A stretch of DNA of 64,000 bases, taken from contig CAUYUJ010000336.1 in NCBI GenBank assembly GCA_963575745.1, positions 62,001-126,000 on the forward strand, written 5' to 3'. The DNA comes from Prorocentrum cordatum (lineage: Eukaryota). The number at the start of each line of letters is the position of its first letter. The stretch's first letter is position 1. Below are positions 1 to 64,000 of this stretch, piece by piece. The position numbers and the translations under genes are program-made. The notes under the pieces were generated by a model. It saw nothing but the letters and a program-made list of their open reading frames with translations. It had not been told where the DNA came from and did not search any database.

Positions 1-489
1 TGATTCGGGGTCCAGGGCAGCGGGCACTGAGCCTTCGGCGGCCGCTCCCAGCGATGAAAAGCCTGCGCAGGATGTGCGAGACAAAGTTGATGCAGCGTTG
101 TCCTGCGCCCCCCCCCCCCCCCCCCCCTCTGCCCCCCCCCTCCCCTCTCGCGCGGGGAGGGGGGGGGGGGGCATCACCACATTGGCGCGGCTGTGCTGGG
201 GTTTTCTCAGAGTCTGCGATTTCGTGCTTTGCGTTTTTTTGTTTGCGGATAGGCGGTCGAGCATGGACTCCCTGTCCAGGCTTGCTGGCATCCGTTTGTT
301 CAAACGTCGGAGGGCTGAGTTTCCTGGTGGGGCCCTGTCTGGGTGCCAGGCTCACCCTGCCACAATGGCGCCGCAACAGTCAGGGCTTCCAGGCACGGCC
401 CACGATGCCGCCCCCCCCCCCCCCCCCTCCATTCCACCCTCCCTACTGCTGCTCCGGCTGTTGAGCCGCCGGGAAGTTTCGAGCTTTTC

Positions 490-3109
490 TTCGAGGGGGT
501 CTCGATCACTATGGCTAGCTGCAATGTTCGGGGCGCTCTGAAGGGGCACTTGGAGGCTTCAACTGCGATGGTCATTTTGGGCTCGGAGCTTCGGTTGATG
601 GAGCTAGCTGGCTTCGGCGGGGCGTCAGCCTCGACTCGTGAGCTTGGTTGGAAGAGTGCATGGTGCCCTTGTATCTCTGGCCCTGGAGGAGGGGTCTGCT
701 CTGGCACTATGTTTTTTGTCCGCGACGCGTGCGGCGGCTTCGAAGTCTCCCAGGCGGTGCTCTTCCTTGGCCGCGCTGTTGCCAGCATGGTTCACGCACT
801 TGGTTGCGAGGCCTTCTGCGTCGTCTCGCTGTGTCTGGTCCGCACTGAAGGCTTGTCGGAGGGTAATCTTGAAATTGCGATGGAAGTTGGAGCGTTCTTG
901 TCCTCCAATTGGTTTGAGTTTGTGGTTTGTGGGGACTGGAACCTCGCTCCCGAGGTCTTACAGGATTCGGATTTCGACAAGGAGCTCTCGTGCCAGATCG
1001 TAGCCCTTGGGATGGACACGTGTTTTCCCTCATCGCCCCCCCCCCGTTTTTGTTGTGCATCTACTGGTCTGCCCTAGGGGGACGAACGAGTCGAAGTGGA
1101 TGCGAAGGCCTCGACCTCGCCTCACTTTCCCGCCACCCTGAGCTTTTACCCATCCCTGTTGGACCTCAAGTCTCTCGCTTTCCGCGCCCCCCCCCCGCTC
1201 CCTGCGGGCCCCCCTCGGAATTGGAGCGCGGTGTTGGGGGGTGGCCCAGAAGGGCGCCGACGCTGTTTCTGGGTGGATTTTGAGAGAGCTGTTTTCGTGT
1301 TGGACTCAGGTTACAGGTTACAGCCTTTGGGCCAACACGGCGGAGTCTGAGTTGGGTTCTGTCATGGGCGTCGAGGCGCCAGGTGCAGGTGCGCGCGGCA
1401 AGAGGCCGCAGATGCACTGGCGGTCGGTGCCCGAGCCCTCTGGCCGCTTTGGGGACGCCAAGCAGCGCCCCATCTTCTGGCTGCGCTCGCAGATGCGCGC
1501 GCTGCAGTGTTACCTGAGCGACTGGGAGATCAGTTCGGCGTCTGTTTCCCTGGACCCTGGGCCTCCTGTTCGACAGGTCCTTCTCCGTCTCAGGTCCCCT
1601 GACCCCTCGGTCTCGCCCCATGTTGATGACGACTATCTCCCAGTCTTTCGCTGCCGCCAGCTTAGCTTTGCGCGGGTTGGCGCTCGGCCAGGATGGCCGT
1701 CATCTGTTCTTTTTGGAGTTAAGGGAGCTTATCGATGAGGTGAGGGATCTGTCTTCTAAGGCGCGTGCTGCTGCATAGCTTGGTCCGAGCCTCTTGGAAT
1801 GACTGGCTGGAAGTCGGTCTGGGCAACGCGGGCCGTAGGGTCCACGCCGCGTTGAGCGATCCCGAGCGTTGGTCCCCCATTACCACTCTGTCCTCCAGGG
1901 GTTCTGTCGTCGCGGATCCGAAGTCTTCATTGAAAGCTGAGGGGGTGAGTTTCATCGGATTGTTTTGTTTGGGGGGGTGGGGGTGGCGATGGGCCGCGGG
2001 TTAACGACCAGGTTTTGGTTCAGCCCTCCTCCCTCCTCTCTCCTGATGAGCTGCGGGGTCTGATGAGCTGCGGGGTCCTTCCAGAAGATGCAAGGTATCT
2101 AGCGCAGTCTCTCTGGTCGGCTTTCATTGTCGTCATTTTTCGGTTTCAATGGTGACCGGCTTCAGGCCATGAGTCTCCTCCATTCTGTCATGGGGGCGAC
2201 CGGCCGTCTTCCCGCGCAATTGGCCAGGGGCTCGATGGCTCTCTTGCCCAAGGCCTCGGGCGGCTTCCGCCCCATTAGCGTCTTCCCGCGTGGCGCAGAG
2301 CGCGGGGGGGGGGGGGCGCGCCGCTTGGAAGCTGCCAGATGGGAGGCGGCCCGCCCTCGGAGATATTGGGCGGCTGGTTCCAACAGGGGCCCCGCGGACG
2401 TCGTCTGGCGTCAGAGCTTTAGAGCGGAGATGGGCGCCGAGAGGGGGGGGGGTGCTCGGCGCCCCTGTTTTGGGGTTTCAAGAAAGATTGCGAACGCATT
2501 GGGCTGGTCTACCTCTGGGGGCGGTGCAAGCGGCATTCTTTTCCGCTTCCCCTGGCCAGGCGCTGTATTCGAGCTTGCGCTTCGGCTCGATTTCTTGCGG
2601 TGGGGGGGTTGGTTGTTGGGCCATACTTCGTCGACAGAGGGATCGCTGCGGGGTGCAGCTTCGCCGCGAGTTTGATCCGCGCGTTCGCGATGTCGGCCTT
2701 CGACGAGATCCCTCGGTCGCTGGCCATCGAGTTCGATGCGTGCATCGACGATGCGTGTTTAAGTATGACTGGTTCCTTTCGTTCCGTAGTGGCAGGCCTC
2801 GTTCTTGGCGCGAGGACCTTGCGCGACGCCATCGCTGTCACTCTGGACTGCGAGCGGGCCATGGGCAAGATTGGTCTCGCCGCCAGCCACGCGTCCCTCA
2901 GCCATGCGCTGGGGGCCAGGCTCGGGCCCTTAGCAGGCACTGGCAAGGCCAGCGTTGTCAACTTAGGCATTGACATCGCGGCTGGCAAGCCGATCCGTTC
3001 AGCAGGTGGTGGCCGCGGGGCCAAGCTGAAAGCTCGCCTCGCTGCCGCGGCCAGGAAGAGCCGACGCCTCGCCCGTCTGAGCAAAGCTGTCGGAAGGAAG
3101 GCCACCAAT
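490..3109 (+). mobile_element. Decayed non-LTR retrotransposon (LINE-A), 5' part: endonuclease and RT remnants
   Basis: AP-endonuclease-like motifs in ORF 343..1077 (ITMASCNV, GWKSAW, VVCGDWNLAPEVL...TC). RT motifs in 2127..2675 (MALLPKASGGFRPISVFP) and 2600..3220 (RGIAAGCSFA, CIDDACL, VNLGID). Many frameshifts. Start is approximate. Confidence 0.8.
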
Positions 3110-3280
3110 AAAGGCCGCGAACGGCTCGAATCCCCCCGTGTGAATCGGCCTCACACGCCTCCCCCTTTCCCTCCCGCACTTCTCGTGCAGTCTCCCGCCA
3201 TGGCGCCTCCAGCCTGCTGAGGCTGGCCCAGGCGCTCCACGTGCGCCGCGGCGCGGCGCGGCGCTGCTGGAAGACCCTGA

Positions 3281-4066
3281 ATGACAGCGACATGGCGACG
3301 ACGCAGCAGCATATTACGACGCAGCGAGAACGCGAAGTTCGCAGGCTGGAACCCGTACTCTCTCATCAGCTTTCCTGGGAGAACCGATTCTATTAGTCAC
3401 GAGTTCCGCAGCCAGTGCGGCATCCTATGTCCTGGCACACATATTCGACAGATTGCGCAGCTATCACATCATCGCGAAGAGTCCCGACATCATTTCTGGA
3501 TCAACTGGGGCTGGGGCCGATCACCACATGTCACCTCTGCCTGTGGATGTTCCTTCGCGGTCTCTAAGCGACATGTTTGCCCCAAGCACGTGGTCAGAAT
3601 AGCATCCCCGCCATCCGACCTACAGGGCCGTGCAGGCCCTATTGACATAGTACGAGGTCATTTTCGAGTCAGGTTGATTGTTGGCTATCTACCACCAGCC
3701 CCGCATAGTTCACACGCAAAGGTTACGGGACGTACATGTACACGACTTTGGCAGTGGATCACCACTGAGATTACTTCGACCCCGACACGCATGACACCAC
3801 TTTTCTTCGGCGACCTCAACCAAGGCATGGGGCGACGCCATCGAGCCGCATGCACCGACGACAGCATCGGACCACAGCAGCCCGCCCCAGAGACGACCGT
3901 GGGCACATCCATACGCGAAAGTGTCATCCTCAACCAGCTCTGCGCGTACAACACCTTCGGGAACACTGGGCCGACATTCTACGGCAACGGCGGTGCTCGC
4001 AGCAGAATTGACTACTGGATCGGCCCGATTGACGCGTTCCCCATCATCACGAAGCTCAAACTATGA
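3281..4066 (+). pseudogene. LINE-B apurinic-type endonuclease domain
   Basis: Motifs LIVGYLPP, FFGDLN, AYNTF..GPTFY, SRIDYW. Ends in a premature stop. Confidence 0.8.
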
Positions 4067-4102
4067 TGGCGTTCCCACCAACGACTGCGTGTCCCCCCCC
4101 AC

Positions 4103-6175
4103 ATGCTCGACCACATTCCAATGCTCATTCACGTCCAACTTACCTGCCCGACGTCATCTTCCACAGATCGACGCGCCGACTTCCTACACGACCTACACCA
4201 GCAGCTCACTCAACACGCCCATGCCCTCCGAGTGCCCCAACACGACCAGCTTCCTGACCGACTCGCCGCTTACGTCGCATACCTGGTCCAGCAAGCCGCG
4301 ATCCCGCATTACTCCCGCCATGGAGGTCATCCAGCCTGGCTCAAAGACGCTCAACGTACACGACAAGACCTCCTTCGCCAACGTGCACAACTACGTGACA
4401 AAGGCATGGCGGTCGACGCTGCCCACCTCAAGCTCATCTCTCGACGACCCCGTGAACACGCACAATGGAAACGGGCATGGTGGCATCACTTTCTTGACGA
4501 ACAAATCGCTGACGCTTGCCACCACCGCGACATCGCACGCGTCGCAGAATTCAGCAGACTCCGCGCAGGCACTAAGGCTGGACCCAAGAAACGTAACTAC
4601 TTGGCGTTCCCGAGCGCACGACCCGCAACCGACCACTACCGCGCCGCCCTCGGCAAGCCCGCCGCCGACGGCGGCCTCGCGGCGACGCCCGCGCACCTCA
4701 GCATTTATGTCTCGGGAGACGCCGCCGCCCAGGAGCTCCACCAGCGCCCCGAGAACGACATTCACATCCTCGGCGAGTGCCGTTTGGACCCCACGCTGGA
4801 CGCCCTCCTCGCTGCCGCACAGGACCTCGACGCCATGGCCAAACGACTCTGGACGAACAAACACCGCAAATACTCTCCTGTCTGGTCATGGCCCACCGGA
4901 CTTACCACTATGATGCTATTCCCGACTTACCCCAGCAAACCAGGACTCCCACGCAGTGGACTTGGATCTGCCCCCACCGACTACCCCAACCATCGCCAGC
5001 TCCGACATGGGCTCGGACGCGACACGACACACGACGACTCCACCACTCCAGCACGACGCCCACCACGACGCCCTGACCAACGCCAGCTCACTCTCGACGA
5101 CGACCACGCCCGCGCCCCATGCACCATGCTCACTCACCTGCTTCAACACGTCCGAGACTCAGAAACCCTACCAGTCCAATCCTACACCAGCCAGACCGTA
5201 GCTATTGGCAAGAAAGGCAAGCATCCATGCGGAGATCCAGCCCACGACCTTAACAACTGCCTACGAATGCTGCACGTCTTTTGTCCTTTCTGGCGGCTCT
5301 ATCTCCGCAGCGGGTTGGTTGATTTTGGCAGCACCTACACCCCGCCACCATGGGTCTATGGTGGCATCCGTGCTCGACGACGAGAAGGCCTCATGACGCT
5401 CACGCGCACCGCGACCTTCAAGCTACGCAGTGCACACATCCCACACCTTGTGAAGAGCTACGACATGCGCAACGCTTTCGGCACAGGCGACACTGACCGA
5501 CTACTGGCAGCCCATCGCGTGCGTACTGACGACCCCCACTTCGAGGACATGCTCACGCAACATCGGCACCGTGCCACCATGCGCATCGACGCCAACGACG
5601 ACACCATCGGGCTCCACCCATGCAGTGGAGGCCGTATGGGCGACAGCAACGAGCCCGAGCTCTTCATGGAATCCTTCTATCCACTCATCATCGACTGGGA
5701 CGCAGAGCTCACCGCCGTCATTGGAGACGGCCTCACCTGCACCAGCCCCATCACAGACAACGCCCATCGCATCGACATGGGCGCCTTCATCGACGACATC
5801 GCACGTGTGATTATAGTTCCTGACGGCACACTCCGACAGGCCCTAGCGATATATTGCATCGACGTCTCTATCATGAACGCCAAGCTTCGACGCGGCGGAT
5901 ATTCACAGAACGCGCACAAGCAGGAGACATTGGTACGACTTGCCACCAGCAACGCCACCAAGCAGGCCGCACGACAACTCAGTGGCACATGCATGACCAA
6001 CCTCATCCACCTCGGCTCCTACATCCATGCCGACGGCTACAACACTCGCGAGGTGGAGGCACGGATTCGAGCCTGTAGCATGGGCTGGACACGGCTCACC
6101 CATTTTTGGACCTCAGCCACACCAAGACGTTGCAAACGCCTCGTCTTCCTCGCGAATGTCGCGGGCCGTGCATAG
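4103..6175 (+). pseudogene. pol: LINE-B reverse transcriptase
   Basis: Motifs KSYDMRNAF, GGRMGDSNEPELF, AFIDDI, IHLGS, EVEARI. TAG at 6173-6175, then a frameshift at the A-run near 6240. Confidence 0.85.
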
Positions 6176-6255
6176 ACAGGCTTGGAAGCGCTTGTCCTCA
6201 CCCGTGCTGAGACGGCCTGGATCGATGCGAGCCTCGCAAAAAAAAACTTCGGTGC

Positions 6256-8301
6256 TTGCTCATGAGTGACGCACATTGTATTGACAGCGACGGCCATCAC
6301 CACTCCCTTACCACCCGTGAGCTGTTCACAGTCTGGGGCATCGCCCCCGCGTCTCTTGAGCTATGCGTTCGTCGTTTGAAATGGTGGCAGAGCATCAGCA
6401 GAGAGGTCGAACATCACGAGCAATTTCTCTCAGGGTTCTTTGGGCGATGCCATATTGAAGGTCGATATGCTCCGCAAGGCCTTCCTACCTCCGCCAACAC
6501 CCTCACGGAATCAGGCGCTCTTAACACGGATCCCAAAGTACATCCCTGGGCTCGCCAGCTCCGCGAGGACCTCCTCAGTGCCTTTGCAGCCCCCATCGTC
6601 GACGACCTCCGTGGCCTCTGGGACATTAACGACGACATTCGGAAGTTTTTCAGAGGCCCCGAGATCCAGGAGGCATTCCAGCAGATCGATTTCAGCTACC
6701 TTCGGCAGGCGTGCGTCTCGCAGTCTTGGGCCCCACCAGGTCACCACTTCTTGCCACCTGAGACCCCTCTGGGAGACCCCGACAGCGACCCCGAGGATCC
6801 GAGCCCGTTCGTCTGCAACATCGAGGGCTGCATCAAGGCCTTCCGCACGTTCTCTGCACTCATTGCACATCAAACAACAGCAGCACTTCCAGGACACGGA
6901 GCCCCCACCATCCTATCTACGATCGCTCTCGACAACAAATGTCTGGTTTGTGATAATGTTTATGGTTCTATCAAGTATTGCCAGACCCACCACCGACGGT
7001 CCTGGATCGACGGGCGATGCTTCATCGATCGCATTCTGCACACGCACACGTGGCAGCCTATTACTGCCACGCGATGTCCGCTCGAACATATCAGCCCCGA
7101 CATCGAGTGTCAGCGAGAATATTACGACATCGACGGGCTCCGATCCCACCTCCGCACGCACATCCCTCCGTCACCGCGTGGCCCTTGGCTCAAGACATTG
7201 CCTCGCTCGGCGAGGGAGGCACGCCCGCGCGGACCGACAGTGCCTGAGCGATTCCTCGCCGCCCCACTGTGGCGACCATCCGACACCGCTCTGCTTCGTC
7301 AAGAGATTCGACAGGCAGCGACGCTTCAGCTGGGCATACATTCTCGAGCTTCAGCCACAGCACCGACTACTTCACGAGCTCGACGGCCGCAACTCCGACG
7401 ACCACCACCTACGCACGACACTAGCAGTGCGACTACCACAGCCATGACGTCCACCCTGACACTACCGCGACCACTACGACCAGCAGAACCAGCCCGCAGC
7501 CCGACGCCAGCTCCACCTGATGGCCTCAGCAGCGGACAGCAGCACGCCACCAGCAGCGGCGCCGAACATACCAGCTCAACCCAAAGCACCGCGACGCGGA
7601 GCACGTGCCCCGTGGAGAGGCCCGCTACCGTCCTTGACCAAGTATGGAACCTCTGGCAACGACTCCAAGACCGACGAACCACCCCAGCGCAGACGCAAGG
7701 TCCAGGGGGCCAAGGGCAGCAAGGGCCAACCGACGCCGGCAGCGGACCAGGTGGACGACGACATGGACGTGGAGGAGATCGAGCCTCGCCGTGCTCGACG
7801 CAGAGGCGTACGACGGGCTCCTCGAGGACAGCACACCGACAAGCAGTGGACGAACAAAGATCAGAACATGCAGATGCTGCTCACCTCGCTGATGACACTC
7901 ACACTTCAGAACACTCAAAAAATACGGATGATCATGTGCACGGTGGCCGACACATGGACGGTACCAATCAACCTCCCGACGGTCTCCCACATCTCGACGG
8001 AACTCGAGGGCTTCAAGACGCGGGTCAACAACTACCGCACCAACAAGGACACCGAGGCGCTCAAGATGCTGGGCCCACCGACCCCCGCACTCGAGCTCGC
8101 CATGTTGGAAGGGCTACTGACATGCGAAGCGGGAGGCCGAGTCCGCAAAGAGATCGAAGAATACTTCGAGAAATGCCAGCCAGAGGGCCCTCAGCTCGAG
8201 CCACTGATCGACGTAGAGACCCTCCGGACCGAAGTCGCCTTCCTGCGCATCGACAAGACGCACGACCCGAGCATCGCCAAGCTGATCCTCGGCGCCAATG
8301 A
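6256..8301 (+). pseudogene. LINE-B pol C-terminus with C2H2-type zinc fingers and a low-complexity tail
   Basis: RRLKWWQ, FVCNIEGCIKAFRTFSALIAH, CLVC...HHRRS and C...C...LRSHLRTH motifs. Confidence 0.7.
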
Positions 8302-8440
8302 CTGGCAGGGACGAGGCCTCCTGCTCGCTGGCCTACGCTCAGAAGGGATCGCGAAGCACCACCTGGGCCCAGCCCCAGCGGGCTGGCTAGAGGAGGAGAT
8401 ATCGACATGGCTGGACCATTTCCGACGAATGACAGGATGA
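7520..8440 (+). CDS. Intact 306-aa ORF of unknown function at the 3' end of LINE-B, overlapping the pol tail
   Basis: ATG start, no disruption, protein-like amphipathic helices, LGPPTP and GPAPAGWLEEEI motifs. Lies between the RT/zinc fingers and the poly(A). Confidence 0.7.
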   Translation: MASAADSSTPPAAAPNIPAQPKAPRRGARAPWRGPLPSLTKYGTSGNDSKTDEPPQRRRKVQGAKGSKGQPTPAADQVDDDMDVEEIEPRRARRRGVRRAPRGQHTDKQWTNKDQNMQMLLTSLMTLTLQNTQKIRMIMCTVADTWTVPINLPTVSHISTELEGFKTRVNNYRTNKDTEALKMLGPPTPALELAMLEGLLTCEAGGRVRKEIEEYFEKCQPEGPQLEPLIDVETLRTEVAFLRIDKTHDPSIAKLILGANDWQGRGLLLAGLRSEGIAKHHLGPAPAGWLEEEISTWLDHFRRMTG

Positions 8441-9102
8441 TCCGATTCGTGCCTGGCGGCACGCTCCCTGCAGCGACGCCTGCAGTAGTTCCCGGGACCG
8501 ACCTCGCACATCAGATGTCAGGCGACCTTCCTTCAGATAGTGCTGATCCTGAGGCACGCGCCCACGATCTAGCCGCTGATGAGGAGGCTGCCGGATTTTT
8601 ATTCTCCTGATGTGCTCCACGAGGTTTTTTTTCAGATGCCCCCTCGCACAGAGCCGTAGCTAGACTCCTATTCACTCTCCCTCATTCCTGCTATCCCCGA
8701 GGAGGAGATGAGGAGAATCCCCCCCCCCTCTTTCGTCGCCCGCCATAGCAGGACCTTCTTTAGTTGCCACATTCCGCCCGACCAGCTTGTCTGTAAGTCT
8801 TCGGCTCGGGCCAGATGCTGGGTAACCTCCCTGGGCCGCCTTTCAGGGAATTCCAACGCACAGCGCATGCCAGCCCGCGCTACGCGTGCTGCACCGTTGT
8901 AGCGACAGGCCTAGCATGGCAGGCAAGAGGCAGTTCGGCACTGCAGCGACGAGCAAGGAATGTATTTAAATATAATGCGGGTACGGCGGTACCAGACAGG
9001 GCTTCGGTGTTGCCGGTGTGGTCGCACCCGCCACACGTGGACACACCCACCTGTGAAATCAGTTTCATCCGTAACCGCTCCCATGTCGGCGTAAAAAAAA
9101 AA

Positions 9103-10830
9103 CGCCCATATTTTTGCGGCTGGCCCGTTGGCTGGTGTTTTTTTCCGGGGCCGGGGTTTACGGCATGTCTGATCGGGAGTTGTTGACTCTCAGAAGAATG
9201 GGCATGAGCACCGTCGAACCAAGGTCCCAGGGTCGCTCGTTTTCAGTCTTGTCCCTCTTGGAGGGCGACCTTCCTTGGTGCTGCGGTTGCTCCCATCCTG
9301 AGATGGGCTCGCGCGGTCTGGTTGCGGCATGCTCACGCTTTCGAATGGTGCCTTTCCTTCTCCGAATTGAGAGAAGGCTGGGGCGCTGTTTTTTTTGGCT
9401 ATCGAGGATCTCTCTGGGAGAATAGTCTCGGGACCTATCAGCGCCCCCCGTATGTTTCTTCATCGCTCGGGGTGGTCCATGCTCGATTTCTGCACTCTGA
9501 GAGATGATTTCGGCAGGGGAATTTCGCTCACTTTGGACTCTCCCCAGACGGTCCGTTCCCTGTGTCGCGACGCTGCGCGCAGGAACCTGGAGCGGGATTC
9601 TAGTGAAAAGTTTGGTTGTGAACACCGTTTGTGTTGGGCTGTGGTGAAACATTGTCTTGGGTCCTCTAAGTTTTCTCAGCAGGACAAGGGGCTCATGAGG
9701 GCCCTCGCGTGCAACGGCATTTGGACGGCCACTGGCGCCGTGGCCGCTAGCTACCTCTCCGCCTCGCCGCACTGTCCGCGCTGCGGCTTGCACGACGCGC
9801 TCCACCATCGCCTCTGGGCACGCGAGCACGTGCAGAAGATGGGAGACGAAGTGGTCCCTGCTTGGATGCAAGAGGCCGCGAGGGACACTTCGCCCCCAGA
9901 ATATGATCGCGCGTTTTCTCTGCATGGTGCGTTCCGCCATCCTGGGGACTTGGTACCTGGGCCGTGTAGGGGAGGTGGGGTGGAGGTCAAGTAGCATGTG
10001 GATGTGCTCCCTGATCCCTCCCCCGGCTCCTCTCCTGTTTGTGGTGACAGTGTATGGGGCCTTTTCTTTTGTTTTGTTTTTCTCTTCCGACGGCCCGTGC
10101 CATAGACGCGTCGTCCGAGAATTGTCTAGGAGTGCCTGGGGCCTCGTCTCGCCCGAGGGACGCTTCGTTCGTCAGGGCAACTTGTTCGCTGATGTGACCG
10201 CCAAAAGTGCCCTTGCGAGGCGCGCTGCGGCTGATCCAGCTATTTTGGATGAGCTCAGTCGCTGTATCAAGATTGCCCTGCATGTCATGAAGCTTGGGGC
10301 TGCTGTCTTGCTTGAGTGGCCCAAACTTGGATACATAGGCACTTTGCGTGCTCCTCCGCCGCCCCCGAAACCCGTGCTTGTGCTCGCCCACACGTGGAAG
10401 AGGATGAGTGGGTTCTGGCATTGCGAGGTGTGTTTGAAAAAGGGCTCAGTCGTGGGAGCAAAGGCAGCCCCTCCCACCTCGGCCTGCCGTGGACGCTCGA
10501 AGCTGGACCAAGGGGTCCTGGAGCGCCTGCAGCACAGTGTTGTGGCGTTTCCTTGCTCCGGCGCGTCATGCCTGTGGCTTTGTCTCAGATGTAATTTTTA
10601 TTCCAGTGGCGCACAGGTGGTGGGTCTCAGTAAGGTCAGCACCCCCCCACGGAGATAGGCCGAAGGAACTTCTGGAGAATCAAGAAGGGTCCCCACCCAG
10701 ACAAACCAGAAATCACTGTTGACCTGATGATTTGATCCCCCCTGCTGTAATCTGAAGGGTCTTTCATTATTTTCACTGGCGTCTCGCAGTGGTGATCTGA
10801 TGCAAGGGATTAGATCCCCCCCCAAAAAAA
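9103..10830 (+). mobile_element. LINE-A 3' part: post-RT region, zinc finger, RNase H remnant, Cys-rich tail, short poly(A)
   Basis: IFAAGP...GAGVYGMSDRELLTLRR continues the RT thumb region. Also CPRCG..DALHHRLW, SDGPC, QGNLFADVTAK (RNase H GNxxAD motif), CEVC/CLRC. A7 at 10824-10830. Confidence 0.75.
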
Positions 10831-11560
10831 GACGAGGAGGAGGGGGAGGAGCAGGAGGAGGAGGAGGAGGAGCAGGAGGCTGATGAGGAGGAGGAAGAAG
10901 AAGAAGCAGAAGAGAAAGACGAATCATAAGGAGGATACAGATAATCATAACAATAACAATACTACTATTAATAATAATAAGAAGACGAATCATGATAATA
11001 ATATTAGTAGTAAGACTAACAACACTAAGAAGAAACAAACGAATAACAACACGAGTAATGAAAACACTAATAATAACACGCAGGATGCTCATAATACTAA
11101 TGACACCAAAACTAATAATAATAAAAGTAGTGATGCTACGAATAAGAATGATGATACTAATAATAATACGAATAACAAAAAAAGACTACTACTACTCAGA
11201 ATAATAATATGAAAGCAACTACTAATAATATTAATAATGAAACTAATACGTATTCTAATAATATACGATATGTATAATATTGCTAATTCTAATAAGAATA
11301 ATAATAATAATAAAACTCATAATCATACTAATAATAATAATGATAACAATAACAATAATAATACTAGTAGTAATAATAAAATAGAATAATAATACTAATA
11401 ATAATAATAATACTAATATCAATAGTATGAATGATATTAATAATAATACGAAGAACTGTATACAGAGGAGGGGGAGGAGAAGACGCAGGAGCAGCAACAT
11501 GAGCGGGAGGGTCACGAAGAATACGAGCAGGAGAAAGAGGAGGAGGACGACGAATAGGAG
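10831..11560. repeat. (GAG)n and (AAT)n degenerate microsatellites
   Basis: Read directly from the sequence. Confidence 0.9.
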
Positions 11561-11599
11561 GCGAATGCCCGGACGGGGACCTCGGGTTGACATGGGGGG

Positions 11600-12280
11600 T
11601 CCGGGCCACCCCAGAGGCTCCGAGCGCGCCTGATCGGCTCCAGACGCCTTCCAGACCAGCCCAAGACAACCCAAGAATGCATTTGGGGCGCCCTGGGCAG
11701 GTTCAATCCGCGCGAAGACGACCCGAGGTTCCAGAAGCCTCTCCGACGCTCCGAGAGGACCCCCTAGGCAGGAGCTCGTATTCGAGTGTTTTATATGTTG
11801 GTGCGTTCTTGCTGCTCCTGGCTCCCAGCTGCCCTGGACAGGAAAAGAAGCCGTCAATATCACCCCACGACGGTTCAAAAAGCCCCCAAGAGAACCCCAA
11901 CACGGCCCAACACAATTTCGAGACGGCCCACGAGACCCCCAAGAGGGCACAAAACGGCCCCAGGAGACCCCCAAGAAATGCCCTAAGGACGAGGACACTG
12001 CCAGACAACCCCCAAGAGGCTCCCAAGAGGCCCCCCAGACCCCCCCACCAGATGGTCCCCAAGGGCCCTCCGATGCGTCCCATCGCGCTCTCAGACGGCA
12101 CAACGACCGCCCTGGACCCCGAGGCACCCCCCAGGAGGTTCCGCGCACCCGCGAGAGAAAGGCGGTGTACGCCCGGGATATTTGTCCCACCGTATTTTGG
12201 GATGCGTGCGATGCTTGCGGACACCATCTCCGGAGTCGACTAGAACCTAAGCGCGCGAAGCGCGCGCGTGGTTCTATTGC
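11600..12280 (+). repeat. CCAAGA-rich dispersed repeat family copy
   Basis: Repeated ccaaga/ggccc units, related to 31680-32165, 48665-48785 and (reverse strand) 56970-57530. Ends in a GCGCGC-GAA-GCGCGC hairpin near 12260. Confidence 0.7.
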
Positions 12281-12368
12281 GTGTGTGTATATATATATAT
12301 ATTTATATATATATATATATATATACACCCCCCCTCCCACCATTTTCGTGGTTCGGAAAGGGGGTATG

Positions 12369-12410
<42 letters not shown>
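12281..12410. repeat. (TA)n microsatellites
   Basis: Read directly from the sequence. Confidence 0.95.
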
Positions 12411-12412
<2 letters not shown>

Positions 12413-12734
12413 GCTTCCAAGCTACCCCCCCTTCCCTTCTTTTAATGGAGCCGGGGTGAGCCCCCCCCCCCTTTGAAAGGGGGGGGGTTCGGAAGCTACC
12501 CCCCCCCCTCCCTTTTCGTGGCCGGAAAGGGGGGGGGGGCTTCCAAGCTACCCCCCCCCTCCCTCCTTTTAATGGAGCTGGGGTGAGCCACCCCCCCCCT
12601 TTGAAAGGGGGGGGGGCTTTGGAAGCCCCCCCCCCTCCCTCCCTTGGTGCAAAAGGGGGGGGGGGCTTGAAGCCCCCCCCCCTTCCCCCCTTTGGCCGCC
12701 CAGCTCCCGGAGCCATCGCCCTCCCTTTCGCCTC

Positions 12735-12823
12735 CATTTATTCCCGCCCCTCTCCCTCCTCCTCTTCTTCCTTTTGCCTCCTCCTCTTCCTCGTCCTCCT
12801 CATCCTCCTCATAGTCATCATCG

Positions 12824-12864
<41 letters not shown>

Positions 12865-13120
12865 GTACTCCCCCGCGGGTCCTTCCGTTCCGTTCCTCCT
12901 CCTCCTCCTCGGTTTTCTCCTCCTCCTCCTCCATTTTTCCTCCTCCTCCTCCTCATCATCATCATCATCCTCCTCTTCCTCCTCCTCCTCCTCCTCCTCG
13001 TGATCCTCCTCCTCCGTTTCCCCATCCTCCTCCTCCTCCTCCTCTCCTCCTCCTCCTCCTCCTCCTCCTCCTCCTCCCTCCTCCCCCTCCGCCTCCCCCA
13101 TCCTCCGCCTCCTCCTCCCC
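12735..13120. repeat. (CCT)n/(CAT)n microsatellite
   Basis: Read directly from the sequence. Confidence 0.9.
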
Positions 13121-13318
13121 CAGCTGGCCGCCGTCTTACACGAACACTGCCAAACCCGACGGGCTGGCGTTTTCCGAATTACACTTCGTGCAACTTTCGG
13201 GGGGGATAGTATTTTTCCCAACCCTCCTTGGTTGGGTATTCGTTTTGAATAGAGCAGTGTGGTCTCCACTTCCTCCTTCCCGTCCCGTCTCCCTCTTGCC
13301 TCCTCCTGTCTTGCTTGC

Positions 13319-14340
13319 GGGGGGCTGCGATCTGTGAAACTGTCGCCACTTTCGAGGCCTGCTGGGGGGCCCAGCACAGTGACGCCACGGGCGGACCCAA
13401 ATTAGACCTCGCCATCCCTGGGGGGCTGCGATCTGTGAAACTGTCGCCACTTTCGAGGCCTGCTGGGGGGCCCAGCACAGTGACGCCACGGGCGGACCCA
13501 AATTAGACCTCGCCATCCCTGGGGGGCTGCGATCTGTGAAACTGTCGCCACTTTCGAGGCCTGCTGGGGGGCCCAGCACAGTGACGCCACGCGCGGATCC
13601 AAATTAGACCTCGCCATCCCTGGGGGGCTGCGATCTGTGAAACTGTCGCCACTTTCGAGGCCTGCTGGGGGGCCCAGCACAGTGACGCCACGGGCGGACC
13701 CAAATTAGACCTCGCCATCCCTGGGGGGCTGCGATCTGTGAAACTGTCGCCACTTTCGAGGCCTGCTGGGGGGCCCAGCACAGTGACGCCACGGCGGACC
13801 CAAATTAGACCTCGCCATCCCTGGGGGGCTGCGATCTGTGAAACTGTCGCCACTTTCGAGGCCTGCTGGGGGGCCCAGCACAGTGACGCCACGGGCGGAC
13901 CCAAATTAGACCTCGCCATCCCTGGGGGGCTGCGATCTGTGAAACTGTCGCCACTTTCGAGGCCTGCTGGGGGGCCCAGCACAGTGACGCCACGGGCGGA
14001 CCCAAATTAGACCTCGCCATCCCTGGGGGGCTGCGATCTGTGAAACTGTCGCCACTTTCGAGGCCTGTTGGGGGGCCCAGCACAGTGACGCCACGGGCGG
14101 ACCCAAATTAGACCTCGCCATCCCTGGGGGGCTGCGATCTGTGAAACTGTCGCCACTTTCGAGGCCTGCTGGGGGCCCAGCACAGTGACGCCACGCGCGG
14201 ACCCAAATTAGACCTCGCCATCCCTGGGGGGCTGCGATCTGTGAAACTGTCGCCACTTTCGAGGCCTGCTGGGGGGCCCAGCACAGTGACGCCACGCGCG
14301 GACCCAAATTAGACCGCCATCCCTGGGGGGCTGCGATCTG
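13319..14340. repeat. Tandem array of ~10 near-identical 101-bp units
   Basis: Unit GGGGGCTGCGATCTGTGAAACTGTCGCCACTTTCGAGGCCTGCTGGGGGGCCCAGCACAGTGACGCCACGGGCGGACCCAAATTAGACCTCGCCATCCCTG repeated head to tail with no spacers. Confidence 0.97.
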
Positions 14341-15479
14341 AGATCCCCGCTTTCGAAGTGGCTAGGGTTGCTCAGGGATTGCAACTAATCAGCTTTATCT
14401 AGTCCTTGTCCTGAAGCCAGTTTCCTGCGAGTCTCCCGAATTCCGTCTGCAGACATAGGTAACCCTCGCTCCGTCATCGCCCCCTTATAAAGTGTCCTAA
14501 ACTATTTGCGCCCCGCGTTTGCGCAGGGGTTGGGTACGTCGCCAGGGTAATTTTTCGTTCCCGGGCGTTGGCACGGGACGAGTTGAATGATACACTTGCG
14601 TTGCAATCGATTGCAATCGGTTGAATTGCAATCGATTCAATCGATTGGATTGCAGGGGAGGGACAGGACGGAAGGGAGGGAGGGGAGGAGAGGGAGGGGA
14701 GGGAGGAGATGGAACGAAGGGTGTGGAGGGAGGGGAGGGAGCGGAGGGAGGTGGGGAGGGGGATTGCAGTGGAATGGAGTGCAATCGATTGCAAGCGATT
14801 CGATTGGGATTTTCGATCGTCGATCGTTGATCGTCGATCGTCCATCCTCGATCGTGGATTGTTCATTTTGGATCGTCGGCGAAAGGGAGGGCGGAGGCTC
14901 CGGGGGCTGGGCGGCCAAAGGGGGCAAGGGGGGGGGGCTTCCAAGCCCCCCCCCCCTTTGGCACAAAGGGGGGGAGGGGGGTGGGAGCTTCCAGCAGGGC
15001 GGCTCCAAGGGAGGGGGGCGGTAGCTTAAGCACCCCCCCGGGGGTAGGGGGGGGTAGCTTCCGGGGCGGCCAAAGGGGGGTGGGGGGTGGGTAGCTTCCA
15101 AGCCCCCCTCCCCCTTTGCACGAAAGGGGGGGAGGGGGGGAGGTAGCTTCCAGCAGGGCGGCGCCAAGGGAGGGGGGGGTGGCTTAAGCACCCCCCCCCC
15201 TTTGGAAAAGGGGGGAGGGGGGGTAGCTTCCGGGGAGGGCCCAAGGGGGGATTGGGGGCTGTAAGCCCCCCCCCCCTCTTGTGAAAAAAAGGGGGGAAGG
15301 GGGGGGGTGCTTCCAACAAGGGCGGCTCAAGGGAGGCTTAAGCCTAGCCCACCCTCCCCTTTGCTTGGGCCCTGTGGGCGCGCTCTCTCTCTCTCTCTCT
15401 CTCTCTATATTATATATCTATATATAGGTATATAGGTATATATGTAGTCGATGTACCTGTGTGGATATATGATGATCAT

Positions 15480-15604
15480 GACGGTTACTATTACTCATAC
15501 AATTATTGCCGCTACGACTACGACTACAATTACGACTGCGACTATTCCGATTACCACTGTCACTACTACTACTACTACTGCTACTGCTACTACTGCTACT
15601 AATT

Positions 15605-15644
<40 letters not shown>

Positions 15645-15772
15645 CACTATTACTACTACGACTACTACTACTACTACTACTACTACTACGACTACGACTA
15701 CGACTACTACTACTACTACCTTTACTACTACTACTACTACTACTACGACGACGACTGCTACTACTACGACTG

Positions 15773-15812
<40 letters not shown>

Positions 15813-15878
15813 ACCACCACCACACCACCACCACCACACACCACCACCACCACTACTACTACACTACTACTTCTACTA

Positions 15879-15920
<42 letters not shown>

Positions 15921-16260
15921 GATTACTACTACTACTGCTACTACTGCTGCTACTACTGCTACTACTAGTACTACTACTACTACTACTATTACTACTACTA
16001 CTACTACTACTACTCCTACTCCTACTCCTACTACTACTACGACGACGACTGCTACTACTACTACTACTACTACTACGAATGCTACGACTACTACTACTAC
16101 CACTACTACTACTACTACTACTACTGCTGCTACTACTACTACTACTACTACTACTAGTACTGCTACTACTACTACTACCACTACTACTACTACTACTACT
16201 ACCACTACTACAATTACTATGTTCAATTATTATTACTACTACTACTACTACTACTTCTCC
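15480..16260. repeat. (ACT)n microsatellite
   Basis: Read directly from the sequence. The poly-Thr/Leu/Val/Ser ORFs here are artefacts. Confidence 0.95.
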
Positions 16261-17079
16261 TATCGCTAGCACTCGTATGTGTAATATTAACATCCTTATG
16301 GTACATAGTCCTATGTTACAGTATCCAACACAATCATATCAAACTGCTACTACTTACTTTCATATATTTTCACAACTCGCACACACACACACACACGTTT
16401 CTCCAACACTTACAAACTATTCACGAACAGCTCATATCACTTGAGATAGATCTACGCCATGTATCCGCAATATTCCATGACATAGATTAGCTGTTATTGT
16501 TTTTTGTTTTTGGTTTTTTTCGGCGAGCCGAGCCAGATGAACGAAGGGAACCCGCCAGCCGTTCGACCGCAGCGAGTTCGCGGCCGTGCTCGCAGCAGCG
16601 GTGGCGGCGAGCGGGAGCGAAGATGAGCAAGACGCAGCATCCGCCCGGGCGTTGACACGCCGCGGGCGCAGTTGGACGCCGGCGAACGTCTCGGCGCGTC
16701 TTGCGCCTCGGCCTAGGAGCCGAACGCGCGCGCTTGCGCGCTCCGCGTCTCTCGTGTAAAAAGATCCTGCTGGGCTGCGTTCGCGCGCTGCGCTGCAATC
16801 AGTGCGCTGGGTCGGGCAGTGGGTGCCGCGCGCTATGTTGCGCGGCGCCGCGCGCTCGGGCGTGGCCACTTCGGCGTTGGGTGTAGCCACGCCCGCGCGC
16901 GGCAGCGGCGTGCAGTGCGGCGCCCTCGAGCTGCGCCGCGCTGCCCCCGCTGCGCGCCACGCCCATCGCCGGGGCGCGGCAGCGCCCGACAGGCAGGTTG
17001 GCGCGGCGAGCGCCAGTATGGCACTGGTGAAGGGCCCCCTGGGGCATTTGCGCTGCTCTCCTCGGGACCAGAATTTAGA

Positions 17080-20000
17080 GGATGTCTCTGGCGAGCTACT
17101 TGTTTTCACGTGCCCATTATTGAGAATATCTCGAGCGAGACGCTTGGTTTCACGCCTCAAGCTGCCCAGGCAGATTTCGGCCATCAGGATTTGTTGAGGA
17201 TTTATCGAGCGAGAATCTTGTTTTTACGTGCCCAGGTCGCTCAGGCAGATGTCTAGCATCAGGATGTGCTGAGGATGTCTTTCGAGAGAAAGAGAGAGAG
17301 AGAGAGAGAGAGCGAAAGAAAGAGAGCGAGAGAGAGAGAGAGAGAAAAAAAGAAAGAGAGAGAGAGAGAGAGCAACGCTTGTTTTCGCGTGTCCAGGTCG
17401 ACCAGGCGGATGTCCAGCATGAAGATGTGTTGAGAAGGTGTTGAGCGAAACGCTTGGCTTCACGTGTCCAGGTCGCCCAGGCGGATGGCCAACATGAGGA
17501 TGCGATGAAGACCTCTTTCGAGCGTGATGCTTGGTTTCACGTGTCCAGGTCGCCCAGGCGAATGTCTAGTATGAGGATGCGTTGAGAAGGTCTCGCGCGA
17601 AACGATTGTTTTCGCGTGCCCAGGTCGTTCAGGCGGATGTCTTACGTGAGTATGGATTGAGGATGCGTTGGACGAGACGCTTGCTTTCGCGTGCCCAGGT
17701 CGCCCAGGCGGATGTCTAGCATGAAGGTGCGTTGAGCGAAACGTTTGGTATCACGTGCCCAGGTGGACCAGGCGGATGTCTAGCATGAGGACGTGTTGAA
17801 CATGTGTTAAGCGAAACGCTTGGTTACACGTGTCCAGGTCGCCCAGTCGGATGTCTAACACGGGGATGTGTTGAGGATTTCTCTCTGTCCCTCTATCTTT
17901 CTCTCTCTCTATCCCCCAAGAGAGAGAGATAATGAGACAAGAGAGAGAGAGAGAGTTGCTTTCACGTGTCCAGTCGCCCTGGCGGATGTCTATCATGAGG
18001 AAGTATTGAGGACGTGTTGAGCGAACCACTTGTTTTCACGTGTTCCGGTCGCCCAGGCGGATGTCTAGCATGAGGAGGTGTTGGGATTTTCTCGTGCGAG
18101 ACCTTTGGTTTCACGTATCCAGATCGCCCAGGAAGGTGTCCAACATGAGGACTTGTTGAGGATGTCCAGTGAAACGCTTGTCGCAGTAGAGCGTGTCGCA
18201 GTCCAAACCCGCCCGTCCGTGGGGCGTTCTCTGGCGCCTTGGCGCGCCCCCTGGTGCGTCCCTTGCGACGGTTTGGCGCGACGTGCCGTGGCACGTCCCC
18301 TAGCACGCCACTCGGCGTGGCACGTTCCTTGGCTCGTCCTCTGTCGCGTTTCCTTGCTCGTCCCCGGGCGTTTCCCCTGCCTGTTCCGTGGCGGGCCCCT
18401 TGCAACGTCCCTTGGCATGACGTCCTCTGGCCGTCCCATGGCACGCGCCTTGGCACGTCCCACGGCAGGTCCCTGGCACGTTCAGGGCACGTCCCCTGAT
18501 ACGTCCCCTGACACGTCCCCTAGCGCATACCCTATTGCGCCCTTGGCACATCCTGTGGCGCGTCCGCGAGCCTGTGCCCCGTGTCGTGTCGTTCCTTGTC
18601 GGAGCTTATTCGGATTTTGAGGTCGAGTTGATGGAACGTCCTCCACTTTTCAACACCCCCCTCAACGGAGCCTCCAGTGGGTACCCCCCCGAGGTCGGGC
18701 GTCGCCGTTTCCCTTTTTTTTCTCGGGGAGCGAACTAAGTCTTCGCAGGATCTTTCGTCGCCGTTTTTTGTCCGGGGTTCCTCGGCGTTCTTTTCGGGCG
18801 CGTGATGCGGAACGCGGCTTGCTCGCGGGCCTCCTTTGGGCGCGTGGCCTCATGTGGGGCGCCGCCGAAGGTCCCAGTGGCAAATTTGGGCACGCGCACA
18901 TGCGCACGGTTCGTGGCCTAATAGGGAGCTTCACCGAAGCCTCAATTGCAGGGCCCACATGCGTCCCAAGTCCAGTTTGGGCACGCCCCTTACACTGTGC
19001 GTGGCTTCATATGGAGATTCAGGGAGTTTCACCGAAGGCCCTCGTGGCACGGTTCGCATGCGTCACGGTAAGTGTTTTGGCGAGTCGTCGTCGCTGTTTT
19101 GTTCGAAGAGGTTATTTGAAGGTTTGCGTTTTGCTCGCCGTTTTTTTGTTGGGGTGGGTTTATGTGGGGCGAGTCGCGTCGCCATTTCTCGGTGACACTC
19201 GGTAAGTGTGCAGGAATTGAATTATCTTCGCTGGTTTTTCTGAGTGGATGGGTTGGATCAGAATAGCGGGGAGTGATCACGTTTCCACTTCAGATAGCCT
19301 TGGGGCGGCTATTATGTGCAGCTCGAGCTTAAGATCCAAGTTAGTGCGGTCAGGACTCGAATGCTAAGAAGGACTCGATCCACAACGCTATAGAGCACAA
19401 TCGCGGCATGGCACACCGCAGTTCAGCACGGCACAGCACAGCACAACCCTTGGCACGGTACATCAAGATCGATACATTCAGCAATTGCCCGTCGCCCAAT
19501 CAGGTGTTTTGAAAACGTTGCCATGCTTCACATGTCAGGATCCTTTTCCGGGTTCGTGGGTCGATCCAGGGAGAGAGGGGCGATGCGCGCAGGTGGATGC
19601 GATGAGCGGTGTCGCAAGATTCAGGAATCCTACCAGACAGCCCATTGCATGTTTCCACGCCTCAACGTGCCAGGGGTCACGGTGGCGGATACAGTAGAGA
19701 ATATAGGAGGGGTTTGTGAGGGGATGGGAGGGCTTCTGGCTGAGAACGGATAATTAGGTGTAGCAACGCTCTTGAGCCGCTTGAGAAAGAACGCGCCTCT
19801 AGAGTGACGCTGGTGAGTTTTTTTTGCCACACCGCGCATGTCCTCATATTGCATGCCTGGCGACACTCCAGCAGTTTTTGATTTTTACACCAGGGTCCGT
19901 GTCACTCTCCATCCGTCGCCTTCTACAGGTGCTGAGTCTCTGAGACGGCTGGTGTGGTTGGATTCCATCGCAAGTCTTTTGACCCATCAGCGCTTCGGAC

Positions 20001-23000
20001 TGAGATCTAGGACTTCACCTCGTAATCATGTTCCTAGTGGAAGCGCCTGGAGGCCCCCGTTGAGCTGTCTTTTTCCCGGCGAGCGAGACGCTTGGTTTCA
20101 CGCCTTCAGGTTGCCCATGCAGAGGTCTAGCGCCAGGATTTGTTGAGGATGCCTCGAGCGAGACGCTTGGTTTCACGCGTCTTCGTCGCCCAGGCGGATG
20201 TCTAGCATGAGGATGTGTTGAGGAAGTCTCGATCGAGATGCTTGTTTGCACGTGTCAAGGTTGCCCAGGCGGATGCCTAGCATGAGGATGTGCTGAGAAT
20301 GTCTTGAGAGATACGCTTGTTTTCATGTGTCCAGGTCGCCCAGGCACTCAGCATTGCAACTTGGCATGTTCCCTGGCACGTTCCGTGGCGCGTCCTGTGG
20401 CGAGTCCCCCTGGCACGTTGCGCAGCGCGTCCCTTGGCACGTCCTGTGGCACGTCCATTCGCACGTTCCGTAGCGCGTCCCCTTGGCACGTCCAGCGGTG
20501 CGTCCCCATGGCACGCCCCCCTGGCACGTCGCCTGGCGCGTCCCTTGGGACGGTCCGCGGCGCGTCCTCCTGGCATGGTTTCCTGTCAATTGGCTCTGGG
20601 GCAGCTACTATGTGCCCAGGCAGCTCGAGCGTAAGGTCCAGAGTCCAGATCAGTTCGGTCAGGACTCGGATGCAAAGGAGAACTCGATCCATAACGCTAT
20701 AGAGCACATTCGCGGCATTGCACATCGCAATTCAGCACGGCGCAGCACAGCACAGCCTTCGGCGCGGTACATCAAGATCAATACATTCAGCATTGCAATT
20801 TGGCAGGGTCCCTGGCACGTTCCGTGGCGCGTCCTGTGGCGAGTCCCCCTGGCAAGTCGCGCGGCGCGTCCCCTGGCACGTCCTGTGGCACGTCCATTGT
20901 CACGTTCCGTAGCGCGGCCCCTTGGCACGTCCCGCGGTGCGTCCCCATGGCACGTCCCCTGGCACGTTGGGACGTTTCGCGGCGCGTCCTCCTGGCATGT
21001 GTTCCTGTCAATTGGCTCTGGGGCAGCTACTATGTGCTCAGGCAGCTCGAGCTTCAGATCCAGATCAGTTCGGTCAGGACTCGGATGCGAATGAGGACTA
21101 GATCCACGACGCTGTAGAGCACAATCGCGGCATGGAACATCGCAATTCAGCACGGCGCAGCACAGCACAGCCCTTGGCAAGGGTACAAAAGATCGATACA
21201 CTCAGCATTGCATTTGCCCGTCACCCGATCAGGTGTCTCTGAAACCGTTGCCATGCTTACATTTCTATATTCCTTTCCGGGTTCGTGGGTCGATCATGTT
21301 CAACAGGTTTACCCCCGGGCCCCGACGGCTCTAGGGCCAGCGACATTACTTGCGATACATTGCAAGGTAAAGTGTGATTTTGCAGTTGAACAAGTGCGTT
21401 GTTCGCATGCCCGCTCGAGGAAAGTTTGCCCCCCATCTCGGATCCTCAATACATACCGGGGTCCGCAGACCACCGTGCTCCTTCGTACAAAAGAGGGTGC
21501 GGGGCATTGTCAGCAGAATCTCAAAAACAACAAAAATCGAGGAGGAGGAGCCCCGACCGCGACGCGAAAAAGCGTCCCGCGCGCAGGAATTCCGAGGATG
21601 CCTCGCGCGTGCCGCGTCCCGCGCGCAGGAATTTCGAGGATGCCTCGACTAATTCGCTGGTTTGTGCAGGAATTTCGCTAGGAGGGCCCAGGAGGCATCC
21701 AACATGGTGGCCCCGAACTGGTACCACCTTTTTTCACGTGTCCAGGCCACCCAAGGTGTATCTAACATGGTGGTTCCGCGCTGGAAACACATGTTTTCCC
21801 GTGTGCAGGCCGCACAGAAGGGGGTATCTAACATAGTGGTCCTGAGTTGGAGCCACGTGTTATCACATGTCCAGGCCACACATGGGGCGTACCTAACATG
21901 GTGGTTCCGCGCTGGAACCACGTGTTTTCACGTGTCCACGCCACTCAGGGGGCTATCTAACATGGTGGTCCCAAGCTGGAGCCGCGTCATTTCACGTGTT
22001 CGGGGCACCCATGTCGGTATCTAACACGGTGGCCCCCAGCTGGTACCACGTGTGTTCACGCGTCCAGGCCACACAGAAGTGGGGTATCCAACGTAGTGGT
22101 CCCGCGCTGGAGCCACGTGTTTTCACGTGTACAGGCCAGCCAGGTGGGTATCTAACATGTTGGCCCCGAGATGGAACCATGTGTTTCATTTGTCGAGGCC
22201 ACCCAGGGGGTGTCTAGGATGGCGGTCCCGCGCTGGAAGCACGTGTTTTCACGTGCCCAGGTCGCCCAGGGGGTGTATCTAACATGGTGGCCTCGCTCTG
22301 GAGCCGCGTGGTTTCACGTGTCCACGCCGCCGAAGGCGGTATCTAACATGGTGGCCCTGAGTTGGAACCACGTCGCTTCACGTGTACAGGGCACCCAGGT
22401 GGGTATCTAACATGGTGGTCCCGAGCTGGTACTACGTTTTCACGTGCCCAGGCCACACAGGTGAGTATCGAATATGGTGGTCCCGCGCTGTGGCCACGCG
22501 TTTTCACGTGTGCAGACCATCCCGGCGCGTATCTAACATGGCGGTCCCAGGTGGGTATCTAACATGGTGGTCCCGCGTTGGAACCGTGTGCTTGTACGTG
22601 TCCACGCCACCCAGGGAGTATCCAACCTGGCGGTCCCGAGCTGGAACCACGTCCCACACAGGAGGGCATCTAACATGGTTGTCCCGAGCTCAAACGACGC
22701 GTATGCCCCCCTGGCATGTCGCCTCGCACGTTCCCTGGCACGTTCCGTGGCGCATCCCGTGGCACGTCCATCGGCACGTTCCGTAGCGCGTCCCTTTTGG
22801 CACTTCCCGCGGTGCGTCCCCATGGCGCGTCCTTTGGCACGTCGCTTGGCGCGTCCCTTGTGACATTCCGCGGCGCGTCCTCCTGGCATGTTCCCTGTCA
22901 GCTACCTCTGGGGGGGCTACTATGTGCTCAGGCGGCTCGAGCTTCAGATCCAGATCAGTTCGGTCAGGACTCGGATGCAGCGGAGAACTCGATCCACAAC

Positions 23001-26000
23001 AGTATAGAGCACAACCGTGGCATGGCACATCGCAGTTCAGCACGGCGCAGCACAGCACAGCCTTCGGCGCAGTACATCAAGATCGATACATTCAGAATTG
23101 CAACCTGGCACGTTCCCTGGCACGTTCCCTGGCGCGTCCCGTGGCGAGTCCCCCTGGCACGTCGCGTGGCGCGTCCCTTGGCACGTCCCGTGGCACCGTC
23201 CATTGGCACGTCCATGGGCACGTTCTGCAACGCGTCCCCTTGGCATGTCCCGCGGTGCATCCCCATGGCACGCCCCCTGGCACGTCGCCTGGTGCGTCCC
23301 TTGGAACGTTCCGCGGCGCGTCCTCCGGGCATGTCCCCCTGTCAATTAGCCCTGGGGCAGCTAATCTGTGTTCAGGCAGCGCGTGCTTAAGATCCACATC
23401 AGTTTGGTCAGGGCTCGGATGCACAGGAGGACTCGATCCACGACGCTATAGAGCACATTCGCGGCATGGCACATCGCAGTTCAGCACGGCGCAGCACAGC
23501 ACAGCCTTCGGCAGGGTACAGCAAGATCGATACGCTCAGCATGGCAATTTGGCACGTTCCTTGGCACGTTCCGTGGCGCATCCCGTGGCGAGTCCCCCTG
23601 GCACGTCGTGCGGCGCGTCCCGTGGCACGTCCATTGGCACGTCCATTGGCACGTTCCGTAACGCGTCCCTTTGGCACGTCCCGCGGTGCGTCCCCATGGC
23701 ACGCCCCCTGGCACGTCGCCTGGCGCGTCCCTTGAGACGTTCCGCAGCGCGTCCTCCTGGCATGTCCCCTTGTCAATTAGCTGTGGGGCAGCTACTATGT
23801 GCTCAGGCAGCTCGAGCTTAGGATCCATATGAGTTCGGTCAGGACTCGGATGCAAATGAGGACTCGAACCACAACGCAACAGAGCACACTCGCGGCATGG
23901 CACATCGCAGTTCAGCACGGCGCAGCGCAGCACCCCCTCGGCACGGTACATCAAGATCGATACATTCAGCATTGCAGCTTGGCACGTTCCTTGGGACGTT
24001 CCGCGGCGCGTCCTCCTGGCATGCTCCCCTGCCAATCAGCTCTGGGGCAGGTACTATGTGTTCAGGCAGCTCGAGCTGAAGATCCAGATCAGTTCGGTCA
24101 GGACTCGGATGCAAAGGAGGGCTCGATCCACAACGCTATTGAGCACAATCGCGGCATGGAACATCGCAATTCAGCACGGTGCAGCACAGCACAGCCTTCG
24201 GCAGGGTACATCAAGATCGATACATTCAGCATTGCCTTTTGGCACGTTCCCTGGCACGTTCCGTGGCGCATCCCGTGGCGAGTCCCCCTGGCACGTCATG
24301 CGGCGCGTCCCCCTGGCACATCCCGTGGCACAGTCATTGGCACGTTCCGTAACGCGTCCCCTTGGCACGTCTCGCGGTGTGTCCCCATGGCACGTCCCCT
24401 GGCACGTCGCCTGTCGCGTCCCTTGGGACGTTTCGCGGCGCGTCCTCCTTGCGTGTCCCCCAGTCAATTAGCTCTGGGGCAGCTACTATGTGTTCAGGCA
24501 GTTCGAGCTGAAGATCCAGATCAGTTTGGTCAGGACTCGGATGCAAAGGAGGACTCGATCCACAACGATATAGACCACATTCGCGGCATGGCACATCGCA
24601 ATTCAGCACGGTGCAGCACAGCACAGCCCTCGGCAGGGTACATCAAGATCGATACATTCAGCATTGCCTTTTGGCACGTTCCCTGGCACGTTCTGTGGCG
24701 CATCCCGTGGCGAGTCCCCAATTCACTCAGCATTGCATTTGCCCGTCACCCAATTAGGTGTCTTTGAAATCGTTACCATGCTTACATTTCTACATTCCTT
24801 TCCGGGTTCGCGGGTCGATCATGTTCAACAGGTTTACCCCCGGGCCCCGACGGCTCTAGGGCCAGCGAAATTATTTGCGATGCATTGCAAGGAAACGTGT
24901 GATTTTACAGTCGAACAAGTGCGTTTTTCGCATGCCCGCTCGAGGAAAGTTTGCCCCCCATCTCGGATCCTCAATACATAGCGGGGTCCGCAGACCCGTG
25001 TTCCTTCGTACAAAAGAGGGTGAGGGGCATTGTCAGCAGAATCTTCAAAAGAACAACTAGGTCTGGAGCCCCGACCGCGACGCGGAAAAGCGTCCCGCGC
25101 GCAGAAATTCCGAGGATGTCTCGCGCGTGCCGCGTCCTGCGCGCAGGAATGTCGAGGATGTCTCGACTAATTCGCTTGTGTTTGCATCAATTTCGCTAGG
25201 AGGGCCCAGGAGGCATCTAACATGGTGGTACCGAGCTGGTACTACGTGTGTTCACGTGTCCACGCCGCCAAAGGGGTATCTAACATGGTGGTTCCGCGCT
25301 GGGAACAAGTGTTTTCACATGTGCAGGCAGCACAGAAGGGGGGTATCTAACATAGTGGTCCTGAGCTGGAGCCACGTTTTATCACGGGTCCAGGCCACAC
25401 ATGGGGCGTATCTAACATGGTGGTTCCGCGCTGGAACCACGTGTTTTCACGTGTCCACGCCACCCAGGGGGCTATCTAACATGGTGGTCCCGAGCTGGAG
25501 CCGCGTCGGTTCACGTGTTCGGGGCACCCAGGTAGGTATAGGTAGGTATCTAACACGGTGGTCCCGAGCTGGTGCCACGTGTTTTCACGTGCCCAGGCCA
25601 CACAGAAGTGGGGTACCCAACATAGTGGTCCCGCGATGGAACCACGTGTTTTCACATACCCAGGTCGCCCAGGGGGGTATCTGACATGGTGGTCCCGAGT
25701 TGGAGCCACGTGTTTTCACGTGCCCAGGGCACACAGGGGGGTGTCTAACATGTTGTGCCCGAGCTGGGACCGCGCCGCTTCACGTGTCCAGGGCACCCAG
25801 GTGGGTATCTAACATGGTGGTCCCGAGCCCGTACCACGTTTTCACGTGTCCAGGCTACACAGGTGGGTATCTAACATGGGACTGGCACGTTCCGTGGCGC
25901 GGCCCGTGGCACGTCCATCGGAACGTTCCGTAACGCGTCCCTTTTGGCACGTCCCGCGGTGCGTCCCCATGGCACGTCCCTTGGCTCGTCGCTTGGCGCG

Positions 26001-29000
26001 TCCCTTGGGACGTTCCACGGCGCGTTGTCCCCCTGTCAATTAGCTCTGGGGCAGTTACTATGTGCTCAGGCAGCTCGAGCTTAAGATCCAGATCAGTTCG
26101 GTCAGAACTCGGATGCAAAGGAGGACTCGATTCACAACGCAAAAGAGCACAATCGCGGCATGGCACATCGCAGTTCAGCACGGCGCAGCACAGCACAGCT
26201 TTCGGCATGGTACATCAAGGTCGATACCTTCAGCATTGCTTTTTGGCACGTTCCTTGGGACGTTCCGCGGCGCATCCCGTGGCGAGTCCCCCTGGCACGT
26301 CATGCGGCGCGTCCCGTGGCACGTCAATTGGCACGTCCATTGGCACGTTCCGTAACGAATCCTTTTGGCACGTCCCCTGGCACGTCGCCTGGCGCGTCCC
26401 TTGGAACGTTCCGCGGCGCGTCCTCCTAGCATGTCCCCTTGTCAATTAGCTGTGGGGCAGCTACTATGTGCTCCGGCAGCTCGAGCTTAAGATCCAGATC
26501 AGTTCGGTCAGGACTCGGATGCAAAGGAGGACCCGATCCACAACACTACAGAGCACAATCGCGGCATGGCACATCGCAAGCGCGGCGCAGCACAACACAG
26601 CCCTCGGCACGGTACATCGAGATCGGTAATTTCAGCATTGCTTTTTGGCACGTTCCTTGGGACGTTCCGCGGCGCGTCCTCCTGGCATGCGCCCCTGTCA
26701 TTTTGCTCTAGGGCAGCTACTATGTGCTGAGGCAGCTCGAGCTTAAGATCCAGATCAGTTCGGTCAGGACTCGGATGCAAAGGAGGACTCGATCATCAAA
26801 ATTGTAGAGCACAATCGCGGCATGGCACATCGCAATTTAGCACGGCGCAGCACAGCACAGCACAGCGCGGCATTCAGCACGGTACATCAAGATCGATACA
26901 TTCAGCATTGCCTTTTGGCACGTTCCTTGGCACGTTCCGTGGCGCGTCCCGTGGCGAGTCCCCCTGGCACGTCGCGCGGCGCGTTCCCTGGCACGTCGCG
27001 CGGCGCGTCCCCTGGCACGTCCCGTGGCACGTCCATTGGCAAGTTACGTAACGCGTCCCCGTGGCACGTCCCGCGTTGCGTCCCCATGGCGCGTCCCCTG
27101 GCACGTCGCCTGGCGCGTCCCTTGGAACGTTCCACGGCGCGTCCTCCTAGCATGTCCCCTTGTCAATTAGCTGTGGGGCAGCTACTATGTGCTCCGGCAG
27201 CTCGAGCTTAAGATCCAGATCAGTTCTGTCCAGACTCGGATGCAAAGGAGGACCCGATTCACAACACTACAGAGCACAATCGCGGCATGGCACATCGCAA
27301 ACGCGGCGCAGCACAGCACGGCCCTCGGCACGGTACATCGAGATCGGTAAGTTCAGCATTGCAGTTGCCCGTCGTCCAATCAGATGTCTATGACGCGTTG
27401 CCATGCCTTAGATTTCTATAGCCCTTTCCGGGTTCGTGGGTCGATCATGTCAGCAGAATCCTCGAAAACAACCGAGGTCCGGAGCCCCGACCGCGACGCG
27501 GAAAAGCGTCCCGCGCGCAGGGCTTCCGAGAATGTTTCGCGCGTGCCGCGTCCCGCGCGCAGGAGTTTCGAGGATGTCTCGACTAATTCGATTGCTTTTC
27601 CAGGATTTCCCTGGCCACACAGGGGGGTATCTAACATGTTCTGCCCGAGCTGGAACCACGTCGCTTCACGTGTCCAGGGCACCCCTGCTGCCTCGGGGTC
27701 TCGGCTTCCGCCACCCTGGGAGTTGCAGCCTGCCAATGCACTCGCCTCATGGCGTCAATTCTTTGGCCGACGGTCCTTCGGACCACCCTGGTTCTCGCGC
27801 TCACGTCGACGTCCGGGGCCTCGCCTTTGCATTTCTCTTTGACTGGCGGTTCGTTGGCCACGGCCACCCTGGTGCCCACGCAGTCGCTTGAAGTTTGGTA
27901 TCATGCATTCTTTCTCGGAGTTGTCCCTGGCCGTCGTTTATATTCCGACTTTTGGCGCCTCCGACGGACTTGCATCTTTGCGCGCTGGCAGTTCCACTCA
28001 TTTTCAGTCCCTCCAGCCTTCCACCTGCCGTTGGGCCGCTGCGTGAGGCCTCGGCCGGCGCGTAGCTGTTGCTTGCGCGTCGCCTCTGCCTAGTTAGTCT
28101 CTGCGTAGCCTGCTCGGACCTGACTCGCAGCTGGCGCGCTCGCCCGCGGCCGCTGACAAAAAAACATGTCCAGGGCACCCAGGTGGGTATCTGACATGAT
28201 GGTTCCGAGCTGTACCACGTTCTCCAGTGTCCAAGGTGGGTATCTTTTCCCGTGCCCAGGTCGCCCAGAGGGTGTATCTAACATGGTGGCCCCGCGCTGG
28301 AACCGCATGGTTTTACGTGTCCACGCCACCCAGGAGTGTATCTACCATTGTGGTCCTGCGCTGGAGCCGTGTGTTTTCACATGTCCAGGCCACCCAAAGG
28401 GGGTATCTAACATGGTGGTCCCGAGCTGGAACCACGTGTTCCACGTGTCCAGGCCACCTAAGGGGTAGCTAACATGGTGGTTCCGCGCTGGAGCCACATG
28501 TTTTCACGTGCGCAGGCCACCCAGGGGGTATTTAATTTGGTGGTCCCGAGCTGGAGCCGCGTAGTTTTCGTGTCCACGCCACCCAGGGGAGTATCTAACA
28601 TTGTGGTCCTGCGCTGGGGCCGTGTGTTTTCACGTGTCCAAGTCACCTAGGGGTGGTCCCGAGCTGGAACCACGTGTTTTCACGTGTCCAGGCCACTCAT
28701 GAGGGTATCTAACACGGGCCTCTTGGATCCTTCCTGGGACGCGGAAAGGAACGTCGAGAGTTGATTTGTATTCGGTATCGATTCGTTGTTTTCTTTGCTT
28801 CCAGGCGCCTCTGGGCGTTCCTGGGCCCTCCTGCGCCCCAGACGACCGCATGTTAGATATCCCCCCTGGGTGGGCTGGACCACGGTTTTCTATGTGCGCA
28901 GGCCACCCAAACAGGGTATCTAACATGGTGGTCCCGAGCTGGAGCCATATGTCTTAACATGTCCCGACCTTGACCCACGTGGTCCATTGGCACGTTCCGT

Positions 29001-31500
29001 AGCGCGTCCCCTTGGCACGTCCCGCGGTGCGTCCCTTGGGACGTTCCACGGTGCGTCCTCCTGGCATGTCCCCCCTGTCAATTAGCCCTGGCGCAGTTAC
29101 TATGTGCCCAGGCAGCTCGAGCTTGGATGCAAAGGAGGACTCGATCCACAACGCTATAGGGCACAATCGTGGCATGGCACATCGCAATTCAGCACGGTGC
29201 AGCATAGCACAGCTCTCGGCACGGTACATCAAAACCGATACATTCAGCATTGCATGTGCCCGTCTCTCAATCTGGTGTCTTTGAAGCGTTGCCATGCCTT
29301 ACATTTCTATATATTCCTTTCCGGTTTCGTGGGTCGATCATGTTTTCACGAGGGAAGGGAGAGAGGGGCGATGCGCGCAGGTGGATGCGATGAGCATTCT
29401 CGCAAGACTCAGGAATCCTACCAGACAGCCCATTGCATGTTTCCAAGTCTCAACGTGCCAGTGGTCACGGTAGCGGATACGGTAGAGAATATCGGAGGGG
29501 TTGAGAGGGCATGGGAGGGCGTCTGGCTGAGGACGGATAGGTGAACCAACACTCTGGAGGCGCTTCAGAAAGAAAGCGCCTCTAGAGTGACGCTGGTGAG
29601 TTTTTTACCACACCGCGCATGTCCTCATATTGCATGCCTGGCGACACTCCAGCAGTTTTTCCCGGAAAGGGCTCGGGCCCAGGGTTGTCTTTAAGTGTGG
29701 CAACCTGTCCCCTGTGCCATGTTGGCGGTGGGCCGGCGAATTTATTTGCGATACGTAACGAGGTAAAGTCCCATTCGGCGTGGAAAAAATGCGTTTCGCG
29801 TGTGCCCGCTCGAGGAAAGTGCGCCCCCCATCTCGGATCCTCGTTGCCTCTTGGGGTCCGCGGACCCCCGCTTTCCATTGACAAAAAAATGCTGCGGAGC
29901 GATTTGCGCAGAATCCATATTAAATCACGAGGTATGGAGCCCCGACTGGGACACGAAAAAGTTGAAAAACTTGTTTTTTTTTGTGTGCCCGCTCGAGGAT
30001 GGCGCGTTCCGCGCGCAGGAATTCTGAGGATGTCTCGAGTCCCACGCTTGTTTTGTAGAAGGAAGGTTGGCTTTTCGTGTGCCCGCTCGAGGATGGCGCA
30101 CCCAGCGTGCCGAATCTCTGAGGATGTCTCGGGCGAAACGTTTGTTTTGCAGCGCTTGAAAGGCTTGGGCGCTCCAGGATGTCCGGACCGTTATTTGCAA
30201 AGGATCGTGGCCCTGGGAGCGCAGATGCTGCGTAATTTGCGAAGGATTTGGGCTCTGGGGGCGCGGACGCAACGTACTTGGCTAGGGATCCTGGCCCTGG
30301 AGGCGTGATTCACTAGGGAGCGTGGCTCTGGGAGCGTGTACACTGCGTCATTCACGAGGGAGCGCGGCCCTGGGAGCGTGGACACTGCGTCATTCACGAG
30401 GGAGCGCGGCCATGGGAGCGCGGACGCAGCGTCGTGTACGAGGGATCGTGGCCCAGGGAGTGCGGATGCAGCGTAATTTGCAGGGGATCATGGCCTTGGG
30501 GGGGTGGACAAGTGTAATCTATGATGGATCCTGCCCCTGGGGGCGCGGACACAGCGTAATTGACGATCAGTTCGGTCAGGACTCGGATGCAAATGAGGAC
30601 TCGATCCACAACACTGTAGAGCACAATCGCGGCATGGCACATCGCAATTCAGCACGGCGCAGCACAGCACAGCTCTCGGCACGGTACATTCAGATCGATG
30701 CTCTCAGCATTGCAACCTGGCACGTTCCTTGGCGCGTCCCGTGGCGGGTCCTCCTGGCACGTCGCGCGGCGCGTCCCGTGGCACGGCCCGTGGCACGTCC
30801 ATTAACACGTTCCGTAGCGCGTCCCCCTTTGCACGTCCCGCGGTGCGTCCCCATGGCACGTCCCCTGGCACGTCGCCTGGCGCGTCCCTTGGGACGTTCC
30901 GCGGCGCGTCCTCCTGGCATGCTCCCCTGTGAATTAGCTCTGGGGCAGCTACTATGTGCTGAGGCAGCTCTAGCTTAAGATCCAGATCAGTTCGGTCAGG
31001 ACTCGGATGCAAATGAGGACTCGATCCACAACACTGTAGAGCACAATCGCGGCATGGCACATCGCAATTCAGCACGGCGCAGCACAGCACAGCTCTCGGC
31101 ACGGTACATTCAAGATCGATAATTTCAGCATTGCGTTAGCCCGTCGCCCAATCAGGTGTCTTTGAAAGGTCGCCATGCTTTACATTCCTATATTCCTTTC
31201 CGTGTTCGTGGGTCGATCATGTTCCCAGAAAGGGCTTGGGCCCAGGGTTCTCTTTTAGCTGTTTCCCCCCGGACCCGACGGGAGGTGTGCTGGCGGAAGT
31301 GATCTGCGATCAATAACGAGGTAAACTGTGAATTTGCAGTTGAACAAGTGCGTTTTTCGCGTGCCCGCTCAAGGAAAGTTTGCCCCCCAACTCGGATCCT
31401 CTATAAATAATGGTGTCTGCTGACACCCGTTTTCCATTGTAAAAAAGAGGGTACGGGGCATTTGTAGCAGAATCCTCTAAAAAACCGAGGTCTGGAGCCC
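17080..31500. repeat. Composite modular satellite (~75-bp, ~60-bp, ~11-bp, ~200-bp and linker modules)
   Basis: ~75-bp units TTTTCACGTGTCCAGGTCGCCCAGGCGGATGTCTAGCATGAGG; ~60-bp units GGGTATCTAACATGGTGGTCCCGAGCTGG; TGGCACGTCCC minisatellite; a ~200-bp block (GGGCAGCTACTATGTG...TTCAGCATTGC) about 15 times; a linker block at ~19485, 21210, 24735, 27365, 29255 and 31135. Confidence 0.9.
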
Positions 31501-31679
31501 CGACCAGGATCCGCCGCTCCCTATCGATTCATTGCAGGGGTGCCTGGCGTGCTGAACCTTTTCGCTTTTTGTGGTCCCAAAGAACTCCCCCCTGGGGCTT
31601 CGGCCCGTCCCGCCGGCCACCCGGAAAATTTGCCCGGCGTCTCCGGAGGTGGTTGCAAAGGGTTTTTCCTGCTCCAGGC

Positions 31680-32165
31680 GGCTCCAAGACGGCCCGAGTG
31701 GCCTCCAAGACGCCTCCACGACAGCCAACATGGCCTCAAAGACGGCTCAGATGGCCCCAAGATGCCTTTAAGATGGCCCAAGATGCCTCCAAGACAGCCC
31801 AAGAGGCCCCCAAGAGCCCCCCCAAGACGCCTCCAAGAGGTCCTCCTGAAGGGCCCGAAGAGGCCCGAAGAGGCCCGAAGAGGCCTAAGGTTTTTTTGAA
31901 GGATTTCGGCATTTACTTCTTCTCGGCCTTCCGACGGCTCAAGACAGCCCAAGAGGCCCCCAAGATCGCCCCAAGATCGCCCACGAGGCCTCCAAGATGG
32001 CCCCATGACGGCCCAAGAGGCCCCCAAGACGGCCCCAAGAGGGCCCCAGAGGCCTCCAAGACGCCCAAGATGGCTTCCAACAGCCTCCACGACAGCCATT
32101 ATGGCTTCCAAGACGGCTTAGATGGCCCCAAGAGATGCCCCAATATGCTTCCAAGATGGCCCAAG
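31680..32165 (+). repeat. CCAAGA-rich minisatellite (left flank and target of the LTR element)
   Basis: The same repeat continues at 48665-48785 after the LTR element. Confidence 0.85.
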
Positions 32166-32449
32166 ACTTTAAACGGAGAGGGTTAAAGGCGAGATGTAAA
32201 TCGAGCATGCACCGCTGCCGTGCCTGGCTCAAGCCGGGCCCGGCCAAACATGTGATTGTGCCTCACCGAGGCGCACTACTCGCATCTGAGATCGGAAAAG
32301 ACCTTTCTATTGAAGATGCCCCTTCTATCCTTTACTCCAGATCCCATGCTTCATCTTGCTCTCTTGCTCATGCGGTATGAGCCAAAGCCTGGGATATGGG
32401 AGCGCCTAAGGCGGAACATATATCTTGGCTTACCAGTGCGTTTTCGACT
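32166..32449 (+). repeat. 5' LTR
   Basis: Matches 48381-48664 except at 32207, 32278 and 32426. Confidence 0.95.
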
Positions 32450-34073
32450 TGGTAGCGGAGCTGGCTACACTCTCGTGTGGCTGGCTCTCGCTCTAATACC
32501 CATCATCCACGGCACAACTTGGTGGACTACTACTACGGTGGAATACCATGTTGCGCCGGCTCTGCGAGGAGCGGAGCCAGTCCGCGATCGGGCTAGCGGG
32601 GCGACCCGCGAGCTCGAGACGCTCTCTCCTACCTCACTGCGCTACTTCACTCCCGACTTCCACCAGATGCCAATCGGCAACTCGATCGAGAACGTGGTCA
32701 CTCTGCGGGGCTACCCGCAGCGGGGCCACCTGCATCCCGTGCCGGTCAGGCGCCTTACGGCTACTACGCCCGAGCCTGACAAACCACAGCCTAAACCAAT
32801 CACCGAAGCCGAGATGCACATGCACTGGATCAAGATAACTATCTTCGGCATTCTATGGGTGATAATGGGATGTGCTGTGGGCTACATGCGGCAGGGGATG
32901 GACGACACGCGTACTACCGGCCCTTCTTGGGACCCAGCCGGTACTACGCCCTTTCGCGAGTACGTTCGCGAAGTACATGCATGGATAAACGTGACGAGCG
33001 GCAATATGACGCCACCTCAGCAAGCTGCAGCACTACAACGTGGTCTTCAAGGCCTTGCTCGTCGTATCGCCATGCAGGTCCCCTCCCAGATCATCAATTA
33101 TGGTGTAAATGTCAACGGACAGCCAACGGATGCAGTTACTTATATACTTTATCTATTGAGTACCAAATTTGAAAATCTGGAAGATGAGCGCCAGCTCAAC
33201 TCTGGCACTGCCCTTATCGACTTTCGCGTCGAAAGGGGCGAGCGAATCGACTCAGTGTTAGCTCGATTCGAGATGGCCCGTGACGAGGCTAACTCTGTTG
33301 GATTTGTCATCCCCAACTTTCAGATCCTAACGCTGATCCTTTTCAGAGCGTTAGGCGTTGGCGCGTCACGAGCCCAACACCTGCTGGAGCCCTTCAATCA
33401 TCAGATGCCCAGAACGCAAGCAGACTATGATAGGCTGCTGACCAGGATGAGGAACTACGGGCATGTTGCCGAGCGCTCTCCTGGCAACATTGCGGGCATC
33501 TTCGCAGGGCACCACGCACATGCAGGTGTCTACGCCACGACTGCGGGGTCACCCGCTGGTCCTGGCGAGCCAAGTCCCTGGGCTGATTCAGCCGATATGC
33601 CCAACGAGGCCACTGCCCTCTTAGGGCAGACCGGCCAGGCATCGGCAGAGGCAGCGGAGGCGAACGCCTGGTCGAACTACACGCCGGGCGCCGCCTACAC
33701 TGCAAGCCCGCCCTCGGGCACAACCCTCTGGGGCCAAGCGGAGTCATCCGCTCAAGGGTCTCAGCCACCCTCTCCGTTTGAATCTGGCACTGACACAGAT
33801 ACCTCATCTGACGGTGATCACAATGGTATGGTCTCTGCTGGCAATGACTATCCAGCTGATGACACTCACCTTTCTGAACAACAAAGAGCGGAAGCCGCTT
33901 TTATGGCTTATCGCAAATCAAAACGCCGTTGGAGGCGCATTATGAAGAAACCGGTCAGAAAAGTGAGACGTGCAGCACGCCGAGATTTCAAACGCTATGG
34001 AAAGGGTCGTGGCAAAGGGGTCGCAGACGCCGTATGCATGGTAGGGGCATCACTGCTTTCCTCACGTCCTTAA
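32256..34073 (+). CDS. gag: Gag ORF with an N-terminal hydrophobic extension; true start uncertain (Gag core from ~32898)
   Basis: GPSWDP..TPFREYVREVHAW, FRVERGERIDSVLARFE (major-homology-region-like) and a basic C-terminus. Shifts into the next ORF near 34020. Confidence 0.8.
   Translation: MCLTEAHYSHLRSEKTFLLKMPLLSFTPDPMLHLALLLMRYEPKPGIWERLRRNIYLGLPVRFRLGSGAGYTLVWLALALIPIIHGTTWWTTTTVEYHVAPALRGAEPVRDRASGATRELETLSPTSLRYFTPDFHQMPIGNSIENVVTLRGYPQRGHLHPVPVRRLTATTPEPDKPQPKPITEAEMHMHWIKITIFGILWVIMGCAVGYMRQGMDDTRTTGPSWDPAGTTPFREYVREVHAWINVTSGNMTPPQQAAALQRGLQGLARRIAMQVPSQIINYGVNVNGQPTDAVTYILYLLSTKFENLEDERQLNSGTALIDFRVERGERIDSVLARFEMARDEANSVGFVIPNFQILTLILFRALGVGASRAQHLLEPFNHQMPRTQADYDRLLTRMRNYGHVAERSPGNIAGIFAGHHAHAGVYATTAGSPAGPGEPSPWADSADMPNEATALLGQTGQASAEAAEANAWSNYTPGAAYTASPPSGTTLWGQAESSAQGSQPPSPFESGTDTDTSSDGDHNGMVSAGNDYPADDTHLSEQQRAEAAFMAYRKSKRRWRRIMKKPVRKVRRAARRDFKRYGKGRGKGVADAVCMVGASLLSSRP
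32450..32461 (+). promoter_or_regulatory. Primer-binding site, tRNA-iMet type (TGGTAGCGGAGC)
   Basis: Directly follows the 5' LTR. TGG is complementary to the tRNA CCA end, and the sequence resembles the TGGTAGCAGAG initiator-Met PBS. Confidence 0.85.
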
Positions 34074-37000
34074 CTGATGTAGTTTTTGAAGAAGTTCTTA
34101 TCGGAGGCAAAGGTCGGGGTCACAGGCGGACCTCTGGTAAGGGAAAAGGGCGGAGGGGTAACCCTAGGGACGCTTCTGGCAACACTATGAAGTGTCATAC
34201 ATGCGGTAGCACAGAGCATTTGCGCGATCATTGCCCGAAGGGGAAAGGAAAGGGATCCGTACATTTGGCTCAAAACTCTTTTATGGATGACATAGACTAC
34301 ATTGACTACGAGTTTTACGTCAATCCAGAAGCGGCTCCCGCCGCGGGCTCCTCCACGTACTACGTGATGGCCCGCTACGCTGATGCGACCGTAGCCCTGG
34401 AAGAGTACGCGGTGACCCTCTTCGACGAGTTCCACGGCTGGGACGAAGTCGACGAGGGCGCGTTCAACGCCTGGTTCGGTCTTCCAGCGGGGCCACCCGC
34501 CGACGACGAGATCTCCGAAGCTGAGACCGTCCCGGCGACCGAGGAGGAGCTCGCCGCCGCGCTGGCGCCGCAGGTGATCGGCATGCCGTTGCTGCCTGAT
34601 CTTTCGCGAGCCGGCTCGGAAGCGGGAGACGCTGACGACGAAATGCGGGGCCATCCCGCAGCTTATTCTGACTCTGAAGAGGCCGAAGAGGACTATGAGG
34701 ACAGGCTCCAAGAGCAGGTCGCAGAAGCGATCCAGCTCCTGAGTGCGCCAGCACAACAGCAGATGACCATGAACGACCTGCTGTCGCGCCCAGGGGCCGC
34801 AAGGCTGCGTCCATACCTGGATCCTGATATGTCGGCACCGCAGATGCTGACCGCACTCCAGGCCCTAGCGGGGCCACCCGCTGAAGCGGCGCCAGCTGCA
34901 GCAGCGGGGCTACCCGCTTGGTCGATGGACGAGTTCATGCAGGGCTGCGACCAGATGGACCTCAACGACCTCACTATGGAGCAGCTGACCGACATCGGGT
35001 ACTTCCAAAGCCCGCATCAGCACGTATTCACGGTCCAGGACAGCTCAGAGGACTCGGAGGACATGCGCAATGCAAAGAAGAACAGACGACCATCGCCACC
35101 TCGAGATCCAGAGCACCGTCATGAAGATGAAAGGCCCATGGAACGTGGCAGTGCGTCAGCGGGGCCAACCCGCAGGAGGAGCCGTTCAGCTCCACGACGC
35201 CCTACACATGATGCATCTGGCTACCCGTACAGCACGGAGCACTCCAGAGGTGTATCCGCTCAGTACGTGCCGGAGTGGTACATCAATTGGTACCCCGGCT
35301 ACCCGATGGACGTGATCCGCCACTGGTGGTCCAAGGAGCACTGCAAACGGGACGAATCTGGCATCATAATACGCACCAAAGGTGGCAAGACTAAAACGCC
35401 AGAGGCTTGGGACCGAAAGGCTAAGAAACAGGAGATCATCAACGATCGCAAGACATACAGGAAACAAGTATGTCAATGCGAGCCTTTCAAAGGTCACATG
35501 CGCGGCTGTCCAATGGACCGCCCCTCCAGGAGCCCTCATCACGGTGAGACCCCCTGGAACTGGTCTCATGGAGATGACGCTGGCACCGTCCACGATCCTA
35601 ACAAGAAGGTCCCTGGAGGAGGAAAGCGCATTACCGAAGCCGATCGCGTCCCTATGATCGAGGGGGTTGCTGACACTGTCAGGGAAAATTGGGAACAGCT
35701 TCCTAAAGACCATCGCCTCAAAGAATGGAACCGCCGATTCCATGAAGAGGCGGGGTCACCCGCAGACTCCAGCGGAGGTGCGGGGCCACCCGCGGGCGCG
35801 GCGCCAGCCGCTGGGTCCGCGGACGAAGAGTGGATGGCTGTTGCATCTGCTGCCGGATCCGCCGCCGGCACTGACCAGACCGAACTGAACGAAGAATGGG
35901 CGGCGGAAGACGGCTCAGAGAATCCATTCCCTGATGGATGCGCCTGCTGGTGCTACAGCTCCTCGGCACAGAAGTGGTTTTGCACGAGGGTACTTTACCG
36001 CCACGAAAATGGCAAGTACAAGCTGGCCATAAAAGGTAGTGCCAACATCGACCAGATGAGGCAGGTCATCCATGATCATGGCCAGCCAGAAGGCCCTCCT
36101 AAAGACCCTCCTGGTCCACCACCAGAGGACGACGAAGACATCGAACCACCTCCAGGACCTGTGGTCGACTCCTCGCCTCCACCTTCTCCTGAGAAGAGGT
36201 CTCCTTCCAAGAGCCCCGAAGGTTCACAGGGGCGTGCGAAGGCCAGAGGGATCGCCAAGAAGGACGACCCTGAGCCGGGAGAGCCTACCGGCCCGTCCGT
36301 GACGGAGAGGAGGAAGGCTTTTGCTGGACCATCAGCCCCGATGCCACCGGCTGCCCAAGGCGACGTCAAGGACGAAGATCGCGACCAGCCTAAGGCAGCC
36401 TTCCGAGGTGGCTGGACTCCAACTCTGCATCAGCCGCGCCTTGCACCACGACCAGGCTCGGCACGAATGAAAGCGCAACCGAAGCCCGAGGCTGGGTTGA
36501 GGTCGGTGCGGGCAGAGGCAGCCGCCAAAGGTAAGGAGGACAAGGGCTCTGCGGGGCCACCCGCTGAAGCGGCGCCAACTGCAGCAGCGGGGGCACCCGC
36601 AGAAGGCACTCCCTCAGAAGAAGAACGCCGCAAAGCCCTCAAAGAAATTGACAACCGACAGAAACTAGCCGACGATGCGCTGGCTGACCAAGGTCACCCG
36701 CACCCTGGTGCGGGGTCATCCGCTGGAGCTGCCTCGGCAGCCGCAGCGGCGCCAGCTGCAGCAGCGGGGCCACCCGCACGTCGGCAACCAGCGTCGTCTG
36801 TTCTCAAGAACATCCCTCTGGGAGCCATTGAATATTGGCAAGGCATTGAAGGCAAAGGCCCGAAACGCACCATAAACCCACGAGTCACTCGAGATGATAC
36901 AGATCGATACGCGGTCATCGATTGCCCCGATCGTCGTAACTTCGAGTGCCGTAACGAATGGGAACGTGAACAACAAGTCGTGGGCAATATGTTGCGGGAC

Positions 37001-40000
37001 AGGCCGCCATTGCGCGTCGCGCAGCACAAGGCAGAGCTCATGAATGTCATGAAGAGGTTCAACACAGATCCGACTCTGCCGCGCGATTGGCAAATGGCCA
37101 AGGTGTCAATATGGTTCTCTACAGCCCTACGCCATGGTCCGTATTGGAAAGATGGATTCAGCCGATACTTCGAAAAGATTGACACTTTCGATCCATACGA
37201 TGGCTGGGTTGTTGTTGACGACTTGCTGGCAAATTGGACTGGTGACAATCAGTGGAAAGGCTACCAGGACATGCACGATGTGCTTATCAAGGGCAACCCT
37301 CACAGCTCATACGTGTATTGGGTGTTGCTGAACTGCTGCGAGATGATCGACAACCATGGCATGCAGAAGGGCAGGCTCCAGATGAAATGCGTCGAGGATA
37401 GCATGACGCTACCTCCCAGATTCCGACCAAAGGCACACAGGCCACAATATTTCATCAGAGCCACGAACGGCCATAGCAGCCCAGGCATCCACTGCCCAGA
37501 GTCGCTCTATAAGCCCATCACGACATGGATGAAGGAACCAGATGACCCAGTATACTTTATCCACGGGACACAGTGGGAGCATGTTAAGGGCATCCTTGAG
37601 AATGGCCTTTCATGCCTCACACAGGACAACCCTAAGGGGCAGGGGGGGCGCCAGTTCGTTCACGGCTGCCCCTACCTCCCGGGTGACCCGAGGATTCAGT
37701 CGGGCATCCGTCCTGACTCTGAGGTGCTCATCTTCTGCAGCATCAGCAAGATGTTGTCCAGCGGCTTCTCTTTATGGAGGTCAGCGAATGACATCGTCAT
37801 GACACGGGGCCACAATGGCCGCATACCGCCCGATCATATCTTTCAGATTGTGAGCATTGCAAAATATCGGGTCGGTGAAGCCTGGTGCAATCCGCTGGCT
37901 TACGACAAATCGCGGAAGCGGGGCCAACCCGCGGACAGGATTTGCTCCGAGGACTACTTGCCACTTAAAATGTGCAACAGAGTTCTGGGTGTGATGGACG
38001 AGCACGCCATGTACCTAAAGGGCTGGACTAAGACGGGCGGTCGCCCATTCAACCTGACCATGACCGAGCAAGACGTTGCTCCACGACCGTACCTCACACA
38101 GACAGTCCTCATGATAAACGCCCAGGAAGACGAGGTCATGCCTGAGGCGGGGCCACCCGCAGGAGCGGGGACACCCGCGGCAGACACCTCGGATGGTTCA
38201 TGGCAGCAAGTGGTCACGCCAGTAGCCGCAGTAGCATCTCCTTGGAGGCCGGACCAGCAGACATGGGTCCAGGCCCTCAACAGCTACCTGTCACCAGCCG
38301 ACGTTTCTGGACTGACCGATCAGCTATACCGTGCTGACCCGTGGGCAGTGCAGGCAGGTATCCAAGACGCACAGCAGAGGAACCTGCGCACTCCTGCGGG
38401 GCCACCAGGCGCCCTAGGACCACAGCCACAACGCCCTCCGCAGCAGGCTGGAGGTGCGAGGTTTGTCCCTATGGGCGGCTCCGATGGTGGCTCGCCGTTC
38501 CGGACTCCGCCGTCTGAAACGAGCGAGAACAGCTTGTGGCAAAGACTCCAGGCGATTCGCGGAAATCCAGCACTCGCGGCAGCACTCCAAGCAACCACTC
38601 CCTTTGGCACTCCGAGGGGTAGTGAAGGAGGAGCGGCTGCGGGGTCACCCGCTGGGCGAACGCCTGCGGAGCCACCCGCTCAAGCGGGGTCACCCGCTGA
38701 CGGACAGCAAGGTTCAGACTACGAACGTCGGGCAGCTAACTTAAGAGCACAGGCTACTTTTCTGCAACAACAAGCTGAAAGAGTGCCCAGCCTGTTGCGG
38801 AACCGCAACATAGACGTCACAAGCCATGGCGACTTCCGACCTCTCTGGAGTTGGACTTCTGAAGATGCTCCAAACGCTGATCCCACGAATCCATATCGAC
38901 AGGTGTTTATTCCAGGAATAGCATCACACCCGATATACGGATGGGACAATCACGGTCCAGCAGAGGCGCCGGCCATGGACGCGCCGATGTACCCTGAGTA
39001 CTACGCGCAGATAAATGACACTCCTATGATTGCGGGGCCACCTGCGAACGAATACACTCGGAACTTAGCTAATGAGATGTTTCGTTTGCAGTTTACACGA
39101 GCGGTCGATGCGCAGTCTATGCCACACTACGCCTACATGCCCACGCCGACGGACCCCGAGACCATAGTCCAGCCAGCTGGTCTCGCGGTGCCAGCCGCTA
39201 TGGGCAGCATGCCAGACTACATCCGCGACGTGCACAACACGCAGCAAGCGATACTGGCATCCAGGCAGCAGGCTCGTGACAACACTAGGCTGCGCCAACA
39301 ACGCGCGATCCAGAGAAGGATTGAGCGCGAGGCCCAAGCGGGGCCACCCGCGGAAGCGGGGCCACCTGCTGAACGGCCAGAAAGGCGGCCGCCACCGACG
39401 CCATATCGGGAGGGCGAAACCACGTTCGAGCGCCAAGCTCGGACTCGCCCTGACTTGCCTGCTCCAGTCATCTCAGACTACAACTTCACTCAGTGCCCAA
39501 TCTGCATGGACAACTACGAGATGGGCACTACAGTGTGGAGACTGGCGTGCGGGCACTTCTTCCACGACATATGCTGGGACCGTGTTGCACAGCAGCATGT
39601 CCGCAATCAGCGGCCAGGTGCGCCGAATGAGGCCCCCTGTGCCGTATGCCGTGGACCGGGCATAGTGATAGCACACTTCCCGTATGCTGGACAGCGCGAT
39701 GCGGAGTCGGACCAAGCGCGCCAGCAGGAGAGGTACGTTGCAGATGCCCGCGAGATGCGTCGGTTACGCGAAGCAGTGGAGGCACTGGAGGCTCGAGCCG
39801 CACGATCGGCGGAGCCATCCGCGCGTGCCCCAGCTGCACAGGCATACCCCTGGCCAGCGCCAGAACAAGGCATTCAGATGCCGGTCTTGCCCACGCTCCG
39901 AGCGCAAGAGCCCCCAGCTGCGGGGCCACCCGCTGAAGCGGCTCCCGCCGCTCAAGCGGGGCCACCCGCTAACGGACCTCCAAACCCAGGTTTCTTGAGG

Positions 40001-41731
40001 AACATGGAGGCTAACATCAGGCGGAGTGGCAGGAGCGGAGGCGGGATTCGGAGGCCAACTGGATCGACCAGGACCTCTCGAGTGGCAAGCCCGGTCAGCG
40101 CCAGAAGCCGGGCAAGCGCTGAGAGCGCAGAGGCAGCCCAGTTCCATTCCACATTCATGATCGACACAGAGGGGCTGACCTACGTGCGTGACGATACTGA
40201 CACGCTGCCACCAAGAGGCGAATGGATGTCCACGCTATCTGCAAACTATTGGGTCCTCCAGCAGGAACCGATTACTGTGGAGGAGCGCCGCCAGTACGAG
40301 CAGATGTGGTGCACCGAGCTGACCATGACTCAATGGGTTCTTGAACAGCGCCTGTTGAGGGGTACACTCGGATCGCAGATCACGTACCACACCAACGACC
40401 ACACTGGCGTACAGGTCGCTCTTGCAGCGCGCAATGGGACATTCTTTCCTGATGAAGATGGTATGCCCTGTATCTCGTTCATGCTGGACATTGGTTCTAA
40501 TGTGAACATCATTGGATCCAACACGGCGCGGACCTTCCAGGAGATAATGGCCAGGTTCAACTACCGACCTGCCATCTGCACCCTGAGCAAGACCCTCTAC
40601 ATCAATGGTGTTGGGGAGGGCGCTGCGATATGTCGGAAGATGGGCAACTTCAAGATCGGGGTACAGTACGCCAACGAGGCGAGCCCCCGCATTGAGGAGT
40701 ATGCCTCCAACATCGCAGAAGGCTCGGGCGCCAATCTCCCGGCTATCTGGGGCCTAGGGGCCATGGAGGCACGTGATACGATCATCGTGTTGAAGCCGGG
40801 CTACCAGAAGGTCATCTTCCCCAGCGGCGACTACACCCTGAAGCTGGGAAGAGGCGCCAAGGTCCTGAAGGCGAAGAAGACTCCCTCGGGACATCTCGCG
40901 ATTCCCTGCGGGCTGTACGATGGGGCCAAGAGCCACACGGTCACGAACACCTTCACGATCCGCAGCAGTCGAGATGGCTACACCGAGACGGAGAACGAAG
41001 AGGACCCCGCCAGTGCGGGTCCACCCGCTGCGGCGGGGCCACCCGCTGACGCGTCAGCGGGGCCACCCGCGACGGGACAGTTCGCCAATCCGAATAGGCA
41101 CGAGGACTTCGTTCGTACATCTACCAACAGCTGGACATCGACCTTCACGACCGATACGTACATCGTCGAGCCGTATATCGACAAGCAGCTCCTGGAGGAC
41201 ACGACCCGTTTGATCGTGAACAGGACGCTGAACAGCTGGTGGGAGGGCCGACAGTGTCCCGAAGGGACTTGGCACCCACCTCCTGAGAACGCGGCGATGA
41301 TACGGCCACACATGAAGGCCGCCCTGAAGTCCAAGATCTTCTGGGCAGTCCAGGAGGCGGTGAGCAAATGGACGCCTGAGGAGTTTACCCCTCTGCATCC
41401 AGCGGGGCCACCCGCGTCACCGCCACCGCCACCAAGCTACACGGGCGGAGGTTCGTCGGACTCTGCGGGGCCAACCCGCCTGCTGTCGTCTGAGGACGTC
41501 CGCGGGATGACGAACCGCGAGCTGATGGACACTCTCGAAGCCATCACCCAGCGAGGTGAGAGAGCGGAGATCGTGGGTCACGCTACGGATCGGACGGAAT
41601 ACTTTGACATCTCTGAGAACAACCCGCCGAGTCTGTCTGCGAGCGTGGCCACACCAGCGACTCCTGCGGAGCCATCCGCGAACAGCACGCCTCCGAGTCA
41701 AGCGGCAACTTGGTCTCACGACAGCCGCTGA
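33929..41731 (+). CDS. 2600-aa polyprotein segment: CCHC knuckle - disordered region - Tpt1/KptA - RING-H2 - aspartic protease
   Basis: CHTCGSTEHLRDHC (34193-34234); Tpt1 motifs; CPIC..CGHFFH..C..CAVC; MLDIGSNVNIIG and PAIWG. Confidence 0.9.
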   Translation: MEAHYEETGQKSETCSTPRFQTLWKGSWQRGRRRRMHGRGITAFLTSLTDVVFEEVLIGGKGRGHRRTSGKGKGRRGNPRDASGNTMKCHTCGSTEHLRDHCPKGKGKGSVHLAQNSFMDDIDYIDYEFYVNPEAAPAAGSSTYYVMARYADATVALEEYAVTLFDEFHGWDEVDEGAFNAWFGLPAGPPADDEISEAETVPATEEELAAALAPQVIGMPLLPDLSRAGSEAGDADDEMRGHPAAYSDSEEAEEDYEDRLQEQVAEAIQLLSAPAQQQMTMNDLLSRPGAARLRPYLDPDMSAPQMLTALQALAGPPAEAAPAAAAGLPAWSMDEFMQGCDQMDLNDLTMEQLTDIGYFQSPHQHVFTVQDSSEDSEDMRNAKKNRRPSPPRDPEHRHEDERPMERGSASAGPTRRRSRSAPRRPTHDASGYPYSTEHSRGVSAQYVPEWYINWYPGYPMDVIRHWWSKEHCKRDESGIIIRTKGGKTKTPEAWDRKAKKQEIINDRKTYRKQVCQCEPFKGHMRGCPMDRPSRSPHHGETPWNWSHGDDAGTVHDPNKKVPGGGKRITEADRVPMIEGVADTVRENWEQLPKDHRLKEWNRRFHEEAGSPADSSGGAGPPAGAAPAAGSADEEWMAVASAAGSAAGTDQTELNEEWAAEDGSENPFPDGCACWCYSSSAQKWFCTRVLYRHENGKYKLAIKGSANIDQMRQVIHDHGQPEGPPKDPPGPPPEDDEDIEPPPGPVVDSSPPPSPEKRSPSKSPEGSQGRAKARGIAKKDDPEPGEPTGPSVTERRKAFAGPSAPMPPAAQGDVKDEDRDQPKAAFRGGWTPTLHQPRLAPRPGSARMKAQPKPEAGLRSVRAEAAAKGKEDKGSAGPPAEAAPTAAAGAPAEGTPSEEERRKALKEIDNRQKLADDALADQGHPHPGAGSSAGAASAAAAAPAAAAGPPARRQPASSVLKNIPLGAIEYWQGIEGKGPKRTINPRVTRDDTDRYAVIDCPDRRNFECRNEWEREQQVVGNMLRDRPPLRVAQHKAELMNVMKRFNTDPTLPRDWQMAKVSIWFSTALRHGPYWKDGFSRYFEKIDTFDPYDGWVVVDDLLANWTGDNQWKGYQDMHDVLIKGNPHSSYVYWVLLNCCEMIDNHGMQKGRLQMKCVEDSMTLPPRFRPKAHRPQYFIRATNGHSSPGIHCPESLYKPITTWMKEPDDPVYFIHGTQWEHVKGILENGLSCLTQDNPKGQGGRQFVHGCPYLPGDPRIQSGIRPDSEVLIFCSISKMLSSGFSLWRSANDIVMTRGHNGRIPPDHIFQIVSIAKYRVGEAWCNPLAYDKSRKRGQPADRICSEDYLPLKMCNRVLGVMDEHAMYLKGWTKTGGRPFNLTMTEQDVAPRPYLTQTVLMINAQEDEVMPEAGPPAGAGTPAADTSDGSWQQVVTPVAAVASPWRPDQQTWVQALNSYLSPADVSGLTDQLYRADPWAVQAGIQDAQQRNLRTPAGPPGALGPQPQRPPQQAGGARFVPMGGSDGGSPFRTPPSETSENSLWQRLQAIRGNPALAAALQATTPFGTPRGSEGGAAAGSPAGRTPAEPPAQAGSPADGQQGSDYERRAANLRAQATFLQQQAERVPSLLRNRNIDVTSHGDFRPLWSWTSEDAPNADPTNPYRQVFIPGIASHPIYGWDNHGPAEAPAMDAPMYPEYYAQINDTPMIAGPPANEYTRNLANEMFRLQFTRAVDAQSMPHYAYMPTPTDPETIVQPAGLAVPAAMGSMPDYIRDVHNTQQAILASRQQARDNTRLRQQRAIQRRIEREAQAGPPAEAGPPAERPERRPPPTPYREGETTFERQARTRPDLPAPVISDYNFTQCPICMDNYEMGTTVWRLACGHFFHDICWDRVAQQHVRNQRPGAPNEAPCAVCRGPGIVIAHFPYAGQRDAESDQARQQERYVADAREMRRLREAVEALEARAARSAEPSARAPAAQAYPWPAPEQGIQMPVLPTLRAQEPPAAGPPAEAAPAAQAGPPANGPPNPGFLRNMEANIRRSGRSGGGIRRPTGSTRTSRVASPVSARSRASAESAEAAQFHSTFMIDTEGLTYVRDDTDTLPPRGEWMSTLSANYWVLQQEPITVEERRQYEQMWCTELTMTQWVLEQRLLRGTLGSQITYHTNDHTGVQVALAARNGTFFPDEDGMPCISFMLDIGSNVNIIGSNTARTFQEIMARFNYRPAICTLSKTLYINGVGEGAAICRKMGNFKIGVQYANEASPRIEEYASNIAEGSGANLPAIWGLGAMEARDTIIVLKPGYQKVIFPSGDYTLKLGRGAKVLKAKKTPSGHLAIPCGLYDGAKSHTVTNTFTIRSSRDGYTETENEEDPASAGPPAAAGPPADASAGPPATGQFANPNRHEDFVRTSTNSWTSTFTTDTYIVEPYIDKQLLEDTTRLIVNRTLNSWWEGRQCPEGTWHPPPENAAMIRPHMKAALKSKIFWAVQEAVSKWTPEEFTPLHPAGPPASPPPPPSYTGGGSSDSAGPTRLLSSEDVRGMTNRELMDTLEAITQRGERAEIVGHATDRTEYFDISENNPPSLSASVATPATPAEPSANSTPPSQAATWSHDSR
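37090..37852 (+). CDS. tpt1: Tpt1/KptA RNA 2'-phosphotransferase domain within the polyprotein
   Basis: FSTALRHG, DGWVVVDDLL, KGRLQ, IRATNGHS, HGT, ILENGL, RQFVH, SGIRPDSEVLIF, RSANDIVMTRG.NGRIPP appear in the family's order. Confidence 0.9.
39494..39652 (+). CDS. RING-H2 (C3H2C3) zinc finger within the polyprotein
   Basis: CPICMDNYEMGTTVWRLACGHFFHDICWDRV...CAVCR. Confidence 0.92.
40470..40920 (+). CDS. Retropepsin-like aspartic protease domain (DIG active-site variant)
   Basis: ISFMLDIGSNVNIIG, flap INGVG, NLPAIWGL, TPSGHLAIP. Confidence 0.75.
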
Positions 41732-42709
41732 CGGGGGCAGGCGGGCGCGCCGGCGGCGCTCGCTTGCGAAGAGAAGCCGAATACCGGCCTCCTCGCTACA
41801 TACGTTGGCCGCGCTGAGGCCCGAGAGGAAAAATATCATTCAAAATGTCTCGTCATCGAAGATATTCGCACAGCTTGCGCTGAACTCCGAACCCGTGGCT
41901 ATATATGTGACCGGATTACCCATAATGAGGTAATGACTTCAACTGGAACACAGTATTTGGGAAACTTGTTGGCAGGAGACTATAATATGTTGTGGGTGGC
42001 CACACCCTCTGATTGGTACGTTCGTACTCCAGGAAAGAGGGCGGGACCCCACTATCAACGTATACAAAATCTCCTGATCAAAGCGCGTGCTCTGAGAATG
42101 CAGATTGTCATCCTGGGGCCACCCGGGTATTTCTGGAAACAGGGTCCGATCAAAGATGTTATCGAAGATTTGAAGCTGAGCATCATACGAATGAGACTTT
42201 GTCATTTCGGTATCAAGTTTGATCGCTCCAGTAAATATCCCAGTGGTTCTTATATACAAGTTGCTACATCTTGTCCTCATATACCGCTAAACTTATGGAG
42301 ATGTACTTGTGGCTCACACAAAGAACATGATTTGGATTGGTATGGCCAAGATCAGCAACGTGCCGAGTTCCGGCATAAAACCTTGGCTATCATCACTGCA
42401 CGCTTCCTTGATCAACTCAATAAAGCCAACATGATTAGGAATGAGCGGAGTGCGGTACACCTCAGTGCGTGTACGCGCGTTGACAAAAAGGTAAGACACT
42501 ACGTTCAATGTCCACAAAAGGGCCCTCAATGGGACCATGTTGTTCGTAGAGTCACGACCGACCTGGACACGAATAAGATCGTTCAAGATATCAAAATCCA
42601 GGATCAGCCGACTGGGTACAATTATGTAGGATGTACTCGGTCTGGGAGCCTCCGGCTCCAGTCCTTCACGGCGACGGTGAGTCGCGAAGGCCACGCCCAA
42701 AGCGTGTGA
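41732..42709 (+). CDS. In-frame continuation after the UGA: degenerate methyltransferase-like domain plus a GPxW..RRVTxDLDT module
   Basis: Same frame as 33929..41731 and open from 41732. Motifs LWVATP, ILGPP, RLCHFG, CTCG..H. Probable small deletion/frameshift near 42630. Confidence 0.6.
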   Translation, partial: RGQAGAPAALACEEKPNTGLLATYVGRAEAREEKYHSKCLVIEDIRTACAELRTRGYICDRITHNEVMTSTGTQYLGNLLAGDYNMLWVATPSDWYVRTPGKRAGPHYQRIQNLLIKARALRMQIVILGPPGYFWKQGPIKDVIEDLKLSIIRMRLCHFGIKFDRSSKYPSGSYIQVATSCPHIPLNLWRCTCGSHKEHDLDWYGQDQQRAEFRHKTLAIITARFLDQLNKANMIRNERSAVHLSACTRVDKKVRHYVQCPQKGPQWDHVVRRVTTDLDTNKIVQDIKIQDQPTGYNYVGCTRSGSLRLQSFTATVSREGHAQSV

Positions 42710-42718
42710 CGATCGTCG

Positions 42719-45700
42719 ATGACGATCGGTCTCCTCCCCCTTTCGATTGAGCGTTGCCAAACGCGACCCACCAACTTTTCTGAAATTCCGCCATTTCCTG
42801 ATCTAACAGCGGATCCTTCCGCAGCGGATCTCTCCGCGGAAACCGCGCTGCCCACTGATGCCAGGATAAAACAGAAAGAAAAGCAGAAAGCTGACAAAGA
42901 GGCTGGCATCAAACCGAAGAAAATCCCGAAGAAAGTGGAAGACGGTAACGACGATTGTGGAGAGGACCTCAAAGGGCTTGACTGCTCCACATATTTCAAC
43001 GACGTTCCTCTTGATGACTCGGACTCGGACAGCGAATCAGAGGACATCTTCATGATGCTACCGGCGGGGCAACCCGCTGACTCACATGCTGATGTCTTCT
43101 CGGTGGTCCAGTCACTATGCTACGGCAGAAACAATCAAGTGGACATGCTTGAATTATGTGGGGGCAAGGGTGGTATATCCATATTAGCCTTCAAGAGGGG
43201 ACTCTCGTCGGGCGGGAACCTTGATAAGATATCTATGGTTGACCTTGGAAACTCGGAAGTACAAAGAGCAGTCCTTCACTACCTCAAGACTTGCTTTGTC
43301 AAGATCACGATTTTGCAGCCAAGCTGCAGAACTACTGGACTTCCTTCATACTTCAATGCACAGGTCAATCATGATACGTGGCTTAAACACCACAAAGAGG
43401 ACCTGCCTCACATCACGTTCTGCGGAACAGTCGCTCTATTACAAGACGACCTAAGACGTTTCTTTCTCAGGGAACAACCAATGGGCACGTGGGTAGATGA
43501 GATCCAACCATGGAAGGAACTGGCACAACGCAAGGTCACTTGCCAAACGATTATTGATCAATGCACGACTGGTCTCAAAGATTCGTTTGGACAATACATT
43601 CGCAAGCCAACACAAATGATGGCAAACAAAGAAGAGTTGTTGGCACCTTTCAGAGGCAAGCGTTGTCCAGGTAATCATGTGCACGCCAATGCTTGCAACA
43701 AAGAACTAGCAAGGGCGGCACAGTATACCTACAGAATGCAGTCACTGATCGTTGATGCGGTGCAAATCGCCAGAGATCTGTTTGCTTACGGTCGCGATCC
43801 ATTTGCGAATCGCGAACGCAGTTACGCGTTCGTAACAAACAGTGCTGGCTACGACTTGGACGACCCAACAATCCAGAGACACTCAAACGGAGAAATCCTG
43901 CGACCACCATCTGGCGGTCTCGGGTGCCCTGGCTGCGCAGACAACAACTACAAACAATCACCAAGGCACAGCAGGAATCCGAAGATGTGTCGATGGTATG
44001 ATGTTGAACCATATTATTGGGACTGTCCAAGCTGTAAGAAGGAATATCAGAAGAGCAATCCTCACCATGCCAAGATATCTGGCCAATGCAGATTCGCCGA
44101 AAAATGGAAGCTGCCAGATAACTTTGGTCAGCCGCGCCCAGCGGGGCAAGCCGCTCCTGCGGCGCCAGCCGCGGAAGCGGCTCCAGCCGCAAACGCGGCG
44201 CCGGCCGCGAAAGCGCGCATACGCGCGCCTAGGCCGCCACGGCCTGGTGAGGGCGATCCAACCGCAGGCGCCAGCAGCCATGACATCACCAAGGCCAAGG
44301 GGGCTTATGGTGACACCACTGGCGCTGGCAGCTCTGACGATCACCGCAGACTGCCGCAAGTGGCAGCGAGGCGCGGACGCATGGAGGGAGGTGATCCTCC
44401 ACCGCCGCCGCAGCCTCATGCAGAGCCGAGGCCAAGGCCAAGGCTTCCTGATTGGACTCGCTTCGACGTTCAGCTCAGCCTTCAAAACCTGCGCAGCTTT
44501 GACCCAGCTGTAGTGCAGCGAGAACTCCGCAAGCTTCACTTGAGATGGTTTCATGCCAAGGAACCAAAGATGCGGATGATTCTAGCTAAGGTTGGTCTGG
44601 GTGAAACCCGTTTGAGTCTGATCAAAGGCATTTGCGACTCGTGTAGAGAATGTCGTGCCTGGGAGAAACCAGGCAACACGGCGATGCCTTCTGTGTCACT
44701 GCCAGGATGTTTCAACGAGGAAGTCGAATGTGATCTTTTCTTTCACAAACAGGAACACATTGTCTTTCACATCATCGACCGTTGTATTCGCTGGGCAGCT
44801 GGCACAGAGATTCCTGATAAGACTATGCACGCTGTTCTCGATGCCTATCACACAACTTGGATGCAACATGGCCCTGCTAAGATCCTATACTCCGATGGGG
44901 AAGGAGCGCTGAATAACGACACAGCAAAGGCCATCCTTAAATCCAAGGGAACAGAGCTTCGTATCCGAGCGCGTGGCCAGCACGCCACGACTATCGAAGC
45001 TAGGAACGGCATCCTGCGACACCTCATACACGTGATGGGAGAAGAACTGAATAGATTGAACATCCCTCTGAATTTCACTCGTCTCTTACATGAAGCCTTG
45101 TTTGCCAGCAACGCATTTACCTTCTACAACGAAGTGTCTCCGTATAATGCGCTGTATGGCAGACAACCAGCTATGCTTCCCGATTTCCCTGTCCTGGATC
45201 ATGATCAGTCCGCTGAATCATCAGATCACTCAAAGGAAGAGACAATCAGGAGGGTTAGTCTGGAGGCAATCACGCAGGCCACTGCGGTTGCCAAGACGAA
45301 CAGGGCTCTTCGTACGAAGACTACTGCTACGGGTGAATTTCACTACAAAGAGGGAGATCTCGTGGACTATCATCGCCCGACCACCACGAAAGACGACTGG
45401 GGTGGATGGAGTGGTCCATACCCGGTCATCCGCAACGAACCTGACCGAGGCCAGGTCATCGTGAAGGTCGGCAATCGCGAAGTGCGAGTACAGTATCCTG
45501 ACTCACGACATACGCTGTACATCGAAGCACTGATGGTCCGCGAGATAGGATCGGACAATACGGCCCTTCGGACAGTATTGGCCTTTATTGCCGGTCTGCC
45601 AGCGGGGAAACCCGCTATGACTTTCGGATACCTACCAGCGAAACAGGGCCGACTGCAGATGACTGCTGCGAGCCGGCTTTCGCCTAAGGTGCACTTGGCT

Positions 45701-47062
45701 CTTCAATATCTCATTCGCAACTATTTTCGCATTGAAAACGTGGTTGCTGTACGACTTGCTAAGAGCCTGACTAAGTTGCCTGCTGCACCATATGCAGACA
45801 GCTGTACACTAGTGCACTATGATAACGATGTGACCCCTGGCTTTCATTATTATGAAGCTGATGGCACTGCCTTGAACATCTACGACATCACAGGGTCTAC
45901 ACATTCACGCATCATCCAGTGTCTTAAATCCAAGAAGCCGCTTGCTGGATTCGACCGAGACCTCACTAAGTTTGAGGAACTCGCTGATGGTTCACCACCA
46001 AGCGAGCCACCTCCAGCAGCTGCTCCTGAGCAGCTTCCTGCGGCGAATGATGGTCGGCTCCCGACCATCATAGAGGAAACAGAAGAGGATCTGGATGTCT
46101 TTGTCTTGGAGTCATGGTATGCTGAACTGATGGATGACAGAACACTCCTTGAAGCTGACACAGAAGAAGTCATGCACACAGTTCCGACATACATGACAGA
46201 CTCACAGTGCGTGTTGGTCTCTACGACCTGTTCAGATGTGCAAGGCCACTCGCCGGTGCGGGGTCACCCGCCAGGATACGACATGGACACCTCTTACTGC
46301 GTCCCTCTGTGCTCCACTGATCCGGACAGCCACTATGATCTGGACTCCGACGAGCACGGGAAGTACATCGAGCTTTGCTTCGCAGCAGACATGTCCAAAG
46401 TCGTCCTGTCCGAGCAGCAACACCGATTGTTGGGTGACAGCAGCGTCGCAACTATGCGAGTATATGTTAATGCTGCCTCCAAACGTGCCGTGGTCGTCAA
46501 AGAAGACGACCTACTCACGAAGGCCGACATTCAAGCGAATCCGGTCAACGTTTCCAAAGCCTTTTACACAGAATTGAAGACTTGGCTTGACAACAAATGC
46601 TTCCAGATGACTGACTTGAGCAAAGCGTCGAACATCATGACTTCACGCTATGTATACAAATGGAAGTTTGTCAAGAACGAGAAGGGCGAAATGGAACGGA
46701 CGATCAGGTTACGCTTGGTACTTCGTGGCTTCATGGACATTGAAGCCTTCGATGCCGAAACCTTCTCTGGCACGGCAAGGAGGTCAAACCAGAGATTGCT
46801 CGCAAGTTCTGCTGCATGCAACAAAGCTTGGATCATCGCTTCCCTGGACATCAACATGGCTTTCTTGAAGGGACTGACCTATGGCGAGCTCGCCGCGGCA
46901 ACTGGCGAGAAAGAGCGTGTGGTGTGCTTCACACTACCTCCTGGGTCAGCAGCTGTCCTTCGCACATTGCCAGGCTTTGAGTCATATGACGAATCAAAGC
47001 ATTGTCTTCGGTGCCTCAAGCCGGGGGCTGGCACGAAGGATGCTCCCAGGGCTTCTCGCTGA
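42719..47062 (+). CDS. pol: Pol segment: C5 DNA methyltransferase-like domain - zinc fingers - integrase - RT N-terminal half
   Basis: ELCGGKGG, QPSC, REQP, DQC..GL..RKPT; H-x4-H...CDSC; ECDLF/YSDGEG/IEARN (DDE); SRYVYKWK, RLVLRGF, LDINMAFL, GTKDAP. Confidence 0.9.
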   Translation: MTIGLLPLSIERCQTRPTNFSEIPPFPDLTADPSAADLSAETALPTDARIKQKEKQKADKEAGIKPKKIPKKVEDGNDDCGEDLKGLDCSTYFNDVPLDDSDSDSESEDIFMMLPAGQPADSHADVFSVVQSLCYGRNNQVDMLELCGGKGGISILAFKRGLSSGGNLDKISMVDLGNSEVQRAVLHYLKTCFVKITILQPSCRTTGLPSYFNAQVNHDTWLKHHKEDLPHITFCGTVALLQDDLRRFFLREQPMGTWVDEIQPWKELAQRKVTCQTIIDQCTTGLKDSFGQYIRKPTQMMANKEELLAPFRGKRCPGNHVHANACNKELARAAQYTYRMQSLIVDAVQIARDLFAYGRDPFANRERSYAFVTNSAGYDLDDPTIQRHSNGEILRPPSGGLGCPGCADNNYKQSPRHSRNPKMCRWYDVEPYYWDCPSCKKEYQKSNPHHAKISGQCRFAEKWKLPDNFGQPRPAGQAAPAAPAAEAAPAANAAPAAKARIRAPRPPRPGEGDPTAGASSHDITKAKGAYGDTTGAGSSDDHRRLPQVAARRGRMEGGDPPPPPQPHAEPRPRPRLPDWTRFDVQLSLQNLRSFDPAVVQRELRKLHLRWFHAKEPKMRMILAKVGLGETRLSLIKGICDSCRECRAWEKPGNTAMPSVSLPGCFNEEVECDLFFHKQEHIVFHIIDRCIRWAAGTEIPDKTMHAVLDAYHTTWMQHGPAKILYSDGEGALNNDTAKAILKSKGTELRIRARGQHATTIEARNGILRHLIHVMGEELNRLNIPLNFTRLLHEALFASNAFTFYNEVSPYNALYGRQPAMLPDFPVLDHDQSAESSDHSKEETIRRVSLEAITQATAVAKTNRALRTKTTATGEFHYKEGDLVDYHRPTTTKDDWGGWSGPYPVIRNEPDRGQVIVKVGNREVRVQYPDSRHTLYIEALMVREIGSDNTALRTVLAFIAGLPAGKPAMTFGYLPAKQGRLQMTAASRLSPKVHLALQYLIRNYFRIENVVAVRLAKSLTKLPAAPYADSCTLVHYDNDVTPGFHYYEADGTALNIYDITGSTHSRIIQCLKSKKPLAGFDRDLTKFEELADGSPPSEPPPAAAPEQLPAANDGRLPTIIEETEEDLDVFVLESWYAELMDDRTLLEADTEEVMHTVPTYMTDSQCVLVSTTCSDVQGHSPVRGHPPGYDMDTSYCVPLCSTDPDSHYDLDSDEHGKYIELCFAADMSKVVLSEQQHRLLGDSSVATMRVYVNAASKRAVVVKEDDLLTKADIQANPVNVSKAFYTELKTWLDNKCFQMTDLSKASNIMTSRYVYKWKFVKNEKGEMERTIRLRLVLRGFMDIEAFDAETFSGTARRSNQRLLASSAACNKAWIIASLDINMAFLKGLTYGELAAATGEKERVVCFTLPPGSAAVLRTLPGFESYDESKHCLRCLKPGAGTKDAPRASR
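43136..43765 (+). CDS. Cytosine-5 DNA methyltransferase-like domain
   Basis: Motif I (MLELCGGKGG), III (VDL), IV (QPSC with Cys), VI (LREQP), VIII (DQC...IRKPT), X (AAQYT..M...IV). Confidence 0.8.
44525..45500 (+). CDS. Integrase (HHCC, DDE core, SH3-like tail)
   Basis: LHLRWFHA...CDSCREC; VECDLF; YSDGEG; IEARNG; YKEGDLVDYHR..WSGPYPV. Confidence 0.9.
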
Positions 47063-48275
47063 AGCTTCCATCACCAGGAGCTTTGGACTACAGCCTACTT
47101 CATACGATGAAGAGTTCGAGATGAGTTCAAACCTCTTGACAGCCAAACACGTTGATGACATCAATATGACTGGGAAGGAAGATTCCATTGACAAGTACGT
47201 CAAATGTGTTGAAGATACGTTTGGAAAGTGCAAACTGAACAAGCACACATACACAAATTGTGCCGTTCGGTACAACAAGACCGATGATGGGAGCGTCACT
47301 CTTGATCAGGACGAATACATCAAACAACTTCGTCCTATCACACATCCAGAGCTCACAGGCGCTGATCCTGAGAGCAAAGCGACAAAGACGATTTCTGATA
47401 TGTTCGTCAGTCTTCGTGGCGCTCTAGCCTATGCGTTGATCACGCAGGTATGGCTGATGGTCTATGTTGTTTCACTGCAACGTATCCAGGAACCGACAAA
47501 CATCCAGGTACGACGACTGAACGCGGTTACCAGGAAATTGCAGGCAGGTCCGAAGAAGATCGTGTATCAAGCTATGACTCCAACAGGAGAGGTCGACCTG
47601 CATAGCGATTCTGGCTATCGTCGTCTCAACGGAGATGAAGACGACGAAGTCAAAGGCTACGGTATCCGCGGGGCTAACCTGCTGAGGCGTGGCCACACGC
47701 AAGCGGGGAAACCCGTCGTGCACCTGGTGGACGCATACTGCAAGTCTCATCGACTGCAGGTGCGTTCGAGCTACTCTGCGGAAACACTGGCAGCAGCCCA
47801 CAACTTGGAAGACTGCTACCCGACCATTGTAACGCTCCACGAGCTACACTCGGGACCATTGACCCCCACACAGTTGAAGAACATATTGGAACTGGGTGGT
47901 CTATGTATCAAAGTCACTCTGACTATTGATGCCGAGTCTGTCTTCAAGTCTTTGTCTAGCAAAGATCTGAAGAAGCCCACATAATGCACTCTGCTTGGGC
48001 ACATCAGCTGGATCCGCCAGATGATGGAGCGCGGAATCGTTGAAAGCGTCCAATGGTGTGACACGCGGGATATGACTGCCGATGGTCATACCAAAGGTAG
48101 TATTGACCGCGCGTTGCTCCTACAGGTAATGGCCGGTCAGCAATCCTTCAAGCACGAGCTGAAGAAACATACTCCGTATAGGGCGGGCAGGTCGTCTCAG
48201 GACGGCCCTGCCTCCCGAGCTAGCGGGGAAACCCGCGCGCAGGTGCGCTTTAGTAGCGAGGAAACTCGCCGGTAG
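47050..48275 (+). pseudogene. pol: RT C-terminal half and Copia-type RNase H (frameshifted, one internal TAA)
   Basis: KHVDDI, LDQDEYI, HSDSGY, RSSYSAETLA, IDAESV, DMTADGHTKG. Frameshift at ~47055-47070 and TAA at 47982-47984. Confidence 0.9.
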
Positions 48276-48380
48276 CGAGGCTACTCGCGCGCCCTTGCCT
48301 TGTAGGCAGCCGCTGTTGCCTAGCACTGTTTTTTCCGCGTAATGTAGAAATTCGGTGCTTGCTCGTCTCCTCCCCCTCCA

Positions 48381-48664
48381 ACTTTAAACGGAGAGGGTTA
48401 AAGGCGAGATGTAAATCGAGCGTGCACCGCTGCCGTGCCTGGCTCAAGCCGGGCCCGGCCAAACATGTGATTGTGCCTCACCGAGGCGCACTGCTCGCAT
48501 CTGAGATCGGAAAAGACCTTTCTATTGAAGATGCCCCTTCTATCCTTTACTCCAGATCCCATGCTTCATCTTGCTCTCTTGCTCATGCGGTATGAGCCAA
48601 AGCCTGGGATATGGGAGCGCCTAAGGCGGAACATATATCTCGGCTTACCAGTGCGTTTTCGACT
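48381..48664 (+). repeat. 3' LTR
   Basis: 284-bp copy of 32166-32449, followed by CCAAG. Confidence 0.95.
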
Positions 48665-49229
48665 CCAAGATGCACCCAAGACGGCCTAAGATGGCATAAA
48701 GATGGCCCAAGACTGCCCAAGAGGCCCCCAAGAGCCCCCCAAGACGCCTCCGAGAGGTCCTCCTGGAGGGCCCGAAGAGGCCATGTTTGTGGGGACCACG
48801 GTATTGCTTCGATTGCCTTGGTCAGTCGTTTCTCATCTTGCGATCTCCGCAACCGTTATGCTCTCAAGCTTCAGCGCGCTGAGGGCCCGCTGCCGGATGG
48901 TGGTGGCGGCCCTCGGCGCGGCCCTGGCAGAGGCTGGGCCCGGCGTGCTGCGCGAGCTGGCGCGCGGGGCGGAGGCGGAGGCGGCGCGAGAAACTCGGGC
49001 CGGGCGCGCGCGCCACGCCCCGACTGCCGCCCTCCGCCCTGTCCAGCCTGCCCGGGCTGACCGCCGCCGTTGTCTTGCCCCGGCCCGGCAGGCTTGGAGG
49101 CGGGGTCGCTGGCCAGGGCCAGGGAGGCAGCGTCGCAGGAGGGGGGGCTTCCATGGCGTGGCCTCCCTGGCTGGCGCCGGTGCTGTTGGCGATCCCGCTG
49201 GGCGCGGGAGCGCCGCTCCCTCGGCGTCC

Positions 49230-52032
49230 CCTTCTGCCGGTGGCCGCCCGTGGACATGTCGACTTACGCCTGCTGGTGAGGTTCGAGTGCGACGAGTGGA
49301 CGCGCGAACGGCTCTTGCTCTGGCCTGTCCGCCGGGACCGGCGACACGAATGCTTGGTGGTGGAGACGCCCGACGGTGATCGCTATGTGGAGCGGAAGGC
49401 AGACTAGCGCTGGCACGTCTTGCTGCTGCGCGGGTGGCCCGAAGGCTTCCGCGGCGACGTCGCCAGGTTCCGAGGGGAGCTCTCGCGCGAGGTGCTCCGC
49501 CAGATGGTGTTGGAGGGCCGTGAGCTCGCGCGCGAGGAGCGCCGCTGGCGCCGCTTGCCCGCGGGGCCGGGCGCCCACCTCGGGGAGGAGCCGAGCACGA
49601 TGGTGGACTTGCGCGGGGACGAGTGCGGCCTGGACATTGGGGTGCTCGAAGGCGCGCGGCGGCGGCTCAGGGGCAAGCGAGATCTCGCTAGCGCCCCGCG
49701 GGCCCCCGAGACTCCAGGCGACGAGGAGGCGACGCGCCCGGCCTTGGGCCCACCCCGCTGGAGGACGCCGAGACGATGCTGTTGGTAGCTGCGCGCGGGA
49801 GGCGGTCTGCAGCTCGGCGATGAGGTGTCGCCGACCTCTGGCGACGTCGCGGCGGGGTTGAAGGCGACCGGCAGCCGCCCTGATGGGCGCCCCGTGCTGC
49901 GCGAGCGGGTCTCGGTCGGCGACGTGTCCGCCCGGCGCGCCGAGGCGGTAGCCAACGCTGGCCAGGCATACCGGAGAAGCTTTTAAGAGCCCCCCCCCCC
50001 CCCCCCCCGGCGCAACGCTAACCTTTTCCGCACCCTGGAAGCGCTATCCCGGCACCAGGAGGGGGTTCATATTGTTGTTCTTTAGCTTTTCCTTGGTTTG
50101 CTCAGCTTTTCTTTGGTTTCCCTCACTTGTCATTGGTTGTCTTAGTTTTTCATGTGTTGCCTCAGCTTTTCTATAGTTTTTTGGTTTTCCTGAGTGTTTT
50201 TCACTTGTGCCATTGGCTTTCGTAGCTTTTCTTTTGTTGTCTTAGTTTTGCCTTGGCTGTCTTAGCTTTTCTTTTTGTTTCAATTTTCCCTTGGTTGTCT
50301 TAGCTTGTCCTTGGTTTTCTTAGCCATTCAAAGGTTTTCCTTGGCTCAATTATCATCAGAATTATTCGTAGTTCGATTTCCACTGCGACCGATTCATACT
50401 TTGGCTCGGGGATTTTGTTTGGGGGCCTGCCGGGCGCCAAGATAGCGCCTCGGCGCGGGGCGGGGGCGACGCCCAGGGGCGGGCCGCTCCCTGCGACGGC
50501 CGCAGAAAATCAATGTCCCGAAGGGGATTGTAATCGACATCTAATCGACAAATCCTCGCATGGAATTCTTCGCATTCCTGGGAATCTCCTCGGAGACTTT
50601 GGAGGGGCTCCCTAACATTTCTTGAACCAGTCCCTGGCTAGACTTTCCATAGCTTTCCATAGACTTCCAAGGACGTGCTAGGGGTCCCTATCATGTCCGA
50701 GGATTCCACGGACTCACAGTACTTCTTTAAATTGTTTGCATGTTCTTAGCGTTGCTTAGGACATTCGCACCATTCCCTAGGATGTGCCGCTGCATTTCCT
50801 TAGCATCCATTGGCAGTTCCTTCGCATGTCTTGTTGGGCTTTCTCGCGTTCCCTCGGAATTCCCAGCATTCCCTAGGATGCCGCAGGGATCTCGACCCAG
50901 ATCCCTTGGGATTCCCAGCATTCCTCAGCATTCCCTCGGAATTCTTAAATGGATTTTTTTGGATTCTTAGAATGTCCTCGGAACCCCTCGCATTCTCTCG
51001 GGATTCTTCGCGCTCCGTAGAATTCTCTAGGGGTTCCACCCAGATCCGCAGCATTCCATGGGGGCCAGAACGACTGCAGCCCTCAGCACAATCTTTGACA
51101 TTCCTTGCGACTTCCTCTGTTGGCCCCGCGGGGGCCGCCACGGATTTGTTTGTTGGTTGCGTTTTTGCGCGCGGTGCTGAAAATCGCTCAGCGGAAATGC
51201 CCCCGCGGAATATTGATTGAGATTGCGGCGTTAAGAGAGCGCCGGGGGGGTTCGCAAAAGTTTCTGCGGGTTGGCTGAGCGGGCGGCTCTGGCCGATGCA
51301 TCGCCGCCCGCCGCCGAGGCCCCCCCCGACCTCCGCGACGTGACCCGCGCGGAGGCCACCGCAGTAGGAGGCGCTGACGCGCCTCGAGGGGGCGGCGAAA
51401 CCGCCGGCGGCGAGGACGCCCGAACGCTCTCGGTCGAGTGGAACGAGCAAGGGGCAATATTCAAGGAGCGGCGCCGAGCTGTGGGAGAGAGCTGCGAGGA
51501 GGCACTGGGCGGCCGCGAGCTTCGCGGCGCCGGCGCAGCGCTTCACTTGTTCCGGCGGTTCACGCAGCACGGCGGAGATCCGAAGACGTCGATGTCAAAT
51601 GTATGCCGGGAGTGCGGCATCAGCCAGCGTGATCGCACGTGGCACGAGCTGAACTGCTTGGTCGCCGTCTTCTGGCTGGCGGGGACCTTCGACGCGGTGA
51701 ACCTCGGCGGGCCGGCGGGCCTGGAGGTGGCGGCTCAGCGCGCGGCGCAGATCACCGAAGCGCGTCTTGTCGCGCCTGGGCAGCCGGCTACTCGGGGGGC
51801 GGGCCGCTTCCTCACTGGCGCCAGCGACCATTTCGACGTGGCGTCGCCCGAGCCGCGGAGTTTCGCGAGCCGCGCGGCCCGCGACGAGGCAGACCGCCTG
51901 GCGGCGCTCGGGCGCGGCCGCACACTGGAAGCAGGCGGGCGCGGCGCCGGGGGCAGTGACGACGTGGCTGGCGCGCTGGAAGCTGGGGAGCTCCCTCGCG
52001 CGGGCGCAGAGGATAAGGCGGAGCCTGCGTAA
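49230..52032 (+). pseudogene. Interrupted remnant of a retroelement ORF1/Gag-like gene (probably DIRS-type)
   Basis: WTRERLLLWPV..VVETPDGDRYVE (49300-49400) and DARTLSV...HEL...FDAVNLG..GLEVAAQR (51271..52032), split by an insertion at 49971-51269. Family assignment is from recall. Confidence 0.5.
49971..51269. mobile_element. Non-autonomous TIR (MITE-like) element
   Basis: Left end CCGGAGAAGCTTTT..CCCCCCGGCGC versus reverse complement of the right end CCGCAGAAACTTTT..CCCCCCCGGCGC. Internal T-rich and GGATTCC repeats. No clear TSD. Confidence 0.55.
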
Positions 52033-52697
52033 TTGAAGGGCGCGGCGCGTTCGGCGTGCAGCGGCCAGGGGCCAGGGCCCGGTTTCGACGCTGCCGGAGC
52101 TCATCCACCAGAAGCTCGCCGAACTCGGTGAGAAGCACGCCGATCATATTCGCGCGAGTGAGGCCGCGCCGACGCAGGCTCCAATCCTCGAGGGAGATCC
52201 TGGGCTCGGGGTCGACCGAGGACTTCGGCGCCTCAAGACCGGGGCGTGGAGGGGGGGGGCGTCGGCTGGGGCGCGCGCGCGCAGTTCCAGTGCGTCCACT
52301 GCGCGGATCAGCCTCGCTCTCGGGATATATCGGAGACTGCCCCGTGGCGCGCGCCCCAGAAGCGAGCGGCGGGAGCTCGGCGAAGTCGTGCCTGCGGCGC
52401 ATTCCCCGGCGCCCCCCCGGCGCGGAGTCGCCGTCGGGGCGGCGGCGCCGACGGCGGCGAACTCCTCGCCGAGGCTGCAGCGGCATGCAGGGCCAGTTCG
52501 GGGTCGTCGGCATCCGCGGGTCGCCCCGCCCCTGAGTCTGCGGCGATCGCTCCGTGGCGCGAGTGGGGTCGCGGCGCCGACGACGGTGCCGCCCGCGTTG
52601 AGCGCCGCAACGGCACGCAGTGCCAGTTCGGGGTTGTCGGCGTCGTCGGGCCGCCCCACCCTTGGGATAGTGGAGACCGCCCTGAGGCGCGAGCCCC

Positions 52698-52699
<2 letters not shown>

Positions 52700-52763
<64 letters not shown>

Positions 52764-52764
52764 G

Positions 52765-52811
<47 letters not shown>
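52700..52811. repeat. (GA)n microsatellite
   Basis: Read directly from the sequence. Confidence 0.95.
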
Positions 52812-52815
<4 letters not shown>

Positions 52816-53019
52816 GGCGTCCTAGTAGTGCTCTGCCTGTAGCTCATTCCCTGGCGACCTCGCGGCGCGGAATCGCCCGGGGGGCGGAGGCGCCGACGGC
52901 GGCCTTCGGCTTCGATTTCAGCGGCCGCAGAGGGGCAGCGCGGGCCGGGCCCGCGACGGCGCGCCCAGACATGTGTTCACGCGTGGACGCCAGCGGCAAA
53001 ATCGCCGGGTGCCGAGGCA

Positions 53020-56000
53020 AAGGGGTCCTTGCCACGGCCAACATTACGTCGCGCGGGTCGTTGGGTAATTGTCTGGCGCCCAAACTTGGACATGCAGTGT
53101 TGGGCACTCAAGAGCATCGCGTCACGGTCGACGGGCTGGACCGAGCGCAGTCGAGGCTCCGCGACCCCGGGCGCCGCGGCATATGGGCGCCAGCGCTGGC
53201 CACAGGCAATGGCGACGGCAATTGGAGGTGTGGCGGTTGTCTGTAGGAACAACCTGTCGATTGCGAGCCCGCCTGGAGTTGCGCCCCCCCCCGTTCCAGG
53301 AGGTGATGGGTTCAGCGCAGCGCGCGCATGCATCGTTTTCACATCTATCCACTCGCGGCCAAGTGCGGGGCGCAGCCCAGAGAACGAGGCCACCTTGAGC
53401 ATGCCATTTCAGCGCGTCCACGCCATCAAGTACCCAGGCATGGACTGGGTGGCGCTGGGGGGGTCCAATCTGTCGGCGGAAGAGCGCGGAGCGGACTGGG
53501 CCCATTCACTGGGTCGCGTTGTCGCGAGTGCGACGGCCGCCGCGCGCAGGCAAGGCGAAGAGAGTTCGCCATTGATTTCGCCTTCGTTGCAGCGAGCCTG
53601 GCCACCAGGCTAGGGGTACCAGGGGCAGGCATGCAGGAGCGGCCCCGCGGCGCCCCGTCGCGCTCCGGCCCATGGTGGAGGGCGTTGGCCCCGCGCTGTG
53701 CCGAGCGCCAAGTGGGGCCCAAGGCCATCGGCGCGACGCGGCCGATAGGGCGCGGGCGGCCGCCGAGGGATTGGCAGAGGGCGCAGCTGCTCATCCGCGG
53801 CGCAGTCGACCAGGGCATCTTGCAGGTAGGTTGGGGCCGATGCGTTGCAAGAGTCGGGGAAAAAGTTGCTCGATCGATGGGGCGTCGTCGGCGCGCATCG
53901 GAAGTGTCGCTTGGGGGGGGGGGGGGGGGGCAGGCGAGTTGCAGACCAAGCGGGTGGCTCGGCAGTGGAAGCTGCCGCGCGTCCGACTGCAGCAGAGCGA
54001 CGGTGCCCGCGCGTGGAACATCGTTGCTAGGCGGGCCGCGCATTTGTTCTTCATGCGAAGCCTGCTGCAGCTGCAGCCAAAGATCCAGCTGCTCCATTCG
54101 TTCAATGATGCTGGCGACTTGTCTGGTCCACTGTGCGACGCGGTGCTGGCATCTTCCGTTGAGGTGTATTTTTGTTGTGCGCAGGCCCAAGGGGGGCCGC
54201 GCTCAAGCGGCTGCCCGCATGGGCGCAAACGCGTTTATGCCCAGGCCTGGCGGCGTTCAGTTTCGCTGAGTTCGACGCCGAGCCCAGCTCCCATCTGACC
54301 CAGAGCCGCGAGCAGATGAATTCATTTGGACCCGAGTGCACGGAACACGCGATGGATGCAGTAGGCACAGCAGGCATTCGTCGTAAGTGGCGCGGGCGAG
54401 GCGCGCAGACGGCCAAGTTTGTGGCGTCGCTGGAAGCTGTTAAGCTACACCGCAGGGAGCTAGACCGCCCTTGCCAATTGGCGGAGCGGGAGCTGGAGAT
54501 TGTGAAGCAGGCTTGGATTTGCCACGATGTTGACCCGCCTCTGCTTCCGCCCGACAGCGACAGCCAGGGGGAGTTGTTCGAAGTGACAGGGCCTGCGCCG
54601 CGCAGGGCAGCTGCTTCCGTCAGCGCGCGTACGGCGTCAGGCCCAACGCGCCTCGCCCGGCGCGCAGTTTGCCAGCGCCCGCACGAGGGTCTAGACACGG
54701 TCGCAGCATTGTCCAACAAGTGCGATGCATTATCACGTGGCCTGGCGGTGGACACCAATGGGCTCGTGCGCCCGCCCGCTGAGAGTGGAGGATCCTGACG
54801 CGCCGCCTCGGCGCGTTCGCTGCTGCGGCCATGGGCGAGTTTGCGGGCCCCGCTCCGCCGCTTCCGCGGCTCTGGCTCAAGACAGCCGGCGTCCCAGACA
54901 TATGGGGCAGGGAGTGGGTGTCAGGGGGGGCCCTCGTCGGCATCGGCCATCTCGCGCAACGTTGGGGCTCGGATCTGGGCCCTTCCGGGCGAGAAGTTCA
55001 TCGCGGCCGCTCCAGATGCGCGCGAGTTCTTCGAGCGCGTGAACCCGCGCGCATTCGGGGCGGCGCGGGGGGCGCGTTCGCAGGTTGCTCGCGCGCTTGA
55101 CCACGCTGCTCACGTTGTTCGGGAGCAGGGGGGCCAGGAGGTTGGCTCTCCACAGCGCGAGGCCCCGTGTACTGATGAACGACTTTACGAGTCAGTGGAT
55201 TGGTGGCAGCATGTCAAAATAGGGCAAGCTCTTCGAAGCAGGTGGAGAATCCGCGGGGCATGCGGGTGGCTCGGGACTGGATCCCCATATCGAAAAGTCC
55301 TGTGTCTCGGCCGCCCGTCCGAAGGCCGGTCGCTACGTCGACCGCCCTGTTAAGGAGTTGGGTATTCCAATCCAGTCATCCACGAGAAATTTTGGCCACG
55401 AGTTGTTGAGGACTGGCTGGCGCCAGCACCTGGCCAAGGCGAGGTTCGCGAATTTGAAAAAAGAGATTCGCCAGGGCTCGGGGCCTCATGGGGGCCGCCG
55501 GCACCGATGCCTCGGAGATCTGGACGTCTGGGATCCTGAGCGCGGCCGACCACTGTGCCGCGGCGAGGGGGCCCCCCGATGAGGGCCCCGTGCCTTCGGG
55601 CAGGCTGCGGGGGCCCTCTTGGCTCGCGGCTTATTTGGCCATCCAAATGGGGCCCCTTTTCATGATCCAATTTACGATGCCACGCTTGCGCCAGTAGTCG
55701 CGCGTGAGGAGGTTGGGCCACCATCGGCCCGGGCAGATTTGCGCGGGCCTGTAGGGCCTTGGAGCAATGTTCGTGGTCGGCAAAGCCGCCTGGGCACAGG
55801 CCAGAGAGCCTCACTCGGCGGTTTGGGTGTCACTCGCTAGGGTCCATGTGATCATGCGGTCATCGGTGATGCTGGAACTGGAAGATGACCGTGGCCAGGT
55901 TTTTCTTGCTCGCTGTTTCTCCATCCGAGGTCCAAGAGCCAGTTGGGGCCGACGTTCAGCGGTGGCAGTGCAAGCGGCTGCTCGAACGCCGCGAGAATAT

Positions 56001-56450
56001 GTTGCGGGATCTTGGCATGTGGTCCTATGGCCCGAGACTTTGCGTCGGCGGCCTGTCGGCGGCCGCGAGGCAGACCGCCCGCGCCGGTGCTTTGAGAGCC
56101 TTGCGGGGTGGAGGCATATCGAGCCAGCTGCGACCCAGTGCCGTCTTCGACGCGTGACATCTGCGGCGAGGAGCCAAGGACATATGCGCGCGCGTTTTTC
56201 GCAGTCGCCCGCTCAGGGCCATCTGGAGGGCGGGGGCCGAGGAGCTATGGCGGCACAGCTGTTGGCAATGCGTGGCGGGTGCGCTGACGAAGGCCCGATT
56301 GGCCACTGGGGGGGCCCACGTGGACAATTTCGCCATGTGTGTTCGGCGCGCCCCAGGGGTGATTGGGGTTCCGACGGGTCTCTGTGGGGCACGACGGTTT
56401 TCGATGACGGGCTTGGTCCACGGGCAGCAACCCGACTCTGCGTGGATGTG
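53020..56450 (+). mobile_element. Highly decayed LINE remnant (LINE-C)
   Basis: EN-like VLGTQEH, GIWAPA..TG, GGVAV, WVALGGSN; RT-like LYESVDW and RNFGH. Boundaries are approximate. Confidence 0.6.
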
Positions 56451-56691
56451 GGCGGGCCTTTGTTTGGTTGTCCGACGGCGGGGCCCCGTTCCACGCCGCG
56501 TTTGGAGGTCTCCTCGGGCACCGGAGGCAGTCCGTCGGCAATGCTGAGAGATGGGCCCCTTTCAGCGCTGGGCAGCTGCGCGATGAGGTGGAGCTCGCAG
56601 CGTCTGACCTAGCTGCCCTGGCGGTCGAGGGGTCGCGGACTGGGCAGCCACAGTTGTCACGGCCATGGCAAAGCACGCAGTCGTCTGGCGT

Positions 56692-57672
56692 AATTGTTGA
56701 CGCTTCGCGTATCCCCACCAGCCCATCCAGAAACGATGCTCAGGGGAGTTGAGGTGATCAGGGAAGTCGGGGAGCATGCAGAATAACAAAGGGCGGGGGA
56801 AGCTGTCACAGACCCCGAGAGGGGGAGGATGGAAGAGGAGTCGTCGTCGTCGTCGTCGTCGGAGGAGGAGGAGGAGGAGGAGGGGGAAGAGGAGGAGGAG
56901 GAGGAGGAGGAGGAGGACGGAGAAGGAGGAAGAATCGGAGGAGGAGGAGGAGGAGGGGAAGGAGCTTCTTGGGGGTCTTTTGAGGGCCTCTTGGAGGGCT
57001 TTTTGGGCGCCTTGGGGCATCTTGGGCGCCTCTTGGGACCCTCTTGAGGCGCTCTGGGGAGCCTTCGGGGCGCTTTTGGGGCCATCTTGGAGGGAGTCGA
57101 TCAAACAAGAGGGGGGGTTTAATTAGCGTCCCCCCTCGGAAGCCCCTAAAATCGCCTCTTGGACCCCTCTTGGAACGCTCTTGGAGTGCTCTTGGGCGCT
57201 CTTGGGGCCGTCTTGGGGCTCTTTTGGGGCTCTCTTGGGGCCCTCTTGGGCCATCTTGGAGCCATCTCCAGGCCTCGGATGGCCATCGGAAGCGAAAAGG
57301 CGAGAAAGCAAAAATCATTGATTTTCCTTAGGTTTTGGGACGATTTTGGCCTCTTCGGGGCCTCCTTGGGGAGCTGTTTGGCCACTTGGAGTTATCTTGG
57401 GGCCGTCTTTGGGCTTCTTGGAACCATCTTAGGAGCCATCGTGAGCGATCTTGCGCTATCTTGAGCCATCTTGGAGCTCATCTTGGGTTCTCTGAGGCGC
57501 TCTTGGAGCCGTCTTGGGCCATCTTGGACGCTCTAACTACCCGCGGCCCCCCCCGTCCAGGTCCAGGGGAGGGGGTAGGGGGAGGGGTAAACCCCTCCCC
57601 AAGGGGGAAGAGGGAGGGGTGGAAGAGGATCTGCTCTAGACCACCTACGCCCAGAGGGCTGGTGGGATTTTT
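56692..57672 (-). mobile_element. Non-autonomous Helentron/DINE-like element
   Basis: Sub-terminal inverted repeats ATCCC(C)ACCAGCCC at 56711-56724 and 57656-57668 (reverse complement), terminal hairpin ACGC-TTC-GCGT at 56700-56710, A/T ends, internal microsatellite and CCAAGA repeats. Confidence 0.55.
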
Positions 57673-57865
57673 CGCGTTGGTGGAGAAGCAGGGCCGTGCG
57701 CCGCTGTCCTTCGCTTGGGTGCCTTCGCGTTTGGATCTCGAAGATGCGCTCATGCAGGAGCGGGCGTTCTTCTTTTTGGTCCCGGGGAACGCCTGGGCCG
57801 ACGCGTTCTTTCTGTTACGTTGCGATTTCCGTTGCAAGAAATGTATCACTCAAGTCCTGTGATAA

Positions 57866-60800
57866 GGTGTTCACGAGTCGGGCCATGCAGTGCAGCCAGT
57901 CAGAATATCACGAGTACGCGTCCGAGTTGGAGTCTGCGAGCATTTCGAGCGATGATATCGCCCCGCCCGATAAAACGTACTCGTCCTTGTTCAGAGCGTT
58001 GCTCTCCCTGACGGGGCAGAGTCGCCAGTGCCTCCGCCGCTCCCTCCCCCGCCCGAACTTGCCCCTGTGTCGGACATCGTTGGGCGTCTTGGGCATGGAG
58101 GTGCAGCTCGCTGGGAGGCCCTTTGCTGCGGGCTGTGCGGCGCGCGTCAAGTTTCGGGTGGCAGCGCCAAGAGCATCGCCCAATTGCACATGCAGTTCTC
58201 AATCCCTTTCCGGTGTCGCGGGTTGGTTGATCAGGAGGAGGCTCGTGGAAACATTTCAAATGGTCGCCAGGAGGCCCTGTCCTCACCCTCGTCCTCGTCC
58301 GTGCCCCCGTCCCTGCCCGATCTGGTTTTCGCCTGCGCTCGCAGGATTGCTGCCCCAGCCACAACGCTGTGGAGTCGTTCCGCTTCGCGCAGCTGGTCGC
58401 GAACAAGGCCACCTCCCACTCCCACTTTTTGCTTTGGTGGAGGAGCGAGGTTTGAGGATCGCAGGTTTCGGCCGTGTGCTGTTTTGATTGCGCGCTCCGA
58501 GGCCTCCAGGGAGTTCCCAGGGCCTCGGGAGAAGGGGGAGGAGGAAATGTGAAGGCGTAGGAGTTGGAGGAGGGGGATGGGAATGTGAAGAGGGAGGGGC
58601 AGAGGGACGACGATGACTGGGCGCGGAGCGGCGGCATGCCGCGCGGCGGAACGGGGGGCGTCGCTTCGGAGCGCCGCTTAGACTGGAGCGACAGCTGGCG
58701 GACTGCTCCCGGCACGGGCGGCGGGCACCCAGGAGGAGGGCTGCGTCCTCCTCGCGCTCGCCGCCGCTCTCCGGGCCCCGGCCAGCGCGTCGCTTCCACT
58801 CTGTGGATGGCTGCGAAAGCCCGCGTGCAACTGGAACCTATTCATAGAGTTGTGGGACCGCCTTCGGTTCGGAGGGATGGGCAAGGGATGGACAAGGGAA
58901 CGAGAGACACTTGATGACGAAGAAGGGTAGGAGTGGGACGATAATGAGGATGAGGATGAGGATGATGAGGATGAGGGTGAGGGTGAGGGTGAGGGTGAGG
59001 ATGAGGATGATAATGAGGATGATTAATGATGCTGCTGATGCTGATGGTGATGATAATGCTGCTGATGATGAAGCTGAAGAAGAAGGAGGCAATACTGATG
59101 CTGATGATGGTGGCGGTGATGATGATAATGATGGTGATGCTGATGCTGATGCTGTTGCTGATTCTGATGACGATGGTGATGATGCTGATAATGATACTGA
59201 TGATGATGCTGATGATGATGGTGATGATGCGCCTTCAGGTTGTGGTGGTGGATTATGCTTAAGATGTTGATGGTGGTGAGGATGATGCTGATGATGAGGA
59301 TGACGATTATGACTATGATGAAGTTGACGGTGATGCTGATACTGATGATGATCATGATGATGTTGGTGCTGATGATGATGCTGATGATGATGATGATTTT
59401 GATGATGATGCTGATGATGATAATGCTGATTGTGGGGGTACTGCTGCTGCTGAGGATGGTGATGCTGCTGGTCATGATGATGCTGATGATGGTGCTGAAG
59501 GCAAATATCAATATACCTATGCAGACGGCGAGTACGATGACGATGCTGATGATGATGATGATGATGATGATGACGATGATGATGATACTGATAGTTATGA
59601 CGCCGATGACGATATTGGTAACGTTGATGATGATGCCGATGATCTTGCTGATGATTATGCTGCTGATATTGATGATGATGAGGATGTCGATGGAGTTGGT
59701 GGTGGTTTGATATGATGATGATGATGGTGGTGGTGGTGATGATGATGCTGCTGAGGATGATTATGATGCTGATGATGACGAGGATAAGGATCAGGATCAT
59801 AATGAGGGTGATGATGCTGATGATGATGAGGATGAGGAGGATGATGCTGAGGATGATGATGCTGATGATGACGATGATGCTGATGATGCTGATGTTGCTG
59901 ATGATGCTGCTGATCATGATGCTGCTGATGATGATTATGATGATGATGATGATGATGATGATGCTGATGATGATGATGATGCTGATCACATGTATGATGC
60001 TGATGCTGATGCTGATGATGATGATGCTGATGATGATGATGCTGATGAAGATGAATATGAAGATGAATATGTTGCTGCTGCTGCTTCCGCTGCTTCTGCT
60101 GCTGCATGTTGATGATGCTCATAAACGTGGATCATGATGAGGATGGGAATGAGGATGAGGAGGATGAGGAGGAGTAGAAAGAGGGTGAGGAGGAGGACGA
60201 GAAGGAGGAGGATGTATGGGGATGAGGATGAGGAGGCGAAGGAAGAGGAGGAGGAGGAGGAGGAGGAGGAGGAGGAAGAGGAACAGGAGAAGGAGTAGGA
60301 GCAGCTGGATGGAAAGAGGAGGAGGAGGAGGAGGAGGAGGAGGAGGAGGAGGAGGGGGAGGATACGGAAGAGGACAACGAAACGACGACAAGGAGGCAGC
60401 CGCAGAGCAGGAGGAGGTGTTGGCTCGGTGCCCGCCGGGTGGCGGATCCTTCTCCGCCGCGGGCCGAGACAGTCCTCGCCGTCGTCGCCGCCGCCGTCGC
60501 AGCCGCCGTCGCCGTTGTCGCCGTCCGGCACCTGGGCGGCCGCCGTGTCACAGGAGCCCGGCCGCGCGGCGTCTGCGCGGCCAGGCGGCGGCAGGCGGCG
60601 CCGTCAGCATCGCCATCGCCAGCGCTGCCCGTGAGAGGGGCGGGGTGGGTCGGTTCGGGGACGGGCTGGCCCGGGTCAGCGCCAATCGCCAACCCAGGTT
60701 TCCCAGTGCTCGGTACCATGCCCGGGATTCAGGCCCGCCGCGAAGTAAGCACCTCTCAAGGAACGCTGGGGGATGGTCTGGGTATTGGGCCTCATTTCCC

Positions 60801-62250
60801 AGACCTGGTCTGGACCTCGGGAGCACTTCGGGAAGATGCGGCGCCGAAGGAGGACGGTGCCCTGGCCAAGGTGCGGGCGTGCACCCCGTTCGGACGTGGT
60901 GCCTGCCAACCTCCCTCTGGGCCCTGGCGAGGCCTGCATCATCTCAGCGGAGTGCCTCCCCGCCGAGATGGAGGAGTGGGAGGGCATCGTCCACTTCGTG
61001 GACGTCGCTGGCACGCGCCAGATGGTGCAGGAGGCACCCGTGGGGGGGCGCAGCATGCTGCTACCGCGGCCCGTGTGGCCCCCTACCTGGCAGATTTGTA
61101 GATGCGTCCTAGTAGGGCCTGGCTGGGCCTCCAGTTCCATCGGGGACATGTGGGGACCTCTGGGAACTTCCGATTGCTTCGGGAGGCCAGCAGGATGAGG
61201 ATGAGGAGGAGCAGGAGGAATAGGAAAGGAGGAGGAATGGGACGAAGGAGAAAGGGGACGGCGAGGCGAAGGAGTGAGAGAGGAGGAAGGAGGACAGCTC
61301 GAGGAGTGGAGGGGAAAGGTGCGTGGGGGTGAGGGAAATGTGGGGGAGGACCCGCTGAGGCAGTTTCGCGTGTTCCAGCGGGGGGAGGTGCAGTCGCGTC
61401 CCGCGATCGACGCGCAGTTCGATCTCGATTGCGGTCCACGGGTGCGTAAGCACCGACTAGGTGAGTTGGCAAGAATAACGTAGCCCATCGTAGTTCGAAG
61501 GCAGTGGAATATCAACCAAGTCAGTCACGACCGCGTCCAAGCTTGTCGCAATTCTCCTGCACATTTCCTCTTCTTTCCCCCTGTCCTCTCCTGCCCCCCC
61601 TGCACCTGCTCCTATTCCGCCCTATCCCTGTCACTGCCTGTATTTTCCTCCCCTGTCCTCTCCTATCCCCCCGTGCCCCGTTCCCCCTTCCTCCTCCCCT
61701 ACCTCTCCCCTCTGCCTGCCCGTATCCTCCTCGTGTATTATCTTGCCACCGCCCCTGTCCGAACCTGCCCCATCCCCCTATTGGGTAGCAAGCCACGGGG
61801 GCCTTGTACGCCCTCGAGATTCAAATAGAGTGCATTCGCGTCGAACCGTGTCTGGTAATCGATGCAATCGCGTCGATGGCATCTGGAAGGCCCCCATGAG
61901 CTGGCACCGAGCCTTCCCCGTCATTCCAGCCCTCACCCACGGCCGACCGCCCTGCCCTGGGTGTGCGGGGCACGCCCTCTTGGCTGGGGAGATCTCGAGG
62001 AGGAGGAGGTTGGGAAGAGGGTGGGAGGGAGGGAAAGCGGGAGGGATGGAGACAGGGAAGGAGGGAGGGAGGGAGGGATGGAGGAGGAGGAGGAGGAGGG
62101 AAGAGGTGAGGAAAGATGAGGAGGAATCACCCAGCTGTTGCCCGCCCCCGCTTCCGCCCGTCGGCGTTCTGACGCGAAGGTCCAGAAGGACGTCCAGAAA
62201 TGCCAGACCAACAGTTACGCCCTGTTCAAAGAGAGATTCGCCCCCGCGAG
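57866..62250 (+). other. Candidate micro-exons of an unidentified host gene
   Basis: Short stop-free, GC3-rich blocks bounded by AG and GT/GC, e.g. 58345-58407 (DCCPSHNAVESFRFAQLVANK), 60803-60870, ~60932-61033, ~61360-61441 and ~62180-62250. Confidence 0.3.
58912..60400. repeat. (GAT)n/(GCT)n and (GAG)n microsatellites
   Basis: Read directly from the sequence. Confidence 0.95.
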
Positions 62251-63369
62251 GCTTCTCAACAGAACAGGCGTCCCTCCTATTCGTCCATTATCATCTTCCT
62301 CTCCGTCCCTCAGCCTCTCTTCGTCCCTGTCCCTCTGCGGTGATCTCTATCTCAGGCTGCCCGTCCAACTGCTTGTCGGCCTACCTACCGGCCAGCCAAC
62401 CTTGAACGCTAACCAATTCCCTTGCGCGTGCTGATCGGAATTCGCATATAAATGTCGAATGTTTTCAATATGTTTGTACGCTCTACGCCTCATCATCCAC
62501 CCCTCTTCTTTACTGTGAAGAACTCGTCGTCGCTACACCAGCCATGTCGGTTGGGCGGATCGTGCGTTTCGTTTTAGCCTTCCCCACCATTCACGACCCT
62601 GGGAATTTTGCAGTAAGGATAGTCTGCGGACGGTGTTAAACTGTGGCTGTAGCCATTGGAGGGAGAGAGCGATCTATCGTCGCATGGTTGCTCCCCCCCC
62701 TCTGGGAACCCTGGGGTGGGGGGAAGGTCCAGGAGTAGGAGAAATCACAACCAAGTAGGACGGATTCCAACCATTTTGTTCCCAATCCCAACCAATTGGT
62801 ACCAAGTACAGCTCGCTAGAAGCTCTTCAATGTGTAATTGGGTTTTAGATGCTGCGTACAAGGGATCCTATTGTAGACCCAATGGCTTAATGTAAGTGGT
62901 AGCAGTTGCTTTTCTGGCCGGTTGAGAAGTGGCCAGATCGGTTGGGATTGGTCCGACATGCGGGACGGTCCCCTCCCTCCCAGGAAACCCAGGGGGGGGG
63001 AAAGGGGAGTTGAGCTTTCCCCCGACCCAGAAACCGGGGTTGGGCAGGGGTGCAGAACCCCCCCCCCGTTCGAGCCGAATGGCGGTGGTGGTGGTGGTTG
63101 AGACACTCCCCTCCCTTTCCGGAATTCGAGCAGGAATTCAAACAGGAAGGGGCGGCGGGAGGAGGAGGGCGGGGGCTGCTCCCGACGACGCGGATGACGA
63201 CGACGACGCCGTCGCCGACGAGCAGCGGGTAAACCCACGATAGGACCGAGGAATGTTCATGACACCGACGATGCGGATCGGTCGGGCAGGACACTAAATG
63301 GAACATGACAGCTCCGACGCCGACAGCAACAGCAACAACACCAACACAAACGACGACGACGACGAGCGT

Positions 63370-63910
63370 TCTAGGGCTGGATCAGCTCTATTGGAATCCT
63401 GAAGGATTGGGTCCAGGATTGATAGAATCCTACACGTGCTCGATCCAGGTCTACTAGAGCCCTGATAGGGCTGGGGTCATCTGTAATGGGATCTTACGTA
63501 GAGCTCGATCCAGCTCTAATCGAATCCTGCTATCGCGGCTGGGTCCAGCTCTAATAGAATCTCACTCGGGCCGGATCAAACTCTCATGGGCTCATACAAC
63601 GGCTCAGCCCAGTTCTCATAGAATCCTACTAGGGCTGGGTCCACCTACACTGGAATCCCAGAAAGGGTTCGGTCCAGGTCTAGTCGGTGCCTGATAGGAA
63701 GGCTGGGTCCAGCAATAATGCAAACCTACGGGGGCGCTGTCCAATCTTGATGGAATCCTACGAGCGTCTGAATCGAGCTCCAATAGAATTTCGCCTTGGC
63801 TCGATCCAAGTCTAGGATCCTACTATGGTTCGGCTGCAGCTCTTGTAGAATCCCATGATGGCTCGATCCAGATTAAGACCAGCTTACTGAGGCTCGGTCC
63901 ATCTTAGAAT
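63370..63910. repeat. Degenerate ~35-bp tandem repeat (GGGCTGGGTCCAGCTCTAATAGAATCCT-like)
   Basis: Recurrent ggctgg/ggctcgatccag...gaatcct units. Confidence 0.7.
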
Positions 63911-64000
63911 GCACCCGACTAGCGCTCAGTCGTCGTAGTCGTCGTCGTAGTCGTCGTCATCATCGTCTTCGTGATCGTCGTCGTCGGCGTCGTGATCGTC

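Follow-up and report, generated by a model that had tools for sequence, protein, structure and literature searches.

Analysis of a 64-kb stretch of DNA (the window) located a young Ty1/copia-like LTR element of 16.5 kb at positions 32166-48664, in a host that is a dinoflagellate-like alga. The 5' LTR (284 nt, 32166..32449) and the 3' LTR (48381..48664) lie on the plus strand and are 99% identical in alignment, with 3 differences, and a 5-bp target-site duplication, CCAAG, was found just outside both ends of the element. In the alignment, the 5' LTR is followed at once by a PBS-like sequence starting with TGGTAGCGGAGC (32450..32464, plus strand); we take TGGTAGCGGAGC to be the usual copia-type PBS, the complement of the 3' end of the initiator tRNA. 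No tRNA genes were found within the 64-kb window. The two LTRs, the short target-site duplication and the TGGTAGCGGAGC sequence adjoining the 5' LTR identify the element as an LTR retrotransposon.

The gag-side ORFs (32256-34073 and 33878-41731, plus strand) contain the main field of the hairpins described below. The first in-frame Met codon downstream of the PBS is at 32667 and the last stop codon of the element at 47984. The match to RVT_2, the copia-type reverse transcriptase, scored 28.6 bits, below the cut-off of 31.6, in this copy, which is frame-broken. Homologues matched PF07727, and one of them PF00665 together with PF07727; the order of integrase upstream of RVT_2 is that of the alignment consensus only. 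A regular expression applied to the translation found a single nucleocapsid-like CX2CX4HX4C zinc knuckle (34193..34234, plus strand), preceded by a very Arg/Lys-rich stretch. Judging from its sequence, this region is a candidate binder of the hairpins.

A preliminary description of this locus reported about 40 dispersed mini-hairpins confined to the element. Scans were performed on both strands with the pattern GCGGGGNNACCCGC (GCGGG-GNNA-CCCGC), allowing up to 2 mismatches, and the element was compared with its 47.5 kb of flanks. The plus strand of the element yielded 25, 8 and 10 copies with 0, 1 and 2 mismatches (total 43), besides 5 variants with five-base loops: the hairpins are real, and the signal is stronger than had been reported. 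These 43 + 5 stem-loops of one shared motif extend along the sense strand from the leader to the 3' end, and all 13 coordinates named in the preliminary description carry the sequence given for them. The corresponding numbers were 0, 1 and 29 on the minus strand of the element, 0, 0 and 6 on the plus strand of the flanks and 1, 0 and 5 on their minus strand. Confinement to the element thus held overall, the one exception being the lone exact flank copy at 52516-52529 on the minus strand. The regular expression put forward earlier for the same comparison gave 48 matches in the 64 kb, 42 in 32571-48288 and 6 in the flanks, or 2.5 per kb of element versus 0.13 per kb in the 47.5-kb flanks; base pairing is seen in only 3 of the 6 flank matches, and G..A loops on the plus strand are absent from all 6.

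A tiny self-inserting mobile palindrome, like the in-frame Rickettsia palindromic elements or mitochondrial GC clusters, could also scatter such a motif. The number of hairpins varies as insertions in one variable RNase H loop, and unit number differs between siblings, both of which speak for it. We consider it very unlikely, since the 47.5 kb of host flanks are free of copies save the one on the minus strand, target duplications and terminal repeats are lacking, and the 14-nt unit keeps the frame only with spacers. No flank duplication was seen around the hairpin copies. Assignment to the RPE/REP/MITE-like micro-elements was rejected: in the flanks within the window, copies with fewer than 2 mismatches numbered 0 on the plus strand, with one exact copy on the minus strand. 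DNA uptake sequences and the cyanobacterial HIP1 palindrome are short motifs over-represented via transmission bias, and Rickettsia RPE and REP are in-frame palindromic insertions; motifs of this class work on DNA and throughout a genome. The present hairpins resemble them as a short palindromic word forced into coding sequence, in frames that the protein tolerates, but they are confined to one element family, are strand-asymmetric and show base-pair compensation.

Perfect 5-bp stems with a GNNA loop occur 40 times in the element versus 1.24 in dinucleotide-type shuffles, and 5 and 3 times in the flanks, where 1.8 and 1.0 were expected. The element has 40 G..A loops versus 3 of the antisense-type TNNC, a clear strand asymmetry. 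In frame, the hairpin reads GCG GGG nnA CCC GCn and encodes A-G-x-P-A. Synonymous-codon shuffles of the ORFs (n=300), a control suggested in the preliminary description, were scored with three regular expressions; 39, 25 and 24 matches were observed, whereas the shuffles gave means of 3.4, 1.6 and 0.13 and maxima of 8, 5 and 2. Codon choice is therefore fixed far beyond codon usage.

Selection of the AGxPA peptide itself, for example as a protease site or linker module, would account for the conservation of A-G-x-P-A among the sister proteins, but we find it scarcely credible. Codon choice is fixed, and x never varies at its wobble position: column 9, where the loop codon ends, holds A in 43/43 copies, while the two preceding bases vary. 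Off phase, the hairpin gives LRGYP, MRGHPA or VRGHPP, and it is also found in the non-coding ends, and relatives retain the hairpin over the peptides HGNV, RGNA or ARERA. Codon fixation, the off-phase and non-coding copies and the peptides of the relatives refute the peptide as sole cause.

Among the copies, which are paralogues and include duplicated variants, 96.4% of cells are paired, compared with 88.8 +/- 1.2 in shuffles and 34-58% in slid controls. Cells changed on both sides number 7 versus 0.9 in shuffles, and the covariation score is 0.267 versus 0.108; each of the three values was reached by 0/500 shuffles. Eight of the 10 two-mismatch variants are perfectly paired, and the 8 single variants comprise 5 G.U, 1 A.C, 1 G.G and 1 loop change. 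Hence pairs are kept by compensatory change beyond the controls, as in structured RNA, and the compensatory stem changes claimed earlier were confirmed. Since some variant 14-mers are present more than once (GCGGAGCCATCCGC at two sites; GCGAG in two adjacent copies), the independent compensatory events are below these counts, at roughly 4 stem types. The codon shuffles, the compensation, the tolerance of G.U, the untranslated copies and the off-phase relatives all support the earlier proposal that the hairpin, and not the peptide, is under selection; the selected hairpin is that of the sense strand.

The GNNA loop with free middle bases was also borne out, by the 40 G..A loops. The loop is GNYA in 33/40 and GNRA in only 7/40, and with a purine at position 3 in so few copies the window hairpins were not assigned to the GNRA tetraloop class. 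GNNA loops are stable in DNA too, and freedom of the two middle bases is more typical of the GNNA family of DNA than of the GNRA family of RNA. One of the functions suggested in the preliminary description, a hairpin on single-stranded cDNA, was excluded for the minus strand, the one that stays single-stranded for long: the sense strand shows G..A loops, not T..C, and on it G.U (G.T in DNA) outnumbers A.C. For the plus strand, a DNA mini-hairpin acting during or after reverse transcription survives as a rival, favored by the two free middle loop bases (33/40 not GNRA) and by G.T being the mildest DNA mismatch. We judge it unlikely, because the loops of the relatives are GNRA in 26/33 and single-stranded plus-strand DNA is short-lived.

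Every recurrent stem type (GCGGG, GCGAG, GCGTG, GCGCG, GCACG, TCACG, TCGTG and ATCCG) has a CpG in each arm. This could be due to a palindromic CpG site in double-stranded DNA that serves as the binding or methylation target of a dimeric protein, for instance a putative cytosine methyltransferase of the element. One lead is the ESM-Atlas neighbour cluster of the domain at 43100-43795 (score 0.96), which was auto-named cytosine-5 methyltransferase and has no common Pfam family. The alignment shows conserved ELCGGxG and PxC motifs, which presumably correspond to MTase motifs I and IV. The element gave no C5-MTase match in Pfam at E<0.1 or among PDB sequences at E<0.4, and the poor predicted structure (pLDDT 60.5) had no fold match at E<=0.001. 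A reader of double-stranded DNA would not allow G.T or arms that swap freely if paired; in addition, the spacer is asymmetric, with G..A on one strand only (40 versus 3), and the lower stems are of unique sequence. With the MTase family found in none of the Pfam, PDB sequence and fold searches, and given the strand asymmetry and free stem swaps, the CpG target put forward in the preliminary description was not upheld, and we regard it as highly improbable.

The leader cluster of 4 hairpins was located by motif scans and folding at 32571..32733 on the plus strand. The copy at 32571 has a 5-nt loop on a GCGGA/TCCGC stem, those at 32596 and 32705 have GCGA and GCTA loops, and that at 32720 has one G.U pair; 32571, 32596 and 32705 are in three different frames. 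All four are present in the minimum-energy structure of 32445-32760 (z = -4.8 versus shuffles). Of the 43 copies inside the two-mismatch limit, 30 belong to the main field in the gag-side ORFs (33543..41679, plus strand), at 33543, at 33738 and then 28 from 34487 to 41666, together with four five-base-loop variants at 34645, 35159, 37918 and 41465. Pol-side copies (43064..47716, plus strand) lie at 43064, 44141, 44159, 45602, 46258 (phase 2), 47687 (GCGTG/CACGC) and 47703 (one G.U). Between the last stop codon and the 3' LTR lie three untranslated hairpins (48223..48288, plus strand), as had been noticed before: GCGGG-GAAA-CCCGC, GCGAG-GAAA-CTCGC and GCGAG-GCTA-CTCGC, all of which form in the fold of 48180-48385. 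The earlier statement that the motif occurs in several frames is correct for the leader, the 3' end, pol and the five-base-loop variants, but not for the large ORF, where all 28 copies share phase 0. Only 19/40 mini-hairpins appeared in the minimum-energy structure of +/-60-nt folds, because neighbours nest instead.

Tandem Repeats Finder identified a hairpin array of 18-nt periodicity (5+4+5+4; repeat family D1) at 34867..34918 on the plus strand and further 18-nt arrays at 36551-36605, 39920-39970 and 44140-44208. The arrays have a period of 18 and 2.8-3.8 copies; in the predicted structure they nest, giving a single long hairpin interrupted by GNNA/GNNA internal loops. An extra 18-nt unit at 44182 was seen in contigs from runs X8 and X3. 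The single phase in the big ORF and the 18-nt arrays indicate that in-frame unit duplication adds to copy number.

The hairpins might even have no function, if Ala/Gly/Pro linkers had grown by slippage of the palindromic 18-nt unit together with recent duplication. The arrays, the unit gain at 44182 in two runs, the extra units in sister protein P0021 and the common phase 0 of all 28 ORF2 copies could be read in this way, yet we hold it improbable. The flanks of the copies are unrelated to one another. Copies occupy matching sites in sister lineages, and in two sister proteins at 75-77% identity the linker flanks are 41% diverged (133/226 residues identical), whereas stem-coded residues are identical in 53/56 and the loop residue in 8/14. 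Compensated doubles, the bias to G.U, copies in untranslated ends and other frames, and the different stems of relatives on the same architecture, with covarying lower stems, also stand against it.

The relatives are metagenomic, with 43-71% pol identity, and 21 loci were scanned. These contained 33 5-bp/GNNA hairpins, compared with 6.4 +/- 2.6 in shuffles, and 26/33 loops fall within the GNRA definition, compared with 3.8 +/- 2.3; since the window element has GNRA in only 7/40, the classic RNA tetraloop argument fits the relatives more than the window element. Antisense-type TNNC hairpins, of which there were 18, were also above shuffles (6.4). The relatives have recurrent stems of their own: TCACG (seven times in L011), GCACG (four times in L005), ATCCG (twice in L009), GCGCG (in L015, L020 and L022) and TCGTG. 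Their hairpins are mostly in phase 2, reading xHGNVx or xRGNAx and not AGxPA. The geometry has two tiers, with 5 bp in the upper stem and a lower stem that is free in sequence, separated by an asymmetric internal loop (4 nt/2 nt). These lower stems, unique in sequence, have a mean of 3.48 bp versus 2.51 +/- 0.15 with swapped partners, and they covary, with 88.5% of cells paired versus 63.9 in 13 copies picked after the geometry was known from the swapped-partner test.

Relatives have orthologous hairpins for three of the pol-side sites, 45602, 46258 and 47687. A compensatory swap is seen at 46258, where the stem is GCGGG/CCCGC in the window and, under a different loop, in L002, but GCGAG/CTCGC in L001; at 45602 L001 has a G.U pair. 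One variable RNase H loop carries 0, 1 or 2 hairpins according to lineage. All hairpin-bearing lineages fall in one clade of 15 rows (support 100/100), and hairpins were found in 0/4 outgroup rows. No recurrent hairpin was found in the available sequence of five clade members (L003, L006/L007, L010, L023), 8-10 kb loci included; thus the system is dispensable or replaceable. The hairpins are a trait of the whole clade of giant copia-like elements, with lineage-specific stems under a G-N-N/R-A loop, and the relatives are probably from different hosts.

As far as sequence can tell, the mini-hairpins are structured sense-strand elements, with the genomic RNA as their likeliest carrier. They are kept by purifying selection, evolve by compensatory change through G.U intermediates, and are placed where the polyprotein tolerates them, in Ala/Gly/Pro linkers and variable surface loops, as well as in both untranslated ends. 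A single protein could bind them as many equivalent sites; the best candidate is the Gag/nucleocapsid of the element itself, which would select the 16-kb RNA, coat it and condense it so that it can be packaged into particles. RNAs with more sites would be packaged more often, leading to copy gain, and lineage-specific stems could keep competing families apart. We tentatively put forward, at somewhat less than even confidence, that selected genomic-RNA hairpins serve as Gag/NC packaging sites; of the three functions proposed in the preliminary description, a distributed packaging/condensation signal on RNA seems the best fit. The proposed packaging role and protein partner draw on the analogy with dispersed packaging signals, the nucleocapsid-like knuckle and the Arg-rich stretch.

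GNRA tetraloop hairpins are bound by arginine-rich peptides (the lambda N-boxB type), and iron-responsive-element-like hairpins are two-tier. The present hairpins are similar in their short stem and G...A-closed loop, in the two-tier form of the relatives and in the Arg-rich stretch adjoining the zinc knuckle; they are unlike the N-boxB type in that the window loops are mostly GNYA (33/40). Single-stranded RNA viruses (MS2, STNV, parechovirus) and the HBV pregenome are described as having dispersed packaging signals for 'PS-mediated assembly', short stem-loops of one motif along the packaged strand and largely in coding sequence, as found here (PMC6281560). Those signals are degenerate and of graded affinity, whereas 25 of the putative signals here agree at every one of the 12 specified positions, and they are carried by an LTR retrotransposon. 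The psi/packaging and dimerisation elements of retroviruses and Ty1/Ty3, cis-acting and read by Gag/NC, are placed in the 5' region in the accounts cited (PMC4974528, PMC5454406). Four hairpins likewise follow just after the PBS here, but the repeats are 40-fold and continue through gag, pol and the 3' end. No report of a comparable hairpin system in LTR retrotransposons was found in the literature searched. That related elements have versions of their own points to an undescribed RNA signal.

A doubtful but possible extension of the packaging reading is that, in a clade of giant dinoflagellate copia-like elements, the hairpin acts as a lineage-specific 'barcode'. Dozens of identical GNRA/GNNA stem-loops along the polyprotein gene would be read by the element's own Gag/NC, which would thereby recognise its own RNA and condense it; the stem would co-evolve with the protein, so that particle theft between co-resident families is prevented, and packaging competition would raise copies. 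If true, no earlier case of assembly mediated by packaging signals would be on record for a retrotransposon, and nature would offer a set of orthogonal RNA-tag/protein pairs.

The sense-strand RNA hairpins may instead have been selected for another job, a possibility that we hold open at well below even confidence: recruitment of a host factor (for nuclear export or stability of the unspliced giant RNA), pausing or guiding of reverse transcriptase, or protein-free compaction via loop-helix contacts. All structural evidence fits equally well, nesting of adjacent copies can give long helices whose internal loops are closed by G.A, and stems could follow host factors if the relatives are, as is probable, in different hosts. 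No host factor is known, and a purely physical role leaves one stem reused 25 or more times per lineage unexplained. The sibling contigs have joints between distant hairpin-bearing repeats, e.g. 34900 to 36583; these would suit such another role, but as deletions they are also a cost of the repeated 14-mer that weighs against a purely physical one.

The copia-like LTR retrotransposon at 32166-48664 is bounded by two 284-nt LTRs, with 3 differences between them, and is bordered on either side by the 5-bp target duplication CCAAG. The sequence TGGTAGCGGAGC, which we take to be the usual copia-type primer-binding site, adjoins the 3' end of the 5' LTR; no tRNA genes were found. The element reading frames total about 5,200 codons: the gag-side ORFs contain one CX2CX4HX4C knuckle, downstream of a very Arg/Lys-rich stretch (the two together span about 34000-34260), and the pol side gave a weak RVT_2 match, with PF07727 and PF00665 in pol homologues. 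The family is very abundant: its contig pieces (85-100% identity) numbered 37,007, 5,601, 804 and 1,142 in the public sequencing runs X1, X2, X8 and X3, respectively. Searches of the window flanks by tblastn and blastn found no further element copies or fragments.

Many sibling contigs show 1-base length differences at the ORF1/ORF2 break (34016) and at the break before the last pol ORF (47052). On this evidence the window copy, which is young as judged by 99% LTR identity, is probably frame-broken. Further stops occur at 41731 and 42709. In intact form, the family may encode a single polyprotein of about 5,000 residues.

A degenerate pattern for the mini-hairpin GCGGG-GNNA-CCCGC, which the preliminary description had reported as about 40 copies confined to the element, matched 48 times in the window: 42 matches lay within 32571-48288, and the remaining 6 fell outside it, in 47.5 kb. 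Scanning with GCGGGGNNACCCGC, allowing up to two mismatches, yielded 25, 8 and 10 copies with 0, 1 and 2 mismatches on the plus strand of the element. The minus strand of the element gave 0, 1 and 29, mostly two-mismatch matches because the palindromic arms match and the loop ends do not; the flanks gave 0, 0 and 6 on the plus strand and 1, 0 and 5 on the minus strand. Five more copies have five-base loops. Perfect 5-bp stems closing a G..A loop occurred 40 times in the element versus 1.24 in shuffles, and those closing a T..C loop, the antisense equivalent, 3 times.

The excess persisted when synonymous codons were shuffled within each ORF for 300 rounds: three versions of the pattern were observed 39, 25 and 24 times, against means of 3.4, 1.6 and 0.13 (maxima 8, 5 and 2). 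In these ORFs GCG accounts for 30% of Ala, GGG for 21% of Gly and CCC for 19% of Pro codons. An Rfam search of 32000-48800 returned no match at E<=1. The sole exact hairpin word outside the element is a minus-strand GCGGG-GCGA-CCCGC at 52516-52529. Its surroundings are 70% GC and contain no element-like coding sequence, and it is probably a chance occurrence.

The encoded peptide is not what is selected, in line with what had been proposed from the sequence: the hairpin is read as AGxPA in phase 0 but as LRGYP, MRGHPA, KRGQPA or VRGHPP in phase 2, and hairpins are also present between the last stop codon and the 3' LTR. Leader hairpins occupy three different frames. The leader and 3'-end hairpins form in minimum-energy folds, and the fold of the whole leader beats all 100 shuffles (z = -4.8). 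Micro-introns, an idea prompted by Amoebophrya introners (PMC7789003), were rejected since the ORFs continue straight through the hairpins. G-quadruplexes were discarded since every G-run adjoins a complementary C-run.

Pairing within the stems is maintained through changes in their sequence. The phase-0 motif is GCG GGG nnA CCC GCn, with the third-position A invariant in 43/43 copies and the middle loop bases free (CC, TC, CT, GC, AC, CA, AA and CG precede it), as first noticed by eye. The eight one-mismatch copies comprise five G.U, one A.C, one G.G and one loop change. Stem covariation, likewise noticed at the outset, is borne out by the ten two-mismatch copies: eight are perfectly compensated (GCGGA/TCCGC, GCGAG/CTCGC, GCGGC/GCCGC, GCGTG/CACGC), one has a U.G and one is broken. 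Across copies 96.4% of cells are paired (88.8 ± 1.2 in shuffles), 7 cells are changed on both sides (0.9 in shuffles) and the covariation score is 0.267 (0.108 in shuffles); none of 500 shuffles reached the observed pairing, double-change or covariation values. A slid-partner control gave 34-58% paired. The independent events are fewer than these counts, roughly four stem types, because identical variant 14-mers recur.

Three of the G.U copies correspond to CpG-to-TpG changes in their 3' arm, and none of the scanned copies has the mirror change, expected to leave an A.C on the sense strand. This asymmetry points to the sense strand, with compensation proceeding through a G.U intermediate, the expected path. 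Among 40 listed of about 1,295 variable places in sibling contigs none fell in a hairpin, with about 1.3 expected by chance, so this comparison is no test. We consider it very probable that a structure of the sense strand is under selection; the data show purifying selection on a sense-strand hairpin with a lineage-specific stem and a conserved G...A loop, repeated about 40 times from the leader to the 3' end and confined to the element.

Copies spaced 18 or 36 nt apart form period-18 arrays. Within them the folding model favours one long nested hairpin, in which neighbouring copies pair arm to arm and a pair of GNNA loops is opposed as an internal loop. Because neighbours nest in this way, just 19/40 mini-hairpins form in ±60-nt minimum-energy folds. 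Contigs from two runs contain an extra 18-nt unit at 44182.

The pol protein was aligned with 12 homologues, leading to 21 metagenome loci and 3 loci (L022-L024) from a MAG labelled as bacterial; no relatives were found among viral contigs. Among these loci, L005, L006, L009, L016 and L023 are the ones with gag-side DNA (2-8 kb). The window's hairpin word was absent from these loci beyond the nearest kin, L001 and L002. Many of the relatives have recurrent hairpin words of their own, which is a new result: TCACG-GNRA-CGTGA in L011 (7 copies), GCACG-GNRA-CGTGC in L005 (4 copies), GCGCG-GNRA-CGCGC in L015, L020 and L022, ATCCG-GAMA-CGGAT in L009 (2 copies, plus one GCACG), TCGTG-GAGA-CACGA in L018, and degenerate versions in L004, L008 and L019. 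Over the 21 loci 33 hairpins with a 5-bp stem and GNNA loop were counted, versus 6.4 ± 2.6 in shuffles, and 26 of the 33 have GNRA loops (3.8 ± 2.3 in shuffles); TNNC loops, the antisense type, were likewise somewhat high at 18. Most copies are in phase 2, encoding xHGNVx or xRGNAx, and some are in phase 0, in phase 1 or past the pol stop. The stems of the relatives are not purine runs, and plus-strand primer tracts were therefore rejected.

The flanks of the relatives' copies pair through unique sequence: best lower stems averaged 3.48 bp, versus 2.51 ± 0.15 when 5' and 3' flanks from different copies were combined. Around the window's own hairpins no excess of lower stem was detected (2.85 bp versus 2.65 ± 0.16). 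Thirteen copies share a common geometry of a lower stem, a 4 nt / 2 nt internal loop and a 5-bp upper stem; in these, 88.5% of cells pair versus 63.9 ± 2.9, a value biased upward because the copies were picked after the geometry was known. At 417-520 of L009, two ATCCG hairpins lie in a 51-nt tandem duplication, with the 3' flank ctcaggaggtaccagatgca repeated along; hairpin units thus also multiply together with their context.

Orthologous sites differ in hairpin content. The site at 46258 reads GCGGG-GTCA-CCCGC in the window, GCGGG-GTAG-CCCGC in L002 and, with a change on both sides, GCGAG-GAAA-CTCGC in L001. At 45602 there is one G.U in L001, and other small hairpins are present in L006 and L009. 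In the variable RNase H loop (LLRRG...VHL), GCGTG/CACGC is common to the window and L001, the window's second copy having a G.U; two TCACG copies add 12 residues in L011, L018 has one TCGTG copy and L008 a 7-bp version with one mismatch. No hairpin was found in this loop in L003, L005, L006/L007 or L010. Since loop content differs by lineage, hairpins are gained and lost as in-frame insertions at positions that the protein can accommodate. Comparison with two sister-lineage proteins (75% and 77% identity) over 14 phase-0 sites gave identity of 53/56 for stem-coded residues, 8/14 for the loop-coded residue and 133/226 for the ±10-residue flanks; one hairpin site is lost and several units are extra.

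In a tree built from 19 rows of the RNase H region (L002, L013 and L022 were excluded for short matches; L012, L015 and L017 were unmatched), all hairpin-bearing lineages grouped into a single 15-row clade (support 100/100), in which the window and L001 are sister to the remainder; the four outgroup rows lack hairpins. Within the clade no recurrent hairpins were detected in L003, L006/L007, L010 or L023, even under relaxed criteria, which argues against an essential role.

It had also been suggested that the hairpin is a CpG target of the element's own methyltransferase. CpG is present in all recurrent stems, and a conserved domain at 43100-43795, shared with relatives and bearing ELCGGxG and PxC motifs in an alignment from which L005 was excluded for a stop codon, has an ESM-Atlas neighbour cluster auto-named cytosine-5 methyltransferase (score 0.96). 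This identity is a lead: the domain matched no Pfam or PDB sequence family, and its poor AlphaFold model (pLDDT 60.5) gave no fold match in Foldseek. The strand asymmetry, together with stems that tolerate G.U and swap their arms freely, does not fit a duplex site, which argues against the hairpins being such a target. A methyltransferase in the element would be interesting in itself, because Symbiodinium Copia elements are reported to be without a DNMT domain (PMC5890265).

The gag-side polyprotein contains an RNA 2'-phosphotransferase Tpt1/KptA domain (PF01885, E 5e-16; 37118-37810) and a RING finger (E 6e-7; 39491-39652). We know of no LTR retrotransposon with either accessory domain. Enzymes of the Tpt1/KptA type remove RNA 2'-phosphates or ADP-ribosylate nucleic-acid ends, and the presence of one within a retroelement is notable in its own right.

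Most loops of the relatives are GNRA and the sense strand is long-lived only as RNA; on these grounds the hairpin is probably an RNA rather than a DNA element. The window element itself argues against a simple RNA-tetraloop reading, just 7/40 of its loops being GNRA. To our knowledge, the choice of RNA for packaging by LTR retrotransposons is poorly understood except in yeast Ty1/Ty3, and nothing is known of it for the giant elements crowding dinoflagellate genomes. One protein would read every hairpin copy, the element's Gag/NC being the obvious candidate. That the hairpins are Gag/NC packaging sites is a tentative proposal, somewhat short of an even chance, made by analogy: they are arranged like the packaging signals dispersed along ssRNA virus genomes (PMC6281560). 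The concept itself is already known, for viruses. In literature searches, as judged from listings and abstracts, repeated tetraloop hairpins were not described for retrotransposon coding sequence or for dinoflagellate elements.

The signal is unusually legible, since a single word of 14 bases recurs about 40 times, and natural mutagenesis is built in: compensated stems, G.U intermediates and free loop bases. The relatives add natural specificity variants. A binding code would thus be testable with one recombinant protein and a few oligonucleotides; should binding prove specific, the lineages would represent a set of orthogonal hairpin-protein pairs. The motif also illustrates how strongly a requirement at the RNA level can dictate the amino acids of linkers, AGxPA in one lineage and HGNV in another.

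The insertion site of the element is an 11-nt satellite (CCCAAGAGGCC, with 21/32-nt higher-order units) at 31682-32133 and 48716-48782. Joins of 32133 to 48665 in X1 and X2 contigs look like uninterrupted satellite or other satellite copies. The flanks also contain tandem arrays at 28245-28653, 30189-30566, 30716-30929 and 50084-50324 (64-, 42-, 12/37- and 20-nt units, respectively) and a 112-nt GA dinucleotide run at 52700-52811. Stretches of the element polyprotein, at 82-99% identity, were found inside four Prorocentrum cordatum protein models (P0019 and P0023-P0025), two of them labelled in UniRef as 1,3-beta-glucan synthase and protein-tyrosine-phosphatase; transposon sequence has probably been fused into these gene models. 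The matches make this dinoflagellate, or a species close to it, the probable host of the element. The clade contigs L022-L024, from a MAG labelled uncultured Rickettsiales, and P0021, a 903-residue fragment assigned to a Myxococcales MAG, look like eukaryotic contigs binned in error.

What the first reader, a model, noticed from the sequence alone, without database searches (positions are those of the whole stretch)
37090..37852. Catalytically complete Tpt1/KptA domain between the Gag zinc knuckle and the protease
Seen: the family's Arg-His-Arg-Arg catalytic positions are present (LRH, KGRL, IRATNGHS), as are the NAD-lobe motifs (HGT, R..VH, SG.R, S.N.IV.T.G..G.IPP). Known: Tpt1 transfers an RNA 2'-phosphate to NAD+ during tRNA splicing, and several homologues ADP-ribosylate 5'-phosphorylated DNA or RNA ends. 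Inference: lying upstream of the UGA, it would be made at Gag levels and packaged in particles. There it could remove RT-blocking 2'-phosphates from the template or tRNA primer, or cap cDNA/RNA ends against exonucleases and ligases.
Basis: partly seen in the sequence, partly recalled or inferred. Interest (0 to 1): 0.88.

Follow-up and report, generated by a model that had tools for sequence, protein, structure and literature searches.

The report
Tpt1 enzyme inside a dinoflagellate retrotransposon
A 16.5-kb jumping gene of a dinoflagellate carries, fused to its capsid protein, an intact and evolutionarily protected copy of the NAD-using RNA enzyme Tpt1, which I could not find reported for any retrotransposon.

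Summary
Window 37082-37888 (+) encodes a full two-lobe Tpt1/KptA domain. Pfam PTS_2-RNA scores 59.7 bits against a cut-off of 26. The AlphaFold model (pLDDT 88.5) matches mouse TRPT1 at Z 20.1 over 205 of 206 residues. The catalytic Arg-His-Arg-Arg tetrad and the HGT, Ser-Gly and Arg NAD-contact residues are all present.

The domain lies in the Gag-to-protease reading frame of a copia-like LTR retrotransposon (32166-48664; LTRs 98.9% identical), together with a RING finger.

A metagenome relative about 45% identical over the Tpt1 domain (L001) has the same layout in one uninterrupted 2653-codon frame. Between L001 and its close relative L002 the Tpt1 domain has dN/dS 0.12, against 0.68 for the linker upstream. 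The element-borne Tpt1s form one long-branched clade. It accounts for 50 of the 150 best 50%-identity cluster representatives.

Four literature searches found no Tpt1-bearing retrotransposon.

Function is inferred, not shown. The enzyme is probably packaged with Gag and acts with NAD+ on phosphates of the element's own RNA or cDNA. I favour 2'-phosphate removal slightly over 5'-phosphate ADP-ribose capping.

Verdict: a new variant of a known kind, of high interest.

The parts
32166..32449 (+). 5' LTR (284 nt)
   Evidence: blastn of the flanks: 98.9% identical to 48381-48664. The 5-nt CCAAG lies on both outer sides, a possible target-site duplication, but the flanks are repetitive.
32450..32461 (+). 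Primer-binding-site-like TGGTAGCGGAGC directly after the 5' LTR
   Evidence: Read from the sequence. It starts with TGG as expected for a tRNA 3' CCA end. No tRNA gene was found in the window to match it.
32814..34016 (+). Gag-like core (frame of ORF 32256-34073), broken in this copy by a missing base after 34016
   Evidence: 68-78% identical to L001 over the core. There is no Pfam hit. Other copies carry one extra G after 34016, which makes this frame continuous with 33878-41731. L001 has one continuous frame.
34193..34234 (+). Zinc knuckle CX2CX4HX4C
   Evidence: Translation. The homologous L001 knuckle gives a weak Pfam zf-CCHC hit, E 0.05.
33878..41731 (+). Long frame (2617 aa): zinc knuckle, linkers, Tpt1, RING, protease-like region; ends at TGA
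   Evidence: ORF list and translation.
37082..37888 (+). Tpt1/KptA domain with both lobes, carrying clade-specific inserts in the RNA lobe
   Evidence: Pfam PF01885 59.7 bits, E 5e-16. PDB sequence hits 7yw3/7yw2/7yw4. AF2 pLDDT 88.5. VIA Z 20.1, rmsd 2.2 over 205 of 206 residues of 7yw2.
37130..37135 (+). Catalytic Arg-His (LRH), equivalent to Sc R23-H24 / Hs R40-H41
   Evidence: Alignment to 40 canonical Tpt1 rows, where R is 37/38 and H 37/38. Numbering from PMC10415124.
37367..37375 (+). Lys-x-Arg (KGR), equivalent to Sc K69/R71 / Hs K84/R86
   Evidence: Alignment; K 40/40 and R 40/40 in canonical rows.
37562..37570 (+). HGT NAD+ motif (Hs H130-T132)
   Evidence: HMMER alignment to 7yw3, residue count.
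37649..37651 (+). Fourth catalytic Arg (GRQFVH), equivalent to Sc R138 / Hs R150
   Evidence: HMMER alignment to 7yw3.
37700..37711 (+). Donor-loop Ser-Gly and Arg (SGIR), equivalent to Hs S167-G168 and R170
39494..39649 (+). RING finger
   Evidence: Pfam zf-RING_2 30.1 bits against a cut-off of 27.3. Also present in relative P0003/L001.
40484..40501 (+). Protease-like motif L-D-I-G-S-N
   Evidence: Invariant in window, L001 and P0003. There is no Pfam hit, the AF2 model is unusable (pLDDT 35.5), and the atlas gives only a weak lead. This label is an inference.
41729..41731 (+). First in-frame TGA (context TGA-C)
41732..42709 (+). 325-codon in-frame stretch of unknown function, ending at a second in-frame TGA (42707-42709)
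42710..47062 (+). Pol-type frame: unknown N-terminal part; integrase-like HHCC and D,D,E motifs at 44537-45010 (read by eye); start of copia-type RT
   Evidence: Translation and motif positions. Pfam RVT_2 33.6 bits against a cut-off of 31.6 on 46592-46873. Pfam finds no rve.
46878..47984 (+). Rest of RT/RNase H in another frame in this copy
   Evidence: ORF list. Other copies carry +A after 47052 and +CAGG after 47066, which together bring the frames into register. The same C-terminal sequence opens contig L001.
48381..48664 (+). 3' LTR

Best explanation
WHAT IT IS (shown). This is a young copy of a 16.5-kb Ty1/copia-like LTR retrotransposon of a dinoflagellate. It carries three frame-breaking indels. 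The only named relatives are gene models of Prorocentrum cordatum.

Its first long reading frame encodes, in order: Gag core, zinc knuckle, about 960 residues of linkers, a complete Tpt1/KptA NAD+-dependent RNA 2'-phosphotransferase domain, about 560 residues, a RING finger, and a protease-like region. Integrase and RT follow, behind in-frame TGA codons.

The Tpt1 domain belongs to an old, diversified clade that is borne by such elements. It is kept under purifying selection with all catalytic residues.

HOW IT MOST LIKELY WORKS (inferred). The enzyme is translated as part of the Gag-containing polyprotein. It is therefore built into the virus-like particle and probably released by the element's protease. 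There it uses NAD+ to act on phosphate groups of the element's own nucleic acids.

My leading chemistry is the family's defining reaction: transfer of an RNA 2'-phosphate to NAD+. This would clear 2'-phosphates from the genomic RNA or primer, for example after cleavage and religation by a tRNA-ligase-type pathway, so that reverse transcription can proceed.

Odds: about 0.9 that this is a genuine, selected, active-type Tpt1 in the Gag frame; about 0.35 for 2'-phosphate removal as the chemistry. The confidence figure below is for the whole statement.
For: Identity:
- Pfam PF01885 at 59.7 bits, E 5e-16, covering profile positions 11-177 of 177.
- phmmer hits to HsTRPT1 7yw3 (E 1.5e-13), MmTRPT1 7yw2 and ScTpt1 7yw4.
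- AF2 model with pLDDT 88.5 and pTM 0.82.
- The 22 Foldseek matches with E <= 0.001 are all Tpt1/KptA structures.
- VIA Z 20.1, rmsd 2.2 A over 205 of 206 residues of mouse TRPT1; Z 12.6-13.9 for the complex-form archaeal and bacterial Tpt1 structures.
- The tetrad and the NAD-contact residues are present.

Fusion to Gag:
- L001 has one frame of 2653 codons from Gag through the protease-like region.
- Most other copies of the window's family carry one more base after 34016, which joins the Gag frame to the long frame.

Selection:
- L001 against L002: Tpt1 has dN 0.106, dS 0.92, omega 0.116 over 241 codons. The upstream linker has omega 0.68 over 167 codons.
- Window against L001: non-synonymous difference is 0.29 in the NAD lobe, 0.50 in linkers and 0.43 in the protease-like region.
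- Identity profile: NAD lobe 0.52-0.66, second only to the Gag and zinc-knuckle region (0.66-0.78).
- Catalytic columns among 23 clade rows, many of them fragments: R 6/8, H 8/8, R 14/16, R 14/18, S 14/16, G 14/16, R 15/16.
- The tetrad is kept in 4 of 4 complete or nearly complete members.

Chemistry:
- The Arg equivalent to Sc R71 / Hs R86 is essential for 2'-phosphotransfer. It is only partly needed for 5'-phosphate ADP-ribosylation: R86A keeps about 20-50% of that activity (PMC10415124, passages).
- This Arg is conserved as strongly as the other catalytic residues here (14/16).
Against: - No activity, expression, packaging or cleavage data exist.
- No source of 2'-phosphates in a retrotransposon's cycle is known.
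- Dinoflagellates already have canonical Tpt1s, for example Symbiodinium P0065. A second enzyme with the same job needs a reason, such as confinement in the particle.
- The clade sits on a very long branch (stem 1.95 changes per column).
- The clade has inserts in the RNA-binding lobe, which fits a changed substrate.
- Some clade fragments have lost catalytic residues. The HGT His is kept in only 11/17 rows and the R150-equivalent in 14/18, as expected if many copies are dead.
- Conservation of the R71-equivalent is only a weak discriminator between the two chemistries.
- That a 2'-phosphate blocks reverse transcriptase is my recollection; no call supports it.
Confidence: 0.45

Rival explanations
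1. The same enzyme in the same place, but its biologically relevant reaction is the arrested first step: ADP-ribosylation of 5'-phosphate ends.

It would cap the 5'-phosphorylated ends of the linear cDNA that remain after RNase H removes the tRNA and polypurine primers, or the ends of the RNA. This would shield them from 5'-3' exonucleases and from end-joining into dead-end circles. The 3'-OH ends that integrase needs would stay free.
For: - TRPT1/KptA enzymes ADP-ribosylate 5'-phosphorylated ssDNA and ssRNA in vitro (PMC10415124 passages; abstract of PMC12678800 in the listing).
- The best sequence and structure matches of the domain are mouse and human TRPT1. Those enzymes are more active in this reaction than yeast Tpt1.
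- The long branch and the RNA-lobe inserts fit a shift of substrate.
- The retroelement cycle offers defined 5'-phosphate DNA ends; this rests on established knowledge of LTR-element replication, not on a call.
Against: - No biological role for 5'-phosphate ADP-ribose caps is established in any organism.
- Nothing in the sequence discriminates this from 2'-phosphate removal.
- The R71/R86-equivalent, which is dispensable for most of this activity, is nevertheless conserved (14/16).
Confidence: 0.3
2. The enzyme is aimed at the host rather than at the element. It might repair host tRNAs or RNAs cut by a defence nuclease, as is proposed for phage KptA. It might erase or write a host nucleic-acid mark. 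It might work with the RING finger in an ADP-ribose/ubiquitin pathway.
For: - KptA is proposed to serve RNA repair in jumbo phages.
- KptA is embedded in a few positive-strand RNA-virus polyproteins (PMC9503650, passages).
- A conserved RING finger lies in the same polyprotein.
Against: - Fusion to Gag suggests action inside the particle.
- No ligase, 2H phosphoesterase or macro domain was found in the element by Pfam.
- The RING lies about 560 residues away and may be cleaved off.
Confidence: 0.12
3. The domain is a passenger or an artefact. It could be a host Tpt1 gene fragment trapped in one copy, an assembly chimera, or a relic that no longer does anything.
For: - This copy carries frame-breaking indels elsewhere.
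- Several clade fragments have lost catalytic residues.
- The Prorocentrum cordatum gene models that contain pieces of it are chimeric.
Against: - The same architecture occurs in an independent metagenome contig about 45% identical over the Tpt1 domain.
- Omega is 0.116.
- The clade is monophyletic with SH-aLRT 99.
- 50 of the 150 best cluster representatives are of the element type.
- Contigs from four sequencing runs cover the domain, two of them without any difference from the window.
Confidence: 0.03

Closest known systems
Cellular Tpt1/TRPT1/KptA RNA 2'-phosphotransferases (PF01885; e.g. mouse TRPT1 7yw2, human 7yw3)
   Same: Two-lobe fold (Z 20.1 and 18.7). The Arg-His-Arg-Arg tetrad, Lys, HGT, Ser-Gly and Arg NAD contacts are all present.
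   Different: - Only 23-30% identical to canonical Tpt1 rows.
- The Pfam score is about 60 bits, against 150-200 bits for canonical proteins.
- It has extra segments in the RNA lobe and after the K-x-R strand.
- It is not a free-standing protein but a module about 960 residues into a retrotransposon Gag polyprotein.
- It forms a separate long-branched clade.
KptA domains of viruses: jumbo phages, sawfly nucleopolyhedroviruses, Bodo saltans virus, and a few positive-strand RNA-virus polyproteins (Iyer, Burroughs and Aravind 2022, PMC9503650; passages read)
   Same: A Tpt1/KptA module carried by a selfish replicon, in some cases embedded in a polyprotein.
   Different: In the passages I read, that survey mentions retroviruses only for the 2H domain, not for KptA, and does not mention retrotransposons. 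Here the host is an LTR retrotransposon, the fusion partner is Gag, and the family is multi-copy in a eukaryotic genome.
Retrotransposons that captured a host nucleic-acid-modifying enzyme: SymbioLINE-Dnmt and SymbioDIRS-Dnmt3 of Symbiodinium (de Mendoza et al. 2018, PMC5890265; passages read)
   Same: Dinoflagellate retrotransposons with an accessory enzyme domain under purifying selection, thought to act on the element's RNA or cDNA.
   Different: The enzyme differs (DNMT, not Tpt1) and so does the element class (LINE and DIRS). That paper states that Symbiodinium Copia elements lack a DNMT domain and does not mention Tpt1 (0 occurrences).
Ty1/copia (Pseudoviridae-type) LTR retrotransposons
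   Same: LTRs, a primer-binding-like site, Gag with a zinc knuckle, an integrase-like region before an RVT_2-type RT, and a possible 5-bp target duplication.
   Different: - Three times the usual size.
- About 2000 extra residues between the zinc knuckle and the protease-like region, holding Tpt1 and a RING finger.
- About 900 further codons between the protease-like region and the integrase-like motifs.
- In-frame TGA codons in place of one open frame.
- Gag, protease and integrase are too diverged for Pfam.

Membership tests
Tpt1/KptA (Pfam PF01885) | Scores above the curated Pfam gathering threshold over most of the profile | tested here: met
   59.7 bits against a cut-off of 26; profile positions 11-177 of 177.
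Tpt1/KptA (Pfam PF01885) | Two-lobe fold: N-terminal winged-helix RNA lobe plus C-terminal ADP-ribosyltransferase-type NAD+ lobe | tested here: met
   AF2 pLDDT 88.5. Z 20.1, rmsd 2.2 A, 205 of 206 residues of 7yw2. The 18 best entries are all Tpt1/KptA.
Tpt1/KptA (Pfam PF01885) | Catalytic tetrad Arg-His-Arg-Arg (Sc R23, H24, R71, R138) | tested here: met
   R 37130, H 37133, R 37373 and R 37649, from the alignment with 40 canonical rows and with 7yw3. Residue list from PMC10415124.
Tpt1/KptA (Pfam PF01885) | NAD+ contacts: HGT motif, donor-loop Ser-Gly, Arg (Hs R170) | tested here: met
   HGT 37562-70; SGIR 37700-11.
Tpt1/KptA (Pfam PF01885) | NAD+-dependent removal of an RNA 2'-phosphate; complementation of yeast tpt1-delta | not testable with these tools
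   Needs a bench assay.
Ty1/copia-type LTR retrotransposon | Two long terminal direct repeats flanking the coding region | tested here: met
   284 nt, 98.9% identical, 16.2 kb apart.
Ty1/copia-type LTR retrotransposon | RVT_2-type reverse transcriptase | tested here: met
   33.6 bits against a cut-off of 31.6 on window 46400-47059. Only the first 90 of 244 profile positions match, because the frame is broken in this copy.
Ty1/copia-type LTR retrotransposon | Integrase placed before RT | tested here: inconclusive
   HHCC and D,D,E motifs were read by eye at 44537-45010, upstream of the RT. Pfam rve was not detected.
Ty1/copia-type LTR retrotransposon | Retropepsin-type aspartic protease | tested here: inconclusive
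   A conserved D-I-G-S motif. No Pfam hit. AF2 pLDDT 35.5. Atlas lead at 0.82 only.
Ty1/copia-type LTR retrotransposon | Gag with CCHC zinc knuckle | tested here: inconclusive
   CX2CX4HX4C is present. The homologous L001 knuckle gives Pfam zf-CCHC E 0.05. There is no Gag family hit.
Ty1/copia-type LTR retrotransposon | Primer binding site next to the 5' LTR and a 5-bp target-site duplication | tested here: inconclusive
   TGGTAGCGGAGC follows the LTR and CCAAG lies on both sides. No matching tRNA is at hand and the flanks are repetitive.
RING-type zinc finger | Scores above the Pfam gathering threshold | tested here: met
   zf-RING_2 30.1 against 27.3, zf-C3HC4_2 29.2 against 27, zf-RING_11 28.3 against 27.

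The most novel reading that the evidence does not exclude
A whole family of giant copia-like retrotransposons of dinoflagellates has made an NAD+-dependent nucleic-acid phosphate-modifying enzyme part of its particle. The element uses it to clear 2'-phosphates from its replication intermediates or to cap them with ADP-ribose. It may do so in concert with the RING finger of the same polyprotein and with the 28 small hairpins scattered along its RNA.

This would be the first retroelement-encoded Tpt1. It would also be a natural system that shows what Tpt1 enzymes do outside tRNA splicing.
Probability: 0.3. Interest if true: 0.9.

Novelty: new variant of a known kind. Interest (0 to 1): 0.78.

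Why it matters
Tpt1/KptA is found in all domains of life. Outside fungal and plant tRNA splicing, and one archaeal tRNA mark, its natural substrates are unknown. A recent paper from the field says that internal 2'-phosphate RNAs 'remain to be discovered' (PMC12621583, introduction).

A retrotransposon keeps this enzyme fused to its capsid protein under purifying selection. That points to a defined set of nucleic acids in which to look for the substrate: genomic RNA, primer and cDNA inside a particle.

The finding also adds a new class of accessory enzyme to LTR retrotransposons, alongside the DNA methyltransferases captured by other dinoflagellate retroelements. It shows that these huge, poorly annotated genomes hide elements three times the usual size that current gene models break into chimeras.

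Tried and rejected
- Whole-genome census of sibling copies: no genome is held for this window.
- Expression: the run search listed no RNA holder. This says nothing either way.
- Read laying returned contigs only and printed 40 of 1003 base differences. A copy-by-copy dN/dS within the window's own family was therefore not possible.
- Window against L001: synonymous sites are saturated (pS 0.67-0.85), so only non-synonymous differences could be compared.
- Protease: no relevant Pfam hit even at E up to 10. The AF2 model from 3 sequences is unusable, pLDDT 35.5. The atlas gives only a 0.82 lead to RVP_2/RVP.
- Gag, integrase, and the 325-codon stretch between the two TGAs: no relevant Pfam family.
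- Methyltransferase-like stretch 43010-44110: no PDB sequence hit below E 0.48, no Pfam hit, and only a 0.80 atlas lead to C5 DNA methylase.
- IMG/VR viral contigs: no relative.
- L003, the third metagenome locus, is a chance match full of stops and was dropped.
- The first alignment (A2) was too gappy for the locus search. It was replaced by A3.
- The origin of the element-borne clade could not be placed. The tree is unrooted, the stem is long, and most canonical rows are unnamed.
- The Symbiodinium protein P0112 (Tpt1 + endonuclease + RVT_1) looked like a second, LINE-borne Tpt1. Its Tpt1 groups with a canonical-type Symbiodinium protein, and the gene model may be a fusion. I rejected it as support.
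- Earlier notes of this scan: none for this genome or sequence. The three word hits concern phage Tpt1-like modules and did not bear on this.
Full report
OBSERVATION

The + strand frame 33878-41731 is open for 2617 codons. Pfam places PTS_2-RNA (Tpt1/KptA, PF01885) at residues 1081-1311. The score is 59.7 bits (cut-off 26), E 5e-16, covering profile positions 11-177 of 177.

A phmmer search of the 289-residue stretch 37034-37900 against all PDB sequences gave three hits:
- human TRPT1 7yw3, E 1.5e-13;
- mouse TRPT1 7yw2, E 1.3e-12;
- yeast Tpt1 7yw4, E 9e-4.

An AlphaFold2 model built on a 64-row alignment has mean pLDDT 88.5 and pTM 0.82. In Foldseek against the PDB, the 22 matches with E <= 0.001 are all Tpt1/KptA structures. 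VIA-align gives:
- Z 20.1, rmsd 2.2 A, over 205 of 206 residues of mouse TRPT1;
- Z 18.7 for human TRPT1;
- Z 12.6-13.9 for the complex-form archaeal and bacterial enzymes.

Both lobes are therefore present.

CATALYTIC RESIDUES

PMC10415124 (passages read) gives the residues essential for 2'-phosphotransfer as Sc R23, H24, R71, R138 = Hs R40, H41, R86, R150. It gives the NAD contacts as the HGT motif (Hs 130-132), S167-G168 and R170.

I counted along the printed HMMER alignment to 7yw3 and along the alignment with 40 canonical Tpt1 rows. The window has:

| Residue(s) | Motif | nt |
|---|---|---|
| R-H | LRH | 37130-35 |
| K-x-R | KGR | 37367-75 |
| H-G-T | HGT | 37562-70 |
| R | GRQFVH | 37649-51 |
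| S-G-x-R | SGIR | 37700-11 |

That Arg is conserved too, but the fourth is the one in GRQFVH. The conclusion 'catalytically complete' stands.

THE ELEMENT

Two direct repeats of 284 nt, 98.9% identical, lie at 32166-32449 and 48381-48664. A TGG-initial primer-binding-like site follows the first. CCAAG lies on both outer sides, though the flanks are repetitive.

Reading 5' to 3', the element holds:
- A Gag-like core at 32814-34016. It has no Pfam hit but is 68-78% identical to the relative L001.
- A CX2CX4HX4C knuckle at 34193-34234.
- About 960 residues of mostly low-complexity linker with one conserved Cys/His-rich module.
- The Tpt1 domain.
- About 560 residues.
- A RING finger at 39494-39649 (Pfam zf-RING_2 30.1 bits).
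- A region with a conserved L-D-I-G-S-N motif at 40484-40501, which I take for the protease by position only.
- An in-frame TGA at 41729, then 325 codons of unknown function, then a second in-frame TGA at 42707.
- About 600 codons of unknown function.
- Integrase-like HHCC and D,D,E motifs, read by eye.
- A copia-type RT (RVT_2, 33.6 bits against a cut-off of 31.6).

The order, with the integrase-like region before the RT, and the RVT_2 hit make it copia-like. Its 16.5 kb is about three times the usual size.

STATE OF THIS COPY

Contigs of four public runs were laid on the element. Pieces laid were 29,746 (X1), 2,850 (X2), 841 (X3) and 504 (X8), so the family is highly repeated.

| Place | Change in other copies | X1 | X2 | X3 | X8 | Effect |
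|---|---|---|---|---|---|---|
| after 34016 | +G | 13 contigs, depth 1008 of 2597 | all depth | all depth | all depth | joins the Gag frame to the long frame |
| after 47052 | +A | 170 of 617 | 1315 of 2543 | 104 of 104 | 34 of 79 | with the next row, aligns the two RT frames |
| after 47066 | +CAGG | 30.5 of 361 | 0 | 104 of 104 | 0 | see previous row |

The window's copy therefore has frame breaks in Gag and RT. Its Tpt1 region has none.

Of the 40 differences printed (out of 1003), only one lies in the domain: 37136 G>A, seen in all four runs. It turns the Gly after LRH into Ser, as in the Prorocentrum proteins, and is not a catalytic position. Two X2 contigs (37192-37386 and 37528-37728) match the window without any difference.

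RELATIVES

Searches found the following.
- Seven Prorocentrum cordatum gene models hold pieces of the domain at 66-86% identity. They are chimeric.
- An unnamed ENA protein, P0003 (1627 aa), has Tpt1 + RING + the protease-like region at about 45% identity.
- A further complete member, P0160, is 43% identical.
- In the representative library, 694 proteins have E <= 1e-3, 74 have E <= 1e-10 and 8 have E <= 1e-30.
- Of the 150 listed, 50 score higher with a profile of the element-type rows than with a profile of canonical rows. 23 of the element-type rows were in the training set.
- Of 52 longer hits scanned with Pfam, 49 carry PTS_2-RNA. Only P0003 adds a RING, and only P0112 adds retroelement domains.

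The metagenome scan returned L001, a contig of 8780 nt. It starts with the RNase H end of an upstream copy, followed by about 125 nt of spacer before the frame opens. From 820 to its end it has one uninterrupted frame of 2653 codons. That frame runs from Gag through the zinc knuckle, Tpt1 and RING into the protease-like region. The Gag-Tpt1 fusion is thus a property of the family and not of one copy.

SELECTION

- L002 is a close relative of L001. Over the Tpt1 domain (241 codons), dN is 0.106, dS 0.92 and omega 0.116. Over the linker just upstream (167 codons), omega is 0.68.
- Between the window and L001, synonymous sites are saturated. Non-synonymous difference is 0.29 in the NAD lobe, against 0.50 in linkers, 0.40 in the RING and 0.43 in the protease-like region.
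- Identity in 50-residue windows peaks at Gag and the zinc knuckle (0.66-0.78) and next at the Tpt1 NAD lobe (0.52-0.66).
- Among 23 element-type rows, many short and some clearly decayed, the catalytic columns are kept in 6/8 (R), 8/8 (H), 14/16 (R), 14/18 (R), 14/16 (S), 14/16 (G) and 15/16 (R). The HGT His is kept in 11/17.
- All four complete or nearly complete members keep the tetrad.

PHYLOGENY

A tree of 80 domain rows was built (quick IQ-TREE, SH-aLRT only). I used only rows that cover at least 200 profile positions, or at least 90 for six named element-type fragments. The eight element-type rows fall on one side of a branch with support 99, on a stem of 1.95 changes per column. The two Symbiodinium proteins sit among canonical Tpt1s. 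The tree is unrooted and most canonical rows are unnamed, so the donor of the domain cannot be named.

TRANSLATION REGIME

In the window, Tpt1 lies upstream of both in-frame TGAs (each followed by C), in the frame that also holds Gag. Its product should therefore be as abundant as Gag and more abundant than integrase and RT. This is an inference; no expression data were obtained.

Part of the family lacks one base at 42741: nearly all X2 depth (797 of 806) and the single X8 contig (34.5 of 34.5). That would put the pol frame at -1 relative to the upstream frame, instead of in frame behind a TGA. The way pol is reached may therefore differ between subfamilies.

MECHANISM

Shown:
- an intact, selected Tpt1-type active site;
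- covalent linkage to Gag in the primary translation product.

Inferred:
- incorporation into particles;
- release by the element's protease;
- action on the element's nucleic acids.

Two chemistries are documented for the family.

(a) Transfer of an RNA 2'-phosphate to NAD+. This is the defining reaction.

(b) ADP-ribosylation of 5'-phosphate ends of RNA or DNA (abstract of PMC12678800 in the listing).

I rank (a) slightly first, for two reasons. It is the activity shared by all tested orthologues (PMC12621583, introduction). And the Arg that is essential for (a), but only partly needed for (b), is conserved as strongly as the rest.

The case for (b) rests on the very long branch, the inserts in the RNA lobe and the existence of host Tpt1s. 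These argue for a specialised substrate, and a retroelement cDNA offers defined 5'-phosphate ends.

A host-directed role, such as RNA repair as proposed for phage KptA, is a third possibility.

COMPARISON AND NOVELTY

Four full-text searches found no paper that places a Tpt1/KptA domain in a retrotransposon:
- Tpt1/KptA/retrotransposon;
- PF01885/PTS 2-RNA with retrotransposon or transposable;
- Tpt1/phosphotransferase with reverse transcriptase/LTR/gag;
- dinoflagellate retrotransposons.

The two papers that hold all three terms were checked or listed only. PMC4053983 names PF01885 in a table of regulated genes. PMC3549820 was seen in the listing only.

The survey of NAD/ADP-ribose systems in viruses reports KptA in phages, two groups of large DNA viruses and a few RNA-virus polyproteins. 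In the passages I read, it mentions retroviruses only for the 2H domain (PMC9503650).

The closest precedent in kind is the capture of DNA methyltransferases by Symbiodinium LINE and DIRS elements (PMC5890265).

Subscription journals and supplements were not searched, so 'not in print' is limited to these searches. I class the finding as a new variant of a known kind: an LTR retrotransposon with a new accessory enzyme, and a new element-borne clade of Tpt1.

LIMITS

- There are no data on genome-wide copy state, expression, processing or activity.
- The labels Gag, protease and integrase rest on motifs, order and conservation, not on family models.
- The organism is inferred only from named protein relatives.

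Noticed in passing
window 32596-46271 (+), e.g. 36764-36777 and 38147-38160; L001 2137-7538: A 14-nt hairpin motif, GCGGGG-NN-ACCCGC (5-bp stem, 4-nt loop), occurs 28 times on the sense strand of the element and once elsewhere in the window. Chance expectation is 0.06.

Mismatches sit mostly in the loop. In the long frame, 16 in-frame copies with a Pro or Gln codon in the loop encode AGPPA (15) or AGQPA (1). Near the 5' end, three of the four copies lie in other codon phases.

The relative L001 has GC(A/G)GGGCAACCTGC (AGQPA) 10 times, with a compensatory stem change (G-C to A-T).

It could be a set of dispersed packaging or Gag-binding signals, protease sites, or both.
   Followed up: partly
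window 39494-39649: A RING finger lies in the same Gag-to-protease frame and is conserved in the relatives P0003 and L001. An E3-ligase-type module in a retrotransposon polyprotein is unusual in itself.
   Followed up: partly
window 43010-44110: The N-terminal part of the pol frame has motifs that resemble C5 DNA methyltransferase motifs I, IV and VI: LELCGGKGG, QPSC and REQP (my reading). The only tool support is a weak atlas lead (0.80, PF00145 on 12% of a cluster). Pfam and PDB sequence searches found nothing.
   Followed up: partly
window 41729-41731, 42707-42709, 42741: Two in-frame TGA-C stops separate the Gag-to-protease frame, a 325-codon unknown frame and the pol frame. Part of the family (almost all depth in run X2, and X8) lacks one base at 42741, which would replace the second in-frame stop by a -1 frame overlap.
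   Followed up: partly
window 34016; 47052-47066: Compared with most other copies, this copy lacks one base in Gag and five bases in the RT, which splits both frames. This is so although its LTRs are 98.9% identical.
   Followed up: yes
window about 35390-35560: A Cys/His-rich module of unknown function (..YRKQVCQCEPFKGHMRGCPMDRPSRSP..) lies between the zinc knuckle and Tpt1. It is conserved in L001 and in the ENA fragment P0089, and has no Pfam hit.
   Followed up: no
protein P0112 (Symbiodinium sp. CCMP2592, CAE7204775.1): A 2131-residue gene model joins a canonical-type Tpt1 domain (151 bits) to an Exo_endo_phos endonuclease and an RVT_1 reverse transcriptase. It is either a LINE-borne Tpt1 or a fused gene model. 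Its Tpt1 is sister to that of a second Symbiodinium protein, P0065.
   Followed up: partly
window 31749-32165 and 48665-48782: The DNA on both sides of the element is the same short-unit repeat (CCAAGATGGCCCAAGACGG-like), 75-87% alike. Some contigs join 32133 to about 48665 with other letters in between. These may be empty sites or other repeat units.
   Followed up: no
window 13188-14394; 15381-16016; 17196-31219; 58904-60421: Several large tandem or interspersed repeat arrays lie elsewhere in the window: a 101-nt array, 9-15-nt periodic arrays, families with about 64-nt and about 430-nt spacing, and GAG/GAT-rich runs.
   Followed up: no
window 42001-48000: G+C falls to 0.49-0.54 in the pol part of the element, against 0.57-0.62 in the Gag-to-protease part.
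   Followed up: no
protein P0159 (EukProt, labelled Pyramimonas sp.): A 163-residue fragment of the element-type Tpt1 (55% identical) is filed under a green alga in a protein set that I recall to be transcriptome-derived. It may reflect contamination, or transcription of such an element.
   Followed up: no
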